Shown: piece after piece, positions 1-64,000 of the stretch
Layout: each line of letters begins with the position of its first letter
Position numbering within the stretch: position 1 is the first letter of the stretch
Position numbers and translations under genes: made by a program
The notes under the pieces: model-generated
What the model saw: the letters and a program-made list of their open reading frames with translations, nothing else
Database searches by the model: none
Told to the model about the DNA's origin: nothing
Source: Heterodontus francisci
Lineage: Eukaryota
Direction: 5' to 3'
NCBI RefSeq assembly: GCF_036365525.1
Contig: NC_090404.1
Span: 8,370,001-8,434,000 of the forward strand
Length of the DNA stretch: 64,000 nucleotides

Positions 1-423
1 TTCTGCGTAAACATGAATGTCACAGGGGATTCAAGTTAATGTTCTCGATGAGACATCACACAGCAGCATAAAATAAACAAACACACAGTAACGTGAGCAA
101 TTCAGCACCTTTGAATATAATCCCACAACTGAGCAATGTTGAAGCTATTCTCACAGCAAAGACTACACTCACTGTGTGACTGGCTCCTCAGTCCGATACT
201 TTATGCTGTGACCGTCAGTATCTCTGATCAAACTCGCTATCCAATGGGAATTATAGAGACAGACTTTGCAATAACACTGCCCGCGGCAGCGCCGCTCACA
301 GCCTCCGTTTGCTGCTCTCACTCTGACCCGCCTTGCCTGCCTTGTGTTATTGGAGAGATTGCTGCCGCGGTTCCGGAATTGTACAGGAGGAAGGTTTTTG
401 TGCAGTGACTGCCGCAGGGTGTG

Positions 424-1325
424 GCTCTGTCACGCAGTAATGCACCGCGGTATCCGCGCTCTCCATGTATCCAATGACCAATTGGCTGCGTTTGTCCGCT
501 GTAGAAAGATCCAGTTCAATGTGCCAGTCGACAATCGCGTTACTACTCCCTTCCGTCTCTGACCGGATTTCGGTTTGTACTGAAGGGGTTAAGTCGAAAC
601 AAGTTGAGTTTAAGAAAAGCACCTCAGCAGAATTTAACAGACAGGTTGAGAAAAGAAAGAAACATGCTGCTAAGGTAAAGGGCAGGATTAGGGAGAAAAG
701 GTTGGAGCCGGGGTCTCGAAGCCACTGTTTCCGTGGAATGTTGGTGTAAAGAGATAATAGGTATGGGTTGGAGCCATCTCGTGTGTTTATTGACAAGACT
801 GAGCGTGTGTGTTCATTGGAATGTGCAATCAATCACCATTGTTTTATGATCAATTATATAAATTATCCGTTGTTTGAACACATTGTATGATAAGAACAGT
901 GTATAAGTTTGTGCTCCTGAATGTAAAGACAGAGTATTACCTCGGAATACCCGAGGTGGTGTCTCTCCCTGCGTGCACTTGAATAAATCGATTGAACCTG
1001 TACCTGAGTCTCCTCGTGTGGAGATTGAGTTGTCTCACAACAGAAGCAATGCATGGTGTAAATGCTGGGCATGTCATAGCTGCAGGTTATCTTCACTACA
1101 TCCCCAGTCTATCGCCACTGAATCCCCACACTGGACTGTTTTAGCAGCGGGTGACTGGAACACTCAGTCCGATAGACATCGACCTGTAAAAGCATTTAGA
1201 TCATGAAACACAGTAGCAATGTGAATAAAACATAATCACAGCGGGTTATTGAGTTCAGCTCCGGTACCTACATGTTAGCAGCGCCAGAATTACGGGAATT
1301 GTTTCACTGGTACCGAGTAATACAT
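424..1325 (-). pseudogene. TCR V pseudogene split by an insertion
   Basis: Decayed leader ~1325-1272; 5' half (VFQSPAAKTVQ..VKITCSYD) ~1183-1043; 3' half (SQLVIGYMESADTAVHYCVTE) ~590-424; damaged RSS CACACCC-15-ACAAAAACC (423-393). Confidence 0.75.
739..1042 (+). mobile_element. Probable solo LTR
   Basis: TGTTG...CAACA termini, AATAAA at 982, interrupts a V exon; TSD imperfect (GGAA/GAAG). Confidence 0.6.
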
Positions 1326-1697
1326 CCTTGTAATTAAACTGTCAATAAGAAAATGGCATTCAGTTCACAGCAGAAGAAAACGAACTGAGTGAACACATTG
1401 ATCAGTCTGAATATAGAAGTCGCGACGTCCAGTTAAAGTCGCAGTCATGTGGGGCTGTTGCTCTTGGATTGGCTGGAGCTGGATATCTTTCACCTGACGT
1501 AAGGAGGTAATTTGTTGATCCGCTGCTCCCTTTGCCAGCGGTTCACATCCGGACCTGTCAGTTGTCCAATGATCAGTTTATTCCTCTCCTCCTTGTGGAG
1601 GGAATTGAGGGGAATCCCATCGTTTTGTGATAATGACTCTGTAAAGGGACAGAGCAGGCGCTGAGTGTTCGAATCCAGTAAATTCCTTTCCTTACCG

Positions 1698-1910
1698 AAT
1701 GAATAGAGCCTGTGGAACTGTACCGCACAAAGGAATCAACACATTCAGGAGATCTGAATAACCCGTTCCTTATAGGATAGATGGAGCCTGTGGAACTGTA
1801 TCTCGCAATGTAAACAACACATTCAGGACAGTCTGAATATCACTTTCCTGACATGATGGATGGGGCCTGTAGAACTTTGCCCAATATAAGAATCAACAGA
1901 TTCAGGACAG
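1698..1910. repeat. ~79-bp tandem repeat, ~3 copies
   Basis: Recurring GAGCCTGTGGAACTGTA...CAACACATTCAGGA. Confidence 0.8.
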
Positions 1911-4281
1911 AAAAGTAGATGTGTAGAGATTGTCTGATAGGAACCTGCAGCAGATATTGCATTGGAGCGCTCAGTCTTTGTCTCACAGTGCCTCACTGCA
2001 CAGTAATATACTCCAGTGTCTGATACCGCAGTGCTGCGAATACCGAGAATGTTATAACTTCTTGCTGTGTTAATAAATATTCTGAACGGCCCATCAGTGG
2101 TGTTACCGCTGATAGCAGATACGATTAATTTGGGGCCACGGTTCGGTACTTATCTGTCCCAGTGGATACTGTCCTGCCGTTGGTGGTTGCACGGCACTGG
2201 ATTTCAATTGATTGCCTCACTTGTACGAACATCTGCTATGGTTGGTGGATCTCAGCTACTCCGCCAATATCTGTCGATACATAACAAGACAGGGGAATGA
2301 GAAACGGGAAAACATGTTCTAACGGTGAAAGCTTTTCTGCACATTACACTCACCTAAAATCAAAAATGTTTTCTGCACAATACACTTACCTGATACCAAA
2401 AAGTAACAGTTGTAATTTCATTCATTGCGTTTTCCTGGTTTCTATGCTCGGTGGATCAGCATTAGAACTGGAAAATCGATTTAATTTGGGATGATTATGA
2501 TATGCAGTTGATGGTATTATTTTCTGCTAGGTATGAATGTAAGTATCTCATATTATTCACTGAGGGTCAGGGAACAATCCAATGCTGACGTGTATGTCTC
2601 ACTGACGAGCCCTCTGGTGGCCATATATCTCATTTCTTGAATTGAAACAGTAATACTGTCTGAGAACTGGTACAGAAACACCCTCCCTAACAGCACTGTG
2701 GGTGCACCCACACCACGTGGACTGCAGCAGTTCAAGTAGGCCGCTCACCACCACCTGTTCAAGGGTAATTAGGGATGGGTAATAAATGCGGGTCTTACCA
2801 GCGACACTAGAAGATTGGAAGAATGGCCTTCCTCATTCCCCAGTGCTTTGTGATCGAGTCATTGATTCGTCGCAGTGGGCCTGCAAACAGGATGAAGGCG
2901 CTCCCTCTGGTGGCGATGTGAGGTAAATGGCCCTCTGCCTGGGAGAGCCACCAGTTCTCAAATTACTGAAGGATGTCGTTGCATGATTATGTCACGTTCT
3001 ACGTGTTATTATTATAAAAATGTCATAACGGTGTAATATTGCTCGTTTTAAAGATGTAGTCACAGAGAACATTAATCACCATGGCACATGAAAAAGGGTG
3101 TAAGCGTGACCCATGATTCGCGCTGTTACTGTGGGATTTTAATGCAAATGCTGCAACTTTAAACTAGCCTCTGAGTTGTGGTTATTATCTTTTTTCTATT
3201 ATAACTGATACTATTTATGGTGTAATTCATGTGGGAAACTCCTTGAACCGAGAGTCTGGAAAATATTTTATTTTCTACACTCTGCACTTTCATAGAACAC
3301 GGCGGAAATGGACAGACTGAGAAAGTGATAGAGAGAGAGAGATCTGCAGAGACAGAGAGAGTTACGATAAAGACATTGAAATCACGTTCCACATGGGCAG
3401 GGATTTCAGGGGAGTAATCGACAACACCAATCAGGTGCTTAACATCGAACCAACAAAGACACAAGTAAAAGGGAGTCCTGATCGAAACGTACAAAGTTCT
3501 GGTCGGACACGCGATGGGCGCTGTGATTAGTTCTGGCCGCAAAGTAGCAATGGAGACATTCAAGCATGGGGGCACTGCAGAACTAATCCAGGAGGCTGAC
3601 TCTTCAGCTTGAATGGTCTGAGTTGATTGGAAAAAACTAAAACATTCTTTGAGAAGTTATATCAACTGATTGTTGGTCAGACAGAGAGTGATGGGCAGTT
3701 GGAATGGCCTCCACGCAAAGTGACAGAGTCCAAAACCATGAAATTACCTTTGTAACTAAAGGAAATTGTAGGGGCGTGTGGTTTGCTGGAAGGAAATAAG
3801 ATGGGACGAACGGCCTTCCTCATCTGCCAGTGCCTTGTGACCCATAAGATTGATTTACAGAAATGAAAACGCAAACACAATGAGTGCGCTCCCTCTAGTG
3901 GCAATTTGAGGTAAATTGCGTTCTCAGACTTTCTGCAGTTTATCTAAAAGAATTCAACACCATCTTATGTGTGTTTATCTACAGTGTTTACCTGTCTGTA
4001 TGTGTGTGTGTCTGCCTGTCTGTGCGTTTAATCGTGCCTGTCTCCGTCTGTGTGGATTTCCAATGCTCTATGTGGGGCTTGTACCTGAGGGCGCTCTTTG
4101 ATCACGTGATAAAGGTCACGATCCCCAGCTACAGGAAGTGGCTGCTCAGGAGATACAAATAGGCTTGCAGAAGAAATCTCAGCCAACCTGATGAAATCCC
4201 TGGGCTATTTGAGGTTTTCTCATTCCAGGTTCTTTAAAGGTATGGATCACCGTCTCTGTATCAGGAGTTCAGACGAGAACC

Positions 4282-4756
4282 ATGGAGGTGAAACTCTGCC
4301 TGGTTTTGGTTACTGTCCTGATCACAGGTCAGTGATATTGGGACCTTCCAACACTACTTCCTGATCCTTATACAATTTCCCATCTCCATCACCGGATGCC
4401 TATTCTCTTTCTATTACTTCATCTAACCCTCTGTGTGTCCACTGTTTATTTCAAGAGATGAGTAAGGGAGACGGTGTCTCAGTCAGAACAAGGAGTCGGA
4501 TCAGAAAGGAGTGCAAATGTAGCAATAAACTGCAGTTACGCTATATCAGGTTCAGCTGCAAGCTATTAACTGTTCCGTATTACCAATAGCAAACCCCTCA
4601 ACATATGCGCAGAGCCATTGGTTATGGGGAAAATGATAGGGCTCCCGACTTTGAACATTTCAGTGGGAAACTCAATCGAAGACAAGATACTTTTCACTTG
4701 TCCATGGAAGAATTGAAGATCACAGACAGCGCTCTGTATTACTGTATTCCGAGACA
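4282..4756 (+). pseudogene. TCR V pseudogene; leader 4282-4327, V exon ~4456-4756
   Basis: Leader MEVKLCLVLVTVLIT; VSQSE..VAINCSY, then TAA and frameshifts, ..LKITDSALYYC; CACAGTC-13-ACAAAAACA (4757-4785). Confidence 0.85.
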
Positions 4757-6480
4757 CACAGTCCCAGGGGTCGAATACAAAAACATGGCACATCTCGGTA
4801 ACTGGAGGGGTGGGGGCGTGAGCTGGGGATGGGAGTGGGGCTTGCTGCAGCTCAAGAAAATACCAGTGTTTGACTCTCAAAGAGATTTCCCAGAAAATGA
4901 ATGGGCAAGTGCAACCTGATCAATCGGGTTTCTCCAGCTGTAGTCACTGCTGTCAGTCCTGGGATCAGTGAAATTCCTCAAACATTTTAAGTTAGGATCA
5001 ACTTCAGACATTTCCTTCCCCAGTGTGAGCACAGACCTTCAAATTTCTGGGATAATTAATCGAATCAATTTCTGCAGGTAAATGTCCTGGGTGTGGTGTA
5101 TATCCGTCAGGTCAAATCTCACCAGAACAGGTTGATGTCCACTAAATCATGTCCCACATGGTCTTTAGGCTGTCACAAGTAATGGCTGTGGCAGCGATAA
5201 CGAAGATTGAGACTGATTTCTATTATTATCTGCTTCACATGTCACTGAGGGAGAGAGGGGGAATATAGAGAGTTAGGGAGGGAAAAAGGCAGCGAGTTAA
5301 AAAGACAGGGCGAGGTCGAGTTGCAAAGAGAGACACGAAAGTGAGACAGAGAGAGAGAGAGAGAGTTGGAGACAGAAATACGCCGAGTTTAACAAAGTGA
5401 TTGAGACCTAGATAGACAGAGAGAGAGAGAGAGAGTCACTCGCAGCGCGGCAAGGAAAGGGTTTGATGGGAGATAAGTATAATTAGTCCATAGCTCTCAC
5501 TGATTGGCGCACATCTGTTGTCAGTTCTGAGAGAGCAGCCAATCCTAAAATGAGGAACGCCCCGCATAGAGTCACAGAGTGATAGAGTTAGACAGCACAG
5601 AAACAGGCCCTTCGGCCCATCGTGTCAAGTGCCAGCCATCAAGCACCTATCTATTTTCATCCCATTTTCCAGCACTTGGCCCGTAGCCTTGTATTCGATG
5701 GCGTTTCAAGTGCTCATCTAAATACTTCTTAAACGTTGTGAGGGTTCCTGCCTCTACCACCCCTTCCAGCAGTGCGTTCCAGATTCCAAACACCCTCTGG
5801 GTGAAGTTTTTCCCCCTCAAATCCACTGTAAACCTCCTGCATCTGCCCTTAAATGTATGCCCCCTAGTTATTGAACCCTCTGCAAAGGGAAATTTCTTCC
5901 TATCAATGCCCCTCATAATTTTGTATACCTCAATCATTTCTCCCCTCAGCCTTCTCTGCGCTAAGGAAAGCAACACCAGCCATTTCAGTCCCTCTTCATA
6001 GCTAAACACTCCAGCCCAGGAATATCCTCTGCACCCTCTCCAGTGCAATCACATCCTTCCTATAGTGTGGTGCCCAGAACTGTACACAGTACTCCAGCTG
6101 TGGCCTAACTAGCGTTTTATACAGCTCCATCATAACCTCCCTGCTCTTATATTCTGTGCCTCGGCTAACAAAGGCAAGTATCCCATATGCTTTCCAAACC
6201 ACCTTATCTATCTGTGCTGCTGCCTTCAGTGATCTATGGACAAGTACACCAAGGTCCCTCTGACCCTCTGTACTTCCTAGGTTCCTACTATCCATTGTAT
6301 ATCCCCTTGCCTTGTTAGTCCTCCCAATATGCATCACCTCACACTTCTCAGGATTAAATTCCATTTGCCACAGCTCCGCCCATCTTACCAGCCCATCGAT
6401 ATCGTCCTGTAATCTAAGGCTTTCTTCCTCACTATTTATGACACCACCAATTTTCGTGTCATCTGCGAACTTACTGATCA

Positions 6481-9020
6481 GAGTGGTCCTAAAGGAATAC
6501 TGGTAAATTGGGGGAAGGCCAACTATACCAAAATTCGGCAGGAGCTGGGGAATGTAGATTGGGAGCAGCTGTTTGAAGATGAATCCACATGTGATATGTG
6601 GGAGGCTTTTAAAGAGAGGTTGATTAGCGTGCAGGACAGACATGTTCCTGTGAAAATGATGGATAGAAATGGCAAGATTAGGGAACCATGGATGACAGGT
6701 GAAATTGTGAGACTAGCTAAGAGGAAAAAGAAAGCATACATAAGGTCTAGGCGGCTGAAGAAAGCCGAAGCTTTGAACGAATATCGGGATTGTAGGCGCA
6801 ATCTGAAACGAGGAATTAAGAGCGCTAAAAGGGGTCATGAAATATCTTTAGCAAACAGGGTTAAGGAAAATCCCAAAGCCTTTTATTCATATATAAGGAG
6901 CAAGAGGGTAACTAGAGAAAGGATTGGCCCACTCAAGGACAAAGGAGGAAAGTTATGCATGGAGTCAGAGAAAATGGGTTAGATTCTAAACGAGTACTTT
7001 GCATCGGTATTCACCGAGGAGAGGGAACTGACGGATGTTGAGGTTAGGGACAGATGTTTGATTGCTCTAGGTCAAGTCGGCATAAGGAGGGAGGATGTGT
7101 TGGGTATTCTAAAAGGCATTAAGGTGGACAAGTCCCCAGGTCCGGATGGGATCTATCCCAGGTTACTGTGGGAAGCGAGAGAAGAAATAGCTGGGGCCTT
7201 AACAGATATCTTTGCAACATCCTTAAACACGGGTGAGGTCCCAGAGGACTGGAGAATTGCTAATGTTGTCCCCTTGTTTAAGAAGGGTAGCAGGGATAAT
7301 CCAGGTAATTATAGACCGGTGAGCCTGACGTCAGTGGTAGGGAAGCTGCTGGGGAAGATACTGAGGGATAGGATCTATTCCCATTTGGAAGAAAATGGGC
7401 TCATCAGTGATAGGCAACATGGTTTTGTGCAGGGAAGGTCATGTCTTACCAACTTAATAGAATTCTTTGAGGAAGTGACAAAGTTGATTGATGAGGGAAG
7501 GGCTGTAGATGTCATATACATGGACTTCAGTAAGGCGTTTGATAAGGTTCCCCATGGTAGGCTGATGGAGAAAGTTTTAGTTTTTAGTTTTAGAGATACA
7601 GCACTGAAACAGGCCCTTCGGCCCACCGAGTCTGTGCCGACCATCAATCACCCATTTATACTAATCCTACACTAATTCCATATTCCTACCACATCCCCAC
7701 CTGTCCCTATATTTCCCTACCACCTACCTATACCAGGGGCAATTGCTAATGGCCAATTTACCTATCAACGTGCAAGTCTTTGGCATGTGGGAGGCAACCA
7801 GAGCACCCGGAGGAAACCCACGCAGACACAGGGAGAACTTGCAAACTCCACACAGGCAATACCCAGAATTGAACCCGGGTCGCTGGAGCTGTGAGGCTGC
7901 ATGAGGTCCAAAGTGTACTAGCTAGATGGATAAAGAACTGGCTGGGCAACAGGAGACAGAGAGTAGCAGTGGAAGGGAGTTTCTCAAAATGGAGACGTGT
8001 AACCAGTGGTGTTCCACAGGGATCCGTGCTGGGACCACTGTTGTTTGTGATATACATAAATGATTTGGAGGAAAGTATAGGTGGTCTGATTAGCAAGTTT
8101 GCAGACGACACTAAGATTGGTGGAGTTGCAGATAGTGAAGGGGACTGTCAGAGAATACAGCAGAATATAGATAGATTGGAGAGTTGGGCAGAGAAATGGC
8201 AGATGGAGTTCAATCAGGGCAAATGCGAGGTGATGCATTTTGGAAGATCCAATTCAAGAGTGAACTATACAGTAAATGGAAAAGTCCTGGAGAAAATTGA
8301 TGTACAGAGAGATTTGGGTGTTCAGGTCCATTGTTCCCGGAAAGTGGCAACGCAGGTCAATAGAGTGGTCAAGAAGGCATACGGCATGATTTCCTTCATC
8401 GGACGGGGCATTGAGTACAAGAGTTGGCAGGTCATGTTACAGTTGTATAGGACTTTGGTTCGGCCACATTTGGAATACTGCGTGCAGTTCTGGTCGCCAC
8501 ATTACCAAAAGGATGTAGATGCTTTGGAGAGGGTGCAGAGGAGGTTCACCAGGATGTTGCCTGGTATGGAGGGCGCTAGCTATGAAGAGAGGTTGAGTAG
8601 ATTAGGAATATTTTCATTAGAAAGATGGAGGTTGAGGGGGGACCTGATTGAGGTGTACAAAATCATGAGAGGTATAGACAGGTTGGATAGCAAGAAGCTT
8701 TTTCCCAGAGTGGGGGATTCAATTACTAGGGGACACGAGTTCAAAGTGAAAGGGGAAAAGTTTAGGGGGGATATGCGTGGAAAGTTCTTTATGCAGAGGG
8801 TGGTGGGTGCCTGGAACGCGTTGCCAGTGGAGGTGGTAGACGCGGGCACGATAGCATCTTTTAAGATGTATCTAGACAGATACATGAATGGGCAGGAAGT
8901 AAAGAGATACAGACCCTTAGGAAATAGGCGACAGGTTTAGATAGAGGATCTAGATCAGCGTAGGCTTGGAGGGCCGAAGGGCCTGTTCCTGTTCTGCAAT
9001 TTTCTTTGTTCTTTGTTCTT
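6481..9020 (+). mobile_element. 5'-truncated CR1 LINE nested in CR1, TSD TGATCA
   Basis: ORF2 fragments 7058-7575 and 7900-8940; (TTTGTTC)n tail; TGATCA at 6475-6480 and 9021-9026. Confidence 0.92.
7575..7899 (-). mobile_element. tRNA-derived SINE (HE1-like), slightly 5'-truncated, inserted in the nested CR1
   Basis: Matches 47726-48070; B-box GGTTCAATTC; CR1-like 3' tail ending (CTAAA)n. Confidence 0.85.
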
Positions 9021-10282
9021 TGATCATACCTCCTATATTCACGTCTAAATTCATTAATGTACACTACAAACAGCAAGGGTCCCAACACTGATCCCTGTGG
9101 TACACCACTGGGCAAAGGCTTCCCCTCGCAAAAACAACCCTCGACCATTACCCTCTGCCTCCTGCCACTAAGCCAATTTTGTATCCAATTTGCCAAATTG
9201 CCCTGGATCGCATGGGCTGTTACCTTCTTAACCAATCTCCCATGCAGACCTTATCAAAAGCCTTACTGAAGTCCATATAGACTACATCAACTGCTTTACT
9301 CTCATCTACACACCTAGTCATCTCCTCAAAAAATTCAATCAAGTTAGTCATATATGATCTCCCTCTGACAAAGCCATGCTGACTATCCCTGATTAATCCC
9401 TGCCTCTCCAAGTGGAGATTAATCCTGTCCCTCAGAATCTTTTTCCAATAATTTCCCAACCACTGATGTTAGACTCACCGGCCTGTAATTACCTTGTTTA
9501 TCATTGCTACCCTTCTTAAATAATGGTACCACATTCGCTGTCCTCCAATCCTCTGGTAACTGTCCTGTGGCCAGAGAGGATTTGAAAATTGGTATCAGAG
9601 CCCCTGTAATCTCCTCGCCTGCCTCACATAACAGCCTGGGATACATCTCATCTGGACATGGGGATTTATCCACTTTTAAGCCCGCTAAAACAGCTAATAT
9701 TTCCTCCCTTTCAATGCTAATGTGTTCAAGTATATCACAATTCCCCCCCTGATCTCTACACCTATATTGTCCTTTTCTATAGTGAACACGGATGAAAAGT
9801 AATCATTTAAAACCTCACCTATGTCCTTCGGCTCCACACACAGATTGCCACTTTGGTCCCTTTTGGGCCCTACTCTTTCCCTGTTTATCCTCTTGCCCTT
9901 AATATACTTATAAAATACTTGGCATTTTCCTTTATCTTGCCTGCCAGTGTTTTTTTCATGTCCCCTCTTCGCTGTCCTAATTACTTTTGTAAGTAACCCC
10001 CTACACTTTCTATGCTCCTCTAGTGCCTCCACTGTTTTCAGCGCTCTGAATCTGCCATGAGCCTCCTTTTTTTTCTGATCCAATCCTCTATATCCCTTGA
10101 CATCCAGGGTTCCCTAGTCTTGTTGGTCCTACCCTTCACCTTAATGGGTACATGTTGGCTCTGAATATTCTCACAATAAGTGAAATCACCCCCGATCTGA
10201 GTTTACTGTTTAATACCAGACTAGAAGGGTTAACAAATGTAAAACGTTCTGTTCCTTCCTGTCGAAATCTAAACCAGAAACC

Positions 10283-11271
10283 ATGTGCTCGCTATGTTCC
10301 TTACTGATAATAATGGTCATTCTGCTCTGTGATTCTGTGATTAAATGGTCAGTGTGCGTTCCATGGGTTATATTTACTTCCACAATCTTGACACCTTTTG
10401 TTTATGCTGCAGGAATGAGGGGCAAAGACTCAGTGTCCCAGGATCCGCCTGAATGAACATTTCGAAAGTATTGTGTGCAGTTTTGGTCCCCTCACCGTGG
10501 GAAGAATATTATTGCCATAGAGGAAGAGCAACGAAGGTTCACCAGACTTGTTGCCGGGATGGCGGGACTGTCCTGTGAAGAGAGATTGGGGAAACTGGGC
10601 CTGTATTCTCTAGCCTTTTGAAGAATGAGAGGTGATCTAATGGAAACCTACAAAATACTTAAAGGGATAGACAGGGTAGATGCAAGTAAAATGTTTCCTC
10701 TGGTTGAGGAGTCTAGAACCAGGGGCACAATTTCAAAATAAGTGGGAAGCCACTTAGGACTGAGATGAGGAGAAATTTCATTACTCGGAGGGTTGTGAAT
10801 CTTTGGAATTCTCTACCCCAGAAGGCTATGGAAATTCAGTAATTGAGGATGTTTAAAACAGAGATTGACAGATTTCTAAGTACAAATGACATAAGGGGAT
10901 ATGAGGATAGTGTGGGAAAAAGGCATTGAAGTGGACGATCAGCCATGATCGTATTGAATAGGGGAGCAGGTTTGATGGGCTGAATGGCCTACTCCTGGTC
11001 CTATGTCCCTGAAAAGGACAGACCATAATACTTAACTACAGTTGCTCCACAACCATCAACATTCCCTACCTCTACGGGTACATCCAGTATCAAGGGGAAG
11101 CTCCGAGATGTTTACTGAGGAAATAAAGGGGAAGGGGGAAAGGGGATAAGTCTCCAGATTTTCCAGATCGATTCTCTGCTGATTTGGACAAAGAAAAGAG
11201 AACGGTTCCTTCAACAGTCACCGGAGTTCTTCTCTCTGATTCTGTCGTGTATCACTACGCGCTAAGCCCTG
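10283..11271 (+). pseudogene. TCR V pseudogene interrupted by a CR1 3' fragment
   Basis: Leader-like ATG at 10283; exon starts KDSVSQDP at 10413 and resumes ~11011 (GQTIILNY..RFSADLDKEKRTV..LSDSVVYHYAL); decayed 23-RSS 11272-11310. Confidence 0.8.
10455..11010 (+). mobile_element. CR1 3' fragment inside a V exon
   Basis: YCVQFWSP..MRGDL..RVVNLWNSLP and CR1 3' tail. Confidence 0.85.
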
Positions 11272-11884
11272 CACTGTTACAGAGACCCAGCCAGTCCGTA
11301 AAAAAAAAACTGGCAAAGGACCTTCACCTGCTTTCACTGAATCAGAACTGGGACCTGGCTTGTTAACAGATAATGGAACGGAAAACCGAACTAAAGAGCA
11401 GTTTGGCTGAATGTCGCATTTCTGTGTTGCAGACGCTATGTAATTCCATATAATATCCCTCTTAATATGGGCTGTGAGTGGTTCCAATGGTCAGCGAGCA
11501 GCTCAAGAATAGGAGCCTCCGGCATTGATTGCAGAACCACATTAACTATTTCCCGTCACTGTTCCACCTCACACACCGTCCCTGTTAACAGCCAACATTG
11601 GATTTAATCTTGGCCCAGTTCCCTGTTGTCGGGAGAACAATTTCACTCATTTCCTGCTCCCCCCCCTCTGACGTAATGAATTGGAGAACAAAGGACCTGT
11701 GAGCTGATTGGATGAATTGAAGAATAAAAGGCTGTGAGCTGATTGGGCGGCACCAGTAGACTCTTTCAGGAATGAACCAATCGGTAGAGAGACCGGAAGG
11801 TAATGAACATCTTCCCAACTCTTGACTGAAACAATTACAGATTCAACCCGTTCTGTTCAAATCCGCCATCAACTCTCCGCAAAC

Positions 11885-12395
11885 ATGTTTGTTATTACTT
11901 TGTATGGATTCCTCACAGCTGCAGCTCTTTTAACTGGTAAAGTTTACAAGTTATACAATCTTCCTCTTACATCATTGACATTCTTTTAGTTGCACTTTTG
12001 TTTCCCTACTTACAATGTGTTCCGGCCGCTGATGATATTAGTTAGAAAAAAGTGACAATAAAAGTTCTGTATTTCTAAATTTCTGCAGGCGTTACTGGTG
12101 CAGACTCGGTCTCACAGGGGCCGGTTACAGCGATGCAGTTTGAAGGAGACTCGGTGACCATTAATTACAGCTATTCGGCCACGGATACTTCCTATTCCTT
12201 ACAACTGTACCGTCAGGACCGGGATAAAGCCCCCACATTCCTCATCTACATCCATAACTACGGAAAGGTTTTCAGAGCAGAGGGCGTGGGCAATCGATTT
12301 TCTGCATCTCTCGACACTTCGAAAAGGGAGGGGAATTTCACCATCCGCGACCTGCGGCTGTCTGACAGCGCGATGTATTACTGCGGGCTGAGAGA
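11885..12395 (+). CDS. TCR alpha/delta V segment, open but non-canonical (C23Y, W41L); leader 11885-11936, V exon 12089-12395
   Basis: Leader MFVITLYGFLTAAALLTG, GT/AG intact; ADSVSQGPVTAMQFEGDSVTINYSYS...LQLYRQ...LRLSDSAMYYCGLR; RSS CACAGTG-23-ACAAAAACA (12396-12434). Confidence 0.88.
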
Positions 12396-12799
12396 CACAG
12401 TGACAGGAACCAGAGGCAGCCTCGTACAAAAACACTGCCTCGATGTGGTCAGGTGAACGAAGCAGCAAACAGTGTGGGTGAAAGGCGGAATGTCAGTATT
12501 TATCACAGGAGAATGTTAGTGTAAAAGCAGACAAACCAACAGCTATGCAACTAACAAAACAGCACAGGATTAATGTTTATTATTAATATCATTAATCTTG
12601 AAGTTAATCTCATCATAAGATGTCTGATTGGATTGGTCTTCCTCTCTGTTCATTTCCTTGGCACCTTAAATTTCAACCTTAGTCAAACAAATATAAAATG
12701 TTTCCTCATTCTGTGCCAGAGTCGCAGCCAGACCTGGCGCATCAGTTGGCTGGAAATGAACTGAAAGGAGGGACCACTTAACAGATAATAGAGGAAAAA

Positions 12800-12950
12800 C
12801 CTTCAAAACAGTGAAGTCTCCTCTGAACTATGAGGCTGTGAGACTCAGGTGCTAAACTGTGGCGGACTCTCGGAGTGCTGACTGTACCAGTTGAGAATAT
12901 TTACTGAGAAGTGATATAATGATGAGGAGCGGTGCGAGACGATCCCGCGT
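12800..12950 (-). pseudogene. V relic of the 42-kb family: leader (ATG->ACG) fused by deletion to FR2
   Basis: Leader RDRLAPLLIIISLL + GTAA directly followed by NWYSQHSESPPQF; family-specific 5' flank at 12950-13270. Confidence 0.65.
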
Positions 12951-13299
12951 GATGCCCCCTGAGTCTGGAACTCCGCAGTGCGGCAGCTCTGTCCGAGCAG
13001 AAATACAGACCCCCACACCACTGCACTACTGATCCAACCAATACCAAACAGGGAACCAGCAGCAGCAATCTCTCCAGTAACACAGGGCAGGCAAGGCGGG
13101 TCAGAGTGAGAACCACAAACGCAAGCTGTGGGCGGGGCTACCGCAGAAACAAATGGAGTGAATTGAAAACTCTGTGTAAGGACAGAAGGTGCGCGGCGCC
13201 GCTCAGCTGCTCTGGGAGCTGATGGAGCGGAAATAGCTATGGTTCAAATCTCCAGATGCCTCTGGATAAACTGCTACTGCTCACTGATCAAGTGACTGC

Positions 13300-13576
13300 A
13301 ACAAATAGAGTAGGAGAGAAAAGAGGAGATTGTGCGGGAAGGAGAAACAGTGACACTGAATTTTAGTTTCACAATAACAGATACAGTCACTGATCTTTTC
13401 TGGTGCCGGCAGGTTCCCCATCGGGCTCGGGAAAACGTGTTGTTTCTCACCAAATAAGGCACGTTCTAAGCTGACTTCACCGAGCACCGTTTTACAGCAG
13501 AGCTGAGCACGGTTCAGCTGAGAGTTTGTGGGGCGGAGCTGTCAGACAGCACCGTGTATTACTGTGCTCGGAAACC
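13300..13576 (+). pseudogene. TCR V exon pseudogene (no leader seen)
   Basis: VREGETVTLNFSF..LFWCRQ..two TAA..ELSDSTVYYCARK; CACAGTT at 13577, nonamer decayed. Confidence 0.8.
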
Positions 13577-14448
13577 CACAGTTGCACAGTTCTGTGACCA
13601 ACAGCAAACTCTGTAAATAGAACAATGTGTGTCCGGTGTCCGGACTAGCCGCCCTGTGAATGTCTGAATTGGACAAATACTGCTCGGATACAATATTCCC
13701 GCAGGACAGGTCCCAACAGCTCTGAGTACAGATTTTCGATTTCATTCATTCTCTAATGAAGGATGAACAGGAGAAACCCGCGCAGGTTTAAGAGGCCAAC
13801 TGACCGTGTATAGTGTGTGTTCCAGTTCAGGTTTCTCCTCTTCACTGCCGATGTATTATTTTTCTATTTTACTTACATCAGCACAGAAATGTCCAGCTTT
13901 GCTGAGAGTTGGGATTATATTCAAAGAGCTGGAAACCGTCCCTTTTCTGAGTGTTTGTTTGATTTCTGTTTGATGACGACTCACCGACAGCATTAATTTC
14001 ATTCTTCTGTAACATTGGAGTTTACACTGAACAATCCACTCGGCCGGGTAGATTTCTTCTGGTCGCGATAGTTAGAGACAAAGTGAACACGTACTAAAAT
14101 AATGAGAAACTATGCCACTAATCTGGCCAGCAGATGAAATTTCCCATTCAGGTTGGGATGTCGCTAATATAGAGAGACCAGAGGAAATCTTCCCTTGTGC
14201 GTCCCCAACGGAAGGTAAATGAAAGCCGATCGCTGCACACCGACCACCAGCTCCCCTCCCCGCACACGTCCTCCCCCACCCCCGACCCCCGTCAACCAAC
14301 TTAGTGTGATTAGTGACAGTGAGTGAAATAAACGGAACATCTCCATCTACATTCAACACCTGTCATTCTTTCTTTGAGACAACTTCCCTCAGGCTAAGTA
14401 AAACAACAAACTGTTGCACAGATTAGTGAGAGATCAAAGCCTCTCATA

Positions 14449-14768
14449 TCAATTCGAGATCAAGCTGCTTTTCAGGTCAATTAGAGATCAAGCTGCTTCT
14501 CAGGTCAATTAGAGATCAAGCTGCTTTTCAGGTCAATTCGAGATCAAGCTGCTTTTCAGGTCAATTCGAGATCAAGCTGCTTCTCAGGTCAATAAGGGAT
14601 CAAGCTGTCTCTCAGGTCAATTAGAGATCAATCTGCTTCTCAGGTCTATAAGAGATCAAGCTGTCTCTCAGGTCAATTAGAGATCAAGCTGCTTCTCAGG
14701 TCAATAAGAGATCAAGCTGTCTCTCAGGTCAATTGGAGATCAAGCTGCTTCTCAGGTCAATAAGAGAG
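14449..14768. repeat. 28-bp minisatellite, ~11 copies
   Basis: Unit TCAATTAGAGATCAAGCTGCTTCTCAGG. Confidence 0.95.
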
Positions 14769-14859
14769 CCAGATGACTATTTTTATTAGTCTTTCTGATA
14801 AATAGAATTCTATGTTAATGTCGCAGTTGTCTAAAAGTAAAACACATACTTGTGGTTAC

Positions 14860-14933
14860 GGAAGTGACATCAGACCAGTCAAAGCCAATCCTCACATCTT
14901 TTTCTATTTGATGTCCTGCAGGAAGTGACATCA
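14860..14933 (+). promoter_or_regulatory. V promoter: two Ets + TCR-decamer/CRE-like composites
   Basis: GGAAGTGACATCA at 14860-14872 and 14921-14933, CCAAT at 14885, 80-155 bp upstream of the leader ATG at 15016. Confidence 0.7.
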
Positions 14934-15015
14934 TACCAGTATCAGATCTTTCCTGTTCGATGCTTTTACAGGTTTCTGAGATACAAAACGTCCCTCGAAT
15001 ACCAGATCAGCAGAA

Positions 15016-16064
15016 ATGCGACTCCCTGTTCTCGCTGTGCTGTGGCTTTCATTCATTGTCGGTAAGAAATTGAACATATTTGAAAGGAATAAATTTGAAG
15101 AAGAGCGCGTTCATTTTAAACTTGTAATGAACCTAGTTAGACCACAATTGGGTTATTGTGAGCAGTTTTAGCCTCCAGATTGCAACATGGATATAGGAAC
15201 AGAAGAGAATGGAGAAGAACGATTTGCAAGAATGATACCAAAGTTGAGAGATAATTTCGCCGAAACCATTGTACAGGCTGAGGCTCTTTTTTTCTAATAA
15301 AGGGAAAATTGAAGGGTAATCTGATAGACATCTTTAAAATCTTGAAGGAGTTCGATAGGGTACACCTAGAGAAAATGTTTCCACTTGTATAGAATTGCAC
15401 GTCCATGAAACATAAATATAAAAGTCACATAAAGATCACACAGGGAATACAGGAGAATGCAGAACTCGCTACCACAAGGAGGGTTTGAGGTGAATAGTAT
15501 GGATGCATTTAAGGGGAATGTAGATAACCAGGTGAGGGAGAAAGGCATGGAAGGATATGTTGATAGAGTGAGATAAAGAGGGGTGGAGGATGCTCCGGGG
15601 GAGTGTTAACCCTGGCATGGACGAGTTGGGCCGAATAACCTGTTCCGTGCTGTAAATTCGACTGAAATATATGAAACACTTACTGCGAATTTTCACCGTC
15701 AGTTCGGTTCAGATGAGGTTTTAATCGATGATTTCTGCTTTCTTTAACCGTGTGTTCCTGATCTGAGCGATGGAAATTCTGGTACTCAGCGGGAATCCTC
15801 GCTCACACTGACAGAGGGAGAAGTTGTCACATTAACCTGCACCTATCCCGGCGATGGTTATTACTTATTCTGGTATCGCCAATACCCAGGCAGACAGCCC
15901 GAGTTTGCAGTCCGGAGGTACACGAGCGGCCGTGATGAATTGAAGGCGGATTTCGCTCAGGACCGGTTTTCTGATACAGTCCAGCAGTCAGACAAGTTGT
16001 ACCGATTGACCATCTCGGAGCTGCGGCTGTCTGACACCGCGGTCTGTTACAGTGCACTGAGTCT
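15016..16064 (+). pseudogene. TCR V segment, exon open but acceptor AG->TG and YYC->CYS; leader 15016-15061, exon 15761-16064
   Basis: Leader MRLPVLAVLWLSFIV; TLTEGEVVTLTCTYPGDGYYLFWYRQYPGRQPEF..LRLSDTAVCYSALS; RSS CACAATG-23-ACAATAACT (16065-16103). Confidence 0.85.
15135..15660 (+). mobile_element. Old CR1 3' fragment in a V intron
   Basis: Decayed C-terminal ORF2 and GGGCCGAATAACCTGTTCC tail. Confidence 0.7.
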
Positions 16065-16223
16065 CACAATGATGGGAACGAGCTAAAGCCTCGTACAATA
16101 ACTGCCACAGGTTTCTGGGTCACAGCTGCTGTCTGCTGAGGGCTGTTTATAACAGCGGATCATACACTGACACGTGAATACATTCCTGTGCGGGCAGAAC
16201 CCGAGCACAATCCACATAAACAC

Positions 16224-16779
16224 CATAGAACATAGAACATTACAGCGCAGTACAGGCCCTTCGGCCCTCGATGTTGCGCCGACCTGTGAAACCATCTGAC
16301 CTACACTATTCCATTTTCATCCATATGTCTATCCAATGACCACTTAAATGCGCTTAAAGTTGGTGAGTCTACTACTGTTGCAGGCAGGGCGTTCCACGCC
16401 CCTACTACTCTCTGAGTAAAGAAACTACCTCTGACATCTGTCCTATATCTATCACCCCCTCAACTTAAAGATATGTCCCCTCGTGTTTGCCATCACCATC
16501 CGAGGAAAAAGACTCTCACTATCCACCATATCTAACCCTCTGATTATCTTATATGTCTCTATTAAGTCACCTCTCCTCCTCCTTCTCTCTAACAAAACAA
16601 CCTCAAGTCCCTCAGCCTTTCCTCGTAAGACCTTCCCTCCATACCAGGCAACACCCTAGTAAATCTCCTCTGCACCCTTTCCAAAGCTTCCACATTCTTC
16701 CTATAATGCGGTGACCAGAACTGCACGCAATACTCCAGGTGCGGCCGCATCAGAGTTTTGTACAGCTGCAGCATGACCA
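16224..16779 (-). mobile_element. CR1 3' fragment
   Basis: MLQLYKTLMRPHLEYCVQFWSP; (TTCTATG)n tail. Confidence 0.88.
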
Positions 16780-17994
16780 TCTAAAATCATTCACATCGAA
16801 CACTGATTCAGTCTGATTATCACATTAACTGTGTGAGGGCAGAATTGTCTGCTGTTTATTTGTGTATCTCTGGGAATTCGCCATTCACATTGAGAATACA
16901 AACTCCAGCAGGTGACCTGGAACTAGTTATATCCGTGTACCGCTACTTCCGATATAACACACTGAAAATGAACAAACAATGATTGGTTTAAAATATCAGT
17001 CTGCAGTGTAAATAGAGGCCTGCCAGGTGGGAACGATCCAAATAATTAAAGTAACTTGATTAAACAGTTCTCAATGTCGAAGACAGTTACAGGTATTAAC
17101 ACTAAGAATCTACAATATAATCAGGTTTTAAGAGGTCGTTTTCAGGACAGGATTAGAAGCTGATGAACAATGATTAATAGACTAATAATCTGTAAGGACA
17201 GGTGTGATGTGTCTGGGCTCCGGGCCAGATGGTCAGAAGACAGACTGAATACAAAATGCTAGTATAAACAGTATCAGAAAGGTTGCCAATATGAAGAGCA
17301 AACCGTGAAAAGGGTATTGTACCAAGACTAGAAAATGGCGCGCACACTCACTAAAGAGACTGTATAAATTACAAGATGAGCTAATGGTTTAATATGGTTC
17401 GTATTAATTAAAAATAAGAAGAAGACAATGACGTTATCACTTCCGCAAGACGTTACTAATATTTAAAAGATACAACATGTATCTCAAAAAAGTGAAATAT
17501 ACGAGCTTTAGACAATGCAGGAACCTCAAGATTATTGTCAAGGATATAAATCGTGACCCTGGTTGTGGTTCTCCTTTAATAAGTCTTTACAGGTACAAAG
17601 GAAGGACTGAGCTTTTCTTTGCAACTGAAGGTATTCACAATGGTCAGTTTATCACATCAAAGCTTCTCCAAATGGGAACGAATAATGTCACTTCTATTGC
17701 ACGCATTGCCATAGCTGGTAAGATTGTAAGCAATCTGACTTGTGAGTTGTGCTTTCTCTTGTACCAAATAAAACTATTTAATTACCATAACCGTTTCCTC
17801 TTGAACGTCTCATAACAGGAACCCGGAAACAATATATTTCTCCGAAGTGATGGAAACATTGCTGGGGGAAATGTTAATTTATTCCACCAGATGGCAGCAA
17901 ACCTCCAGAAAGCACCCTGCAGCACCTGGCTGGAAATGCTGATGTCCGCCAACAGTTCACACACAGTGACGGCCGTTAAGTGAATTTGCAGACG

Positions 17995-20015
17995 CTCAGC
18001 GCCAACTCTCAGACACTTCTTCCTCCCTCTCCCTGGACCATGACCCCACCACCGAAAATCAAGCGACTGTCCACAGGACTGTCACTGACCTCATCTCCTC
18101 TGGAGATCTTCCGTCTACAGCCTCCAACCTCATAGTCCCTGAGCCCCGGACAGTCCGCTTCCACCTCCTTCCCAAAATCCACAAACAGGACAGTCCCGGC
18201 AGACCCATTGTTTCAGCCTGTTCCTGCCCCACTGAACTCATTTCTTCCTATCTTGACTCTATCTTTCCTCCTCTGGTCCAGTCTCTTCCCACCTACATCC
18301 GCGACTCTTCTGATACCCTACGTAATTTTGACAATTTCCAGTTTCCAGGTCCTAACTGCCTCCTCTTCACTATGGACGCCCAATCTCTCTACACCTCCAT
18401 CCCCCACCAGGACGGTATGAGGGCTCTTCTCTTCTTCCTTGAGCAGAGGCCCAACCAGTCCCCATCCACCACGACCCTCCTCCACCGGGCTAAACTTGTT
18501 CTCACATTGAACAACTTCTCCTTCAACTCCACTCACTTCATTCAAGTAAAAGGCGTTGCAATGGGTTCCTGCATGGGTCTTAGTTATGCCTGTCTTTTTG
18601 TGGGATATGTCAAACATTCCTTGTTCCAGTCCGACTCAGGCCCTCTCCCTCAACGCTTTTTCTGGTACATTGATGACTGTATTGGTGCCGTTTCCTGCTC
18701 CCGCCCCGAACTGGAAAATTGTATCAACTTTGCTTCTAATTTCCACCCTTCTCTCACCTTTACATGGTCCATCTCCGACACTTTCCTTCCTCGACTTCTC
18801 TATCGCCATCGCTAGGGATAGGCTGTCCACTAATATTCATTATAGGCCCACTGACTCCCACAGCTACCTCGACTACACTTCTTCACACCCTGCCTCCTGT
18901 AAGGACTCCATTCCATTCTCCCATGCTCTGATGATATTACCTTCCATGACAGCGCTTCTGATATGTTTTCCTTTTTCCCCAGCCGAGGATTGTACCAGCC
19001 CACCCCCTGCCCGATTGTGGATGACAGAGCCCTCAGCCGTGTCTGGCCCATTTCCTGCACCTTAACCCTCATCCCTTCCCCTCCCTCCCAGAACTGTGAC
19101 AGGGTTCCCCTTGTCCTCACTTTCCACCCCATCAGCCTCCATATCCAAGGGGTCATCCTCCACCATTTCCGCCACCTCCAGCATGATGCCACGACCAAAG
19201 GCATCTTCCCCTCCCTTCCCTTGTCAGCATTCCAAAGGGATCATTCCCTCCACGACACCCTGGTCCACTCCTCCATTACCCCCACCACCTCGTTCCCGTT
19301 CCACGGCACCTTCCCCTCCAATCGCAGGAGGTGTAATACCTGTCCATTTTCCTCATCTCTCCTCACTATCCCAGGTCCCAAACACTCCTTCCAGGTGAAG
19401 CAGCGATTTACTTGCACTTCTTTCAATGTAGTATGCTGTATTCACTGCTCACAATGTGGTCTCCTCCACATTGGGGGAGACCAAACGCAGACTGGGCGAC
19501 CACGTTGCGGAACACCTCCGCTCAGTCCAAAAGCATGAGACCGAGCTTCCGGTTGCTTGCCATTTCAACATTCCCCCCTGCTCTCATGCTCACAACTCTG
19601 TCCTGGGCTTGCTGCAGTGTTCCAGTGAACATCAACGCAAGCTCGCGGAACAGCATCTCATTTACCAATTAGGCACAATACAGCCTGCCAGACTGAACAT
19701 TGAGTTCAATAATTTCAGAACATGACGGGCCCCCCATTTTACTGTTATTTTTAGTTATTTCCTCTTTTTTTTATTTTTTGTGTTTATTTTATTTTGGTTT
19801 GTTCAGTTTGTTTCTACTGTGCCTACCCATTGCGTTTTTTTTCATGCTTTGGCTTGTGGCTGTTCAGTTTTCAGCCCATTAACATCCTATCTGTACTAAT
19901 GCTTTGTCTTCAACACATCATTAACATATTGTTTGTCTTTGTTCCATGACCTTCTGGTCAGCTATTCTGTGACCTTGTCCTATCAACACCTTCTCTTTTG
20001 TTATCTCTTGCACCG
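17995..20015 (+). mobile_element. Penelope-like retroelement (RT + GIY-YIG), decayed
   Basis: LPKIHK..PGRPIVS, TMDAQSLYTSIPH, GVAMGS, WYIDD; C-terminal CTSFNVVCCIHC..HIGETKRRL..EH endonuclease motif; frameshifts. Confidence 0.9.
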
Positions 20016-20219
20016 TTCGGTGCAGTTCGGTGCGGATTCGCCAGTCTGACCCAGTCACACTCGATGGTGTTTACAGAATGCAGATTCCGCGCTTCGACGA
20101 CCAATCAGGTTCTGGATGACTTGGTGAGAAATGTGAAATCCATTCGCATCTTAAGAAGTATATTTTGCTGAGTTGTATTACAACATTGTTAACTGGCCTC
20201 TCTTATTAATGCATTATAC

Positions 20220-20750
20220 GTGATTTCTGTTTATTTTACACGAGGCCCTGTGTCAACTAGTATTGAACTAGACCATACTTCTGTTTATTTTACACTAGAC
20301 CCTGTCTCAGCTATTATTGCTCTGGAATATGTGTCTTTATATTTCACTAGGTTCAGTCTCACAAATGACTGCACTCGATCATGTCTCTGTTTATACTATA
20401 ATTCACCCATGTCTCTTTGTTTATCCTACACTAGGCCCTGTATCAGCTATTACTGCACTAGAATATGCCTCTGTTTAAATGACACTAGACTCTATCTCAG
20501 TTATTACTACACTAGACGATATCTCAGCCTATATTACACTAGATACTGTCTCTTTTATTACTTCAATCGCCCATGTATCTTTGTTTATATTACACAAGGC
20601 CCTGTTTCAATTACTACTGCACTCGAACATGCCTCTGTTTATGTTACATTAAGTACTGTCTTTGTTATTACTGGACTGGGTCATGCCTCTGTTTATGTGA
20701 CACTGGACCTTTCAACTTTTATATCGCTGTCTCAGTTATTACTTCACTAG
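20220..20750. repeat. Degenerate AT-rich tandem repeat (partial copy 61500-61735)
   Basis: Recurring CTCTGTTTATTATACTAGA / CTCAGCTATTACTGCACTAGA. Confidence 0.8.
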
Positions 20751-20929
20751 GCCTTACATCAATTGTTGGGAAAATGCTAGAATCTATTCGAAAGGATGTG
20801 ATAAATGGTCACTTGGATAATAATGATATGATTGTGCATAGTCAGCATGGATTTATGAATGGGAAATCTTGTTTGACAAACCTGTTGGAGTTTTTTGAGG
20901 ATGTTTCTAACAGAATTTTAAAAAATTCT

Positions 20930-22715
20930 TTCATGGGATGTAGGCGCAGCTGGCCGTGCCAGCATCCCTAATTTCCCTTGAGAAGGTGGTGGTGAGCTGC
21001 CTTCTTGGACCGCTGCAGTCCTTGCGGCGTAGGTGCACCCACAGTGCTGTTAGGAAGGGAGTTCCAGGCTTTTGACCCAGCGACAGTGAAGGAACGGCGA
21101 TATAGTTCCAAGTCCGGATGATGTGCGACTTTGAGAGGAACTTGCAGGTGGTGGTGTTCCCATGCATTTGCTGTCCTTGTCCTTCTAGTTGGTAGAGGTC
21201 GCGGGTTTGGGAAGTGCTGTAGAAGGAGTCTTAGTGCGTTCCTGCAGTGCATCTTGTAGATGGTACACACTGCTGGCACTGTGCGTCGGTGATGGAGGGA
21301 GTGAATGTTGAAGGTGGTGGATAGGGTGCCAACCAAGCCGGCGGCTTTGTCCTGGATAGTGTCAAGCTTCTTGAGTGTTGTTGGAGCTGAACTCATCCAG
21401 GCAAGTGGAGACTATTCCATCACACTCCTGACTTGTGCCTTGTAGATTGTGGTCAGGCTTTGGGGAGTCAGGAGGTGAATTACTCGCTGCAGGATTCCGA
21501 GCCTCTGACCTGCTCTTGTTGCCACGGTATTTTATGGATACTCCAGTTCAGTTTCTGGTCAATGGTAGCCCCTAGGATGTTGATAGTGGGGGATTCAGCG
21601 ATGGTAATGCGATTGAATGTCAAGGGCAGACGGTAAGATTCTCTTTTGTTGGAGATGGTCATTGCCTGGCACTTGTGTGACGCGAATGTAACTTGCCACT
21701 TATCAGCCCAAACCTGGACATAGTCCAGGTCTTGCTGCATTTTCTACACGGACTGCTTCAGTATCTGAGGAGTCGTGAATGGTGCTGAACATTGTGCAAT
21801 CATTAGCGAACATCCCCACTTCTGACCTTATGATTGAAGGAAAATAATTGATGAAGCAGCTGAAGATGGTTGGGCCTAGGACACTACCCTGAGGAACTCC
21901 TGCAGTGATCTCCTGGAGCTCAGATGATTGACCTCCAACAACCACTCCAAACAGCGGAGAGTTTCCCCCTGATTCCCATTGACCTCAGTTTTGCTAGGGC
22001 TCCTTGATGCCATATTGGGTTAAATGCTGCCTTGATGTCAAGGGCCATCACTCTCACCTCACCTCTTGAGTTCTCCTCTTTTGTCCATGCCTGACCCAAG
22101 GCTGTAATGAGGTCAGGAGCTGAGTGGTCCTGGCGGAACCCAAACTGAGCGTCACTGAGCAGGTAATTGCTAAGCAACTGCTGCTTGATAGCACTGTCCA
22201 TGACACCTTCCATAATTTTACTGATGTTTGAAGTGGACTGAAGGGGCGGTAATTGGCCGGGTTGGGTTTGTTCTGGTTTATCTGTACAGGACATATCTGG
22301 GCAATTTTCCACATTGCAGGGTAGATGCCAGTGTTGTAGCTGTACTGGACCAGCTTGGCTAGGGGTACGGCAAGTTCTGGAGCACAGGTCTTCAGTACTG
22401 TCGCTGGAAATTTACCAAGGCCCATAGCATGTGCAGTATCCAGTGTCTTAGTCGTTTCTTGATATCACGCGGAGTGAATCGAATGGGCTAAAGACTGGTG
22501 TCTGTGATGCTGGAGTCTTCAGGAGGGGGCCGAGATGGATCATCAACTCGGCACTTCTGGCTGAAGATTGTTGCAAATGCTTCAGCCTTATCTTTCGCAC
22601 TGATGTTCTGGACTCCCCCTTCATCGAGGATGGGGATATTTGTGAAGCCATCTTTTCCAGTTAGTTGTTAAATTGTTCACCACCATTCATGCCTGGATGT
22701 GGCAGGACTGCACAG
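20930..22715 (-). mobile_element. CR1/L2-group LINE, RT and 3' part (family distinct from the main CR1)
   Basis: NPANYRP, QFGFR, ALDIKAAF, GVPQGSVLGP, FANDCT; 3' end also seen at ~2660-2810 (+). Confidence 0.85.
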
Positions 22716-23935
22716 TGATTGATGAAGAGGAGTCGGTGGACGTGGTATACTTGAATTTTCAGAAGGCTTTTGATAAAATCCCCGACAGGAGATTGGTTAG
22801 AAAAATTAAAGAACATGGGATAGGAGGTAATATACTGGCATGGATTAAGGATTGGTGAACAGGCAGAAAGCAGAATGCAGGAATAAACGGGTCCTTCTCA
22901 GTTGGCAGGCTGCAGCTAGTGGGGTACCGCAGGGATCAGTGCTTGGGCCCCAGCTGTTCACAATATATTTCTATCAGCGATTTGGATGTGTGGACCAAAT
23001 GTAGTATTTTCTGGTTCATGGATGATACAAAACAAGGTGGGAATGTATGTTGTGAGGAAGATGTAAAGCGGCTTCAAGGGGATTTGGATAAACTTAGCGA
23101 GTGGACAAGAATGCGGCAGATGGAATATAATGTGGAAAAATGTGAGGCGATCCACTTTGGTCGGAGAAACAGAAGTGCAGAGTATTTCTTAAATGATATG
23201 TGATTAGAAAGTGTAGATGTATAAAGGCACCTGGGTGTCCTTGGCAATAAGTCCACTGAAAGCTAACATGCAGGTGCAGCAAGCAATTAGGAAAGTTAAT
23301 AGTATGTTAGCCTTTATCGCAAGAGCATTTGAGTACAGGAGTAGTGAAGTCTTGCTTCAATTGTATAGAACCTTGGTTAGACCGCACTTGGAGTATTGTA
23401 TGCAGTTCTGGTCCCCTTACCTTAGGAAGGATATTATTGCCAGAGAGGCTGTACAATGAAGATTCACCTGACATGTTCCTAGGATGGCGGGACTGTCCTA
23501 TGAAGAGAGATTGGGGGAAAAGGGTCTGTATTCTCTAGAGTTTCGAAGAATGAGAGGTGATATCATTGAAACCTACAAAATACGTAAAGGGATAGACAGG
23601 GTCGATGCATCTAAGATGGTTCCCCTGGCTGGGGAGTCTAGAACCAGGGGACATATTTTCAAAATAAGGTGGAAGCCACTTAGGACAGTGATGGGGAGAA
23701 ATGTCTTTACCCAGAGGGTTGTGAATCTTTGGAATTCTCTAACCCAGAGGACTGTGGATTCTCAGTCATTGCGTATGTTTAAAGTGGAGATTGACAGATT
23801 TCTAAATACAACTGGCATAAAAGGATATGGGGATAGTGTGGGGAAAAGGCATTGAAGTGGATGATCAGCAATGATCATATTGAATGGCAGGCAGGCTCGA
23901 TGGGCTGAATGGCCTACTCCTGCTTCTGTGTTCTT
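22715..23935 (+). mobile_element. CR1 3' half, decayed
   Basis: DVVYLNFQKAFDK, MDDTK, RPHLEYC, 3' tail. Confidence 0.88.
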
Positions 23936-25226
23936 TGATAATGCCACTGTTTACATTCCGCTGCCCTACAATATATCTTCAATTCCTGTGCAGTGCGACA
24001 GAGTTTAAAGGCACGGAGACCTTTACCAACCTGACTGCAGCTCCGTGACTCTGACTTCCCTAAGTATACCAGAGGCTTGTTACTGTGCTCAGTTCAGAGC
24101 CCCTCAGCTACCAAGTAACAGCTTTCTTTGACACAGACCCCGCCCCCTTCTCCCAGGTCTGGAAGAGATTGGGAAGTTATCTGTGTCCAGAATGATGGTG
24201 GTGGTGTTAGTGACTGGGAGGGTAGTGGCTTTTGTCAGATGACAGTCTCCCGAATGGTTCCTTCCTGAGCCTGTGTGAGGTGTCTGCCGCAATGATCTGA
24301 GTCTACGGGCTGTTCCGTGGGGATCACCTTTTAACCACTGAGTATAGACTGTCACTGAGCTGATCCAGAGAGGGAAGCTGCACTCACCTGCACAGGGATG
24401 TTGATCACAACGTCCTTTTAGTTAATCACATTCTCCGACTTAATATATAGAATTTCTTGATTTTACGTGCTGTTTGTTTTTTCTGTTCCTTATCTGTTTG
24501 TTCAACGTCTCGTTCCCGTGCCTTTGGACTGTGGGTGAGAGCTCCTGTCTGTTGGGAGTTGTGTAGAATCGTGGGAAGATGCAGCCACAATGTGCAGCGC
24601 GCTGTCAGACGCTCAAACACATACCGAGAGGAAACCAAATTAACCTCGGATCAAACTGTCAACCCAACTGTTTCCAGGAGGGGCCGAGGAAACAAACTGG
24701 AGAATTCAATCGGACGGACACATCCGTCACTGAACCAGTCTATCGGTTAAACCGTCCTTGCTTCTCATCAACTGTTTACTCCATTAAAATCATGGATCGA
24801 TGTTCAGACCAGCTCCGAGTCGGAGGTTGCTGACACTCAAACGTCCCTCAAACATGCATAGGCACGTCACGCACCTGTTCTGCGTGTTTCTCCCTATTTC
24901 CCCCATTCCCTTTACAGTTCCTAGATTTCCACACATTTCCCTGTCCCTTGACGACACAATACTTTCTGCATTCTGCATGTGTATCACCAAGCTTCAGTCA
25001 GACTGTGTCAAATCAGCCCTCCCATTATTCATTTGTATTACACACATGAGTGCCTGGCCTTTTCCCTAACTGTACGGCACCAGGGCCATTCTAGTGGAGG
25101 AACACTCAGCACAACCCTAATGAAAGTGTTCAGTTTCTGTTCCTGCGTCGATCTCCCTGTGCTGATGTCTCTTTCCACCTGTTGCTGTCTCTCTGCATCA
25201 CTAAACTCAGTCTCACCTTCAACCCT

Positions 25227-25488
25227 TTGTGACGTCAGACTGCAGTCTGTGATGTCAGGCTGCAGTCACTGAGGTCAGACTGCAGTGGGTGTGACGTCAG
25301 GCTTCACTCTGTGTGACGTCCGCCTGAGGGCTGTGTGATGTCATTCTGCAGTCTGTGATGTCAGGTTGCAGTCACTGAGGTCAGACTGCAGTCGGTGTGA
25401 CGTCAGGCCGCAGTCGGTGTGATGTCATTCTGCAGTCCGTGATGTCAGGCTTCAGTCACTGAGGTCAGACTGCAGTCGGTATGACGTG
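25227..25488. repeat. ~20-22-bp minisatellite built on TGA(C/T/G)GTCA
   Basis: Unit GTGACGTCAGACTGCAGTC(G/T), ~12 copies. Confidence 0.9.
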
Positions 25489-26284
25489 CCTATGTAGGCT
25501 TGAGAAACACTTGAGAGTCAGCACTCTATTCCCACGTACATTTCATGTTTACGCTCCGTGCGGTATCTGGAGAATTATTGATGGCAATTTAAAATAACTG
25601 ACACAGAGAGACCGGGGGAAATCGCCCCTTTGCATATCCTCAGCAGAAGATTCATCAAACTCGATCTCCACCAGTCAGTTCAGTCTGTTTAGTGATGGGA
25701 AGTGAAATAAACTGAACTTCTCTATCTACATTCAGCACCCATCTTTGTCACTTTGAAATAATGTCTTACCGCCATCAACCAACTGTGTTGGTAATTTCTT
25801 GTCGGGGAACATGAGGCCAAATATCTGCGGAAACCGGTTAGAATAATGTCTGCCTGAAACTAATAGGAGGCGCCATTCCACTGTGCTGAAAGTAATCTCA
25901 TGGGGAGGGATATGGTGGCGATTGACACGGGAGAAACTCCTTGTACTGTCTCCCTTCATTTCATATTTTAATATTCAATATTTGAAGGGGAGACAATTCC
26001 AGGCATATGTGAAAAGGTGTGGGACTAATTGGACGGCTCTGTATAGCAGCCAGCACAGGAAGGATGGGGCGAATTGCCTCATTCTGCGCTGTAGGTTTCG
26101 ATGATTCTAGATCCGAGGCGATGCCAGTGATTGCTGTCACTCAGTTTCTCACAGAGACCTGGACCTGCTTTACCAGAAACGGCCCGGCTTCTGCCTTATG
26201 GAACTGACCGAGGAACTCAACCTGCCCGATTGATTCGCTCTGCGGGACAGATTTCAGAGTGTCACAGAATCAGTCTCTTGTGAA

Positions 26285-27775
26285 CCCTTCACACAAGCAG
26301 CTTCCTCCTGGATCCATCTGTGTGTGTGTGTCAGCTCCGAAGGAGCAGCCTCCTGGGTCCATCTCAGTGTCTGTGTCAGCCAACAAGGGGCTGTCTCCTG
26401 GGTCCATCTCAGTGTATGTGACAGCTCACAAGGGTCAGCCTTCTGGGTCCATCTCAGTGTGTGTGTCAGCTCACAAGGGGCAGCCTCATGGGCCCATCTC
26501 TGTGTATGTGTCAGCTCACAAGGGGCAGCCTCCTGGGTCCATCACTGTGTATATGTGTCAGCTCACAAGGGGCAGCCTCCTGGGTCCATCTCAGTGTATG
26601 TGTCAGCTCACAAGGGGCTGCCTCCTGGGTCCATCTGTGTGTGTGTGTCAGCTCACAAGAGGCAGCCTCCTGGGTCCATCTCTGTGTGTGTGCCAGCTCA
26701 CAAGGGGCAGCCTCCTGGGTCCATCTCTGTGTGCATTTGTCAGCTCACAAGATGCTGCCTCCTGGGTCCATCTCAGTGTATGTGTCAGCTCACAAGGGGC
26801 TGCCTCCTGGGTCCATCTCTGTGTGTGTGTCAGCTCACAAGGGGCAGCCACCTGGGTCCATCTCTGTGTGTGTGTCAGCTCACAAGGGGCATCCTTCTGG
26901 GTCCATCTCTGTGTGTGTGTCAGCTCACAAGAGGCAGCCTCCTGGGTCCATCTATGTGTGTATGTGTCAGCTCACACAAGGGGCAGCCTCCTGGGTCCAT
27001 CTCTGTGTGTATGTGTCAGCTCCCAAGGGGCAGCCTCCTGGGTCCATCTCAGTGTGTATTTGTCAGCTCACAAGGGAAGCCTCCTAGGTCCATCTCTGTG
27101 TGTATGTCAGCTCATAAGGGGCTGCCTCCTGTGTCGATCTCTGTGTATGCGTCAGCTCACAAGGGGCAGCCTCCTGGGTCCATCTCTGTGTGTGTGCCAG
27201 CTCACAAGCGGCAGCCTCCTGGGTCCATCTCAGTGTGTATGTGTCAGCTCACAAGGGGCTGCCTGCTGGGTCCATCTCTGTGTGTGTGCCAGCTCACAAG
27301 GGGCAGCCTACTGGGTCCATCTCTGTGTGTATTTGTCAGCTCGCAAGAGGCTGCCTCCTGGGTCCATCTCATCGTATGTGTCAGCTCACACAAGGCTGGC
27401 TCCTTGGTCCATCTCTGTGTGTGTGCCAGCTCACAAGGGGCAGCCTCCTGGGTCCATCTCTGTGTGTATTTGTCAGCTCACAAGATGCTGCCTCCTGGGT
27501 CCATCTCAGTGTATGCGTCAGCTCACAAGGGGCAGCCTCCTGGGTCCATCTCAGTGTATGTGTCAGCTCACACAAGAGGCTACCACCTGGGTCCATCTCA
27601 GTGTATGTGTCAGCTCACACAAGGGGCAGCCTCCTGGGTCCATCTATGTGTGTATGTGTCAGCTCCCAAGGGGGAGCCTCCTGGGTCCATCTCAGTGTGT
27701 ATCTGTCAGCTCACAAGAGGCTGCCTCCTGGGTCCATCTCAGTGTATGTGTCAGCTCACACAAGGCTGGCTCCTG
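26285..27775. repeat. ~45-49-bp minisatellite, ~30 copies
   Basis: Unit GTCAGCTCACAAGGGGCAGCCTCCTGGGTCCATCTCTGTGTGTGT. Confidence 0.97.
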
Positions 27776-28720
27776 GTGAGGACGAGGTCAAGTATGTTTT
27801 TCCCTCTTGTTGGTTCCCTCACCACCTGCCGCAGACCCAGTCTAGCAGCTATGCCCTTTAGGACACGGCCAGCTCGGCCAGTGGTACTATCTAGCCAGTC
27901 GTGTTGATGGACATTGAAGTGCCCAACCCAGAGTGCATTTTGTGCCCTTGCTACTGTCACTGTTTCTTCCAATTGGTGATCAACATGGATAAGTCCTGAT
28001 TCATCAGCTGAGGGAGGGCGGTAGGTAGTAATCTGTTGGAGGTTTCCTTGCCCAAGTTTGATCTGACGAAATGAGACCTCGTGGGGTCCGGAGGCAATGT
28101 TGAGTACTCGCAGGGCAACTCCCTCCTCACTGCATACCACTGTGCCACCACCTCTGGCAGGACATATCCGGGGATGGTGATGGCAGTGTCTGGGACATTG
28201 TCTGTAAGGTATGATTCCATGAGTATCACGACGTCAGGCTGTTGCTTGACTATTCTGTGGGACATCTCTCCCAATTTTGGCACAAACCCCCAGATGTTAG
28301 CAAGGAGGACTTTACAGGGTCCACACGGCTGGGTTTGCCATTATCTTTTCACGATGGTCCATCCGGTTTCGTTCCTTTTCGTAGACGTTTTAGCAGGTTG
28401 ATGAAACTGAGTGGCTTGATAGTCCATTTCAGAGGATATTTCAGAGTCAACCACTTTGCTGTGGGCCTGGAGTCACATGTGGGCCAGACCAGGTAAGGAC
28501 GGCACATTAGTGAACCAGAAGGATTTTTTCAACAATCGGCAATGGTTTCATGGTCACCACCAGACGAACTTTTTAATTCCAGATTGATTTATTCAATTCA
28601 AGATTTATTAGTTGAATTCAAATTCCCCATCTGCCGTGGTTGGATTCCAACTAATATCCCTCGAGCGTTAGCCTGGGGCTCTGGGTTACTAGTCTAGTGA
28701 CATTACTAGTAAGTCATCGC
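27775..28720 (-). mobile_element. Endonuclease/5' part of a LINE, probably the same family; duplicate at ~61737-62690
   Basis: PDVVILMESYL, TYRPPS, VGHFNVH, PTRGKNILDLVLT (APE motifs). Confidence 0.85.
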
Positions 28721-29029
28721 CCCCCACCACCCCCCCCCCCACCCCCACCACAACCCCTCCCCCAATCCCCCCTCCCTCCGCCTTCCACCCCAAGCCTTAT
28801 TGAAGCAAAACGGCTGGTTTGAAAAAATCAGCTAATTCAGTTTCCATCAAAATGACCGCTTGATCTTAATTGAGAAAAGACAAAGTTTGCCGCAGGAGAG
28901 AATAATTGGTTGAAAAGGCCCGTTCTGTCAGACTGCACTGCAAAACTTTACCTCATGGGGTAAAATTCGAAAATAATTGAGAATATATTAATGAAGATTG
29001 CATGTACTTCCTGTCGCCCTGCTCTCTAT

Positions 29030-29242
29030 CACTGTGTGTCTGTAATCCTCACCATGTTCAGGTTTTTGTACAGTTTAGTTTAGTTTAGTTTAGAGATACA
29101 GGTCTCTCCGTGTTCTGTGTCTCTCATCCGCACCATGTTCAGGTTTTTGTACAGCTCTCTCCCTGCTCTGTATCACTGTGGTCTGTAATCCCCACCATGT
29201 TCAGGTTTTTGTACAGCTCTCTCCGAGATCTGTATCACTGTG
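29030..29242 (-). repeat. Tandem array of 23-RSS units behind supporting V copy 1
   Basis: Consensus RSSs at 29242-29204 and 29180-29142; third unit keeps its nonamer (29069-29061) but is disrupted; fourth heptamer at 29036-29030. Confidence 0.92.
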
Positions 29243-29548
29243 CCCCACGCCGACTCAATTCACAGTAATACACAGCGGAGTCGCTCAGTTGCAGTTTGGA
29301 GATTTTTAACCGGCTGATTTTCTCGGTAGGATCGATTGATGCAGAAATTCGTCCCCCGGCTGCGTTTTCATTATTCTGCTCTCCTGAAGTGTGTATCTGA
29401 AGCAGGTATTTCGGAGCCTGCCCTGGGGACTGACGGTACCAGTGTACTGTGTACTGACAGAACCCTGAATATTCGTAGCTTAAAGTAACAGTGTCACCGG
29501 CAGCAGCGGTTTGCAGAGGCGGACTCCGGGACACCAGGGAACTGGAAT
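29243..29548 (-). CDS. Leaderless supporting TCR Vdelta exon of NAR-TCR (copy 1; Cys23->Tyr)
   Basis: CTGCAG acceptor, phase matches the J donor; DSSSLVSRSPPLQTAAAGDTVTLSYEYSGFCQYTVHWYRQ...SDSAVYYCELSRRG with the CDR1 Cys typical of supporting Vs; no leader seen upstream; consensus RSS CACAGTG-23-ACAAAAACC (29242-29204). Confidence 0.9.
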
Positions 29549-31054
29549 CTGCAGGATAAAAATGCATATTATTAATTGTTTAGCCGGTATTTAGGCGGAG
29601 AAACTTGTCAATCGCAGGAATAGTTATTGTTTTCGCTGTAATTTGCGTAATTTGAAGCCTGTTCGAAATGTATTCACCGTTATTGAGATATGAACCAGTG
29701 CGGAGATGATTTGTATTTTATGTTACACAGCAAATTGTTCTGATCTGGAATGCACTGTCAGAATGGGTGGTAGAAGCAGATTGATATTAACATTCAAACG
29801 GTAATTGGATAAATGTTGGACCAGGAAAATGCACGGGTCATGGAGGAAAAGCAAGGGGGAGTGGGAACAATTGGACAGCACCTACAAAGACGCTGGGCCG
29901 AATGGCGTCCCTCCATGTTGTATGATTCAATGATTCTATTCAATTTATGTTTTTATTTTTCTTGGTGAAAAACAGACTGGAGGAACCATTTTAATATCAG
30001 TGAATCACTTTCCAAAAACTGTCAGTCCGAGAGTAACCCAGCTGTGTTATGTCAGTACGCACAGTAAGATCCAACAGAGAGTAATGAAATTCATCAGCAC
30101 AGATTGAGCGAAACTGACAGTGAACATCAAAGGTCATTCGTTTACAACAGTTCAACACTTCATTTGAGCTCGTGTTTGCCTTTCACTCTATTTGTCTACT
30201 TTCTTCCATCAAAAGGGCCCATTTGTCTCTATGTCCCTTTAATTTGAAAAAAAAAATGAAGTTAGTTTCATTTTATTTCTACATTTACTTTGTGCTGTTT
30301 GCGGTTTATGCCATCGTGGGAACTTGTCCCGAAGTCTCTCAGTTGTCAGTTGGGTTCAGTCTCTGCTGTTTCCTCAGTGGTTTTACTGTTACTCACTGGG
30401 AACCGGCTCTTCCGGATCACTGACAATTTCAATTTCAATTCCTTCACCCCTGATTCACTTTTCACTCCTGTCTTCTCCAAGCGGAGTTTTCTCTGAATTT
30501 TATATTATGCAGAATCTGCAGAGCAGGAATAGACCATTCGGCCGAACCGTTCTATACCAGTGCTTATACTCCACACAAGCCTCCCCGCGCCTGGACTCTA
30601 ATTAACCATTTCCACCCTGAACCCTCTGTCCCTCTATTCAATTCTTCCTCCTTTTTTTTTCAAGTCGTCCCATAAATGCATCAATCCGATCTACTCCAAA
30701 CACTCCATGTGGCAGCGAGATCCACATTCTGCCCTGTCTCTGGGTAAATGTATTCTGCTTAATTAATTTATTCCGTCAGTGACATCATATATGAATCTCT
30801 CCTTGTTCTGGATTCACCCACAAAAAATAGTTTCTCCATATCCAGCAGTCCATAATTTAAAAACGTCCATGAAGTCTCATTATTTTTCTCTGTTTTCCAG
30901 AGGAAAGAACCCCATCCTGTACAAATTTTCCAGATGGTTGTTGATGTTTTTTTCAGGATTTCTCAGTTTTTCAGGAGGAATATACGTTCCTCTAAGATAC
31001 AAAAACCCAACAGGGAAGATGAATTAACCATAACTAACAAAACAAGTTAAAGAT

Positions 31055-33047
31055 TACATTAGATCAAAGGAGGTGGTTTATAGGATTGCCAAAAAAGTGT
31101 TAAACCCGAGGATTGGGAGCAATTTAGAATCCAGCAAAAGATGAGCAAGAAACTGATAAAGAAAGGGAAAAGAGAATGTGAATGCAAGTTAGTGAGAAAC
31201 ATAAGTGCAGACCGTAAAAGCCTCTCTCGGTATGTGAAAAGAAAAAGATCAGTAAGGACAAAACTGGGTCCATTACAAGCGGAGACAGGAGAATTTATAA
31301 TGGAGAATAGGGAAATAGCAGAGAAACCAAACAATTACTTTCTGTCTGTATTTACGGAGGAAGATACTGAAAATCCCCCAGAAACACTAGGGAAGCAAAG
31401 GACTTGAGAAAATGAGGAACTTAAATGCCGCAGTATTAATAAAGAGGTAGCACTCGAAAAATAAACTGGATTGAAGGTTGATAAATTCCCTGGACCAGAT
31501 GATCTACATCCCAGAGTGTTGAAGGAGGAGACTACAGAGACTGTGGATGCATTGGTGATTATCTTTCAAAATTCTATAGATTCTGGAAAAGTTCCCGCAG
31601 ACTGGAAAGTAGCAAATGTAAACCCACTGTTTAAGAAAGGAGGGAGAGTGAAAACGGGGAACTATAGACCTGTTAGTTTGACGTCAGTAGTAGAAAAAAT
31701 GTTAGAATCTATTATAAAGGATGTGATAACTTGATATTTAGAAAATAACGTTATGATTGGGGAGAGTCAACATGGATTTATGAAAGGGAAATCATGTTTG
31801 ACAAACCGGTTGGAGTTTTTTTTAGGAGTTTACTTGTAGCATAGATAAATGAGAACCAGTGGATGTGTGCATTTGGATTTTTAGAAAGCTTTTGATAAGG
31901 TTCAACACAGGAGATTATTCAGCAAAATTAGAATATGGGATTGGGGTAATACGCAGGAATGGATTGAGAATTGGTTAACAGAGACAAAACAAAGGATAAG
32001 AATAAATGGGTCATTCTCAGGATGACAGGCTGTGACTAGAGGGGTACCGCAAGGATCTGGGCTGGGCCACACCGGTTCACAATATATATAAATGATTTGG
32101 ATCTGGAGACCACATATAATGTTTCCACATTTGTTGGTGACGCAAAAATATGTGGGAATGTAAGTTGTGAGGATGATGCGAGGAGGCTTCAAGGGATCTT
32201 CGATGAATGGGCAGGAACTTGGCCAATGGAATATAATGTGAATCAGTGTGAAGTTATCCACTTTGGTTAAAAAAACAGAAAGACAGAGTATTTGTTAAAT
32301 GGTTAGAGGTTGGGAAGTGTGTTGTCCAAAGGGACCTGGGTGTCCTTGTTCATGAGACACTTAAAGCTAGCATACAGGTGCAGCAAGCAATTAGGAAGGC
32401 ACATGGTATGTTGGCCTTCATCGCAAGGGGTTTTGAGTACAGGAGTAAAGGCGTCTTGCTGCAATTGTACACTTGAGAGCGTACCTGGAGTATTGTGTAC
32501 AGTTTTGGTCTCATCTAAGAAAGGATAGACATTCCGTATAGGGAATGCAACGGAGGTTCGCCAGACTAAACCCTGGGATGGCGGGATTATCCTATGAGGA
32601 GAGATTGAGAAAAGTGGGCATGTATTCTCTAGAGTTTCGAGGAATGAGAGGTGATCTCACTGAAAATTACAAAATTCTTACAGAGCGTAACAGGATGGAT
32701 GGAGATAGGATGTTTCCCCTGGCTGGTGTGTCTAGAACTAGGGGACTTAGTCTTAGAATAAGGGGTAGGTCATTTAAGACTGAGATGAGGAGGAATTTCT
32801 TCACAAGGAGGGTAGTGTATCTTTGGAATTCTCTACCCCATAGAGCTGTGGAAGGTCAATCATTGAGCATGATCAAGACATAAATCGATTGATTTCTGGA
32901 TAATAATGACATCAATGGATATGGGGATAGCACGGGAAAGTGGCGTTGAGGTAAATGATCAGCTATGATGTAGTGGAATGGCAGTGCAGGCTCGATGGGC
33001 TGAATGGCCTACTCCTGTTCCATATTCCTATGTTCCTGTATTCCTAT
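31055..33047 (+). mobile_element. CR1, decayed; mirrored at ~53740-57040 (-)
   Basis: KFPGPDDLHPRVLKE, GNYRPVSLTS, (TTCCTATG)n tail. Confidence 0.88.
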
Positions 33048-34632
33048 GAATGTAAGAAATCGAAGCTGATAATGTAGGAACATCAGCAATAGGAGCAGGA
33101 GTAGGCCATTCCACCTTTCAGGTCTGCTCCGCCATTCAATAAGATCAAGGTTGATCATCTACTCCATCTTCCCGCACTATCCCTAGGTCCTTTAATTCCT
33201 TTAGTATCCACAAATCTATCGAACACTGCCTGGAATATACTCAGCCACTGGGCATCCACAGCTCCCTAAGGTATAGAATTCCACAGAGTCATAACAAAGG
33301 GTTGACTGAAGAAATTTCTCTTCTTCTCAGTTCTAAATGACCAACCCCTTATTTCTGACTCTAACCCCAAGCTGTAGATTGAGGAAACACGGCCCCAGCA
33401 CCTACCCTGTCAAGGCCCTTCGGAAATTTATATGTTTAACGAGGTCATCTCTTATTCTTCGAAACACTACGGAATATGTGCATAGTCTTGTCAAACTTTC
33501 CTCATAGGACTATCCTCTTATCCCAGGAATCAGTCTAGTGGACCTTTGTTTCACTCCCTCCAAAGCAAATAGATCCTTCCTTAAATAAGGTGATTAAACT
33601 GCACACCGCAGTACCCTGGAGAACACCAGAGTTCATCACTGCCCTTCCCTCCATAAACTTCACCCTTCACCCTGGTGTCAGATTGTACTTCGAACGGCTC
33701 AGAGTTCGTTTAATATTTCTATCCATTTTGGTGAATTATTTTTTGCTGGTTCTCAATAGATTGTCCTCCAGTCTAGTTATTCCCTGGAGTGTTTCTGATC
33801 TCCTTTCTAAGAACATTAGCACCTCATCCTCACTCCCTCAGTGTTCAGTATTGTTCCAATTAACAGTTAGCAGGGATACAGTTAAATTACTCCAATCCAA
33901 TCTCTCAAACATCAATATTCAATATAGAGAAGTATCTGGAACTGCAAACATTCGCATTCAGTCTGAGGGCGGAAAAGGAGGGAAATGATTGGATGAAGGC
34001 AATTGACGTAAACTTCATCCACAAAAAAACAAATTTCAGTCACTGAATCCCAATAATAAAATGCCATCTGGATCTACAACAGGATCTCTTGTACCTGAAG
34101 CCTGTTTTGTCATGTTGCCGTTTTACTGCTGCTGCAGATATCGGGCCGGCTGCTGTCGTGTAGTGTTCACTCTCCCTCTATTCACATTGCCCGGCTCGGA
34201 CGACAACCTCCTCCCCGGGAGAGTTCTATGACCCCGCTCATGTGCTCACAGTGACAGTCACATGTAACACCGAGAGCGGGGTCGGAGTGTCGACAAACTG
34301 AGTTCATTTAGGAGTGAGGGAAAGAGAGTAAATCCGGAATGTTGATGGGATGCTCGGACATGCCCGTTAAACCAGTGCTGATCCAGATGGAGTCACTCCT
34401 ATCCGGGCCAGACTGCCTGCTCTGTGGGGGTGTCACATCTACTCACTCCGGAATCACACCTAGACCCGACTCCGGTTCATATTCTGTTCCCCAATTTAAA
34501 ACTGCAATGGAAAAGCTCTATTGGAAACCTCTGTGTTTTAGTTTGAAGGGGATTGAAGTGTTACTGAAAACAATGATAAAGTGACGATGAGCATTTTACA
34601 GAGATGGCCAGTATGGGTTTGGAGTCACTTAC

Positions 34633-34695
34633 CGGCTGTGACAGTCACCACCGTCCCGGATCCATCCGCAGAATCATGCTTCCACTTACGATATC
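34633..34695 (-). CDS. NAR-TCR J segment with 23-RSS
   Basis: ACTTCTTGT-23-CACTGTG (34734-34696), then YRKWKHDSADGSGTVVTVTA and a phase-1 GTAAGT donor. Confidence 0.9.
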
Positions 34696-35100
34696 CACAG
34701 TGACACCGCTCCCAGTCACCCTGGTACAAGAAGTACCGACACTTCAATCTACCAGCCGCACATCACCAGATAGTTGGCGATGCTCAATTATTCCAGGGGT
34801 TTTAAATCATTTCACAATATTCCCTTGTTTCACAATCCATATCTGTTCAAACTGTTCTTTTTGAGACTCTGAGCTCTTAGTGAAATGGCCCAGGAACAGG
34901 GGCCGGATTTGGGTGCTTGATATAAAAGGAGAATAATGTCAATGAATAATGTCAAAGAAAGCGAACTGAAAGGAGGAAATTACAGTGAAATTAAACCAGA
35001 TTACATCGATAATAATATCAATCCTACAATTCAGGATCTGGACCTGGAGTATTTATATTTGGATTTTACAGAGGTATTTGCTCAGATCTCAAACACTGTG

Positions 35101-35114
35101 AAGATCCCAGAAAA
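35101..35114 (-). other. NAR-TCR D segment flanked by 12/12 RSS
   Basis: GGATTTCGT-12-CATTGTG [TTTTCTGGGATCTT] CACAGTG-12-GCAAATACC on - strand (RSSs span 35073-35142). Confidence 0.92.
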
Positions 35115-35506
35115 CACAATGTCTCAAGTCAGCACGAAATCCCCCGGTACCGGGTGAGATGTGGGGACATTAGTTGAACAGCGGGGACTGCGGTTCCCGG
35201 TTCCAGCTGATAGATCAGGATCCCATCTGGTGTTAGGAATTTGGAAGTGGGATCAGTCATTCCCAATCTCCATTCACTGACACCAATCCCGGGAAAAGAC
35301 ATCACCATCCGCACACACTGGGCATTAAGAAAACTCAAGATGTTAATGGAAACAATCCAATAACATTATAAACTAGACTGTGGAGCAGACGGTGCGAGGG
35401 GGAACTGTGGGGTTGAACGGAAGATTAACTCCGTTTTTTGATTTGTTTCTGTGATAATCTGCAGTGAGAGTTTTTGCACCGCGGGAAGCCGAGGCCCATC
35501 ACTGTG

Positions 35507-35971
35507 TGTCCTTGTAACGGTACTCAGCTTTACAGTAATAGGTGGCGGTGTCTTCAACTCTCACATCCCGAATTTCCAGCGAAAATGTCTTTTCTGCCTT
35601 ATTCACCGACACAACAAATCGCCCTCCGCCAGAGATCCGCTCCCGCTTTGTCCCGGTCTGGGTTTGTCTGAAGAAATATCCATTTTGGAATTCATATTCC
35701 CAAAACCCACCTTCATAGTAAACACAGGTGATGGTGAGAGACTGACACTCCTTCCTGGTCACCGCTGCCGGGGTCTGTGTCACTGACTGACTGAAAGAGT
35801 CTGGAAATTAAACAGATAGAGTTTAATGGGTCATCAGAGCCGAACCACACAACGGGGCTAAAATCCGAGACAATGTCTGTAATTCGGATGGACTCCACAC
35901 AATGTCGGTTTGTTTGATCGGTACTCACGGGGTAAACAGACACACAGGGTGAAAACAAGGAGGATTCCCAT
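35507..35971 (-). CDS. NAR-TCR V gene segment (IgNAR-like V), intact; leader 35971-35929, V exon 35800-35507
   Basis: Leader MGILLVFTLCVCLP + GTGAGT donor; TTTCCAG acceptor; open exon SFSQSVTQTPAAVTRKECQSLTITCVYYEGGFWEYEFQNGYFFRQTQTGTKRERISGGGRFVVSVNKAEKTFSLEIRDVRVEDTATYYCKAEYRYKD. It has the NAR-type short FR2/CDR2 (RERISGGGRFV), YYCKA and an extra FR1 Cys. RSS: CACAGTG (35506-35500), 22 bp, GCAAAAACT (35477-35469). Confidence 0.93.
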
Positions 35972-38348
35972 CGTTCTGCTGCCTGGAGCTGATGGTTTAT
36001 ATGACGGGGAGCTGGAGACTGCAGCCCCGGACTGGTCTGGGAGACTGGACCTCAGAGCTGGACTGAAATACTTCAGAGGCATCGAGTTGATTTGCAGAGG
36101 ACTGTGTCCCGGAGATATTTGATGGCCGCACGGTTCCCGGGTCTCTGTCTGTGTGTTGTGTGAATAAGCGACAGGTTTAAAGAGGGAAGCTGCAGTTCTC
36201 TGTCGCTTCATTGGGTCTGTGAGCGCGATGTGAAATCCCCTCCCACATTAGTCTGATGTACAGAGGGTGGGGCTGGGGGAGTTGTTCTGTCAGTAGAGGC
36301 TGCAGCCTTCCTTTCCCCCACAGTAATGAGCTGGCAGGACACCGGGAGAAACCCCCTCCCCACTCTTATTCCAATAGTGCCGGGGATTCTTTAACATCTC
36401 CCTGAACGGGCTGACGGGACCTCGGTTACACGTCTGATCTGCAGGACGGAGACTCAGACCCGGCAGCTTCCCTCAGTCCAGCAACTGAGGGTCAGGTTAC
36501 AATATGAGACAGTCCAGTGACATTGTCAATATCGAGGCAGATATACACAATAGACACAAAGAATAATCTCTCCCTGTCATTTAAACACATGCTTCCTGCA
36601 GTCTCCCCTTCTGTGGTTTGTATTTAAAATGATGTCTCTATTCAGTAATGATTGATTTTCAGGTCTGTAATATTCAGAGTTTCCAGTTACAGTGACAGAG
36701 AATGAAGAGACATTCGGAAGGACAATGGACATCGGGGGAACTCTGTGCTTGGGACTTGTTTTAAAGATCACAGTCACTACCTTGTGCATTCCGTTTATTT
36801 TGTATAAACTGTCTCTGCCCCAGTCTGATCAAATAAACCTTGTGAACAGGCCGCGGTGAAAGGCTCCGGAAAACTGACGGGGAGACAGGGAAAGGGCTGC
36901 TCAGTGCAAAAGTGGTGTTGTGGAGCACAGCCCGGCTCACACATGGCCAATGGTTTCATGGATCTCGCAGCACCTCCAGATGAGGCTGCCGCAGGGTCCT
37001 AATGTCCCCCTGAATACTAAACACTCATCTGCTAGATCGGAACATCATCAAATACCACACACAAACTGTCTGCTTGACACATAATTTTTGCACGTCAAGT
37101 ATTTATCCAATTGCCTTTTACTTTTGAATGTAACTATTGAATCTACTTCCACTGCTCTGTCAAATATAATAACTCTTAGCATAAAATGGCTTTTCCTCAT
37201 GTCTACATCAACAAGTTGTATTTATAGAGCGGCTTTAACGTAACGAAGCATCCCACCTGCAGGTAGGGATAGAAATGTTGTTGAAATATGTTTCTTGCAG
37301 AGGCCAATATTGCGGAGTTCTTAAGGCACCGGCTGCACTAGCACTAACAGAGCAAGGAATATTAGTAATGTTAATAACACTCATGTTACTGCACAGCCCA
37401 ATTTAAAGAGTTCACGAATCCTTGGAAATAATCTTAAGCAGAAATGATGAATGATTGAAGTTATTTCAATCCCCACTTCATGGAGGTTTTCATGAACTTG
37501 GTGAGGGAGCAGAGGAGATTTAATAGACTGTGATCAGGGATGAGGGAATTGTGGAGAGCCTAGAGAAATCGCAGTTATTCTCTATATGTGAAATAAGATT
37601 AAGGAGATTTAATTGCGAGGTTCAAAATTATATTGGGATTTGATATAATCGATCACGTGTCAGTGTTTCCAATGGGAGGACGTTTGATATCCCAAGGACA
37701 CAGATTTCAGGGAATTCCCACAAAAGACAGGGGAGAGGAGATTTTTTTTTAAAGGGGGATTTTCCTGATTTGGAATGTACAGCCTGAAAGGGTGGAGGAG
37801 TCAGATTCAATAGTAATTTTCGGAGAACTGAATAAGTGCTTGAACGACACAAATGCAGGGCTGTGTGGAAAGAGCGTGGAGAATAAGACTAAGGCCATAG
37901 ATCTTTCAAAGAGCCGGCGCAGGTACGATGGGCCAGATGATATAATTCGGGGCTGTCTGATCCTATGTTTCTAGTCGCTTCATTTCTCCCGCAAGTTAGT
38001 TGTTCCCAGTCACCTAAACAGTGATCAGGAGCAGCCTGGCAACAGAATTCTGCCATCCAACTATCTCCCTTTCCGCTCCATCAACACCCTCACTGCGCAA
38101 TCTCTGCGGTTACACAGAATCTTGAGTTAACTCAAACTGGAGTTGGTGGCAGCACCGCCCACAGCTTTAGTTTGCTGCTCGCTCTCTCTCTCTCTTTCTC
38201 TCTGACCTGCCTTGCCTGCCCCGTTTTGGAGATTGCTGTCGCTGGTCCTTGTTTGGTATTAAATCGGCAGTGCAGTGTGGCGAGGATCTGTCTTCCTGCT
38301 CCGACAGAATATTTCCCAGAGTGCAGAGTTACAGACTCCAGGACCACC

Positions 38349-38845
38349 ATGTGGAACCGTCTCTCGCCGATTCTCATTATTATATCACTTCTCAGTAAGT
38401 ATTTCCTTCCCAGTAAAAACCCATTCTCCACAGAGCTGTTAATATGGGTGAAATGATAGTGATGCTGGTGTTGATGGTTAGATTGATCGATATGGTATTG
38501 ATGCACATTGTGACTGTTACTATTCTTTGTATGTTAGAATGGAGCCACAATGTAACAACCGGTTCTTGAAATGATGGTTGAAGGGGAAGGTAATATCACA
38601 CTAATGTGTACCATGAAAACAAGCATTTCTAACACTTTCTGTGCTCCGGTACAGTCTGCACCCCGGGCAGCCTCCACAGTACGTGTTTTATCACTAAGGA
38701 GGAATATTACACCTGAACCCCGACTTCACTGACAGATCCTCTTCTACCTTTAGTAAAACTGCCAAGATTACCCAGCTAAAGATCCACAACGCCCTGATCT
38801 CGGGCACCGCTGTGTATTTCTGTGCCATCGGGTGCCATGAGCCCC
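38349..38845 (+). pseudogene. TCR V pseudogene (42-kb V family)
   Basis: Leader MWNRLSPILIIISLL 38349-38394; frameshifted exon from 38538 ending ISGTAVYFCAI; RSS decayed. Confidence 0.85.
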
Positions 38846-40119
38846 ACCCCGCTGCAGAGATGTCGCTGATACTGGATTCACTGAGAGTTGCAGTTAGAGC
38901 TCACCAGAGGGCGCCCTCACACCAGTAAACAGAAGCTATAATTCAGCCTCCACTCTGAGATTCTCAGGAACCATCTTAAAATTGCAATGAAGCACAGCAA
39001 TCAACAGCCACAGCTGATGTCCACTTGTGCAGTGATATTAGATTGTGATTACAACGCGTATTTATAAGAAAAATGAACTTTATATTCGATCTGTGATGTC
39101 TTGGCTCCCTTTTTGTTTCTCTATGCTCTACCCCTGTCCACTTGTTCCTCATTATCGCGTGGCTCCACTGTTTACCTAAAAGGGAATACATTTCCTTTTT
39201 CAGGTCTTCAGTTTAAAGGTTTAAAACCTTTGTTTCTGCTCGGAATATAAATTCAGAACCGCTCCAATCGAGGTGGAGCTGTCAGATCAGGCCAAGGGCT
39301 CAACACAGAATTCCTCACACCCTGTTCACTGCCATCTTCCCATTCAGTTTCCAGTACAGCCACCAGAGGGCGGCAGATAGTAATACTCCTTTCATGGATC
39401 AAACGTTGGGCAGTGAGGTGATTTCTGTTTCTCCAAAAGTTGAGTAAAACTTGGAATATATAGAAGTTTAATACTTGAAATCAATTTACTTCAATGGATT
39501 GGGAAGGTACATTGAATAATAATCCTCACAAAGATGCATCCACGTATCGAACGATTGGTTTCTGATACGAACCAGTGAGCAAGACAAGTAAGTGGAAGTT
39601 GTGGAAGATGGTGAAAGAATATTAAAATGTGAATGACAAACACACTCTGAGATTTCATTTCTGAAGCAGCTCGCTGTCCCGTGAGTGGAAATAGATGTTA
39701 AAGGTTTATTTCTGTTCGGTTGTTTTGTTCAGTAACAGCAGATATCATTGTTCGAATAGGAAGGATCTGTAAATCACTCCAGCAAAATACAGAATCATTG
39801 TTAGTTCACTAGTTAACTAATCGGTGAAGGAAATCTCACTGCAGTCACGGTTACCAGTGTGCTAATGGTGAAGTTACTGGAATTTGAGAGAAAGAGTTGA
39901 CGGTCGCAATAACCAGACAAGGGTTTCAGTCCCCGCCCCGTATCTCTCATCGTAGAACCATTTCCCCGATAAGGACAGTGACTGTAGCCCAATCCGAGGT
40001 GTTTCCATTCACTGACAACCAGCTCACCACCTACCGGTCTCACAGCACCACTGGGGACACAAGAAAGTGAGGTGAGAAAATCCTGAGACATGATTGCAGA
40101 TTATTGAGGCTGGGGATTA

Positions 40120-40300
40120 GGACGGGTGCATCATCTGGCAACCGGAACCAGTGTTCAGAGCAGGATCACGGCTCGGTTCCTTGCAGCAGAGAAGTGCAGT
40201 TCTCTGACTGTTAGCGCCACTCGGCTGACAGGCACCGCCACCTATTTCTGTGTAATGGAAACAAAGTGGAGCAAAGATCAGCAGGGACCGAACAAAAACC
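40120..40300 (+). pseudogene. 3' half of a TCR V with 23-RSS
   Basis: SRITARFLAAEKCSSLTVSATRLTGTATYFCVME; CAAAGTG-23-ACAAAAACC (40262-40300). Confidence 0.8.
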
Positions 40301-40402
40301 TGCCGTGGGCTGGTCCTGATCGTGTGTAGCCTATGCAGTTCACAGAGCTCTAGCAGTTTTATAACACTCTCATTTTTTCCGCCGAACTCGACACCAAACC
40401 CC

Positions 40403-40780
40403 ATGCGTTCCCCGTATTCCTTACTGATAATAATCACCGAGCTGCTCGGTGAGTCTGTGTTTCAAAGGTCATTGCCTGTCTCATATGTCATATTCAATCC
40501 CAGGCTTAGACGCAATCTGTGTTTTGTTACAGGAGCGAGTGGCGCAGACTCAGTGTCCCAGGATAAGTCTGAGTTCACGGTTCCGGAAGAACATTCTGTA
40601 ATATTCAGCTATCGTTACTCCACTACCGACAGCTTTCTCTCCCTCCATCGGTGCATCAACATTCCGGGAAAGCTCCGAGATATTTACCTAGGCGATCAAA
40701 CTCAGGTCACAAAGATAAGTCTCAAGGTTTCCCAGAATGATTCTCTGTTGGTTTGGACAAGGATACAGACAGCAACACAC
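40403..40780 (+). pseudogene. 3'-truncated TCR V pseudogene (10.3-kb V family)
   Basis: Leader MRSPYSLLIIITELL + GTGAGT; GASGADSVSQDK..SVIFSYRYSTT; frameshift, no YYC or RSS. Confidence 0.75.
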
Positions 40781-41119
40781 CGGTTTGAATTGAAACCTGA
40801 TAGTGGTAGTTCTCAGTGGACATGGCATCAAAGTAATCCTGCCGATAAAGCCCCAAAGAACACTTAATGGAGCTGTAAACTGGCTGAGGGTTTTCTGCGG
40901 GGTCTTGGTTTTTATCTGACGATGTACCTCACTGCACAGTAATAGAGTGCCCCGTCCTCCACACTCAGGTCACTTATATTGAGATAACCGCCAGTTATTG
41001 TTCGGGGATTTTGTTTTCCTTAAGTGCTACTTAAGGGACAATTTAAAGGATTATCGGGGAAAGGTGGAGACCGGGGATGAAAGGGACAGATAGGGAACAA
41101 CTGTAGGAATCTCTCCACG

Positions 41120-41330
41120 AATAAAAACAAAGAAATGCTATTAATACTCAGCAGGTCTGGCAGCGTCTGTGGAGAGAGAAGCATGGTTAACGTTTCAGGT
41201 CTGATGAAGGGTCACTGACCTGAAACATCAACTCTGCTTCTCTCTCCACAGATGATGACAGACCTGCTCAGTATTTCCAGCATTATTTGTTTTTGTTTCA
41301 GATTTGCAGCAACTGCAGTATTTTGCTTTT
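41120..41330. mobile_element. Penelope terminal fragment with ~80-bp inverted repeat and hammerhead-like core
   Basis: 41122-41200 is the reverse complement of ~41217-41298; matches 61090-61190; CTGATGA at 41201, GAAAC at 41222. Confidence 0.78.
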
Positions 41331-41995
41331 AGTCTCTCTAAGAACACAGGGTATGGACGGTGGGTCAGAGAGGCAGCAGCAAAGGGAAGCTGTGGGAGGG
41401 GCTGCCGCAGGCAGTGTTGTCACGTTGAGGATCCACTTGTAAGGAACGGAATTAAATAATAGTGTCTCTTTCGAAAATTCTACAACTCTGCCTTTCTATA
41501 AGACGTGTGGCACTTTCACATCCATTACATATTGCAGGAAGGCATATTCGGGACAGGATTGTCAAGACTATTATGTTAGCCAATATTAAGTGAATCATTC
41601 GCGAAATCGGTTGAAACCACAACTGAATCTATGGGCATCTGGGTTGGAATGGTTCTGAATTAACGTGCCGAGATTTAGCAAAGATTTATATTTGTAAACT
41701 AAAGACTGCAAGAAGGAAATGTGTACAATACTGGGTCAAGTGTAGAGACAGGGTGTGACAGGAACAAGTACGCAGGGAAAGAGCATCGAAAGACAAAATG
41801 TGAGTAAAGATCGCTGACTTCGATTTGTAAAGCTCATTTTTTAAATGATAAATGCAAGTTGTAGTCACAGACTAAGATAACTGCGCAAGTGGACCTCGCC
41901 TGTTGTTGAGGTTTGTGCTCTGTCGCAGTTTTAAGAATCTCCCGGTGACTCTCACTGTGGAGGCTGAATTATTGTTTCTGTTTATCGGTGCAAGC

Positions 41996-42022
41996 GCGCC
42001 CTCTGGTGGGCGCTAACTGGAA
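41996..42022 (-). promoter_or_regulatory. CTCF-like site just 3' of a V RSS (paralogs at 38889-38915 + and 45717-45742 -)
   Basis: TTCCAGTTAGCGCCCACCAGAGGGCGC: core plus upstream motif. Confidence 0.7.
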
Positions 42023-42073
42023 CTCTCAGTGTGGGTTTTTGTACAGGATCTGCGAGATCTCTGCAGCAGTGTG

Positions 42074-42564
42074 GGGCTCATGGCACAGAAATACACGGCG
42101 CTGTCGGAGATCAGGGTGTTGCCGACCGTTAGCTCGGTAATCTTGGCAGTTTTATTAAACGTAGCCGAGAACCGAACAGTGATGTCCGTGTTCCTGTATA
42201 CATTCCCTCCAATAATACGAAGTATGTTGTGTGGAGGCTGTCCGGGGCGCTGACTGTACCAGTACACATAAGGGCTTGTTTTCAAGGTGCAGGTTTGTGT
42301 GACTTTCGATCCCTCTTCAACCGTTCTTTCAGCAACCGGCTGTTCCACTGTGTCTTGGTGGCTCCATTCTAACAGAAAAATAGTAATATCAGCAATCAGA
42401 ATTTGCCTCATATTGATTGACATAACAGTCACCATCACCATCACTATTATTTTACCAACAATAACATCTAGAATGCAGCAGGGGGAGAATGGATTTTTAC
42501 TGGGAAGGAAATACTTACTGAGAAGTGATAGAAAGATGAGAAGCGGTGAGAGACGGTTCCCCAT
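42074..42564 (-). CDS. TCR alpha/delta V segment, potentially functional; leader 42564-42519, V exon 42368-42074
   Basis: Leader MGNRLSPLLIFLSLL; DTVEQPVAERTVEEGSKVTQTCTLKTSPYVYWYSQRPGQPP...SDSAVYFCAMS; RSS CACACTG-24-ACAAAAACC (42073-42034). Confidence 0.88.
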
Positions 42565-42894
42565 GATACTTCCTGAATCTGTAACTCTGCAGTGCAGGAA
42601 ACTCTCTGTCGGAGCAGAAATACAGATCCCCGTCCCACTGCACTGCTGATCCAACCAATGACAAGAATGGACCCGCAGCAGCAATCTCTCCAATAACAGA
42701 TTGTGGTCAGAGTGAGAGCAACAAACGGAAGCTGTGGGCGGAGATAGCGCAGACTCAAAATTGAGCGAAGTGTGCGAAGACACTCAGCTGCACTCGGAAC
42801 TAATGGGGAGGAAATAGCGACGGTTGAATCTCCAGAAGTCTGAGGCTATCCTGCACCTGCGTACTGGCAACAGAGTGTGAGGGACATGAGGGGA

Positions 42895-43470
42895 CTAGAA
42901 TGATAGAATCTTAGAGCACGGAATGAGGCCATTCGGCCTGAAGGTACCTCTGCCTCTTTGAAGGAGCTCTCCAATTCATTTTTCACTTCTCATGTTTTCC
43001 ACAAAACCCGGCTTTACTTTCCCTTTCAACTTATACACAATCCCCTTTTGAAAGTTACTGTTGAATCTTTTTCCGCCGCCCTTTTAGGCAGTGCATTCCA
43101 GATTTTAACGAATTGCTGTCTAAAAAATAAATCTCAGCTTGGCTTGTCCTTTTTTCATTTCTCTTAAAGCGGGGTGCTTGGGTTATCGATTTTTCTGCTC
43201 GTGGAAACAGTTACGAGTGATCTACTTCATCAAAACCACTTAGAATTTTGAGCATCTCAATTAAGTCTCTCTTTAAACTTCTTTCAGATAAGGCGGACAA
43301 TTCCTGTCTCTTCAGTCTGTTCACATAACAGTCAGTCATCTCTGATACCATTCCGCACTTTCCCCAATGTCTTGACATTCTTTCTAATTCGTGGTGCCCA
43401 GAATTGGACACAGAACTCCAGTTGATGTCTGAACAGTGATTTACAAAGGTTTGACATCATTTTCTGGCAT
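42895..43470 (-). mobile_element. Old CR1 3' fragment (similar relics ~33060-33600, 37480-37975, 46540-47020, 53250-53735)
   Basis: RHQLEFCVQFWAP, LKRDLIEMLKIL. Confidence 0.7.
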
Positions 43471-43819
43471 AAACTGCGGCAAAAAATAAAGTTTGGGTCC
43501 AATGAGCTGCAATTTAGGTTTCTAGGAGACATTTTATATGTAAATCAGTAAACCGTAAATCCACTCAATGGCCACATTCTCAACTAGATTGAACAGAATC
43601 CGCCAGCAGAGGGCGCGAAAATCAAAACATGGGAATTACAAAGTCATGTGATGCCAGCACCAATGCCAATTGGCATGGCAGGCTGAGTGAGGTCACAATA
43701 GTACCGCCCCCTGCAGTATGTGGGTGGAACTATGAGCTGAACAGGCCCCAGGTTACCTCTCTCCCCTTCTCAATCTTTGGCTCATTCCATTCCAATCACG
43801 GCGTGAGATTCAATTAGAC

Positions 43820-44322
43820 ATGTTTCTAATAATACTTGCGGCTGTGTTGCACAGTAAGTACTGGATTAGATTACGCAAGGTAAGTTAGCAGATTCATGCA
43901 AATGGTTTGCACTAGGATTTAATCCACTTAGTTGGGTAGATGAGATCTTAGACGCACTCACACAGATCGACGCAAGTTTAAATCAACCTTGTTTAACCTG
44001 CTTTTCTTTATTCCTCTACCTTTAAAGACGGACTATGTGCAGATCCAGTAACTCACTCTCCGGTGAGAATAACCTTGTCAGAAGGGCGTTTGGTGCAGGT
44101 AGATTGCTAATATTCAGCCCAGGTTATAAAGAACATGCAACGGTAACGGCAAAAACCGACACAGCTTCCAAGCTGGATTATTAGCAAACTTGTAGCACTT
44201 AAGGAAAACAAAATCTCCGAACAATATCTGGCGGCTGCTGACAAGTCTAAGAAGTACGGTTATCTCAATATAAGTGACCTGAGTGTGGAGGACGGGGCAC
44301 TCTATTACTGTGCAGTGAGGTA
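43820..44322 (+). pseudogene. TCR V pseudogene; leader 43820-43853, exon 44028-44322
   Basis: MFLIILAAVLH + GTAAGT; ADPVTHSP..VQVDC*YS..R*RQKP..LNISDLSVEDGALYYCAVR; decayed RSS. Its 3' end is also present inverted at ~40920-41030. Confidence 0.85.
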
Positions 44323-44469
44323 CATCGTCAGATAAAAGCCAAGACCCCGCAGAAAACCCTCAGCCAGTTTACAGCTCCGTTAAGTGTTCTTTGGGGCTTT
44401 ATCGGCAGGGTTACTTTGATGCCATGTCCACTGAGAACGACCACTGTCAGGTTTCAATTTATACAGTTG

Positions 44470-44823
44470 TGTTGCTGTCTGTATCCTTATCCAAACCAAC
44501 AGAGAACCAGTCTGGGAAACCTTGAGACTTATCTTTATGACCTGAGTTTGATCGCCTAGGTAAATATCTCGGAGCTTTCCCGGAATGTTGATGCACCGAT
44601 GGAGGTAGAGAAAGCTGTCAGATGTGGAGTAACGATAGCTGAATATCACGGAATGTTCTTCCGGAACCGGACACTGAGTCTGCGCCACTCGCTCCTGTAA
44701 CAAAACACAGATTGTGTCAAAGTCTGGGATTGAATGTGACGCCTGACACAGACAATGACCATTCAAACACAGACTCAGCGAGCAGCACGGTCATTATTAT
44801 CAGTAAGGAATGCGGGGAACGCG
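44470..44823 (-). pseudogene. Inverted-arm copy of the 40.4-kb truncated V
   Basis: Reverse-complement match to 40403-40780; ATG->ACG. Confidence 0.75.
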
Positions 44824-45787
44824 TGGGGTTTGGTGTCGAGTTCGGCGGACAAGAATGAGATCCTTCCTATTCGAACAATGATATCTGCTGTTGCTGAACA
44901 AAACAACCGAACAGAAATAAACCTTTACCATCGATCTCCATTAACGGGACAGCGAGCGGCTTCTGAAATGAAATCTCAGAGTGTGTTTGTCATTCACATT
45001 TTAATATTCTTTCACCATCTTCCACAACTTCCACTTACTTGTCCTGCTCACTGGTTAGTATCAGAAACCAATCGTTCGATATGTAGATGCATCTTTGTGA
45101 GGATTATTGTTCAATGTACCTTCCCAATCCATTGAAGTAAATTGAATTCAACTATTAAACTTCTTTCTATTCCATGTTTTACTCAGCTTTTGCAGAAACA
45201 GGAATCACCTCACTGCCCAACGTTTGATCCATGAAAGGAATATTGCTAACTGCCGCCCACTGGTGGCTGTACTGGGAAGTGGTCAGATGGCAGTGAACAG
45301 GCTGTGAGGAATTCTGTGTTGAGCCCTTGGCCTGATCTGACAGCTCCTGCTTATAGAAGCTCGATTGGAACGGTTCTGAATTTATACTCTGAGCAGAAAC
45401 AAACGTTTTAAACCTTTAAACTGAAGATCTGAAAAAGGAAATGTATTCACTTTTAAGTAAACAGTGGAGCCACGCGATAATGAGGAACAAGTGGACAGGG
45501 GGAGAGCATAGAGAAACAAAAAGGGAGCCAAGGCATCAGAGATCGAATATAAAGTTCATTTTCTTATAAATACGCGTTGTAATCACTATCTAATATCACT
45601 GCACAAGTGGACATCAGCTGTGGCTGTTGATTGCTGTGCTTCATTGCAATTTTAAGAAGGTTCCTGAGAATCTCAGAGTAAAGGCTGAATTATTGCTTCT
45701 GTTTATCGGTGTGAGGGCGCCCCCTGGTGAGCTCTAACTGCAACTCTCAGTGAGTCCGGTATCAGCAACATCTCTGCAGTGGGGTGG

Positions 45788-46168
45788 GGTTCATGGCACA
45801 TGATGGCACAGAAATACACAGCGGTGCCAGAGATCAGGGCGTTGCGGATCTTTAGCTGGGTAATCTTGGCAGTTTTACTAAAGGTAGAAGAGGATCGTCA
45901 GTGAAGTCGGGCTTCCGGTGTACTATCCCTCCATAGAGATAAAACATGTACTGTGGAGGCTGCCCGGGGCGCTGACTGTACGGGAGCACGCAAAGTGTTA
46001 GAAATTCTTGTTTTCATGGTACACGTTTGTGTGATATTACTTTCCTCTTCAACCATCATTTCATGAACTGGTTGTTACATTGTGTCTTGGTGGCTCCATT
46101 TTTACTGGGAAGGAAATACTTACTGAGAAGTGACATAATAATGAGAAGCGGCGAGAGACGGTTCCATA
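45788..46168 (-). pseudogene. TCR V pseudogene, inverted-arm copy of the 38.3-kb V
   Basis: ATG->ATA, most of the intron deleted, frameshifted exon ending ISGTAVYFCAI. Confidence 0.85.
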
Positions 46169-47725
46169 TGGTGGTCCCGAAGTCTGTAACTCTGCAGTCT
46201 GGGAAATATTCTGTCACAGCAGGAAGACAGATCCTCGCCACACTGCACTGCCGATCTAATACCAAACAAGGACCAGCGACAGCAATCTCCAAAACGGTGC
46301 AGGCAAGGCAGGTCAGAGAGAAAGAGAGAGAGAGCGAGCAGCAAACTAAAGCTGTGGGCGGGGCTGCCACCAACTCCAGTTTGAGTGAACTCAAGATTCT
46401 GTGCAACCGCAGAAAACGCGCAGTGAGGGTGTTGATTCAGTGGAAAGGGAACTAGTTGGATGGCGGAATTCTGTTGCCAGGCTGCTCCTGATCACCGTTT
46501 ACATGACTGGGAACAACTGACTTGCGGGAGAAATGAAGCGACTAGATACATCGGATCACACAGCCCCGAATGATACCACTTGGCCCATCGTACCTGCGTC
46601 GGCTCTTAGAAAGAACTATCACCTTAGTCTTACACCCCAGGCCCTTTCCACACAGCACTGCATTTTTCTCGTTCAAATACACATACAGTTCTCCTTTCAA
46701 AATTACTATTGAATCTGCTTCCTCCACCCTTTCAGGCTGTACATTCCAAATCATGAAAATCGCCCTTCAAAAAAAATCTCCTCTTCCCTGTCTTTTGTGG
46801 CAATTCCCTGAAATCTGTGTCCTTGGGATATCAAACTTCCTCCCATTGGAAACACTGATACACGATCTATTATATCAAACCCCAATATAATTTTGAACCT
46901 CACAGTGAAATTTCCTTAATCTTATGTCACATATAGAGAATAACTGCGGTTTCTCGAGCCTCTCTACAAGTCCCTCATCCCTGATCACAGTCTATTAAAT
47001 CTCCTCTGCACCCTCACCAAGTTCATGAAAACCTCCATGAAGTGGGGATTGAAATAACTTCAATCATTCATCATTTCTCCTTAAGATTATTTTCAAGGAT
47101 TCGTGGACTCTTTAAATTGGGCTGTGCAGTAACATGAGTGTTATTGACATTCCTGATAGTCCTTGCTCTGTTAGTGCTAGTGCAGACGGTGCCTTAAGAA
47201 CTCCGCAACATTGGCCTCTGCAAGAATCATATTTCAACAAGATTTCTGTCCCTACCTGCAGATGGGATGCTTCGTTACGTTAAAGTCCCTCTGTAAATAC
47301 AACTTGTGGATGTCGACATGAGGAAAAACAATTTTCTGCTAAGAGTTATTATATTTGACAGAGCAGTGGAATCAGTTTCAATAGTAACATTCAAAAGTAA
47401 AAGGCAATTGGATAAATACTTGATGTGCAAAAATTATGTATCAAGCAGACAGTTTGTGTGCGGTCTTTGTTGATGCTCCGAACAAGCAGATGAGTGTTTA
47501 GTATTCAGGGGGACATTAGGACCCTGCGGCAGCCTCATACGGCGGCGCTGCGAGATTCATTCAACCATTGGCCATGTGTGTGCTGGGCTGTGCTCCACAA
47601 CACCACTTTTTCACTGAGCAGCCCTTTTTCCTGTCTCCCCGTCAGTTTTCCGGAGCCTTTCACCGCGGCCTGTTCACAAGGTTTATTTGATCAGAGTGCG
47701 GGCAGAGACAGTTTATACACGCGCA

Positions 47726-48070
47726 GGGGGCGGCACAGTCGCGCAGTGGTTAGCACCGCATCCTCACAGCTCCAGCGACCTGGGTTCAATTCTGGTTACT
47801 GCCTGTGTGGAGTTTGCAAGTTCTCCCTGTGTCTGCGTGGGTTTCCTCCGGGTGCTCCGGTTTCCTCCCACAGCCAAAGACTTGCAGGTTGATTGACCAT
47901 TATAAATTGCCCCTAGTAGAGGTAGGTGGTAGGGGAATATAGGAACAGGTGAGGATGTGATAGGAATATGGGATCAGTGTCGGATTAGAATAAATGGGTG
48001 GTTAATGGTCGGCAGAGACTCGGTGGGCCGAAGGGCCTGTTTCAGTGCTGTATCTCTAAATCAAAATAAA
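47726..48070 (+). mobile_element. Full-length tRNA-derived SINE (HE1-like)
   Basis: A-box-like GCGCAGTGGTTAGC, B-box GGTTCAATTC, 3' tail GGGCCGAAGGGCCTGTTTC shared with CR1; absent at the homologous left-arm site (~36805). Confidence 0.88.
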
Positions 48071-48885
48071 TCGATTCAAAATAAACGGATTTCACAAGGT
48101 AGTGACTGTGATCTTTAAAACAAGTCCCAAGCACACAGTCCCCCCAATGTCCATTGTCCTTCCGAGTGTCTCTTCATTCTCTGTCACAGCAGCTGGAAAC
48201 TCCAACCTGGAAATCAATAATTATTGCATTGAAATATCATTTTAAATACAAACCACAGAAAAGGCGGGTTCAGGAAGCATGTGTTTAAATGACAGGGAGA
48301 GTTTATTCTTTGTGTATATTGTGTATATCTGCCTGGATATTGACAATGTCACTGGATTGTCTCTTATTGCAATCTGACACTCAGTTGCTTGACTGAGGGA
48401 AGCTGCCGGGTCTGAGGCGCCGTCCTTCAGATCAGACTTTTAACTGAGGCCCCGCCAGCCCGTTCAGGGAGATGTTAAAGAATTCCCGGCACTATTGGAA
48501 TAAGAGCAGGGAGGGAGGATTCTCCTGGTGTCCTGGGCCCACATTCCACCCTCAACAAACACCACCCAATAGTGGGTGAAAGGATGGCGGCAGCTTCTAC
48601 TGACAGAACAACTCCCCCAGCCCCACCCCCTGTACATCAGACTAATGTGGGAGGGGATTTCACATCGGGCTCACAGACCCAATGAAGCGACAGAAAACTG
48701 CAAGTTCCCTCTTTAAACTGTCGCTTATTCACACAACACACAGTCAGAGACCCGGGAACCGTGCGGCCCATCAATGATCTCCGGGACACTGCCCTCTGCA
48801 AATCAACTCGACCCCCCTGAAGTATTTCAGTCCAGCTCTGAGGTCCAGTCTCCCAGAGCAGTCCAGGGCTGCAGTCTCCAGCTCC

Positions 48886-48900
48886 CCGTCATATAAACCA
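48886..48900 (+). promoter_or_regulatory. TATA box with adjacent CRE half-site of the NAR V promoter (mirror ~35993-36007)
   Basis: CGTCATATAAA ~30 bp upstream of the ATG in both copies. Confidence 0.55.
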
Positions 48901-48921
48901 TCAGCTCCAGGCAGCAGAACA

Positions 48922-49403
48922 ATGGGAATCCTCCTTGTTTTCACCCTGTGTGTCTGTTTACCCCGTGAGTACCGATCAAACACACCGACATTGTGTGGAT
49001 TTAATATAAAGCTGCCCGAGTCCATCCGAATTACAGACAATCTCTGGGGTTTTAGCCTCGTTGTGTGGTTTGGCTCTGATGGCCCATTAAATTCTCTCTG
49101 TTTAATTTCCAGACTCTTTCAGTCAGTCAGTGACACAGACCCCTACAGTGGTGACCAGGAAGGAGTGTCAGTCTCTCACCATCACCTGCGTTTACTACGG
49201 TCGAAATTGGGGTTATTATTTTCAAGATGGATATTTCTTCAGACAGATCCAGACCGGGACAAACCAGGAGCGGATCACCGGCGGAGGGCGATTTGTTGTA
49301 TCGATGAATAAGGCAAAAAATACATTTTAGCTGGAAATTCAGGATGTGAGAGTTGAAGACACCGCCACCTATTACTGTAAAGCTGAGTACAGGTACAAGA
49401 ACA
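48922..49403 (+). pseudogene. NAR-TCR V segment with one nonsense codon; leader 48922-48964, V exon 49113-49403
   Basis: Paralog of the 35.5-kb V; TCG->TAG at 49328-49330 (NTF*LEIQDVRVEDTATYYCKA); RSS CACAGTG-22-GCAAAAACT (49404-49441) intact. Confidence 0.92.
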
Positions 49404-49793
49404 CACAGTGATGGGCCTCGGCTTCCAGCGGTGCAAAAACTCTCACTGCAAATTATCACAGAAACAAATCTAAAAACAGAGTTAATCTGCCGTTCAACCC
49501 CACAGTTCCCCCTCGCACCGTCTGCTCCACAGTCTAGTTTATAATGTTATTGGATTGTTTCCGTTAACATCTTGAGTTTTATAAATGCCCAGTGTGTGCG
49601 GATGGTGATGTCTTTCCCGGGATTTGTGTCAGTAAATGGGAGATTGGGAATGACTGATCACAGTTCCAAATTCCTAACACCAGATGGGATCCTGATCTAT
49701 CAGCTGGAACCGGAACCGCAGTCTCCGCTGTTATCTAATGTCCCCACTTCACACCCGGTACCGGGGGATTTTGTGCTGACTTGAAACATTGTG

Positions 49794-49807
49794 TTTTCTG
49801 GGATCTT
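49794..49807 (+). other. NAR-TCR D segment flanked by 12/12 RSS
   Basis: GGATTTTGT(49766)-12-CATTGTG [TTTTCTGGGATCTT] CACAGTG-12-GCAAATACC(49835). Confidence 0.92.
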
Positions 49808-50212
49808 CACAGTGTTTGAGATCTGAGCAAATACCTCTGTAAAATCAAAATATAAATACCCCAGGTCCAGATCCTGAATTGTAGGATTGATATTATTATC
49901 GATGTAATCTGGTTTAATTTCACTGTAATTTCCTCCTTTCAGTTCGCTTTCTTTGACATTATTCATTGACATTATTCTCCTTTTATATCAAGCGCCCAAA
50001 TCCGGCCCCTGTTCCTGGGCCATTTCACTAAGAGCTCAGAGTCTCAAAAAGAACAGTTTGAACAGATATGGATTGTGAAACAAGGGAATATTGTGAAATG
50101 ATTTAAAACCCCTGGAATAATTGAGCATCGCCAACTATCTGGTGATGTGCGGCTGGGAGATTGAGGTGTCGGTACTTCTTGCACCAGGGTGACTGGTAGC
50201 GGTGTCACTGTG

Positions 50213-50276
50213 GTATATAATTACTGGAAGGATGATTCTGCAGATGGATCCGGGACGGTGGTGACTGTCACAGCCG
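50213..50276 (+). CDS. NAR-TCR J segment with 23-RSS
   Basis: ACTTCTTGC(50174)-23-CACTGTG(50212); VYNYWKDDSADGSGTVVTVTA; GTAAGT donor at 50277. Confidence 0.9.
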
Positions 50277-50590
50277 GTAAGTGACTCTAAACCCATACAG
50301 GCCATCTCTGTAAAATGCTCATCGTCACTTTATCATAGTTTTCAGCAAAACTTCAATCGCCTTCAAACTAAAACACAACAGTTTCCAATAGAGCTTTTCC
50401 ATTGCAGTTTTAGATTGGGGAACAGAATATGAACCGGGAGTCGGGTCCGGGTGTGATTCCGGAGTAAGTAGATGTGAGATCCCCACAGAGCAGGCAATCT
50501 GGCCCGGGTAGGTGTGACTCCATCTGGATCAGCATTGGTTTCACGGGCATGTCCGAGCATTTCATCAAGATTCCGTACTTACTCTCTTTC

Positions 50591-52525
50591 TTGCACTAGA
50601 GGACTATAAAGACAGTAGGAAGGAACTTAAGCAAGGAGTTAGGAGGGCTAAAAGGGGTCATGAAAAGTCATTGGCAAACAGGATTAAGGAAAATCCCAAG
50701 GCTTTTTAAACATATGTAAAGAGCAAGAGGGTAACCAGGGAAAGGGTTGGCCCACTCAAGGACAGAGATGGGAATCTATGTGTGGAGCCAGAGGTAATGG
50801 GCGAGGTGCTAAATGAGTACTTTGCATCAGTATTCACCAAAGAGAAGGACTTGGTGGATGATGAGCCTAGGGAATGGAGTGCAGATAGTCTCAGTCATCT
50901 TATGATCAAAAAGGAGGAGGTGTTGGGTGTCTTGAAAAGCATTAAGGTAGATAAGTCCCCAGGGCCTGATGGGATCTACCCCAGAATACTGAGGGAGGCA
51001 AGGGAAGAAATTTCTGGGGCCTTGACAGAAATCTTTGCATCCTTATTGGCGACAGGTGAGGTCCCAGAGGACTGGAGAATAGCCAAAGATGTTCCTTTGT
51101 TTAAGAAAGGTGGCAAGGATAATCCAGGAAATTATAGGCCGGTGAGCCTTACGTCAGTGGTAGGGAAACTATTAGAGAGGATTCTTCGGGATAGGATTTA
51201 CTCCCATTTGGAAACAAACAAACTTATTAGCGAGAGACAGCATGGTGTTGTGAAGGGGAGGTCGTGTCTTACTAATGTGATTGAGTTTTTTGAGGAAGTA
51301 ACGAAGATGATTGGTGAAGGAAGGGCAGTGGATGTTATCTATATGGACTTCAGTAAAGCCTTTGACAAGGTCCCGCATGGCAGACTGGTACAAAAGTTGA
51401 AGTCACACGGGATCAGAGGTGAGCTGGCAAGATGGATACAGAACTGGCTCGGTCATAGAATCAAGAGGGTATCAGTGGATGGGTGTTTTACTGAATGGAG
51501 GGCGGTGACTAGTGGTGTTCCGCAGGGATCAGTGCTGGGACCTTTGCTCTTTGTGGTATATATAAATGATTTGGAGGGAAATGTAGCTGGTCTGATTAGT
51601 AAGTTTGCGGACAACACAAAGGTTGGTGGAGTTGCGGATAATGATGAGGATTGTCAGAGGATACAGCAGGATATAGATCGGTTGGAGACTTGGGCGGAGA
51701 ATTGGCAGATGGAATTTAATCTGGACAAATGTGAGGTGATGCATTTTGGAAGGTCTAATGCAGGTGGGAAGTATACAATAAATGGCAGAACCCTTAGGAG
51801 TATTGACAGGCTGAGAGATCTGGGCGTACAGGTCCACAGGTCACTGAAAGTGGCAACGCAGGTGGATAAGGTAGTCAAGAAGGCATTTGGCACGCTTGCC
51901 TTCATCGGTCAGGGCAAAGAGTATAAAAATTGGCAAGTCATGTTGCAGTTGTACAGAACCTTAGTTCGGCCACACTTGGAATATTGCGTGCAATTCTGGT
52001 TGCCACACTACCAGAAGGACGTGGAGGCTATGGAGAGGCTACAGAGCAGGTTTGCCAGGATGTTGCCTGGTCTGGAGGGCATTAGCTATGAGGAGAGGTT
52101 GGAAAAACTCGGATTGTTTTCACTGGAACGACGGAGGTGGAGGGGCGACATGATGGAGGTTTACATAGTTATGAGCGGCATGGACAGAGTGGATAATCAG
52201 AAGTTCTTTCCCAGGGTGGAGGAGTCAGTTACTGGGGGACATAGGCTTAAGGTGAGAGGGGCAAAGTTTAGAGGGGATGTGCCAGGCAAGCCTTTTACAC
52301 AGAGGGCGGTGAGTGCCTGGAACTTGCTGCCAGGGGAGGTGGTGGAAGCAGGTACGATAGTGACGTTTAAGAGACATCTTGACAAATATATGAATAGGAA
52401 GGAAATAGAGGGATATGGGCCCCGGAAGTGCAGAAGATGTTAGTTTAGGCAGGCATCAAGATCGGCGCAGGCTGGGAGGGCCGAATGGCCTGTTCCTGTG
52501 CTGTACTGTTCTTTTTTCTTTGTTC
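50591..52525 (+). mobile_element. Young 5'-truncated CR1 with a 553-aa open RT region, in the J-to-supporting-V intron
   Basis: ORF 50782-52443 with RT motifs (but FADNTK for FADDTK); TCTTTC on both sides; absent from the left arm. Confidence 0.93.
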
Positions 52526-54751
52526 TTTCCCTCGCTCCTAAATGAGCTCAGTTTGTCGACACTCCGACCCCGCTCTCGCAGTTACATGTGATTGTCCCTG
52601 TGAGCACATGAGCGGGGTCACAGAACTCTCTCCCGGGGGAGAGGTTGTTGTCCAAGCCGGGCAATGTGAATAGAGGGAGAGTGAACACTACATGACAACA
52701 GCCGGCCCGATATCTGCAGCAGCAGAAACACGACAATATGACAAAACAGGCTTCAGATACAAGAGATCCTGTTGTCGGTGCCGATGGCATTTTATTATTG
52801 GGTTTCAGTGACTGAAATTAGTTACATTGTAGATGAAGTTAATGTCAATTGCCTTCATCCAATCATTTCCCTCCTTTTCCGCCCTCAGACTGAAATTCGA
52901 ATGTTTGCAGTTCCAGATAATTCTCGATATTGAATATTGATGTTTGAGAGATTGGATTGGAGTAATTTAACTGTATCCCTGCTAACTGTTAATTGGAACA
53001 ATACTGGACACTGAGGGAGTGAGGAAGAGATGCTAATGTTCTGAGAAAGGAGATCAGGAACACTCCAGGGAATAACTGAAGACTGGAGGACAATCTATTT
53101 AGAACCAGCAAAAAATAATTCACCAAAATGGATAGAAATATTAAACAAACTCTGAGCCGTTCGAAGTACAATCCGACACCAGGGTGAAGGGTGACATTTA
53201 TGGAGGGAAGGGCAGTGATGAACTCTGGTGTTCTCCAGGATACTGCAGTGTGCAGTTTTAATCACCTTATTTAAGGAAGGATCTATTTGCTTTGGAGGGA
53301 GTGAAACAAAGCTCCACTAGACTGATTCTTGGGATAAAAGGACAGTTCATGTGGAGAGTTTATGGGACTATGCAGATGTTCCGTAGAGTTTCGAAGAATA
53401 AGAGTCTACAGCTTGGGGTGACAGTCTCACAATAAGAGGTCGGTCATTTTGAACTGAGAAGAAGAGACATTTCTTCAGTCAAACCTTTGTTATGAGTTTG
53501 TGGAATTCTATACATCAGAGAGCTGTGGATGCCCAGTGGTTGAGTATATTCCAGGCAGTGTTCGATAGATTTGTGGATACTAAAGGAATCAAAGGACCTC
53601 TGGATAGTGCGGGAAGGTGGAGCAGATGATCAGCTTTGATCTTATTGAATGGCTGAGCAGAATTGAAAGGTGAAATGGTCTACTCCTGCTCCTATTACTG
53701 ATGTTCTTACATTATCAGCTTGGATTTCTTACACTGAAAGGAACATAGGAATATAGGAACAGGAGTAGGCCATTCAGCCCGTCGAGTCTGCTCCGCCATT
53801 CAACTAGATCATGGCTGATCATCTACCTCAATGCCACTTTCCCGCATTATCCCCACATCCATGATGTCGTCAGTATCCAGAAATCAATCGATTTATGTCT
53901 TGAACATGCTCAATGAATGACCTTCCACAGCTCTCTGGGGTAGAGAATTCCAAAGATTCATCAGAAGAAATTCCTCCTCATCTCAGTCTTAAATGGCCGA
54001 CCACTTACGCTGAGATTATGTCCCCTGATTCTAGACACAAGGGAAACATCCTATCTACGTCCACACTGTCAAGCCCTGTAAGATTTTTGTAAGTTTCAAT
54101 TCGATCACCTCTCATTTTTCAAAACTCTGGAGAATATAGGCCCAGTTTCTTCATTCTCTCCTCATATGACAATCCCGCCATTCCAGGGATTAGTCTGCTA
54201 AACCTCCGTTGCACTCCCTCTATGGCAAGTATATCCTTCCTGAGATGAGACCAACACAGTACACAATACTCCAGGTGCGATCTCACCAAGGCTCTATACA
54301 ATTGCAGCAAGACGTCTTTACTCCTGTACTCGAAACCCCTTGCGATGAAGGCCAACATACCATTTGCCTTCTTAATTGCTTGCTCATAAAAAGCGACTCA
54401 TAAACTAAAACACCCAGGTCCCTTTGGACAACAGACTTCCCAACCTCTCACCATTTAAGAAATGCTCTGTCTTTCTATTTTTTCTACCAAAGTAGATAAC
54501 ATCGCACTTATTCACATTATATTCTATCTGCCATGTTCTTGCCCATTCAGCTAGCCTGTCGAAGTTCCCTGGAAACCTCCTTGCATCTTCCTCACAACTT
54601 ACATTCCCACCCATTTTTGTGTCATCAGCAAATGTGGAAATATTACATTTGGTCTCCACATCCAAGTCATTTATCTAGATTATGAACAACTATGACCCCA
54701 GCACTGATCCTTGCTGTTTCCTTCTCGTCACAGCCTGCTATCCTGAGACTG

Positions 54752-56170
54752 ACCCGGAAGACTGGAGGATAGCTAATGTTGTGCCTTTATTTAAGAAGGG
54801 CAGCAGGGATAAGCCCGGGAACTACAGGCCGATGAGCCTTACATCAGTGGTGGGAAAGTTATTGGAAGGGATTCTGAAAGACAGGATTTATATGCATCTG
54901 GAAATGCATGGTCTGATGAGGGATAGTCAGCATGGCTTTGTGCGTGGGAAATTATGTCTCACGAATTTGATTTAGTTTTTTGAGGATGTGACCAAGAGGA
55001 TTGACGAGGGAAGGGCGATGGACGTTGTCTACATGGACTTTAGCAAGGCCTTTGACAAGGTCCCACATGGTAGGCTGGTCCAGAAGGTTCGAACACATGG
55101 GATCCAGTGTGAGCTAGCAAATTGGATACAAAATTGGCTTGGTGATAGGAGGCAGAGGGGGTACTGGAGGGTTGTTTTCCAGATTGGAGGCTGGTGACCA
55201 GTGGTGTGCCGCAGGGATCGGTGCTGGGCCCTCTGTTGTTTGTCATATATATTAATGACTTGGATGTGAATGTAAGGGGCATGATTAGTAAGTTTGCAGT
55301 TGACACCAAAATTGGTGGTATAGTGGACAGAGAAGAAGATTGTCTAAGGTTACAACAGGATATAGATCAACTGGGAAAGTGGGCAAGGGAGTGGCAAATG
55401 GAATTTAATGCAGACAAGTGTGAAGTGATCATTTTGGGAAGTTAAAGCAGGCAGGACATATACAGTGAATGGCAGGGCCCTGGGGAGTGTTCTTGAGCAG
55501 AGAGACCTTGGGTGCAAGTACATAGTTCCCTGAAAGTGGCAACACAGGTAGACAAGGTGACGAAGAAGGCGTATGGCATGCTTGCCTTCATCGGCCGAGG
55601 CATTGAGTACAAGAGTTGGGACGTCATGTTACAGTTGCATAAAACGTTGGTTAGGCCGCATTTGGAGTACTGTGTGCAGTTCTGGTCGCCGCACTACAGG
55701 AAGTATGTAATTAAGCTAGAGAGGGTTCAGAAAAGATTCACAAGGATGTTGCCTGGTTTGCAGAGCTTGAGTTATACATAGAGATTGGATAGGCTGGGTC
55801 TGTTTTCCCTGGAGCGAAGGAGGCTGAGAGGGGACATGATAGAGGTTTATAAAATTATGACAGGCAGTGATAGGGTAGATAGCCAGAGTCTGTTTCCCAT
55901 TGTAGGGGTGACTAAAACTAGAGGGCATAGATTTAAGGTGAGAGGGAGGAGGTTTAAAGGTGGATCAAAGGGGTATCTGGAATGAGCTGTCTGAGGAGGT
56001 GGAACAGTACCGACATTTAAGAGGCATCTGGACAGGTACTTGAATGAGTAAGGCATAGAGGGATATGGAATTAATGCAGGCAGGTGGGATTAGTATAGAT
56101 AGGTATTATGGTCGGCATGGACACGGTGGGCCGTAGGGCCTGTTTCTATACTGTACGACTCTATGACTCT
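54752..56170 (+). mobile_element. CR1 nested in the - strand CR1 of the right arm
   Basis: PEDWRIANVVP..RT motifs..(ACTCTATG)n tail; absent from the left arm. Confidence 0.88.
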
Positions 56171-58550
56171 ATTCCTATTCTTCGTTTCCTCTCTGTCAAC
56201 TAATTTTAAATCCATTCCTGTGCATTACCCCCCCATCCCATGTGCTCTAATTTTGCTTACTAACCTCTTGTGTGGGACCTTATCAAAAGCCTTCGAAAAA
56301 TCCAAATGCACACATCCACTGGTTCTCCTTTATCTATTCTACAATCCATGTTGACTCGTCACAAACATAACGTTATTTTCTAAGTATCAAGTTATCACAT
56401 CCTTTATAGTAGATTCGAACATTTTTCTACTCCTGACGTCAAACTAACAGGTCTATAGCTCCCCGTTTTCTCTCTCCCTCCTTTCTTAAACAGTGGGCTT
56501 ACATTTGCTACTTTCCAGTCTGCAGGAACCTTTCTGGAATCTACAGAATTTTGAAGGATAATCCATCCATTATCTCTATAGCCACCTCCTTCAACTCTCT
56601 GGGATGTAGCTCATCTGGTCCAGGAGAGTAATCAACCTTCAATCCAGTTTATGTTTCGAGTGCTCAGGCATTTAAGTTCCTCAGTTTCACAAGTCCTTTG
56701 GTTCCCTAGTGTTTCTGGGGGATTTTCAATATCTTCCTCGTAAATAGAGACAGAAAGTAATTGTTTAGTTTCTCTGCTATTGCCCTGTTCTCCATTATAA
56801 ATTCTCCTGTCTCCGCTTGTAATGGGCCCAGTTTTGTCCTTACTGATCGTGTCCTTTTCACATACCTAGAGAGGCTGTTACAGTCCACCTTTATGTTTCT
56901 CACTAGCTTGCATTCACAATCTCTTTTCCCTTTCTTTATCAGTTTCTTGCTCATCTTTTGCTGGATTCTAAATTGCTCCCAATCCTCAGGTTTAACACTT
57001 TTTTGGCAATCCTATAAACCACCTCCTTTGATCTAATGTAATCTTTAACTTGTTTTGTTAGTCATGGTTAATTCACCTTTCCTGTTGGGTTTTTGTATCT
57101 TAGAGGAACTTATATTCCTCCTGAAAAACTGAGAAATCCTCAAAAAAACATCAATAACCATCAGGAATGTTTGAACAGGCTGGGCTTCTTTCCCCTGGAA
57201 AACAGAGTAAAATAATGAGACTTCATGGAAATCTTTTAAATTATGGGCTGCTGGATATGGAGAAACTATTTTTTTGTGGGTGAATCCAGAACAAGGAGAC
57301 ACTCATATATGATGTCACTGACGGAATAAATTCATTAAGCAGAATACATTTACCCAGAGACAGGACAGAATGTGGATCTCGCTGCCACATGGAGTGGTTG
57401 GAGTAGATCGGAATGATGCATTTATGGGACGACTTGAAAAAAAAAGGAGGAAGAAATGAAAAGAGGGACAGAGGGTTCAGGGTGGAAATGGTTAAATAGA
57501 GTCCGGGCGCAGGGAGGCTTGTGTGGAGTACAAACACTGGTATAGAACGGTTAGGCCGAATGGCCTGTTCCTGCTCTGCAGATTCTGTATAATATAAAAT
57601 TCAAAGAAAACTCCGCTTGGAGAACACAGGAGAGGATTATCCAATGGGCTGAAGGAATTGAAATTGAAATTGTCAGTGATCCGGAAGAGCCAGTTCCCAG
57701 TGAGCAACAGTTAAACCACTGAGAAAATAGCACAAACTGAACCCAACTGACAACTGAGAGACTTCGGAACAAGTTCCCATGATGGCAAAAACCGCAAACA
57801 GCACAAATTAAATGTAGAAATAAAATGAAACTAACTTCATTCTTTTTTCAAATTAAAGGGCAATAGAGAAAAATGGGCCTTATTGATGGAAGAAAGTAGA
57901 CAAATAGAGTGAAAGGCAACAATAAGCTCTCATGAAGTGTTGAACTGTTGTAAACGAATGACCTTTGATGTTCACTGTCAGTTTCGCTCAATCTGTGCTG
58001 ATGAATTTCATTACTCTCTGTTGGATCTTACTGTGTGTACTGATATAACACAGCTGGGTTACTCCCGGACTGACAGTTTTTGTCAAGTGATTCTCTCACT
58101 GATATTAACATGTTTCCTCCAGTTTGTCTTCCACCAAGAAAAATAGACACAGAAATTTAATAGAATCATTGAATCATACAACATGGAGGGATGTCATTCT
58201 GCCCATCGTCTTTGTAGGTGCTGTCAAATTGTTCCCACTCTCCCTTGCTTTTCCTCCATGACCCATGCGTTTTCCAGTAGCAACATTTATCCAATTCCCG
58301 TTTAAAAGTTAATATCAATCTTCTCCTACCACCCATTCTGACAGTGCATTCCAGATCATAACTACTAGCTGTGTAAAATAAAATACACATCATCTCCGCA
58401 CTGGTTCAAATCTCAATAACGGTGAATACATTTCGAACAGGCTTCAAATTAAGCAAATTACCGCGAAAACAATAACTATTCCTGCGATTGACAGGTTTCG
58501 CCGCGCAAACACTGGCTGAACAATTGATAATATTCATTTTCATACTGCAG

Positions 58551-58856
58551 ATTCCAGTTCCCTGGTGTCCCGGAGCCCGCCTCTGCAAACCTCTGCTGCC
58601 GGTGACACCGTCACTTTAAGCTGCGAATATTCAGGGTTCTGTCAGTACACAGTGCACTGGTACCATCAATCCCCAGGGCAGTCTCCGAAATACCTGCTTC
58701 AGAGACAAACATCAGGAACGGATAATAAAGAAAACGCAGCCGGGGGACGAATTTCTGCTTCTATCGATCCTGCCGAAAAAATCAGCCGGTTAAAAATCTC
58801 CAAACTACAACTGAGCGACTCCGCTGTGTATTACTGTGCACTGAGTCGGCGCGCAG
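58551..58856 (+). CDS. Leaderless supporting TCR Vdelta exon (copy 2; canonical, intact)
   Basis: DSSSLVSRSPPLQTSAAGDTVTLSCEYSGFCQYTVHWYHQ...SDSAVYYCALSRRA: C23, W41, C104 and the CDR1 Cys are all present; RSS CACAGTG-23-ACAAAAACC (58857-58895). Confidence 0.93.
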
Positions 58857-58967
58857 CACAGTGATACAGAACAGGGAGAGAGCTGTACAAAAACCTGAAC
58901 CTGGTGGGATTACAGACACACAGTGATACCGAGCACGGAGGTACGGCCGTTAAGTGAATTTGCAGAC

Positions 58968-61190
58968 GCTCAGCACCAACTCTCAGACACTTCTTCCTCC
59001 CTCTCCCTGGACCATGACCCCACCACCGAAAATCAAGAGACTGTCCACAGGACTGTCACTGACCTCATCTCCTCTGGAGATCTTCCGTCTACAGCCTCCA
59101 ACCTCATAGTCCCTGAGACCCGGACAGTCCGCTTCCACCTCCTTCCCAAAATCCACAAACAGGACAGTCCCGGCAGACCCATTGTTTCAGCCTGTTCCTG
59201 CCCCACTGAACTCATTTCTTCCTATCTTGACTCTACCTTTTCTCCTCTGGTCCAGTCTGTTCCCACCTACATCCGCGACTCTTCTGACGCCCTACGTAAT
59301 TTTGACAATTTCCAGTTTCCTGGTCCTAACTGCCTCCTCTTCACTATGGACGTCCAATCTCTCTACACCTCCATCCCCCACCAGGACGGTATGAGGGCTC
59401 TTCGCTTCTTCCTTGAGCAGAGGCCAACCAGTCCCCATCCACCACGAGCCTCCTCCACCGGGCTAAACTTGTTCTCACATTGAACAACATCTCCTTCAAC
59501 TCCACTCACTTCATTCAAGTAAAAGGCGTTGCAATGGGTTCCTGCATGGGTCTTAGTTATGCCTGTCTTTTTGTGGGATATGTCAAACATTCCTTGTTCC
59601 AGTCCGACTCAGGCCCTCTCCCCCAACGCTTTTTCTGGTACATTGATGACTGTATTGGTGCCGTTTCCTGCTCCCGCCCCGAACTGGAAAATTATATCAA
59701 CTTTGCTTCTAATTTCCACCCTTCTCTCACCTTTACATGGTCCATCTCCGACACTTTCCTTCCTCGACTTCTCTATCGTCATCGCCAGGGATAGGCTGTC
59801 CACTAATATTCATTATAAGCCCACTGACTCCCACAGCTACCTCGACTACACTTCTTCACACACTGCCTCCTGTAAGGACTCCATTCCATTCTCCCATGCT
59901 CTGATGATATTACCTTCCATGACAGCGCTTCTGATATGTTTTCCTTTTTCCTCAGCCGAGGATTGTACCAGCCCACCCCCTGCCCGATTGTGGATGACAG
60001 AGCCCTCAGCCGTATCTGGCCCATTTCCTGCATCTTAACCCTCATCCGTTCCCCTCCTTCCCAGAACTGTGACAGGGTTCACCTTGTCCTCACTTTCCAC
60101 CCCATCAGCCTCCATATCCAAGGGGTCATCCTCCACCATTTCCGCCACCTCCAGCCACTACCAAAGGCATCTTCCCCTCCCTTCCCTTGTCAGCATTCCA
60201 AAGGGATCATTCCCTCCACGACACCCTGGTCCACTCCTCCATTACCCCCACCACCTCGTTCCCGTTCCACGGCACCTTCCCCTCCAATCGCAGGAGGTGT
60301 AATACCTGTCCATTTTCCTCATCTTTCCTCACTATCCCAGGTCCCAAACACTCCTTCCAGGTGAAGCAGCGATTTACTTGTACTTCTTTCAATGTAGTAT
60401 ACTGTATTCACTGCTCACATTGTGGTCTCCTCCACATTGGGGGAGACCAAACGCAGACTGGGCGACCACGTTGCGGAACACCTCCGCGCAGTCCAAAAGC
60501 ATGAGACCGAGCTTCCGGTTGCTTGCCATTTCAACATTCCCCCCTGCTCTCATGCTCACATCTCTGTCCTGGGCTTGCTGCAGTGTTCCAGTGAACATCA
60601 ATGCAAGCTCGCGGAACAGCATCACATTTACCAATTAGGCACAATACAGCCTGCCAGACTGAACATTGAGTTCAATAATTTCAGAACATGACGGGCCCCC
60701 CATTTTACTGTTATTTTTAGTTATTTCCTCTTTTTTTATTTTTTGTGTTTATTTTATTTTGGTTTGTTCAGTTTGTTTCTACTGTGCCTACCCATTGCGT
60801 TTTTTTTTTCATGCTTCGGCTTGTGGCTGTTCAGTTTTCAGCCCATTAACATCCTATCTGTACTAATGCTTTGTCTTCAACACATCATTAACATATTGTT
60901 TGTCTTTGTTCCATGACCTTCTGGTCAGCTATTCTGTGACCTTGTCCTATCAACACCTTCTCTTTTGTTATCTCTTGCACCGTCCCCGCCCCCACCACCC
61001 ACCCCCCACCCCCCGCCCCCCCGCCCCCACCCCCGTCCCCAACCCCGCTTTACTTGCTTACATTCTTTTACATTTCTTATATCTGCCAATTCTGAAGAAG
61101 TGTCACTGACCTGAAACGCTAACTCTGCTTCTCCCTCCACAGATGCTGCCAGACCTGCTGAGTATTTCCAGCGTTTCTTGTTTTTATTTA
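58968..61190 (+). mobile_element. Penelope-like retroelement, segmental-duplicate copy with a longer 3' end
   Basis: Near-identical to 17995-20015, plus terminal region with a hammerhead-like core at 61092-61121. Confidence 0.9.
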
Positions 61191-62985
61191 ACCTAACTTC
61201 ACCACTGGCTGCTCCAGGACTTGTCTATCAGATACTCCGTGGTTTCAAATCTAATTGTCTCCTGGGATTGACTCGGATTAAATTGGAGAGTTCACCTGTC
61301 CTCAGGGAAGCGGATTCGCCAGTCTGACCCAGTCACACTCGATGGTGTTTACAGAATGCAGATTCCGCGCTTCGACGACCAATCAGGTTCTAGATGACTT
61401 GGTGAGAAATGTGAAATCCATTCGCACCTTAAGAAGTATATTTTGCTGAGTTGTATTACACCATTGTTAACTGGCCTCTCTTATTAATGCATTATACGTG
61501 ATTTCTGTTTATTTTACACGAGGCCGTGTCAACTAGTATTGAACTAGACCATACTTCAGTTTATTTTACACTAGACCCTGTCTCAGCTATTATTGCACGA
61601 GAATATGTGTCTTTATATTTCACTAGGTTCAGTCTCACAAATGACTGCACTAGATCATGTCTCTGTTTATACTATAATTCACCCATGTCTCTTTGTTTAT
61701 CCTGCACTAGGCCCTGTATCAGCTATTACTGCACTCAGGCAGATTGGTGAGGACGAGGTCAAGTATGTTTTTCCCTCTTGTTGGTTCCCTCACCACCTGC
61801 CGCAGACCCAGTCTAGCAGCTATGCCCTTTAGGACACGGCCAGCTCGGCCAGTGGTACTATCTAGCCAGTCGTGTTGATGGACATTGAAGTGCCCAACCC
61901 AGAGTGCACATTGTGCCCTTGCTACTGTCACTGTTTCTTCCAATTGGTGTTCAACATGGATAAGTACTGATTCATCAGCTGAGGGAGGGCGGTAGGTGGT
62001 AATCCATTGGAGGTTTCCTTGCCCAAGTTTGATCTGACGAAATGAGACCTCGTGGGGTCCGGAGTCAATGTTGAGTACTCGCAGGGCAACTCCCTCCTCA
62101 CTGCATACCACTGTGCCACCACCTCTGGCAGGACATATCCGGGGATGGTGATGGCAGTGTCTGGGACATTTTCTATAAGGTATGATTCCATGAGTATCAC
62201 TACGTCAGGCTGTTGCTTGACGATTCTGTGGGACATCTCTCCCAATTTTGGCACAGACCCCCAGATGTTAGTAAGGAGGACTTTACAGGGTCCACACGGC
62301 TGGGTTTGCCATTATCTTTTCCCGATGGTCCGTCCGGTTTCGTTCCTTTTCGTAGACGTTTTAGCAGGTTGATGAAACTGAGTGGCTTGATATTCCATTT
62401 CAGAGGATATTTCAGAGTCAACCACTTTGCTGTGGGCCTGGAGTCACATGTGGGCCAGACCAGGTAAGGACGGCACATTAGTGAACCTGATGGGTTTTTT
62501 CAACAATCGGCAATGGTTTCATGGTCACCACCAGACTAACTTTTTAATTCCAGATTGATTTATTCAATTCAAGATTTATTAGTTGAATTCAAATTCCCCA
62601 TCTGCCGTGGTTGGATTCCAACTAATATCCCTCGAGCGTTAGCCTGGGGCTCTGGGTTACTAGTCTAGTGACATTACTAGGAAGTCACCGCCCCCCACCA
62701 CCCTTCCACCCCCACCACAACCCCTCCCCCAATCCCCCCTCCCTCCGCCTTCCACCCCTAGCCTTATTGAAGCAAAACGGCTGGTTTGAAAAAATCAGTT
62801 AATTTAGTTTCCATCAAAATGACCGCTTGATCTGAATTGAGAAAAGACAAAGTTTGCCGCAGGAGAGAATAATTGGTTGAAAAGGCCCGTTCTGTCAGAC
62901 TGCACTGCAAAACTTTACCTCATGGGGTAAAATTCGAAAATAATTGAGAATATATTAATGAACTTCCTGTCGCCCTGCTCTCTAT

Positions 62986-63177
62986 CACTGTGTGTCTGTA
63001 ATCCTCACCATGTTCAGGTTTTTGTACAGCTCTCTCCCTGCTCTGTATCACTGTGCTGTAATCCCCACCATGTTCAGTTTCTTGTACAGCTCTCTCCCTG
63101 CTCTGTATCACTGTGGTCTGTAATCCCCACCATGTTCAGGTTTTTGTACAGCTCTCTCCGAGATCTGTATCACTGTG
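62986..63177 (-). repeat. Tandem array of 23-RSS units behind supporting V copy 3
   Basis: CACAGTG-23-nonamer at 63177-63139, 63115-63077 (ACAAGAAAC) and 63055-63017; extra heptamer 62992-62986; period 60-63 bp. Confidence 0.95.
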
Positions 63178-63483
63178 CCCCACGCCGACTCAATTCACAG
63201 TAATACACAGCGGAGTCGCTCAGTTGCAGTTTGGAGATTTTTAACCGGCTGATTTTTTCGGTAGGATCGATTGATGCAGAAATTCGTCCCCCGGCTGCGT
63301 TTTCATTATTCTGCTCTCCTGAAGTGTGTATCTGAAGCAGGTATTTCGGAGCCTGCCCTGGGGATTGACGGTACCAGTGCACTGTGTACTGACAGAACCC
63401 TGAATATTCGTAGCTTAAAGTAACAGTGTCACCGGCAGCAGCGGTTTGCAGAGGCGGACTCCGGGACACCAGGGAACTGGAAT
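63178..63483 (-). CDS. Leaderless supporting TCR Vdelta exon (copy 3; Cys23->Tyr); its NAR V-D-J is expected beyond the window end
   Basis: Same protein as copy 1; RSS CACAGTG-23-ACAAAAACC (63177-63139). Confidence 0.9.
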
Positions 63484-64000
63484 CTGCAGTATGAAAATGC
63501 ATATTATTAATTGTTTAGCCGGTATTTAGGCGGAGAAACTTGTCAATCGCAGGAATAGTTATTGTTTTCGCTGTAATTTGCGTCATTTGAAGCCTGTTCG
63601 GAATTTATTCACCGTTATTGAGATATGAACCAGTGCGGAGATGATTTGTATTTTATGTTACACAGCAAATTGTTCTGATCTGGAATGCACTGTCAGAATG
63701 GGTGGTAGAAGCAGGTTAATATTAACATTCAAACGGTAATTGGATAAATGTTGGACCAGGAAAATGCACGGGTCACGGAGGAAAAGCAAGGGGGAGTGGG
63801 AACAATTGGACAGCACCTACAAAGACGATGGGCCGAATGGCGTCCCTCCATGTTGTATGATTCAATGATTCTATTCAATTTCTGTTTTTATTTTTCTTGG
63901 TGAAAAACAAACTGGAGGAAACATTTTAATATCAGTGAGAGAATCACTTTCCAAAAACTGTCTGTCCAAGAGTAACCCAGCTGTGTTATGTCAGTACGCA

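Follow-up and report, generated by a model that had tools for sequence, protein, structure and literature searches.

A head-to-head inverted pair of NAR-TCR cassettes in Heterodontus francisci and possible, RSS-permitted inversional joining between them

Work on the NAR-TCR is said to go back to Criscitiello, Saltis and Flajnik in 2006. This receptor is the doubly rearranging TCR delta of cartilaginous fish (PMC1845163, PMC3457774, PMC12227049), and it is recognised by a leader and an IgNAR-type V domain which bears a cysteine in the a-b loop and lacks the WYRK motif's canonical tryptophan (PMC1845163).

Joining by inversion has been described in other antigen-receptor loci. For the zebrafish IgL VL-JL-CL clusters, inversional inter-cluster joining was shown by cDNA (Zimmerman et al. 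2008, PMC3014032), and cluster-to-cluster joining of this kind is therefore not new in principle. Mammals use inverted V segments by inversion in the Igk V clusters and in the case of the V segments that come after the C exons in TCR beta and delta (PMC12227049, PMC11153149). RAG scanning makes robust use of convergent RSSs only in the case of mouse Igh, and inversional joining in Igk depends on strong RSSs and short-range diffusion (PMC11153149).

Organization of the locus

The window, i.e. the whole stretch of DNA that we analysed, comprises 64,000 nt of Heterodontus francisci (GCF_036365525.1, NC_090404.1:8,370,001-8,434,000, forward strand), and all coordinates refer to it. As judged from sequence alignment, two NAR-TCR cassettes, A and B, are the arms of a diverged head-to-head inverted duplication and are true paralogues. 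This A/B pair sits within a 41-kb unit, a later tandem duplication of which, to judge by the same comparison, produced cassette C. The large features are as follows:

17960..29567, no strand assigned: left portion of the 41-kb unit, recurring in direct orientation at 58934-63502 and beyond (sequence comparison)
29159..40990, minus strand: arm A of the inverted duplication, holding cassette A (blastn blocks against arm B; inverted repeat pairs I1-I21)
42074..42380, minus strand: ordinary V of TCR alpha/delta type, located in the unique central part that separates the arms, exon limits approximate
44257..58940, plus strand: arm B of the inverted duplication, holding cassette B (blastn blocks, inverted repeat pairs)
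63178..63483, minus strand: supporting V(C), with a protein identical to that of supporting V(A), including Tyr23; the remainder of cassette C lies past the window end, and V(C), the NAR V located just there, probably resembles V(A) closely

The arms are 84-92.5% identical across the blastn blocks (about 91% overall). Arm B is longer than arm A because of repeat insertions at 50590-52524, which contains an RT ORF (50782-52443), and at 54755-56170. The copies of the 41-kb unit are closer to each other, their 300-nt pieces being 96-99% alike and the longer flanks about 96.6%. The V segment in the centre is followed by an RSS-like site and then by a CTCF-like core at 42009. An assembly fold-back was also considered as the source of the inverted arms; it was ruled out by the above level of identity between them, the many indels and the LINE insertion in a single arm.

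Cassette A contains the following segments, all on the minus strand:

35928..35971: leader exon of NAR V(A), with ATG at 35971, followed by a GT donor
35507..35800: NAR V(A) exon, open frame (Pfam V-set, 5.6e-09)
35469..35506: 22-RSS of V(A), with heptamer CACAGTG (7/7), a 22-nt spacer and nonamer GCAAAAACT (7/9)
35073..35142: D(A), with 5' 12-RSS at 35142-35115, coding part at 35114-35101 (TTTTCTGGGATCTT) and 3' 12-RSS at 35100-35073
34633..34734: J(A), with 23-RSS at 34734-34696 and coding part at 34695-34633 (..YRKWKHDSADGSGTVVTVTA), followed by a GT donor
29243..29548: supporting V(A), leaderless, with an AG acceptor, CDR1 Cys present and Tyr at the Cys23 position (Pfam V-set, 4.3e-16)
29142..29242: consensus 23-RSS in two copies after supporting V(A), at 29242-29204 and 29180-29142

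The segments of cassette B, all on the plus strand, are:

48922..48965: NAR V(B) leader exon
49113..49403: exon of NAR V(B), interrupted in FR3 by an in-frame TAG, its CDR1 lacking one codon relative to A
49404..49441: V(B) 22-RSS
49766..49835: D(B), with 5' 12-RSS at 49766-49793, coding part at 49794-49807 and 3' 12-RSS at 49808-49835
50174..50276: J(B), with 23-RSS at 50174-50212, coding part at 50213-50276 (..YNYWKDDSADGSGTVVTVTA) and a GT donor at 50277
58551..58856: supporting V(B), leaderless, open frame, with Cys23 (TGC, 58622-58624) and CDR1 Cys (Pfam V-set, 5.2e-18)
58857..58895: consensus 23-RSS of supporting V(B)

The hallmarks of NAR-TCR are present in these segments. Both V(A) and V(B) have a leader (MGILLVFTLCVCLP), a cysteine in the a-b loop (RKECQSLTITC) and GYFFRQ without the canonical tryptophan, and in both cassettes the NAR V is separated from the supporting V by an own D and J with RSSs. 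The supporting Vs of A, B and C share a CAG/ATTCC acceptor, a cysteine in CDR1 (SGFCQY) and a consensus 23-RSS, and have no leader. V(A) reads EGGFWEYEFQN in CDR1, RKECQS in the a-b loop, FFRQ in place of WYRQ and YYCKAEYRYKD at its C-end, with an octamer-like motif on its promoter side at 36090. In a word-index protein search the best match of the V(A) exon was 85% identical, the index being one without proteins of this animal, and the supporting V gave one chimaera match. A germline-joined D behind the long V(A) tail (..CKAEYRYKD) was considered and ruled out by the intact heptamer directly after it and by similar tails in the relatives from other species. The coding part of D(A) is identical to that of D(B), and J(A) and J(B), translated as ..WKHDSA and ..WKDDSADGSGT, respectively, differ little.

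In cassettes A and B the RSSs are ordered V-22, 12-D-12, 23-J, and the V-D and D-J gaps within each cassette are both approximately 365 bp. When all 64 kb were scanned strictly for RSSs on either strand, 14 sites were returned, 11 of which belong to the NAR cassettes or follow their supporting Vs. Since the 13 sites examined, i.e. all but the one at 16065, abut a V ORF end or a D segment, these RSSs are not chance matches. The cassette order is thus a leader and NAR V with a 22-RSS, a D between two 12-RSSs and a J that carries a 23-RSS and ends in a splice donor, after which a 5-8 kb intron leads to the leaderless supporting V-delta with its consensus 23-RSS. The locus would then represent one complete NAR-TCR cassette, duplicated head to head in inverted orientation and since diverged, within a shark TCR alpha/delta V region. 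No D-J-C delta was found inside the 64-kb window.

Contig evidence

Logan contigs from four runs of this animal were aligned to cassette B only, at 85% likeness, and A-, B- and C-type letters were compared side by side; contigs of this kind lose infrequent variants, in the DNA run as well, and give no phase between V and J. RNA contigs contain the leader-V splice of the NAR-TCR family, with the joint 48965>49114 on B, and V-J joints with inserted non-templated letters (runs X5 and X18). Their match to cassette B breaks off at 50276, the J donor, and is followed by the opening letters of the supporting-V exon. Splicing of J to the supporting V is thus seen in RNA at the level of the family and of J(A/C)-type letters, but not of B specifically.

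At 50242 the letter specific to J(B) occurs in DNA contigs and is absent from the RNA contigs (G at 91.4/91.4 depth in X5 and 12/12 in X18), although contigs lose rare variants. RNA run X5 also contains a contig identical to B at 49412-49556. The depth of the DNA contigs, about 100-370 on the cassette against about 10 on single-copy pieces, points to many NAR-TCR cassette copies in the genome.

Apparent defects and possible joining of the cassettes

The first-pass annotation had described A and B as reciprocally damaged cassettes which could complement each other by inversion, and its reading of the individual segments was confirmed. In cassette A the NAR V is open (35800-35507) and the supporting V has TAC at the position of Cys23 (29477-29475). 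In cassette B the NAR V is interrupted by TAG at 49328-49330, with TCG at the matching place in A, and the D, J and canonical supporting V are intact. The notion of reciprocal damage holds in that each cassette has one apparent defect, but may be half wrong, as Tyr23 is kept in A and C without replacement changes.

Constraint seems to act on the Tyr23 supporting V. The exons of supporting V(A) and V(C) differ by three synonymous and no replacement changes, i.e. by 1.0% as against 3.4% in the flanks (p of about 0.014-0.044 for the signal of constraint, which rests on three substitutions). Between A and B, dN and dS are 0.063 and 0.195 for the supporting V, and 0.094 and 0.171 for the NAR V. As Tyr23 is common to A and C, whose exons are only synonymously different within flanks diverged by about 3.4%, it is possibly tolerated. 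This allows for a suggestion, which we put forward tentatively, that cassettes A and C are fully functional, their supporting V folding without the canonical disulfide or using another cysteine; only V(B) would then be a pseudogene, and there would be nothing to rescue. Every splice site and RSS is intact, and two J(A/C)-type RNA contigs, of which one is rearranged and the other is not, continue into supporting-V letters, the first 30 of which shown for the rearranged contig fit the A/C type. However, these letters stop short of codon 23 and of the constant-region frame, and a firm test of selection would need more than three substitutions. Moreover, Cys23 is near-invariant in V domains, and the HMMER alignment to solved V domains places the tyrosine of supporting V(A) on this canonical cysteine. 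The stop codon in V(B) could, in turn, come from an error in the assembly or be polymorphic and present in one allele, with B intact in some or all haplotypes. We consider this very unlikely. Although the reference A at 49329 occurs in none of three DNA contigs, all of which have C, the same contigs carry non-B letters at neighbouring diagnostic places and hence derive from paralogues. In this DNA run hardly any diagnostic place retains the B-specific letter, so that the contig comparison is blind here, and the change itself is a clean C-to-A substitution with no homopolymer around.

The proposed inversion concerns the 22-RSS of V(A) (35506-35469) and the 5' 12-RSS of D(B) (49766-49793; heptamer 6/7, CATTGTG as plus-strand letters, nonamer 8/9). 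Because each of the two RSSs is found at lower coordinates than its coding end, the pair is inversional, and the RSS positions and spacers bear out the claim that the two, being equally oriented, form a legal 12/23 pair. The segment to be inverted (35507-49793) is, as had been proposed, about 14.3 kb long (14,287 bp) and includes the promoter side of V(A), the octamer-like motif at 36090 lying inside it. Such an inversion is permitted by the RSSs, and it would set V(A) and its promoter before D(B)-J(B)-supporting V(B), with the signal joint kept in the chromosome. It is unlikely, in our opinion, that RAG inversion in fact leads to the splicing of V(A)-D(B)-J(B) to supporting V(B), with mutual complementation of the two damaged cassettes and a gain of cross-cassette combinations. 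The heptamer CAC is intact on both sides, V(A) is still open despite its own supporting V being devoid of Cys23, and the B-identical contig of run X5 suggests that B chromatin may be transcribed; the inter-cluster rearrangement documented in zebrafish IgL (PMC3014032) is a further point in favour. On the other hand, the own D of V(A) is located at about 365 bp and D(B) at 14.3 kb, with CTCF-like cores at 39360, 42009 and 43603 between the partners, and the Tyr23 supporting V looks constrained. Among the contigs, which do not phase V with J, no hybrid between the cassettes turned up. The apparent presence of many other cassettes leaves no obvious need for rescue, and the absence of the J(B)-specific letter from the RNA contigs also speaks, weakly, against this reading. 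Given that D(A) equals D(B) and the Js differ little, the gain in diversity would mainly consist in V(A) being paired with another supporting V. It is likewise doubtful that the cassettes exchange segments somatically, i.e. that V(A), and V(C) by a mirror-image inversion, join D(B)-J(B) at a useful rate.

Based on our observations, we suggest that the NAR domain is assembled in cis within each cassette by two short deletional joins, since the V-D and D-J gaps are each only about 365 bp. J would then be spliced to the supporting V, which would rearrange separately to the TCR-delta D-J. The V(B) stop and the Tyr23 of supporting V(A) and V(C) would be independent changes, such as are expected in a large birth-and-death family, and Tyr23 may well be tolerated. 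V(A)-D(B) joining by inversion, while permitted by the RSSs, would be at most a rare side reaction and probably not a complementing device. Taken as a whole, this explanation (an inverted duplicate, cis-assembling cassettes, independent defects and, at most, rare inversion) seems to us fairly probable.

Several observations sit less easily with cis assembly as the preferred reading. The A and B partners are just 14 kb apart, and other loci do use inverted V segments. Supporting V(A) and V(B) are oppositely oriented, so that, if both are used, at least one of them reaches the TCR-delta D-J by inversion; inversion as such is then evidently routine here. One rearranged RNA contig combines a J(A/C)-type J with a V that differs from the assembled V(A). 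Furthermore, the signal of constraint on Tyr23 consists of three substitutions only.

Comparison with known systems

If cross-cassette inversion were true, the NAR-TCR would be a small translocon-like system in which NAR V and supporting V can be re-paired, and not a set of closed V-D-J-V units, which would bear on the relation between cluster-type and translocon-type antigen-receptor loci. A NAR V with a compromised supporting V of its own would be expressed on the canonical one of its neighbour, and the repertoire would be combinatorial across cassettes. The locus offers a well-defined natural test case, as the A and B partners differ at known diagnostic letters; the supporting V with Tyr23 reads ..QIHTSGEQNN and the one with Cys23 reads ..QRQTSGTDNK. 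The Tyr23 supporting V, present in two copies with only silent differences, raises another question, namely whether a V domain without the canonical disulfide can still work.

The cassettes resemble the described NAR-TCR in the leader-bearing NAR V with its a-b loop cysteine and without the WYRK tryptophan, in the own D and J, in the leaderless supporting V-delta with a CDR1 cysteine and its own RSS, and in the splicing of J to the supporting V. They differ from it in that two cassettes are inverted head to head and adjoined by a tandem copy, and in that one NAR V has a stop and two supporting Vs have Tyr for Cys23. With zebrafish IgL the locus shares oppositely oriented segments of neighbouring clusters which can be joined by inversion, giving combinations beyond one cluster. 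However, in the bony fish this concerns light-chain V-J joining, without a D and with no second V domain, and is known from cDNA, whereas in the shark it is only a possibility. As in the case of the inverted V segments of mammals, the RSS of V(A) is oriented in the same way as that of its partner, the join would be inversional and the signal joint would be retained. The mammalian segments are, however, single translocon Vs that join the D or J of their own locus, while here the partner would be the D of a sister cassette, which has its own V about 365 bp away.

Arrangement of the duplicated cassettes

Cassettes A (minus strand) and B (plus strand) stand head to head, separated by ~13 kb, and are the arms of one large inverted duplication. 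The arms are collinear over nine blocks with 84-92.5% identity, and a unique centre of 3.3 kb between them holds an ordinary TCR alpha/delta-type V. A fold-back assembly artefact was ruled out by the level of divergence and the many indels. The region 17960-29567 is present again, in the same orientation, at 58934-63502 (300-nt pieces 96-99% alike, longer flanks ~96.6%), so the repeat unit is ~41 kb long and consists of spacer, A, centre and B. This tandem duplication is later than the inverted one and produced a third cassette, C, younger than A and copied from it, of which the supporting V (the leaderless TCR-delta-type V onto which J is spliced) lies at 63483-63178. The window contains no N, and each feature named in the first-pass annotation was found at its place.

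Features of the NAR-TCR cassettes (window positions)
17960-58933, tandem unit, next copy from 58934 onward
29159-40990, arm A
44257-58940, arm B, carrying repeat insertions at 50590-52524 and 54755-56170
35971, minus, leader ATG of NAR V(A)
35800-35507, minus, NAR V(A) exon, open frame
35506-35469, minus, 22-RSS of V(A): CACAGTG, 22-nt spacer, GCAAAAACT
29548-29243, minus, supporting V(A), TAC at 29477-29475
49113-49403, plus, NAR V(B) exon, TAG at 49328-49330 (TCG in A)
49766-49793, plus, 5' 12-RSS of D(B)
49794-49807, plus, D(B) coding
50213-50276, plus, J(B) coding
58551-58856, plus, supporting V(B), leaderless, Cys23 present
63483-63178, minus, supporting V(C)

V(A) bears the NAR hallmarks: the a-b loop contains a Cys (RKECQS), FFRQ replaces WYRQ, and EYRYKD comes after YYCKA. 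Pfam V-set was matched by all three V exons tested. The CDR1 of V(B) is one codon shorter than that of V(A), the D coding segments are identical, and the two Js are distinguished by their first codons and by a single His/Asp difference. Both cassettes have the order V-22, 12-D-12, 23-J, which is a heavy-chain type of arrangement. A strict scan of the whole window gave 14 RSS sites, and as 13 of them adjoin a V ORF or a D segment end (the remaining one lies at 16065), these do not represent chance matches. In quality the NAR RSSs are middling (heptamers 6-7/7, nonamers 7-8/9), while the 23-RSSs of the supporting Vs are perfect consensus and form head-to-tail repeats: two copies in A (29142-29242), one consensus and one decayed copy behind supporting V(B) (58857-58940), and at least three consensus copies behind supporting V(C) (63017-63177).

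Several other elements were observed in the duplicated region. The first copy of the 41-kb unit has an extra ~7-kb insert, including a 45-nt tandem array (26298-27651). Each arm contains a decayed TCR-type V (40322-40867, plus; 44380-44766, minus), reading ..FSYRYSTTDSF.. with Tyr replacing the first Cys and oriented away from the NAR V, toward the centre. The insertions of arm B are retroelements confined to cassette B, whose J-to-supporting-V intron they lengthen to ~8.3 kb, and include a reverse-transcriptase ORF of 553 aa (50782-52443). The D-J intergenic stretch 49834-50133 (35074-34775 in arm A) is 98-100% identical between the arms versus ~91% on average, and the high-identity tract (34695-35173 / 49735-50213) breaks off precisely where the J heptamer meets the coding sequence. 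Either gene conversion or a conserved non-coding element accounts for it; one contig of the DNA data matches the intergenic stretch identically and has ~6x single-copy depth, and the antisense ORFs of this stretch (73 and 90 aa) had no match in Pfam.

Geometry and likelihood of the proposed inversion between cassettes

It had been proposed that the V(A) 22-RSS and the D(B) 5' 12-RSS are joined by RAG inversion, by which two damaged cassettes would complement each other. The 12/23 rule is established, and the argument for inversion follows from it. In both cases the RSS does sit at lower coordinates than its coding end, i.e. the two have the same orientation, and the geometry is sound: cuts at 35506/35507 and 49793/49794 flip 14,287 bp, so that V(A) abuts D(B). 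The region upstream of V(A), including an octamer-like motif at 36090, would be carried with it to D(B), and the signal joint 35506/49793 would be retained in the chromosome. Since the inversion places V(B) before D(A), the event would be a reciprocal swap.

How often such joining might occur is a separate matter. The compatible D of its own cassette lies ~365 bp from V(A), versus 14.3 kb for D(B), and three CTCF-like cores are found between the partners, at 39360 (plus), 42009 (minus) and 43603 (plus). The core at 42009 follows the central V's RSS at a distance of ~25 nt. RAG scanning in mouse Igh is robust only with convergent RSSs, and in Igk the joins made by inversion need strong RSSs as well as short-range diffusion (PMC11153149). 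The two supporting Vs, of A and of B, point in opposite directions; use of both would require one to reach the TCR-delta D-J by inversion, so inversion is evidently normal in this locus. Inversional joining between clusters has also been demonstrated by cDNA for zebrafish IgL (PMC3014032). Joints between the cassettes are probably formed at low frequency; we consider it rather improbable that they are common enough to be of consequence or to rescue V(A).

Tyr23, the stop codon and expression

The description of the cassettes as reciprocally damaged may hold only in part: the stop in V(B), if real, clearly damages the gene, whereas the status of Tyr23 in supporting V(A), which shows signs of constraint, is less clear. 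This Tyr falls on the canonical Cys in a HMMER alignment to solved V domains. Supporting Vs A and C encode identical proteins, their 3 differences in 309 nt (1.0%) comprising 3 synonymous and 0 replacement changes, and their flanks differ by ~3.4%. The chance of three random changes all being silent is 0.014, or 0.044 for transitions only, which suggests that the Tyr23 gene was constrained after duplication, albeit in a sample of three changes. Selection seems to maintain a V domain that lacks the canonical Cys23. RNA contigs also contain A/C-type J spliced onto supporting-V sequence. In the older A/B comparison dN was below dS for both the supporting V (0.063 versus 0.195) and the NAR V (0.094 versus 0.171), therefore selection acted on both cassettes through most of their history.

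The data were contigs of the same animal's DNA runs, together with those of three small runs (second study, same sample); four of these runs were matched to cassette B at 85% likeness, and A-, B- and C-type nucleotides were read side by side. The two RNA runs, X5 and X18, contain the leader-V splice (48965>49114) and V-J joints with 9-30 inserted nucleotides (49390/49391>50243, 49399>50225), and RNA contigs leave J at the donor 50276 and run on into the first nucleotides of the supporting-V exon. The family is thus rearranged, spliced and expressed in the sampled animal. DNA depth of 100-370 over the cassette versus ~10 on single-copy pieces indicates many paralogues.

Contigs drop rare variants, and B-specific nucleotides are missing from them at nearly all diagnostic places, the DNA run included. 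At 49329, within the stop, all three DNA contigs have C, and as they carry non-B nucleotides at neighbouring places they come from paralogues. The J(B) nucleotide at 50242 was absent from the RNA contigs (G in 91.4/91.4 depth in X5 and 12/12 in X18), a weak negative given the loss of rare variants; DNA contigs have non-G there in ~28/151 depth.

V cannot be phased with J across the diverse junction by contigs. One rearranged X18 contig (record 10, on 49233-50276) has A/C-type J followed by A/C-type supporting-V nucleotides. Against V(B), its NAR V has 24 differences, where V(A) has 14; it is not V(A) as assembled and could represent V(C), another paralogue, a somatically mutated V or a cross-cassette join.

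Comparison with known NAR-TCR systems

In every testable respect the cassettes of the window agree with NAR-TCR as described (PMC1845163, PMC3457774, PMC12227049). What is new here is local: a head-to-head inverted pair inside a tandemly duplicated unit, with one stop and with a Tyr23 supporting V present in two copies. To our knowledge, NAR-TCR usage is described as cassette-bound, and the proposed inversion, if true, would be a new instance of an already known kind of event.

Follow-up and report, generated by a model that had tools for sequence, protein, structure and literature searches.

The window, by which we mean the whole 64,000-nucleotide stretch of DNA that was analysed, has no N runs and carries three V-delta exons, here called Va, Vb and Vc, each with recombination signals (RSSs) repeated head to tail behind it. 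The exons were placed as follows.

63178..63483, minus strand: V-delta supporting exon Vc, identified by tblastn and translation; Pfam V-set with E=5e-16; without a leader; CDR1 cysteine present.
29243..29548, minus strand: V-delta supporting exon Va, whose protein is identical to that of Vc, the Cys23-to-Tyr change included; the splice donor of the NAR J lies 5.1 kb upstream.
58551..58856, plus strand: V-delta supporting exon Vb, with an open frame in which Cys23, Trp41, Cys104 and the CDR1 cysteine are all there.

An earlier interpretation made from the letters of the window (the sequence-only reading) had taken these exons for the supporting Vs of the NAR-TCR, and our analysis agrees: all three are leaderless and have the CDR1 cysteine, NAR V-D-J cassettes lie upstream of Va and Vb, and RNA contigs splice a NAR J onto the V exon. 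NAR-TcR-associated V-delta segments lack a leader peptide and conserve a cysteine in CDR1 (PMC1845163). No hydrophobic leader ORF was found in the 200 bp upstream of the splice acceptor, which for the Vc exon lies at 63485-63484, and the CDR1 motif is SGFC in all three exons; P0001, the closest database protein (73% identity, on a 1197-bp contig), has SGIC. The cassettes upstream have the following parts.

34633..35798, minus strand: NAR-TCR V-D-J cassette feeding Va; its NAR V exon, 35798-35507, is a Pfam V-set domain and open.
35506-35469, minus strand: RSS of the NAR V in the Va cassette, with a 22-bp spacer.
35114-35101, minus strand: NAR D of the Va cassette, 14 nt, flanked by two 12-RSSs.
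34695-34633, minus strand: NAR J of the Va cassette, with a 23-RSS ahead (34734-34696) and the splice donor G/GTAAGT behind.
49115..50268, plus strand: inverted sister NAR-TCR cassette upstream of Vb, whose NAR V has an in-frame TAG at 49328-49330, in framework 3.

NAR-TcR V domains have the WYRK motif without its Trp and a cysteine in the a-b loop (PMC1845163). Correspondingly, the NAR V of the Va cassette has YFFRQ in place of WYRK, the Trp being missing, and retains the a-b loop Cys. The cassette for Vc is expected past the end of the window. Expression of the family was seen in X5, the one source-species run with the behaviour of RNA: its contigs cover the V exon but neither the intron nor anything past the array, and one of these RNA contigs crosses unit boundaries. 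Two X5 contigs continue at 63484 into the cassette J exon with one synonymous change, confirming that supporting Vs of this family are expressed in the NAR-TCR manner.

At its 3' end the Vc exon reads ...TAT TAC TGT GAA TTG AGT CGG CGT GGG G and is followed directly by CACAGTG. The germline V end past Cys104 (63178-63200), which other species conserve, is unusually long, consisting of C-A/E-L-S-R-R plus 4 variable nucleotides. These 4 nt, which abut the first heptamer, vary among paralogs and species (GGGG, GCAG, ACAG). Behind Vc the array is built as follows.

63116..63177, minus strand: Vc U1, the proximal 23-RSS, with heptamer 63177-63171 (CACAGTG), 23-bp spacer, nonamer 63147-63139 (ACAAAAACC) and 23-bp linker.
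63056..63115, minus strand: Vc U2, with perfect heptamer CACAGTG, 23-bp spacer, nonamer ACAAGAAAC and 21-bp linker.
62993..63055, minus strand: Vc U3, with heptamer and nonamer perfect, 23-bp spacer and 24-bp linker.
62963..62992, minus strand: Vc U4 remnant, with heptamer 62992-62986 and a spacer-like stretch fading into unrelated sequence; nonamer absent.

A unit thus comprises a heptamer, a 23-bp spacer, a nonamer and a linker of 21-24 bp, which gives 60-63 bp, and Tandem Repeats Finder reports the array at 62973-63177 with period 60, 3.3 copies and 90% matches. The sequence-only reading had counted three complete copies and a fourth heptamer here. The units and the fourth heptamer are present, but the nonamer of U2, ACAAGAAAC, has two mismatches, one of them at a central A. 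The same reading had placed a stop of the V frame inside the first heptamer, and the sequence and its translation do give GCA CAG TGA there.

Similar arrays, of different lengths, follow the other two exons.

29030..29242, minus strand: Va array, with U1 at 29242-29181, U2 at 29180-29120, U3 at 29119-29037 and the U4 heptamer at 29036-29030.
58857..58942, plus strand: Vb array, with U1 at 58857-58918 (a perfect 23-RSS with its 23-bp linker), after which come the heptamer 58919-58925 and a spacer remnant of 17 nt.

The Va array had been described as two complete and two damaged copies, and this is what it contains: the RSSs of U1 and U2 are intact, U3 is dead, and U4 is a heptamer without a nonamer. 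In U3, an 8-nt deletion of GTGATACA across the heptamer/spacer border has removed the 3' half of the heptamer, leaving CACAGAA, and a 26-nt (AAACT)n insertion has brought the spacer to 41 bp. Spacers of exactly 23 bp, as claimed for all copies, are therefore found in every intact unit but not in Va U3. Tandem Repeats Finder places the Va repeat at 29097-29242 with a period of 60-62. For Vb, the description as one copy plus a truncated one was likewise accurate, since an intact U1 is followed by a heptamer and 17 nt of spacer; homology of this array ends at 58942, which is a segmental-duplication boundary.

Exact matches to heptamer-N(21-25)-nonamer occur five times in the 64 kb, all of them in the Va, Vb and Vc arrays, when 0.00 are expected (100 shuffles). 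A functional 23-RSS has a heptamer that begins with CAC, a spacer of 23 +/- 1 bp and an A-rich nonamer. By these features the signals are perfect in U1 and U3 of Vc, U1 and U2 of Va and U1 of Vb; Vc U2 is weakened in its nonamer, and Va U3 and both U4 copies fail. Every other V in the window was assigned one RSS by a tolerant scan, so that within this stretch the array is limited to the supporting Vs, as had been proposed. The linker has no further match in the window at <=5 mismatches outside the arrays, so that here the unit does not belong to a dispersed repeat. Two further identities for parts of the unit were considered and rejected: the linker as a CTCF site, which by eye has CCACCA in common with the consensus but is missing the G-run, and an RSS of opposite orientation inside the unit (heptamer, 23-bp linker, nonamer complement), for which the orientation of the nonamer is wrong.

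Repeats of this kind invite the suspicion that a single signal was expanded by repeat mis-assembly, and the DNA contigs of the source sample, which contain only about half of the sampled words, leave some room for it. We nevertheless regard an artefact as extremely improbable. Two separately assembled paralogs have their units in the same order and share the U4 boundary, each with private mutations, and unit boundaries are crossed both by contigs of three other species and by the source-species RNA contig mentioned above.

The arrays are related by segmental duplication. In a BLAST self-comparison, a direct duplication (27774-30061 versus 61745-64000, 95.6%) contains Va and Vc, and an inverted duplication of ~12 kb (29159-40990 versus 58940-44257, ~91%) relates the Va cassette to the Vb cassette. 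With Va and Vc in the one and Vb in the other, the three arrays represent one inherited structure and not independent occurrences. Vb has diverged by ~9-10% from Va and Vc (~10% in the intron), yet already has a second unit; this unit, together with the end of the Vb array at the point where homology ends, implies that the tandem state is older than the split of Vb. Unit counts have since come to differ among the window paralogs (1.3, 3.3 and about 4). As a separate feature of the inverted duplication, the two NAR-TCR cassettes point outwards from a centre near 42.6 kb, and one arm ends inside the RSS array.

The 2.8 kb beyond the Vb array are a copy of 17969-20459. Directly ahead of this second copy of the 2.8-kb segment, at 17958-17975 (to be compared with 58915-58950), stands ACACACAGTG, in which linker end and heptamer are as in Vb but the 17-nt remnant of the spacer is missing. 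An RSS unit at another edge of duplication may have left it as a relic, or it may have arisen by chance in a CA-rich stretch.

Other minisatellites are abundant in the region (Tandem Repeats Finder periods 28, 45, 54, 79 and 84), and the boundary of the Va/Vc duplication at 27774 lies at the edge of one of them, a 45-bp minisatellite at 26304-27760. It has ~32 units, scores about 2000 in Tandem Repeats Finder and lies 1.3 kb beyond the Va array; each unit has, by eye, a partial CTCF-like core, CACAAGGGGCAGC. In minisatellites of this CTCF-like type the repeat begins past the V signal and has a different motif, whereas in the RSS array it is the signal that is repeated. A SINE-like element with a poly-C/CCCCAC tract is found at 62500-62740 and 28540-28790, ~250 bp past the Vc and Va arrays.

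The codon of the canonical Cys23 is TAC (Tyr) in both Vc (63412-63410) and Va (29475-29477); the cysteines of the immunoglobulin V fold, Cys23 and Cys104, are both kept in Vb, and Cys23 is lost in Va and Vc. At base 63411, Cys is encoded in 6/6 RNA contigs of the source species and in every contig from three other species. The Tyr is therefore private to the Va/Vc pair, and it was not seen expressed in contigs, which cannot prove absence. Va and Vc are thus supporting V-delta segments by descent and probably pseudogenes. Vb is intact, but the NAR V of its cassette has the TAG; since a supporting V without a leader relies on the cassette to which it belongs, the three cassettes all look defective. 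They are probably pseudogenes, so that they hold little information on arrays behind working Vs.

Differences between Va and Vc, a recent and probably non-functional paralog pair, were then counted by segment and compared with the flanks by Fisher test.

Flanks and intron: 43/1727 substitutions, 2.5%.
V exon and U1: 3/369 substitutions, 0.8%, p=0.049 versus flanks; U1 alone, 0/62.
U2 and U3: 9/116 substitutions, 7.8%, with 35 gap columns in addition; p=0.004 versus flanks.

Between Va and Vc, U2-U3 have accordingly diverged ~3x as far as the flanking non-coding DNA. The damage in the distal units strikes their motifs, with two substitutions in the Vc U2 nonamer, loss of heptamer and spacer integrity in Va U3, and no U4 nonamer in either copy; 2/4 distal complete units have been impaired within 2.5% neutral divergence. 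By this comparison of two sequences, constraint appears confined to the exon and its proximal signal, and the distal signals would be passengers. The sequence-only reading had asked whether motifs and spacer length are better conserved than the linker. In the distal units, decay affects heptamer and nonamer besides the linker, and it runs faster than in the neighbouring non-coding DNA. With the exon and U1 alone conserved, its three suggestions for a function, namely a multi-shot device, a RAG-loading amplifier or a decoy, gained no support.

These figures bear directly on the view that the array is a selected multi-signal device, in which stacked 23-RSSs raise RAG capture or permit serial attempts and so tune the second NAR-TCR rearrangement. 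We consider this unlikely. To its credit, two of the distal units, Vc U3 and Va U2, have perfect consensus 23-RSSs, the array is found within the window only in the supporting V family, the in-frame TGA of the first heptamer marks distal joins as recognisably non-productive, and every intact unit has a spacer of exactly 23 bp, where linkers range from 21 to 24 bp. Set against this are the threefold divergence of distal units over flanking non-coding DNA, with a heptamer or nonamer lost in each copy, a copy number that ranges widely with no preferred value, and the fact that the longer arrays of the window belong to Vs that lack Cys23 and were not seen in the RNA contigs. Selection would also have to offset a cost, as a first attempt with n equal signals yields only 1/n usable joins.

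The length argument deserves a closer look. Spacer length has changed in 1/8 cases and linker length in 4/7, a difference that is not significant by a rough estimate. The linker indels fall in a slippage-prone, (AC)n-like stretch, ACAGACACACAG, at the end of the linker next to the following heptamer. Moreover, homogenisation of a minisatellite would likewise preserve motifs, so that intact motifs do not separate the two models, and this leaves room for selection.

Evidence from other species came from short contigs of runs from three other organisms (B, C and D), which differ from the window by 7-17% and whose depths are not usable as copy numbers. Individual contigs span the Vc array as follows.

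62997-63173: X11 record 1.
62983-63115: X14 record 9.
63006-63114: X8 record 26.

Contigs of the three species cover two to three units with consensus heptamers and nonamers. Some of their joints go back 60/61 bp, corresponding to extra units, and others skip 70, 126 or 145 bp, corresponding to fewer, and at their loose ends a heptamer continues into further linker and nonamer. The V ends ...CGG CGC ACAG before the heptamer. At 63078 and 63081, the two substituted positions of the Vc U2 nonamer, the consensus is found in X5 RNA and in species B and C, and species D agrees with the window. Having at least two tandem units in each of three species answers the earlier proposal that arrays be sought in other genomes, and, as far as such contigs report, the array is old, common to related species and variable in copy number. 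Two wider scans gave nothing: metagenome contigs contained no match to the 22-nt spacer-nonamer word, and a protein-guided scan of such contigs found no relative of the supporting V.

Both the age of the array and the presence of at least two units with consensus motifs in three other species are what a selected device would predict. The linker, though, is preserved to about the same degree as the motifs, whether units are compared within or between species, which counts against a device. Because the whole unit is kept, linker included, the arrays of other species show age and not selection. A broader version of the idea holds that the RSS stack is a selected, lineage-wide feature of elasmobranch supporting Vs that alters RAG engagement, and that the arrays in the window are the pseudogene remains of a device kept behind functional cassettes elsewhere. 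We think that this, too, is improbable.

Taken together, the array is probably a minisatellite (VNTR) of 60-63 bp whose unit is the supporting V-delta's own 23-RSS plus ~23 bp of downstream flank. Either unequal exchange or slippage during replication would have given rise to it in an ancestor of the supporting V family. The repeat register may start at the short ACAG-CACAGTG homology that is common to the V end and the linker end. The array would then have been inherited through duplication of NAR-TCR cassettes and into related species, with units since gained, lost and damaged. Like known minisatellites, it has head-to-tail units (60-63 bp), a copy number that varies among paralogs and species, decayed edges and faster change than its flanks. 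It differs from them in that its unit is a complete recognition site of the V(D)J recombinase, so that consequences in lymphocytes are to be expected.

The nature of the unit also raises the prospect that the recombinase itself produced it. Rearranged antigen-receptor genes are known in the germline of sharks. RAG in germ cells could have made one cut at the V signal and another at a heptamer lying 62 bp downstream, with rejoining between sister chromatids duplicating one heptamer-to-heptamer unit. Linker length varies (21-24 bp) at the very end of the linker, beside the next heptamer, and so do the 4 nt that separate the conserved V end from the first heptamer (GGGG, GCAG, ACAG), both of which fit such a scar. 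The variable joint, however, is the slippage-prone (AC)n-like stretch. In species B and C, moreover, the V end ACAG equals the linker end, so that the register is able to begin 4 nt ahead of the cleavage site, which is the pattern expected of a microhomology exchange. Two 23-RSSs cannot pair under the 12/23 rule, nor does the array contain a relic of a signal joint or a 12-RSS. A germ-cell scar therefore appears very unlikely to us.

If the array is a minisatellite, its signals could still be used. From established RAG biochemistry, the intact distal 23-RSSs would be expected to be cleavable by RAG. A join at a distal signal would consist of the V, the in-frame TGA and one to three intact signals; it would be non-productive, and could be rearranged again for as long as a downstream 12-RSS partner remained. 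The sequence-only reading had reasoned that such a join would carry an in-frame stop and retain the proximal signals, and the sequence of the array is consistent with this prediction. Distal joining would then be no selected function but a by-product, and probably a mildly costly one; with n equal signals only 1/n of first joins would be usable. This cost may be the reason why the intact Vb has a single complete signal, although Vb is one case and its array was cut by a rearrangement. Among the joints listed for contigs, in which rare joins cannot appear, none was an RNA join at a distal heptamer, and none linked any heptamer to a D or J.

To our knowledge, textbook V, D and J segments have a single recombination signal per side. 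The arrays resemble the canonical single 23-RSS of a TCR V in having CACAGTG, a 23-bp spacer and ACAAAAACC, abutting the V coding end. They are unlike it in that signal and ~23 bp of flank are here repeated head to tail 1.3 to 4 times and that the distal signals have no coding segment of their own. Non-productive joins that keep an upstream signal, and can be replaced by a further join, are familiar from VH replacement, which uses an embedded heptamer, and from repeated V-kappa to J-kappa joins. Those systems rely on a cryptic heptamer inside the V or on further V or J segments, whereas here full consensus signals are stacked behind one V. A literature search, in which the NAR-TcR literature was covered incompletely, found no description of tandem RSSs, and a minisatellite with an RSS as its unit has apparently gone undescribed so far.

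A locus with consensus signals 60 bp apart offers a natural experiment on how RAG chooses among adjacent signals, on the rescue of joins that retain signals and on the cost of competition. Even as a neutral repeat, the array matters in practice, as automated annotation will report several RSSs per V, and transcripts comprising a V plus RSS units are to be expected in shark TCR-delta repertoires. If the array were selected, it would add a new layer of control to the doubly rearranging NAR-TCR.

Finally, three Vs of another family in the window have strong CTCF-consensus sites, CCACCAGAGGGCGC or CCAGGGGGCGCC, ~20-25 bp past their RSSs (~41994-42012, minus strand; ~38895-38915, plus strand; ~45720-45740, minus strand). 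The site of the V at ~42 kb has the complete consensus. They recall the CTCF sites that lie behind the signals of mammalian VH segments. In the Vs at 38.6 kb and 45.9 kb there are stops, and the heptamers are degenerate.
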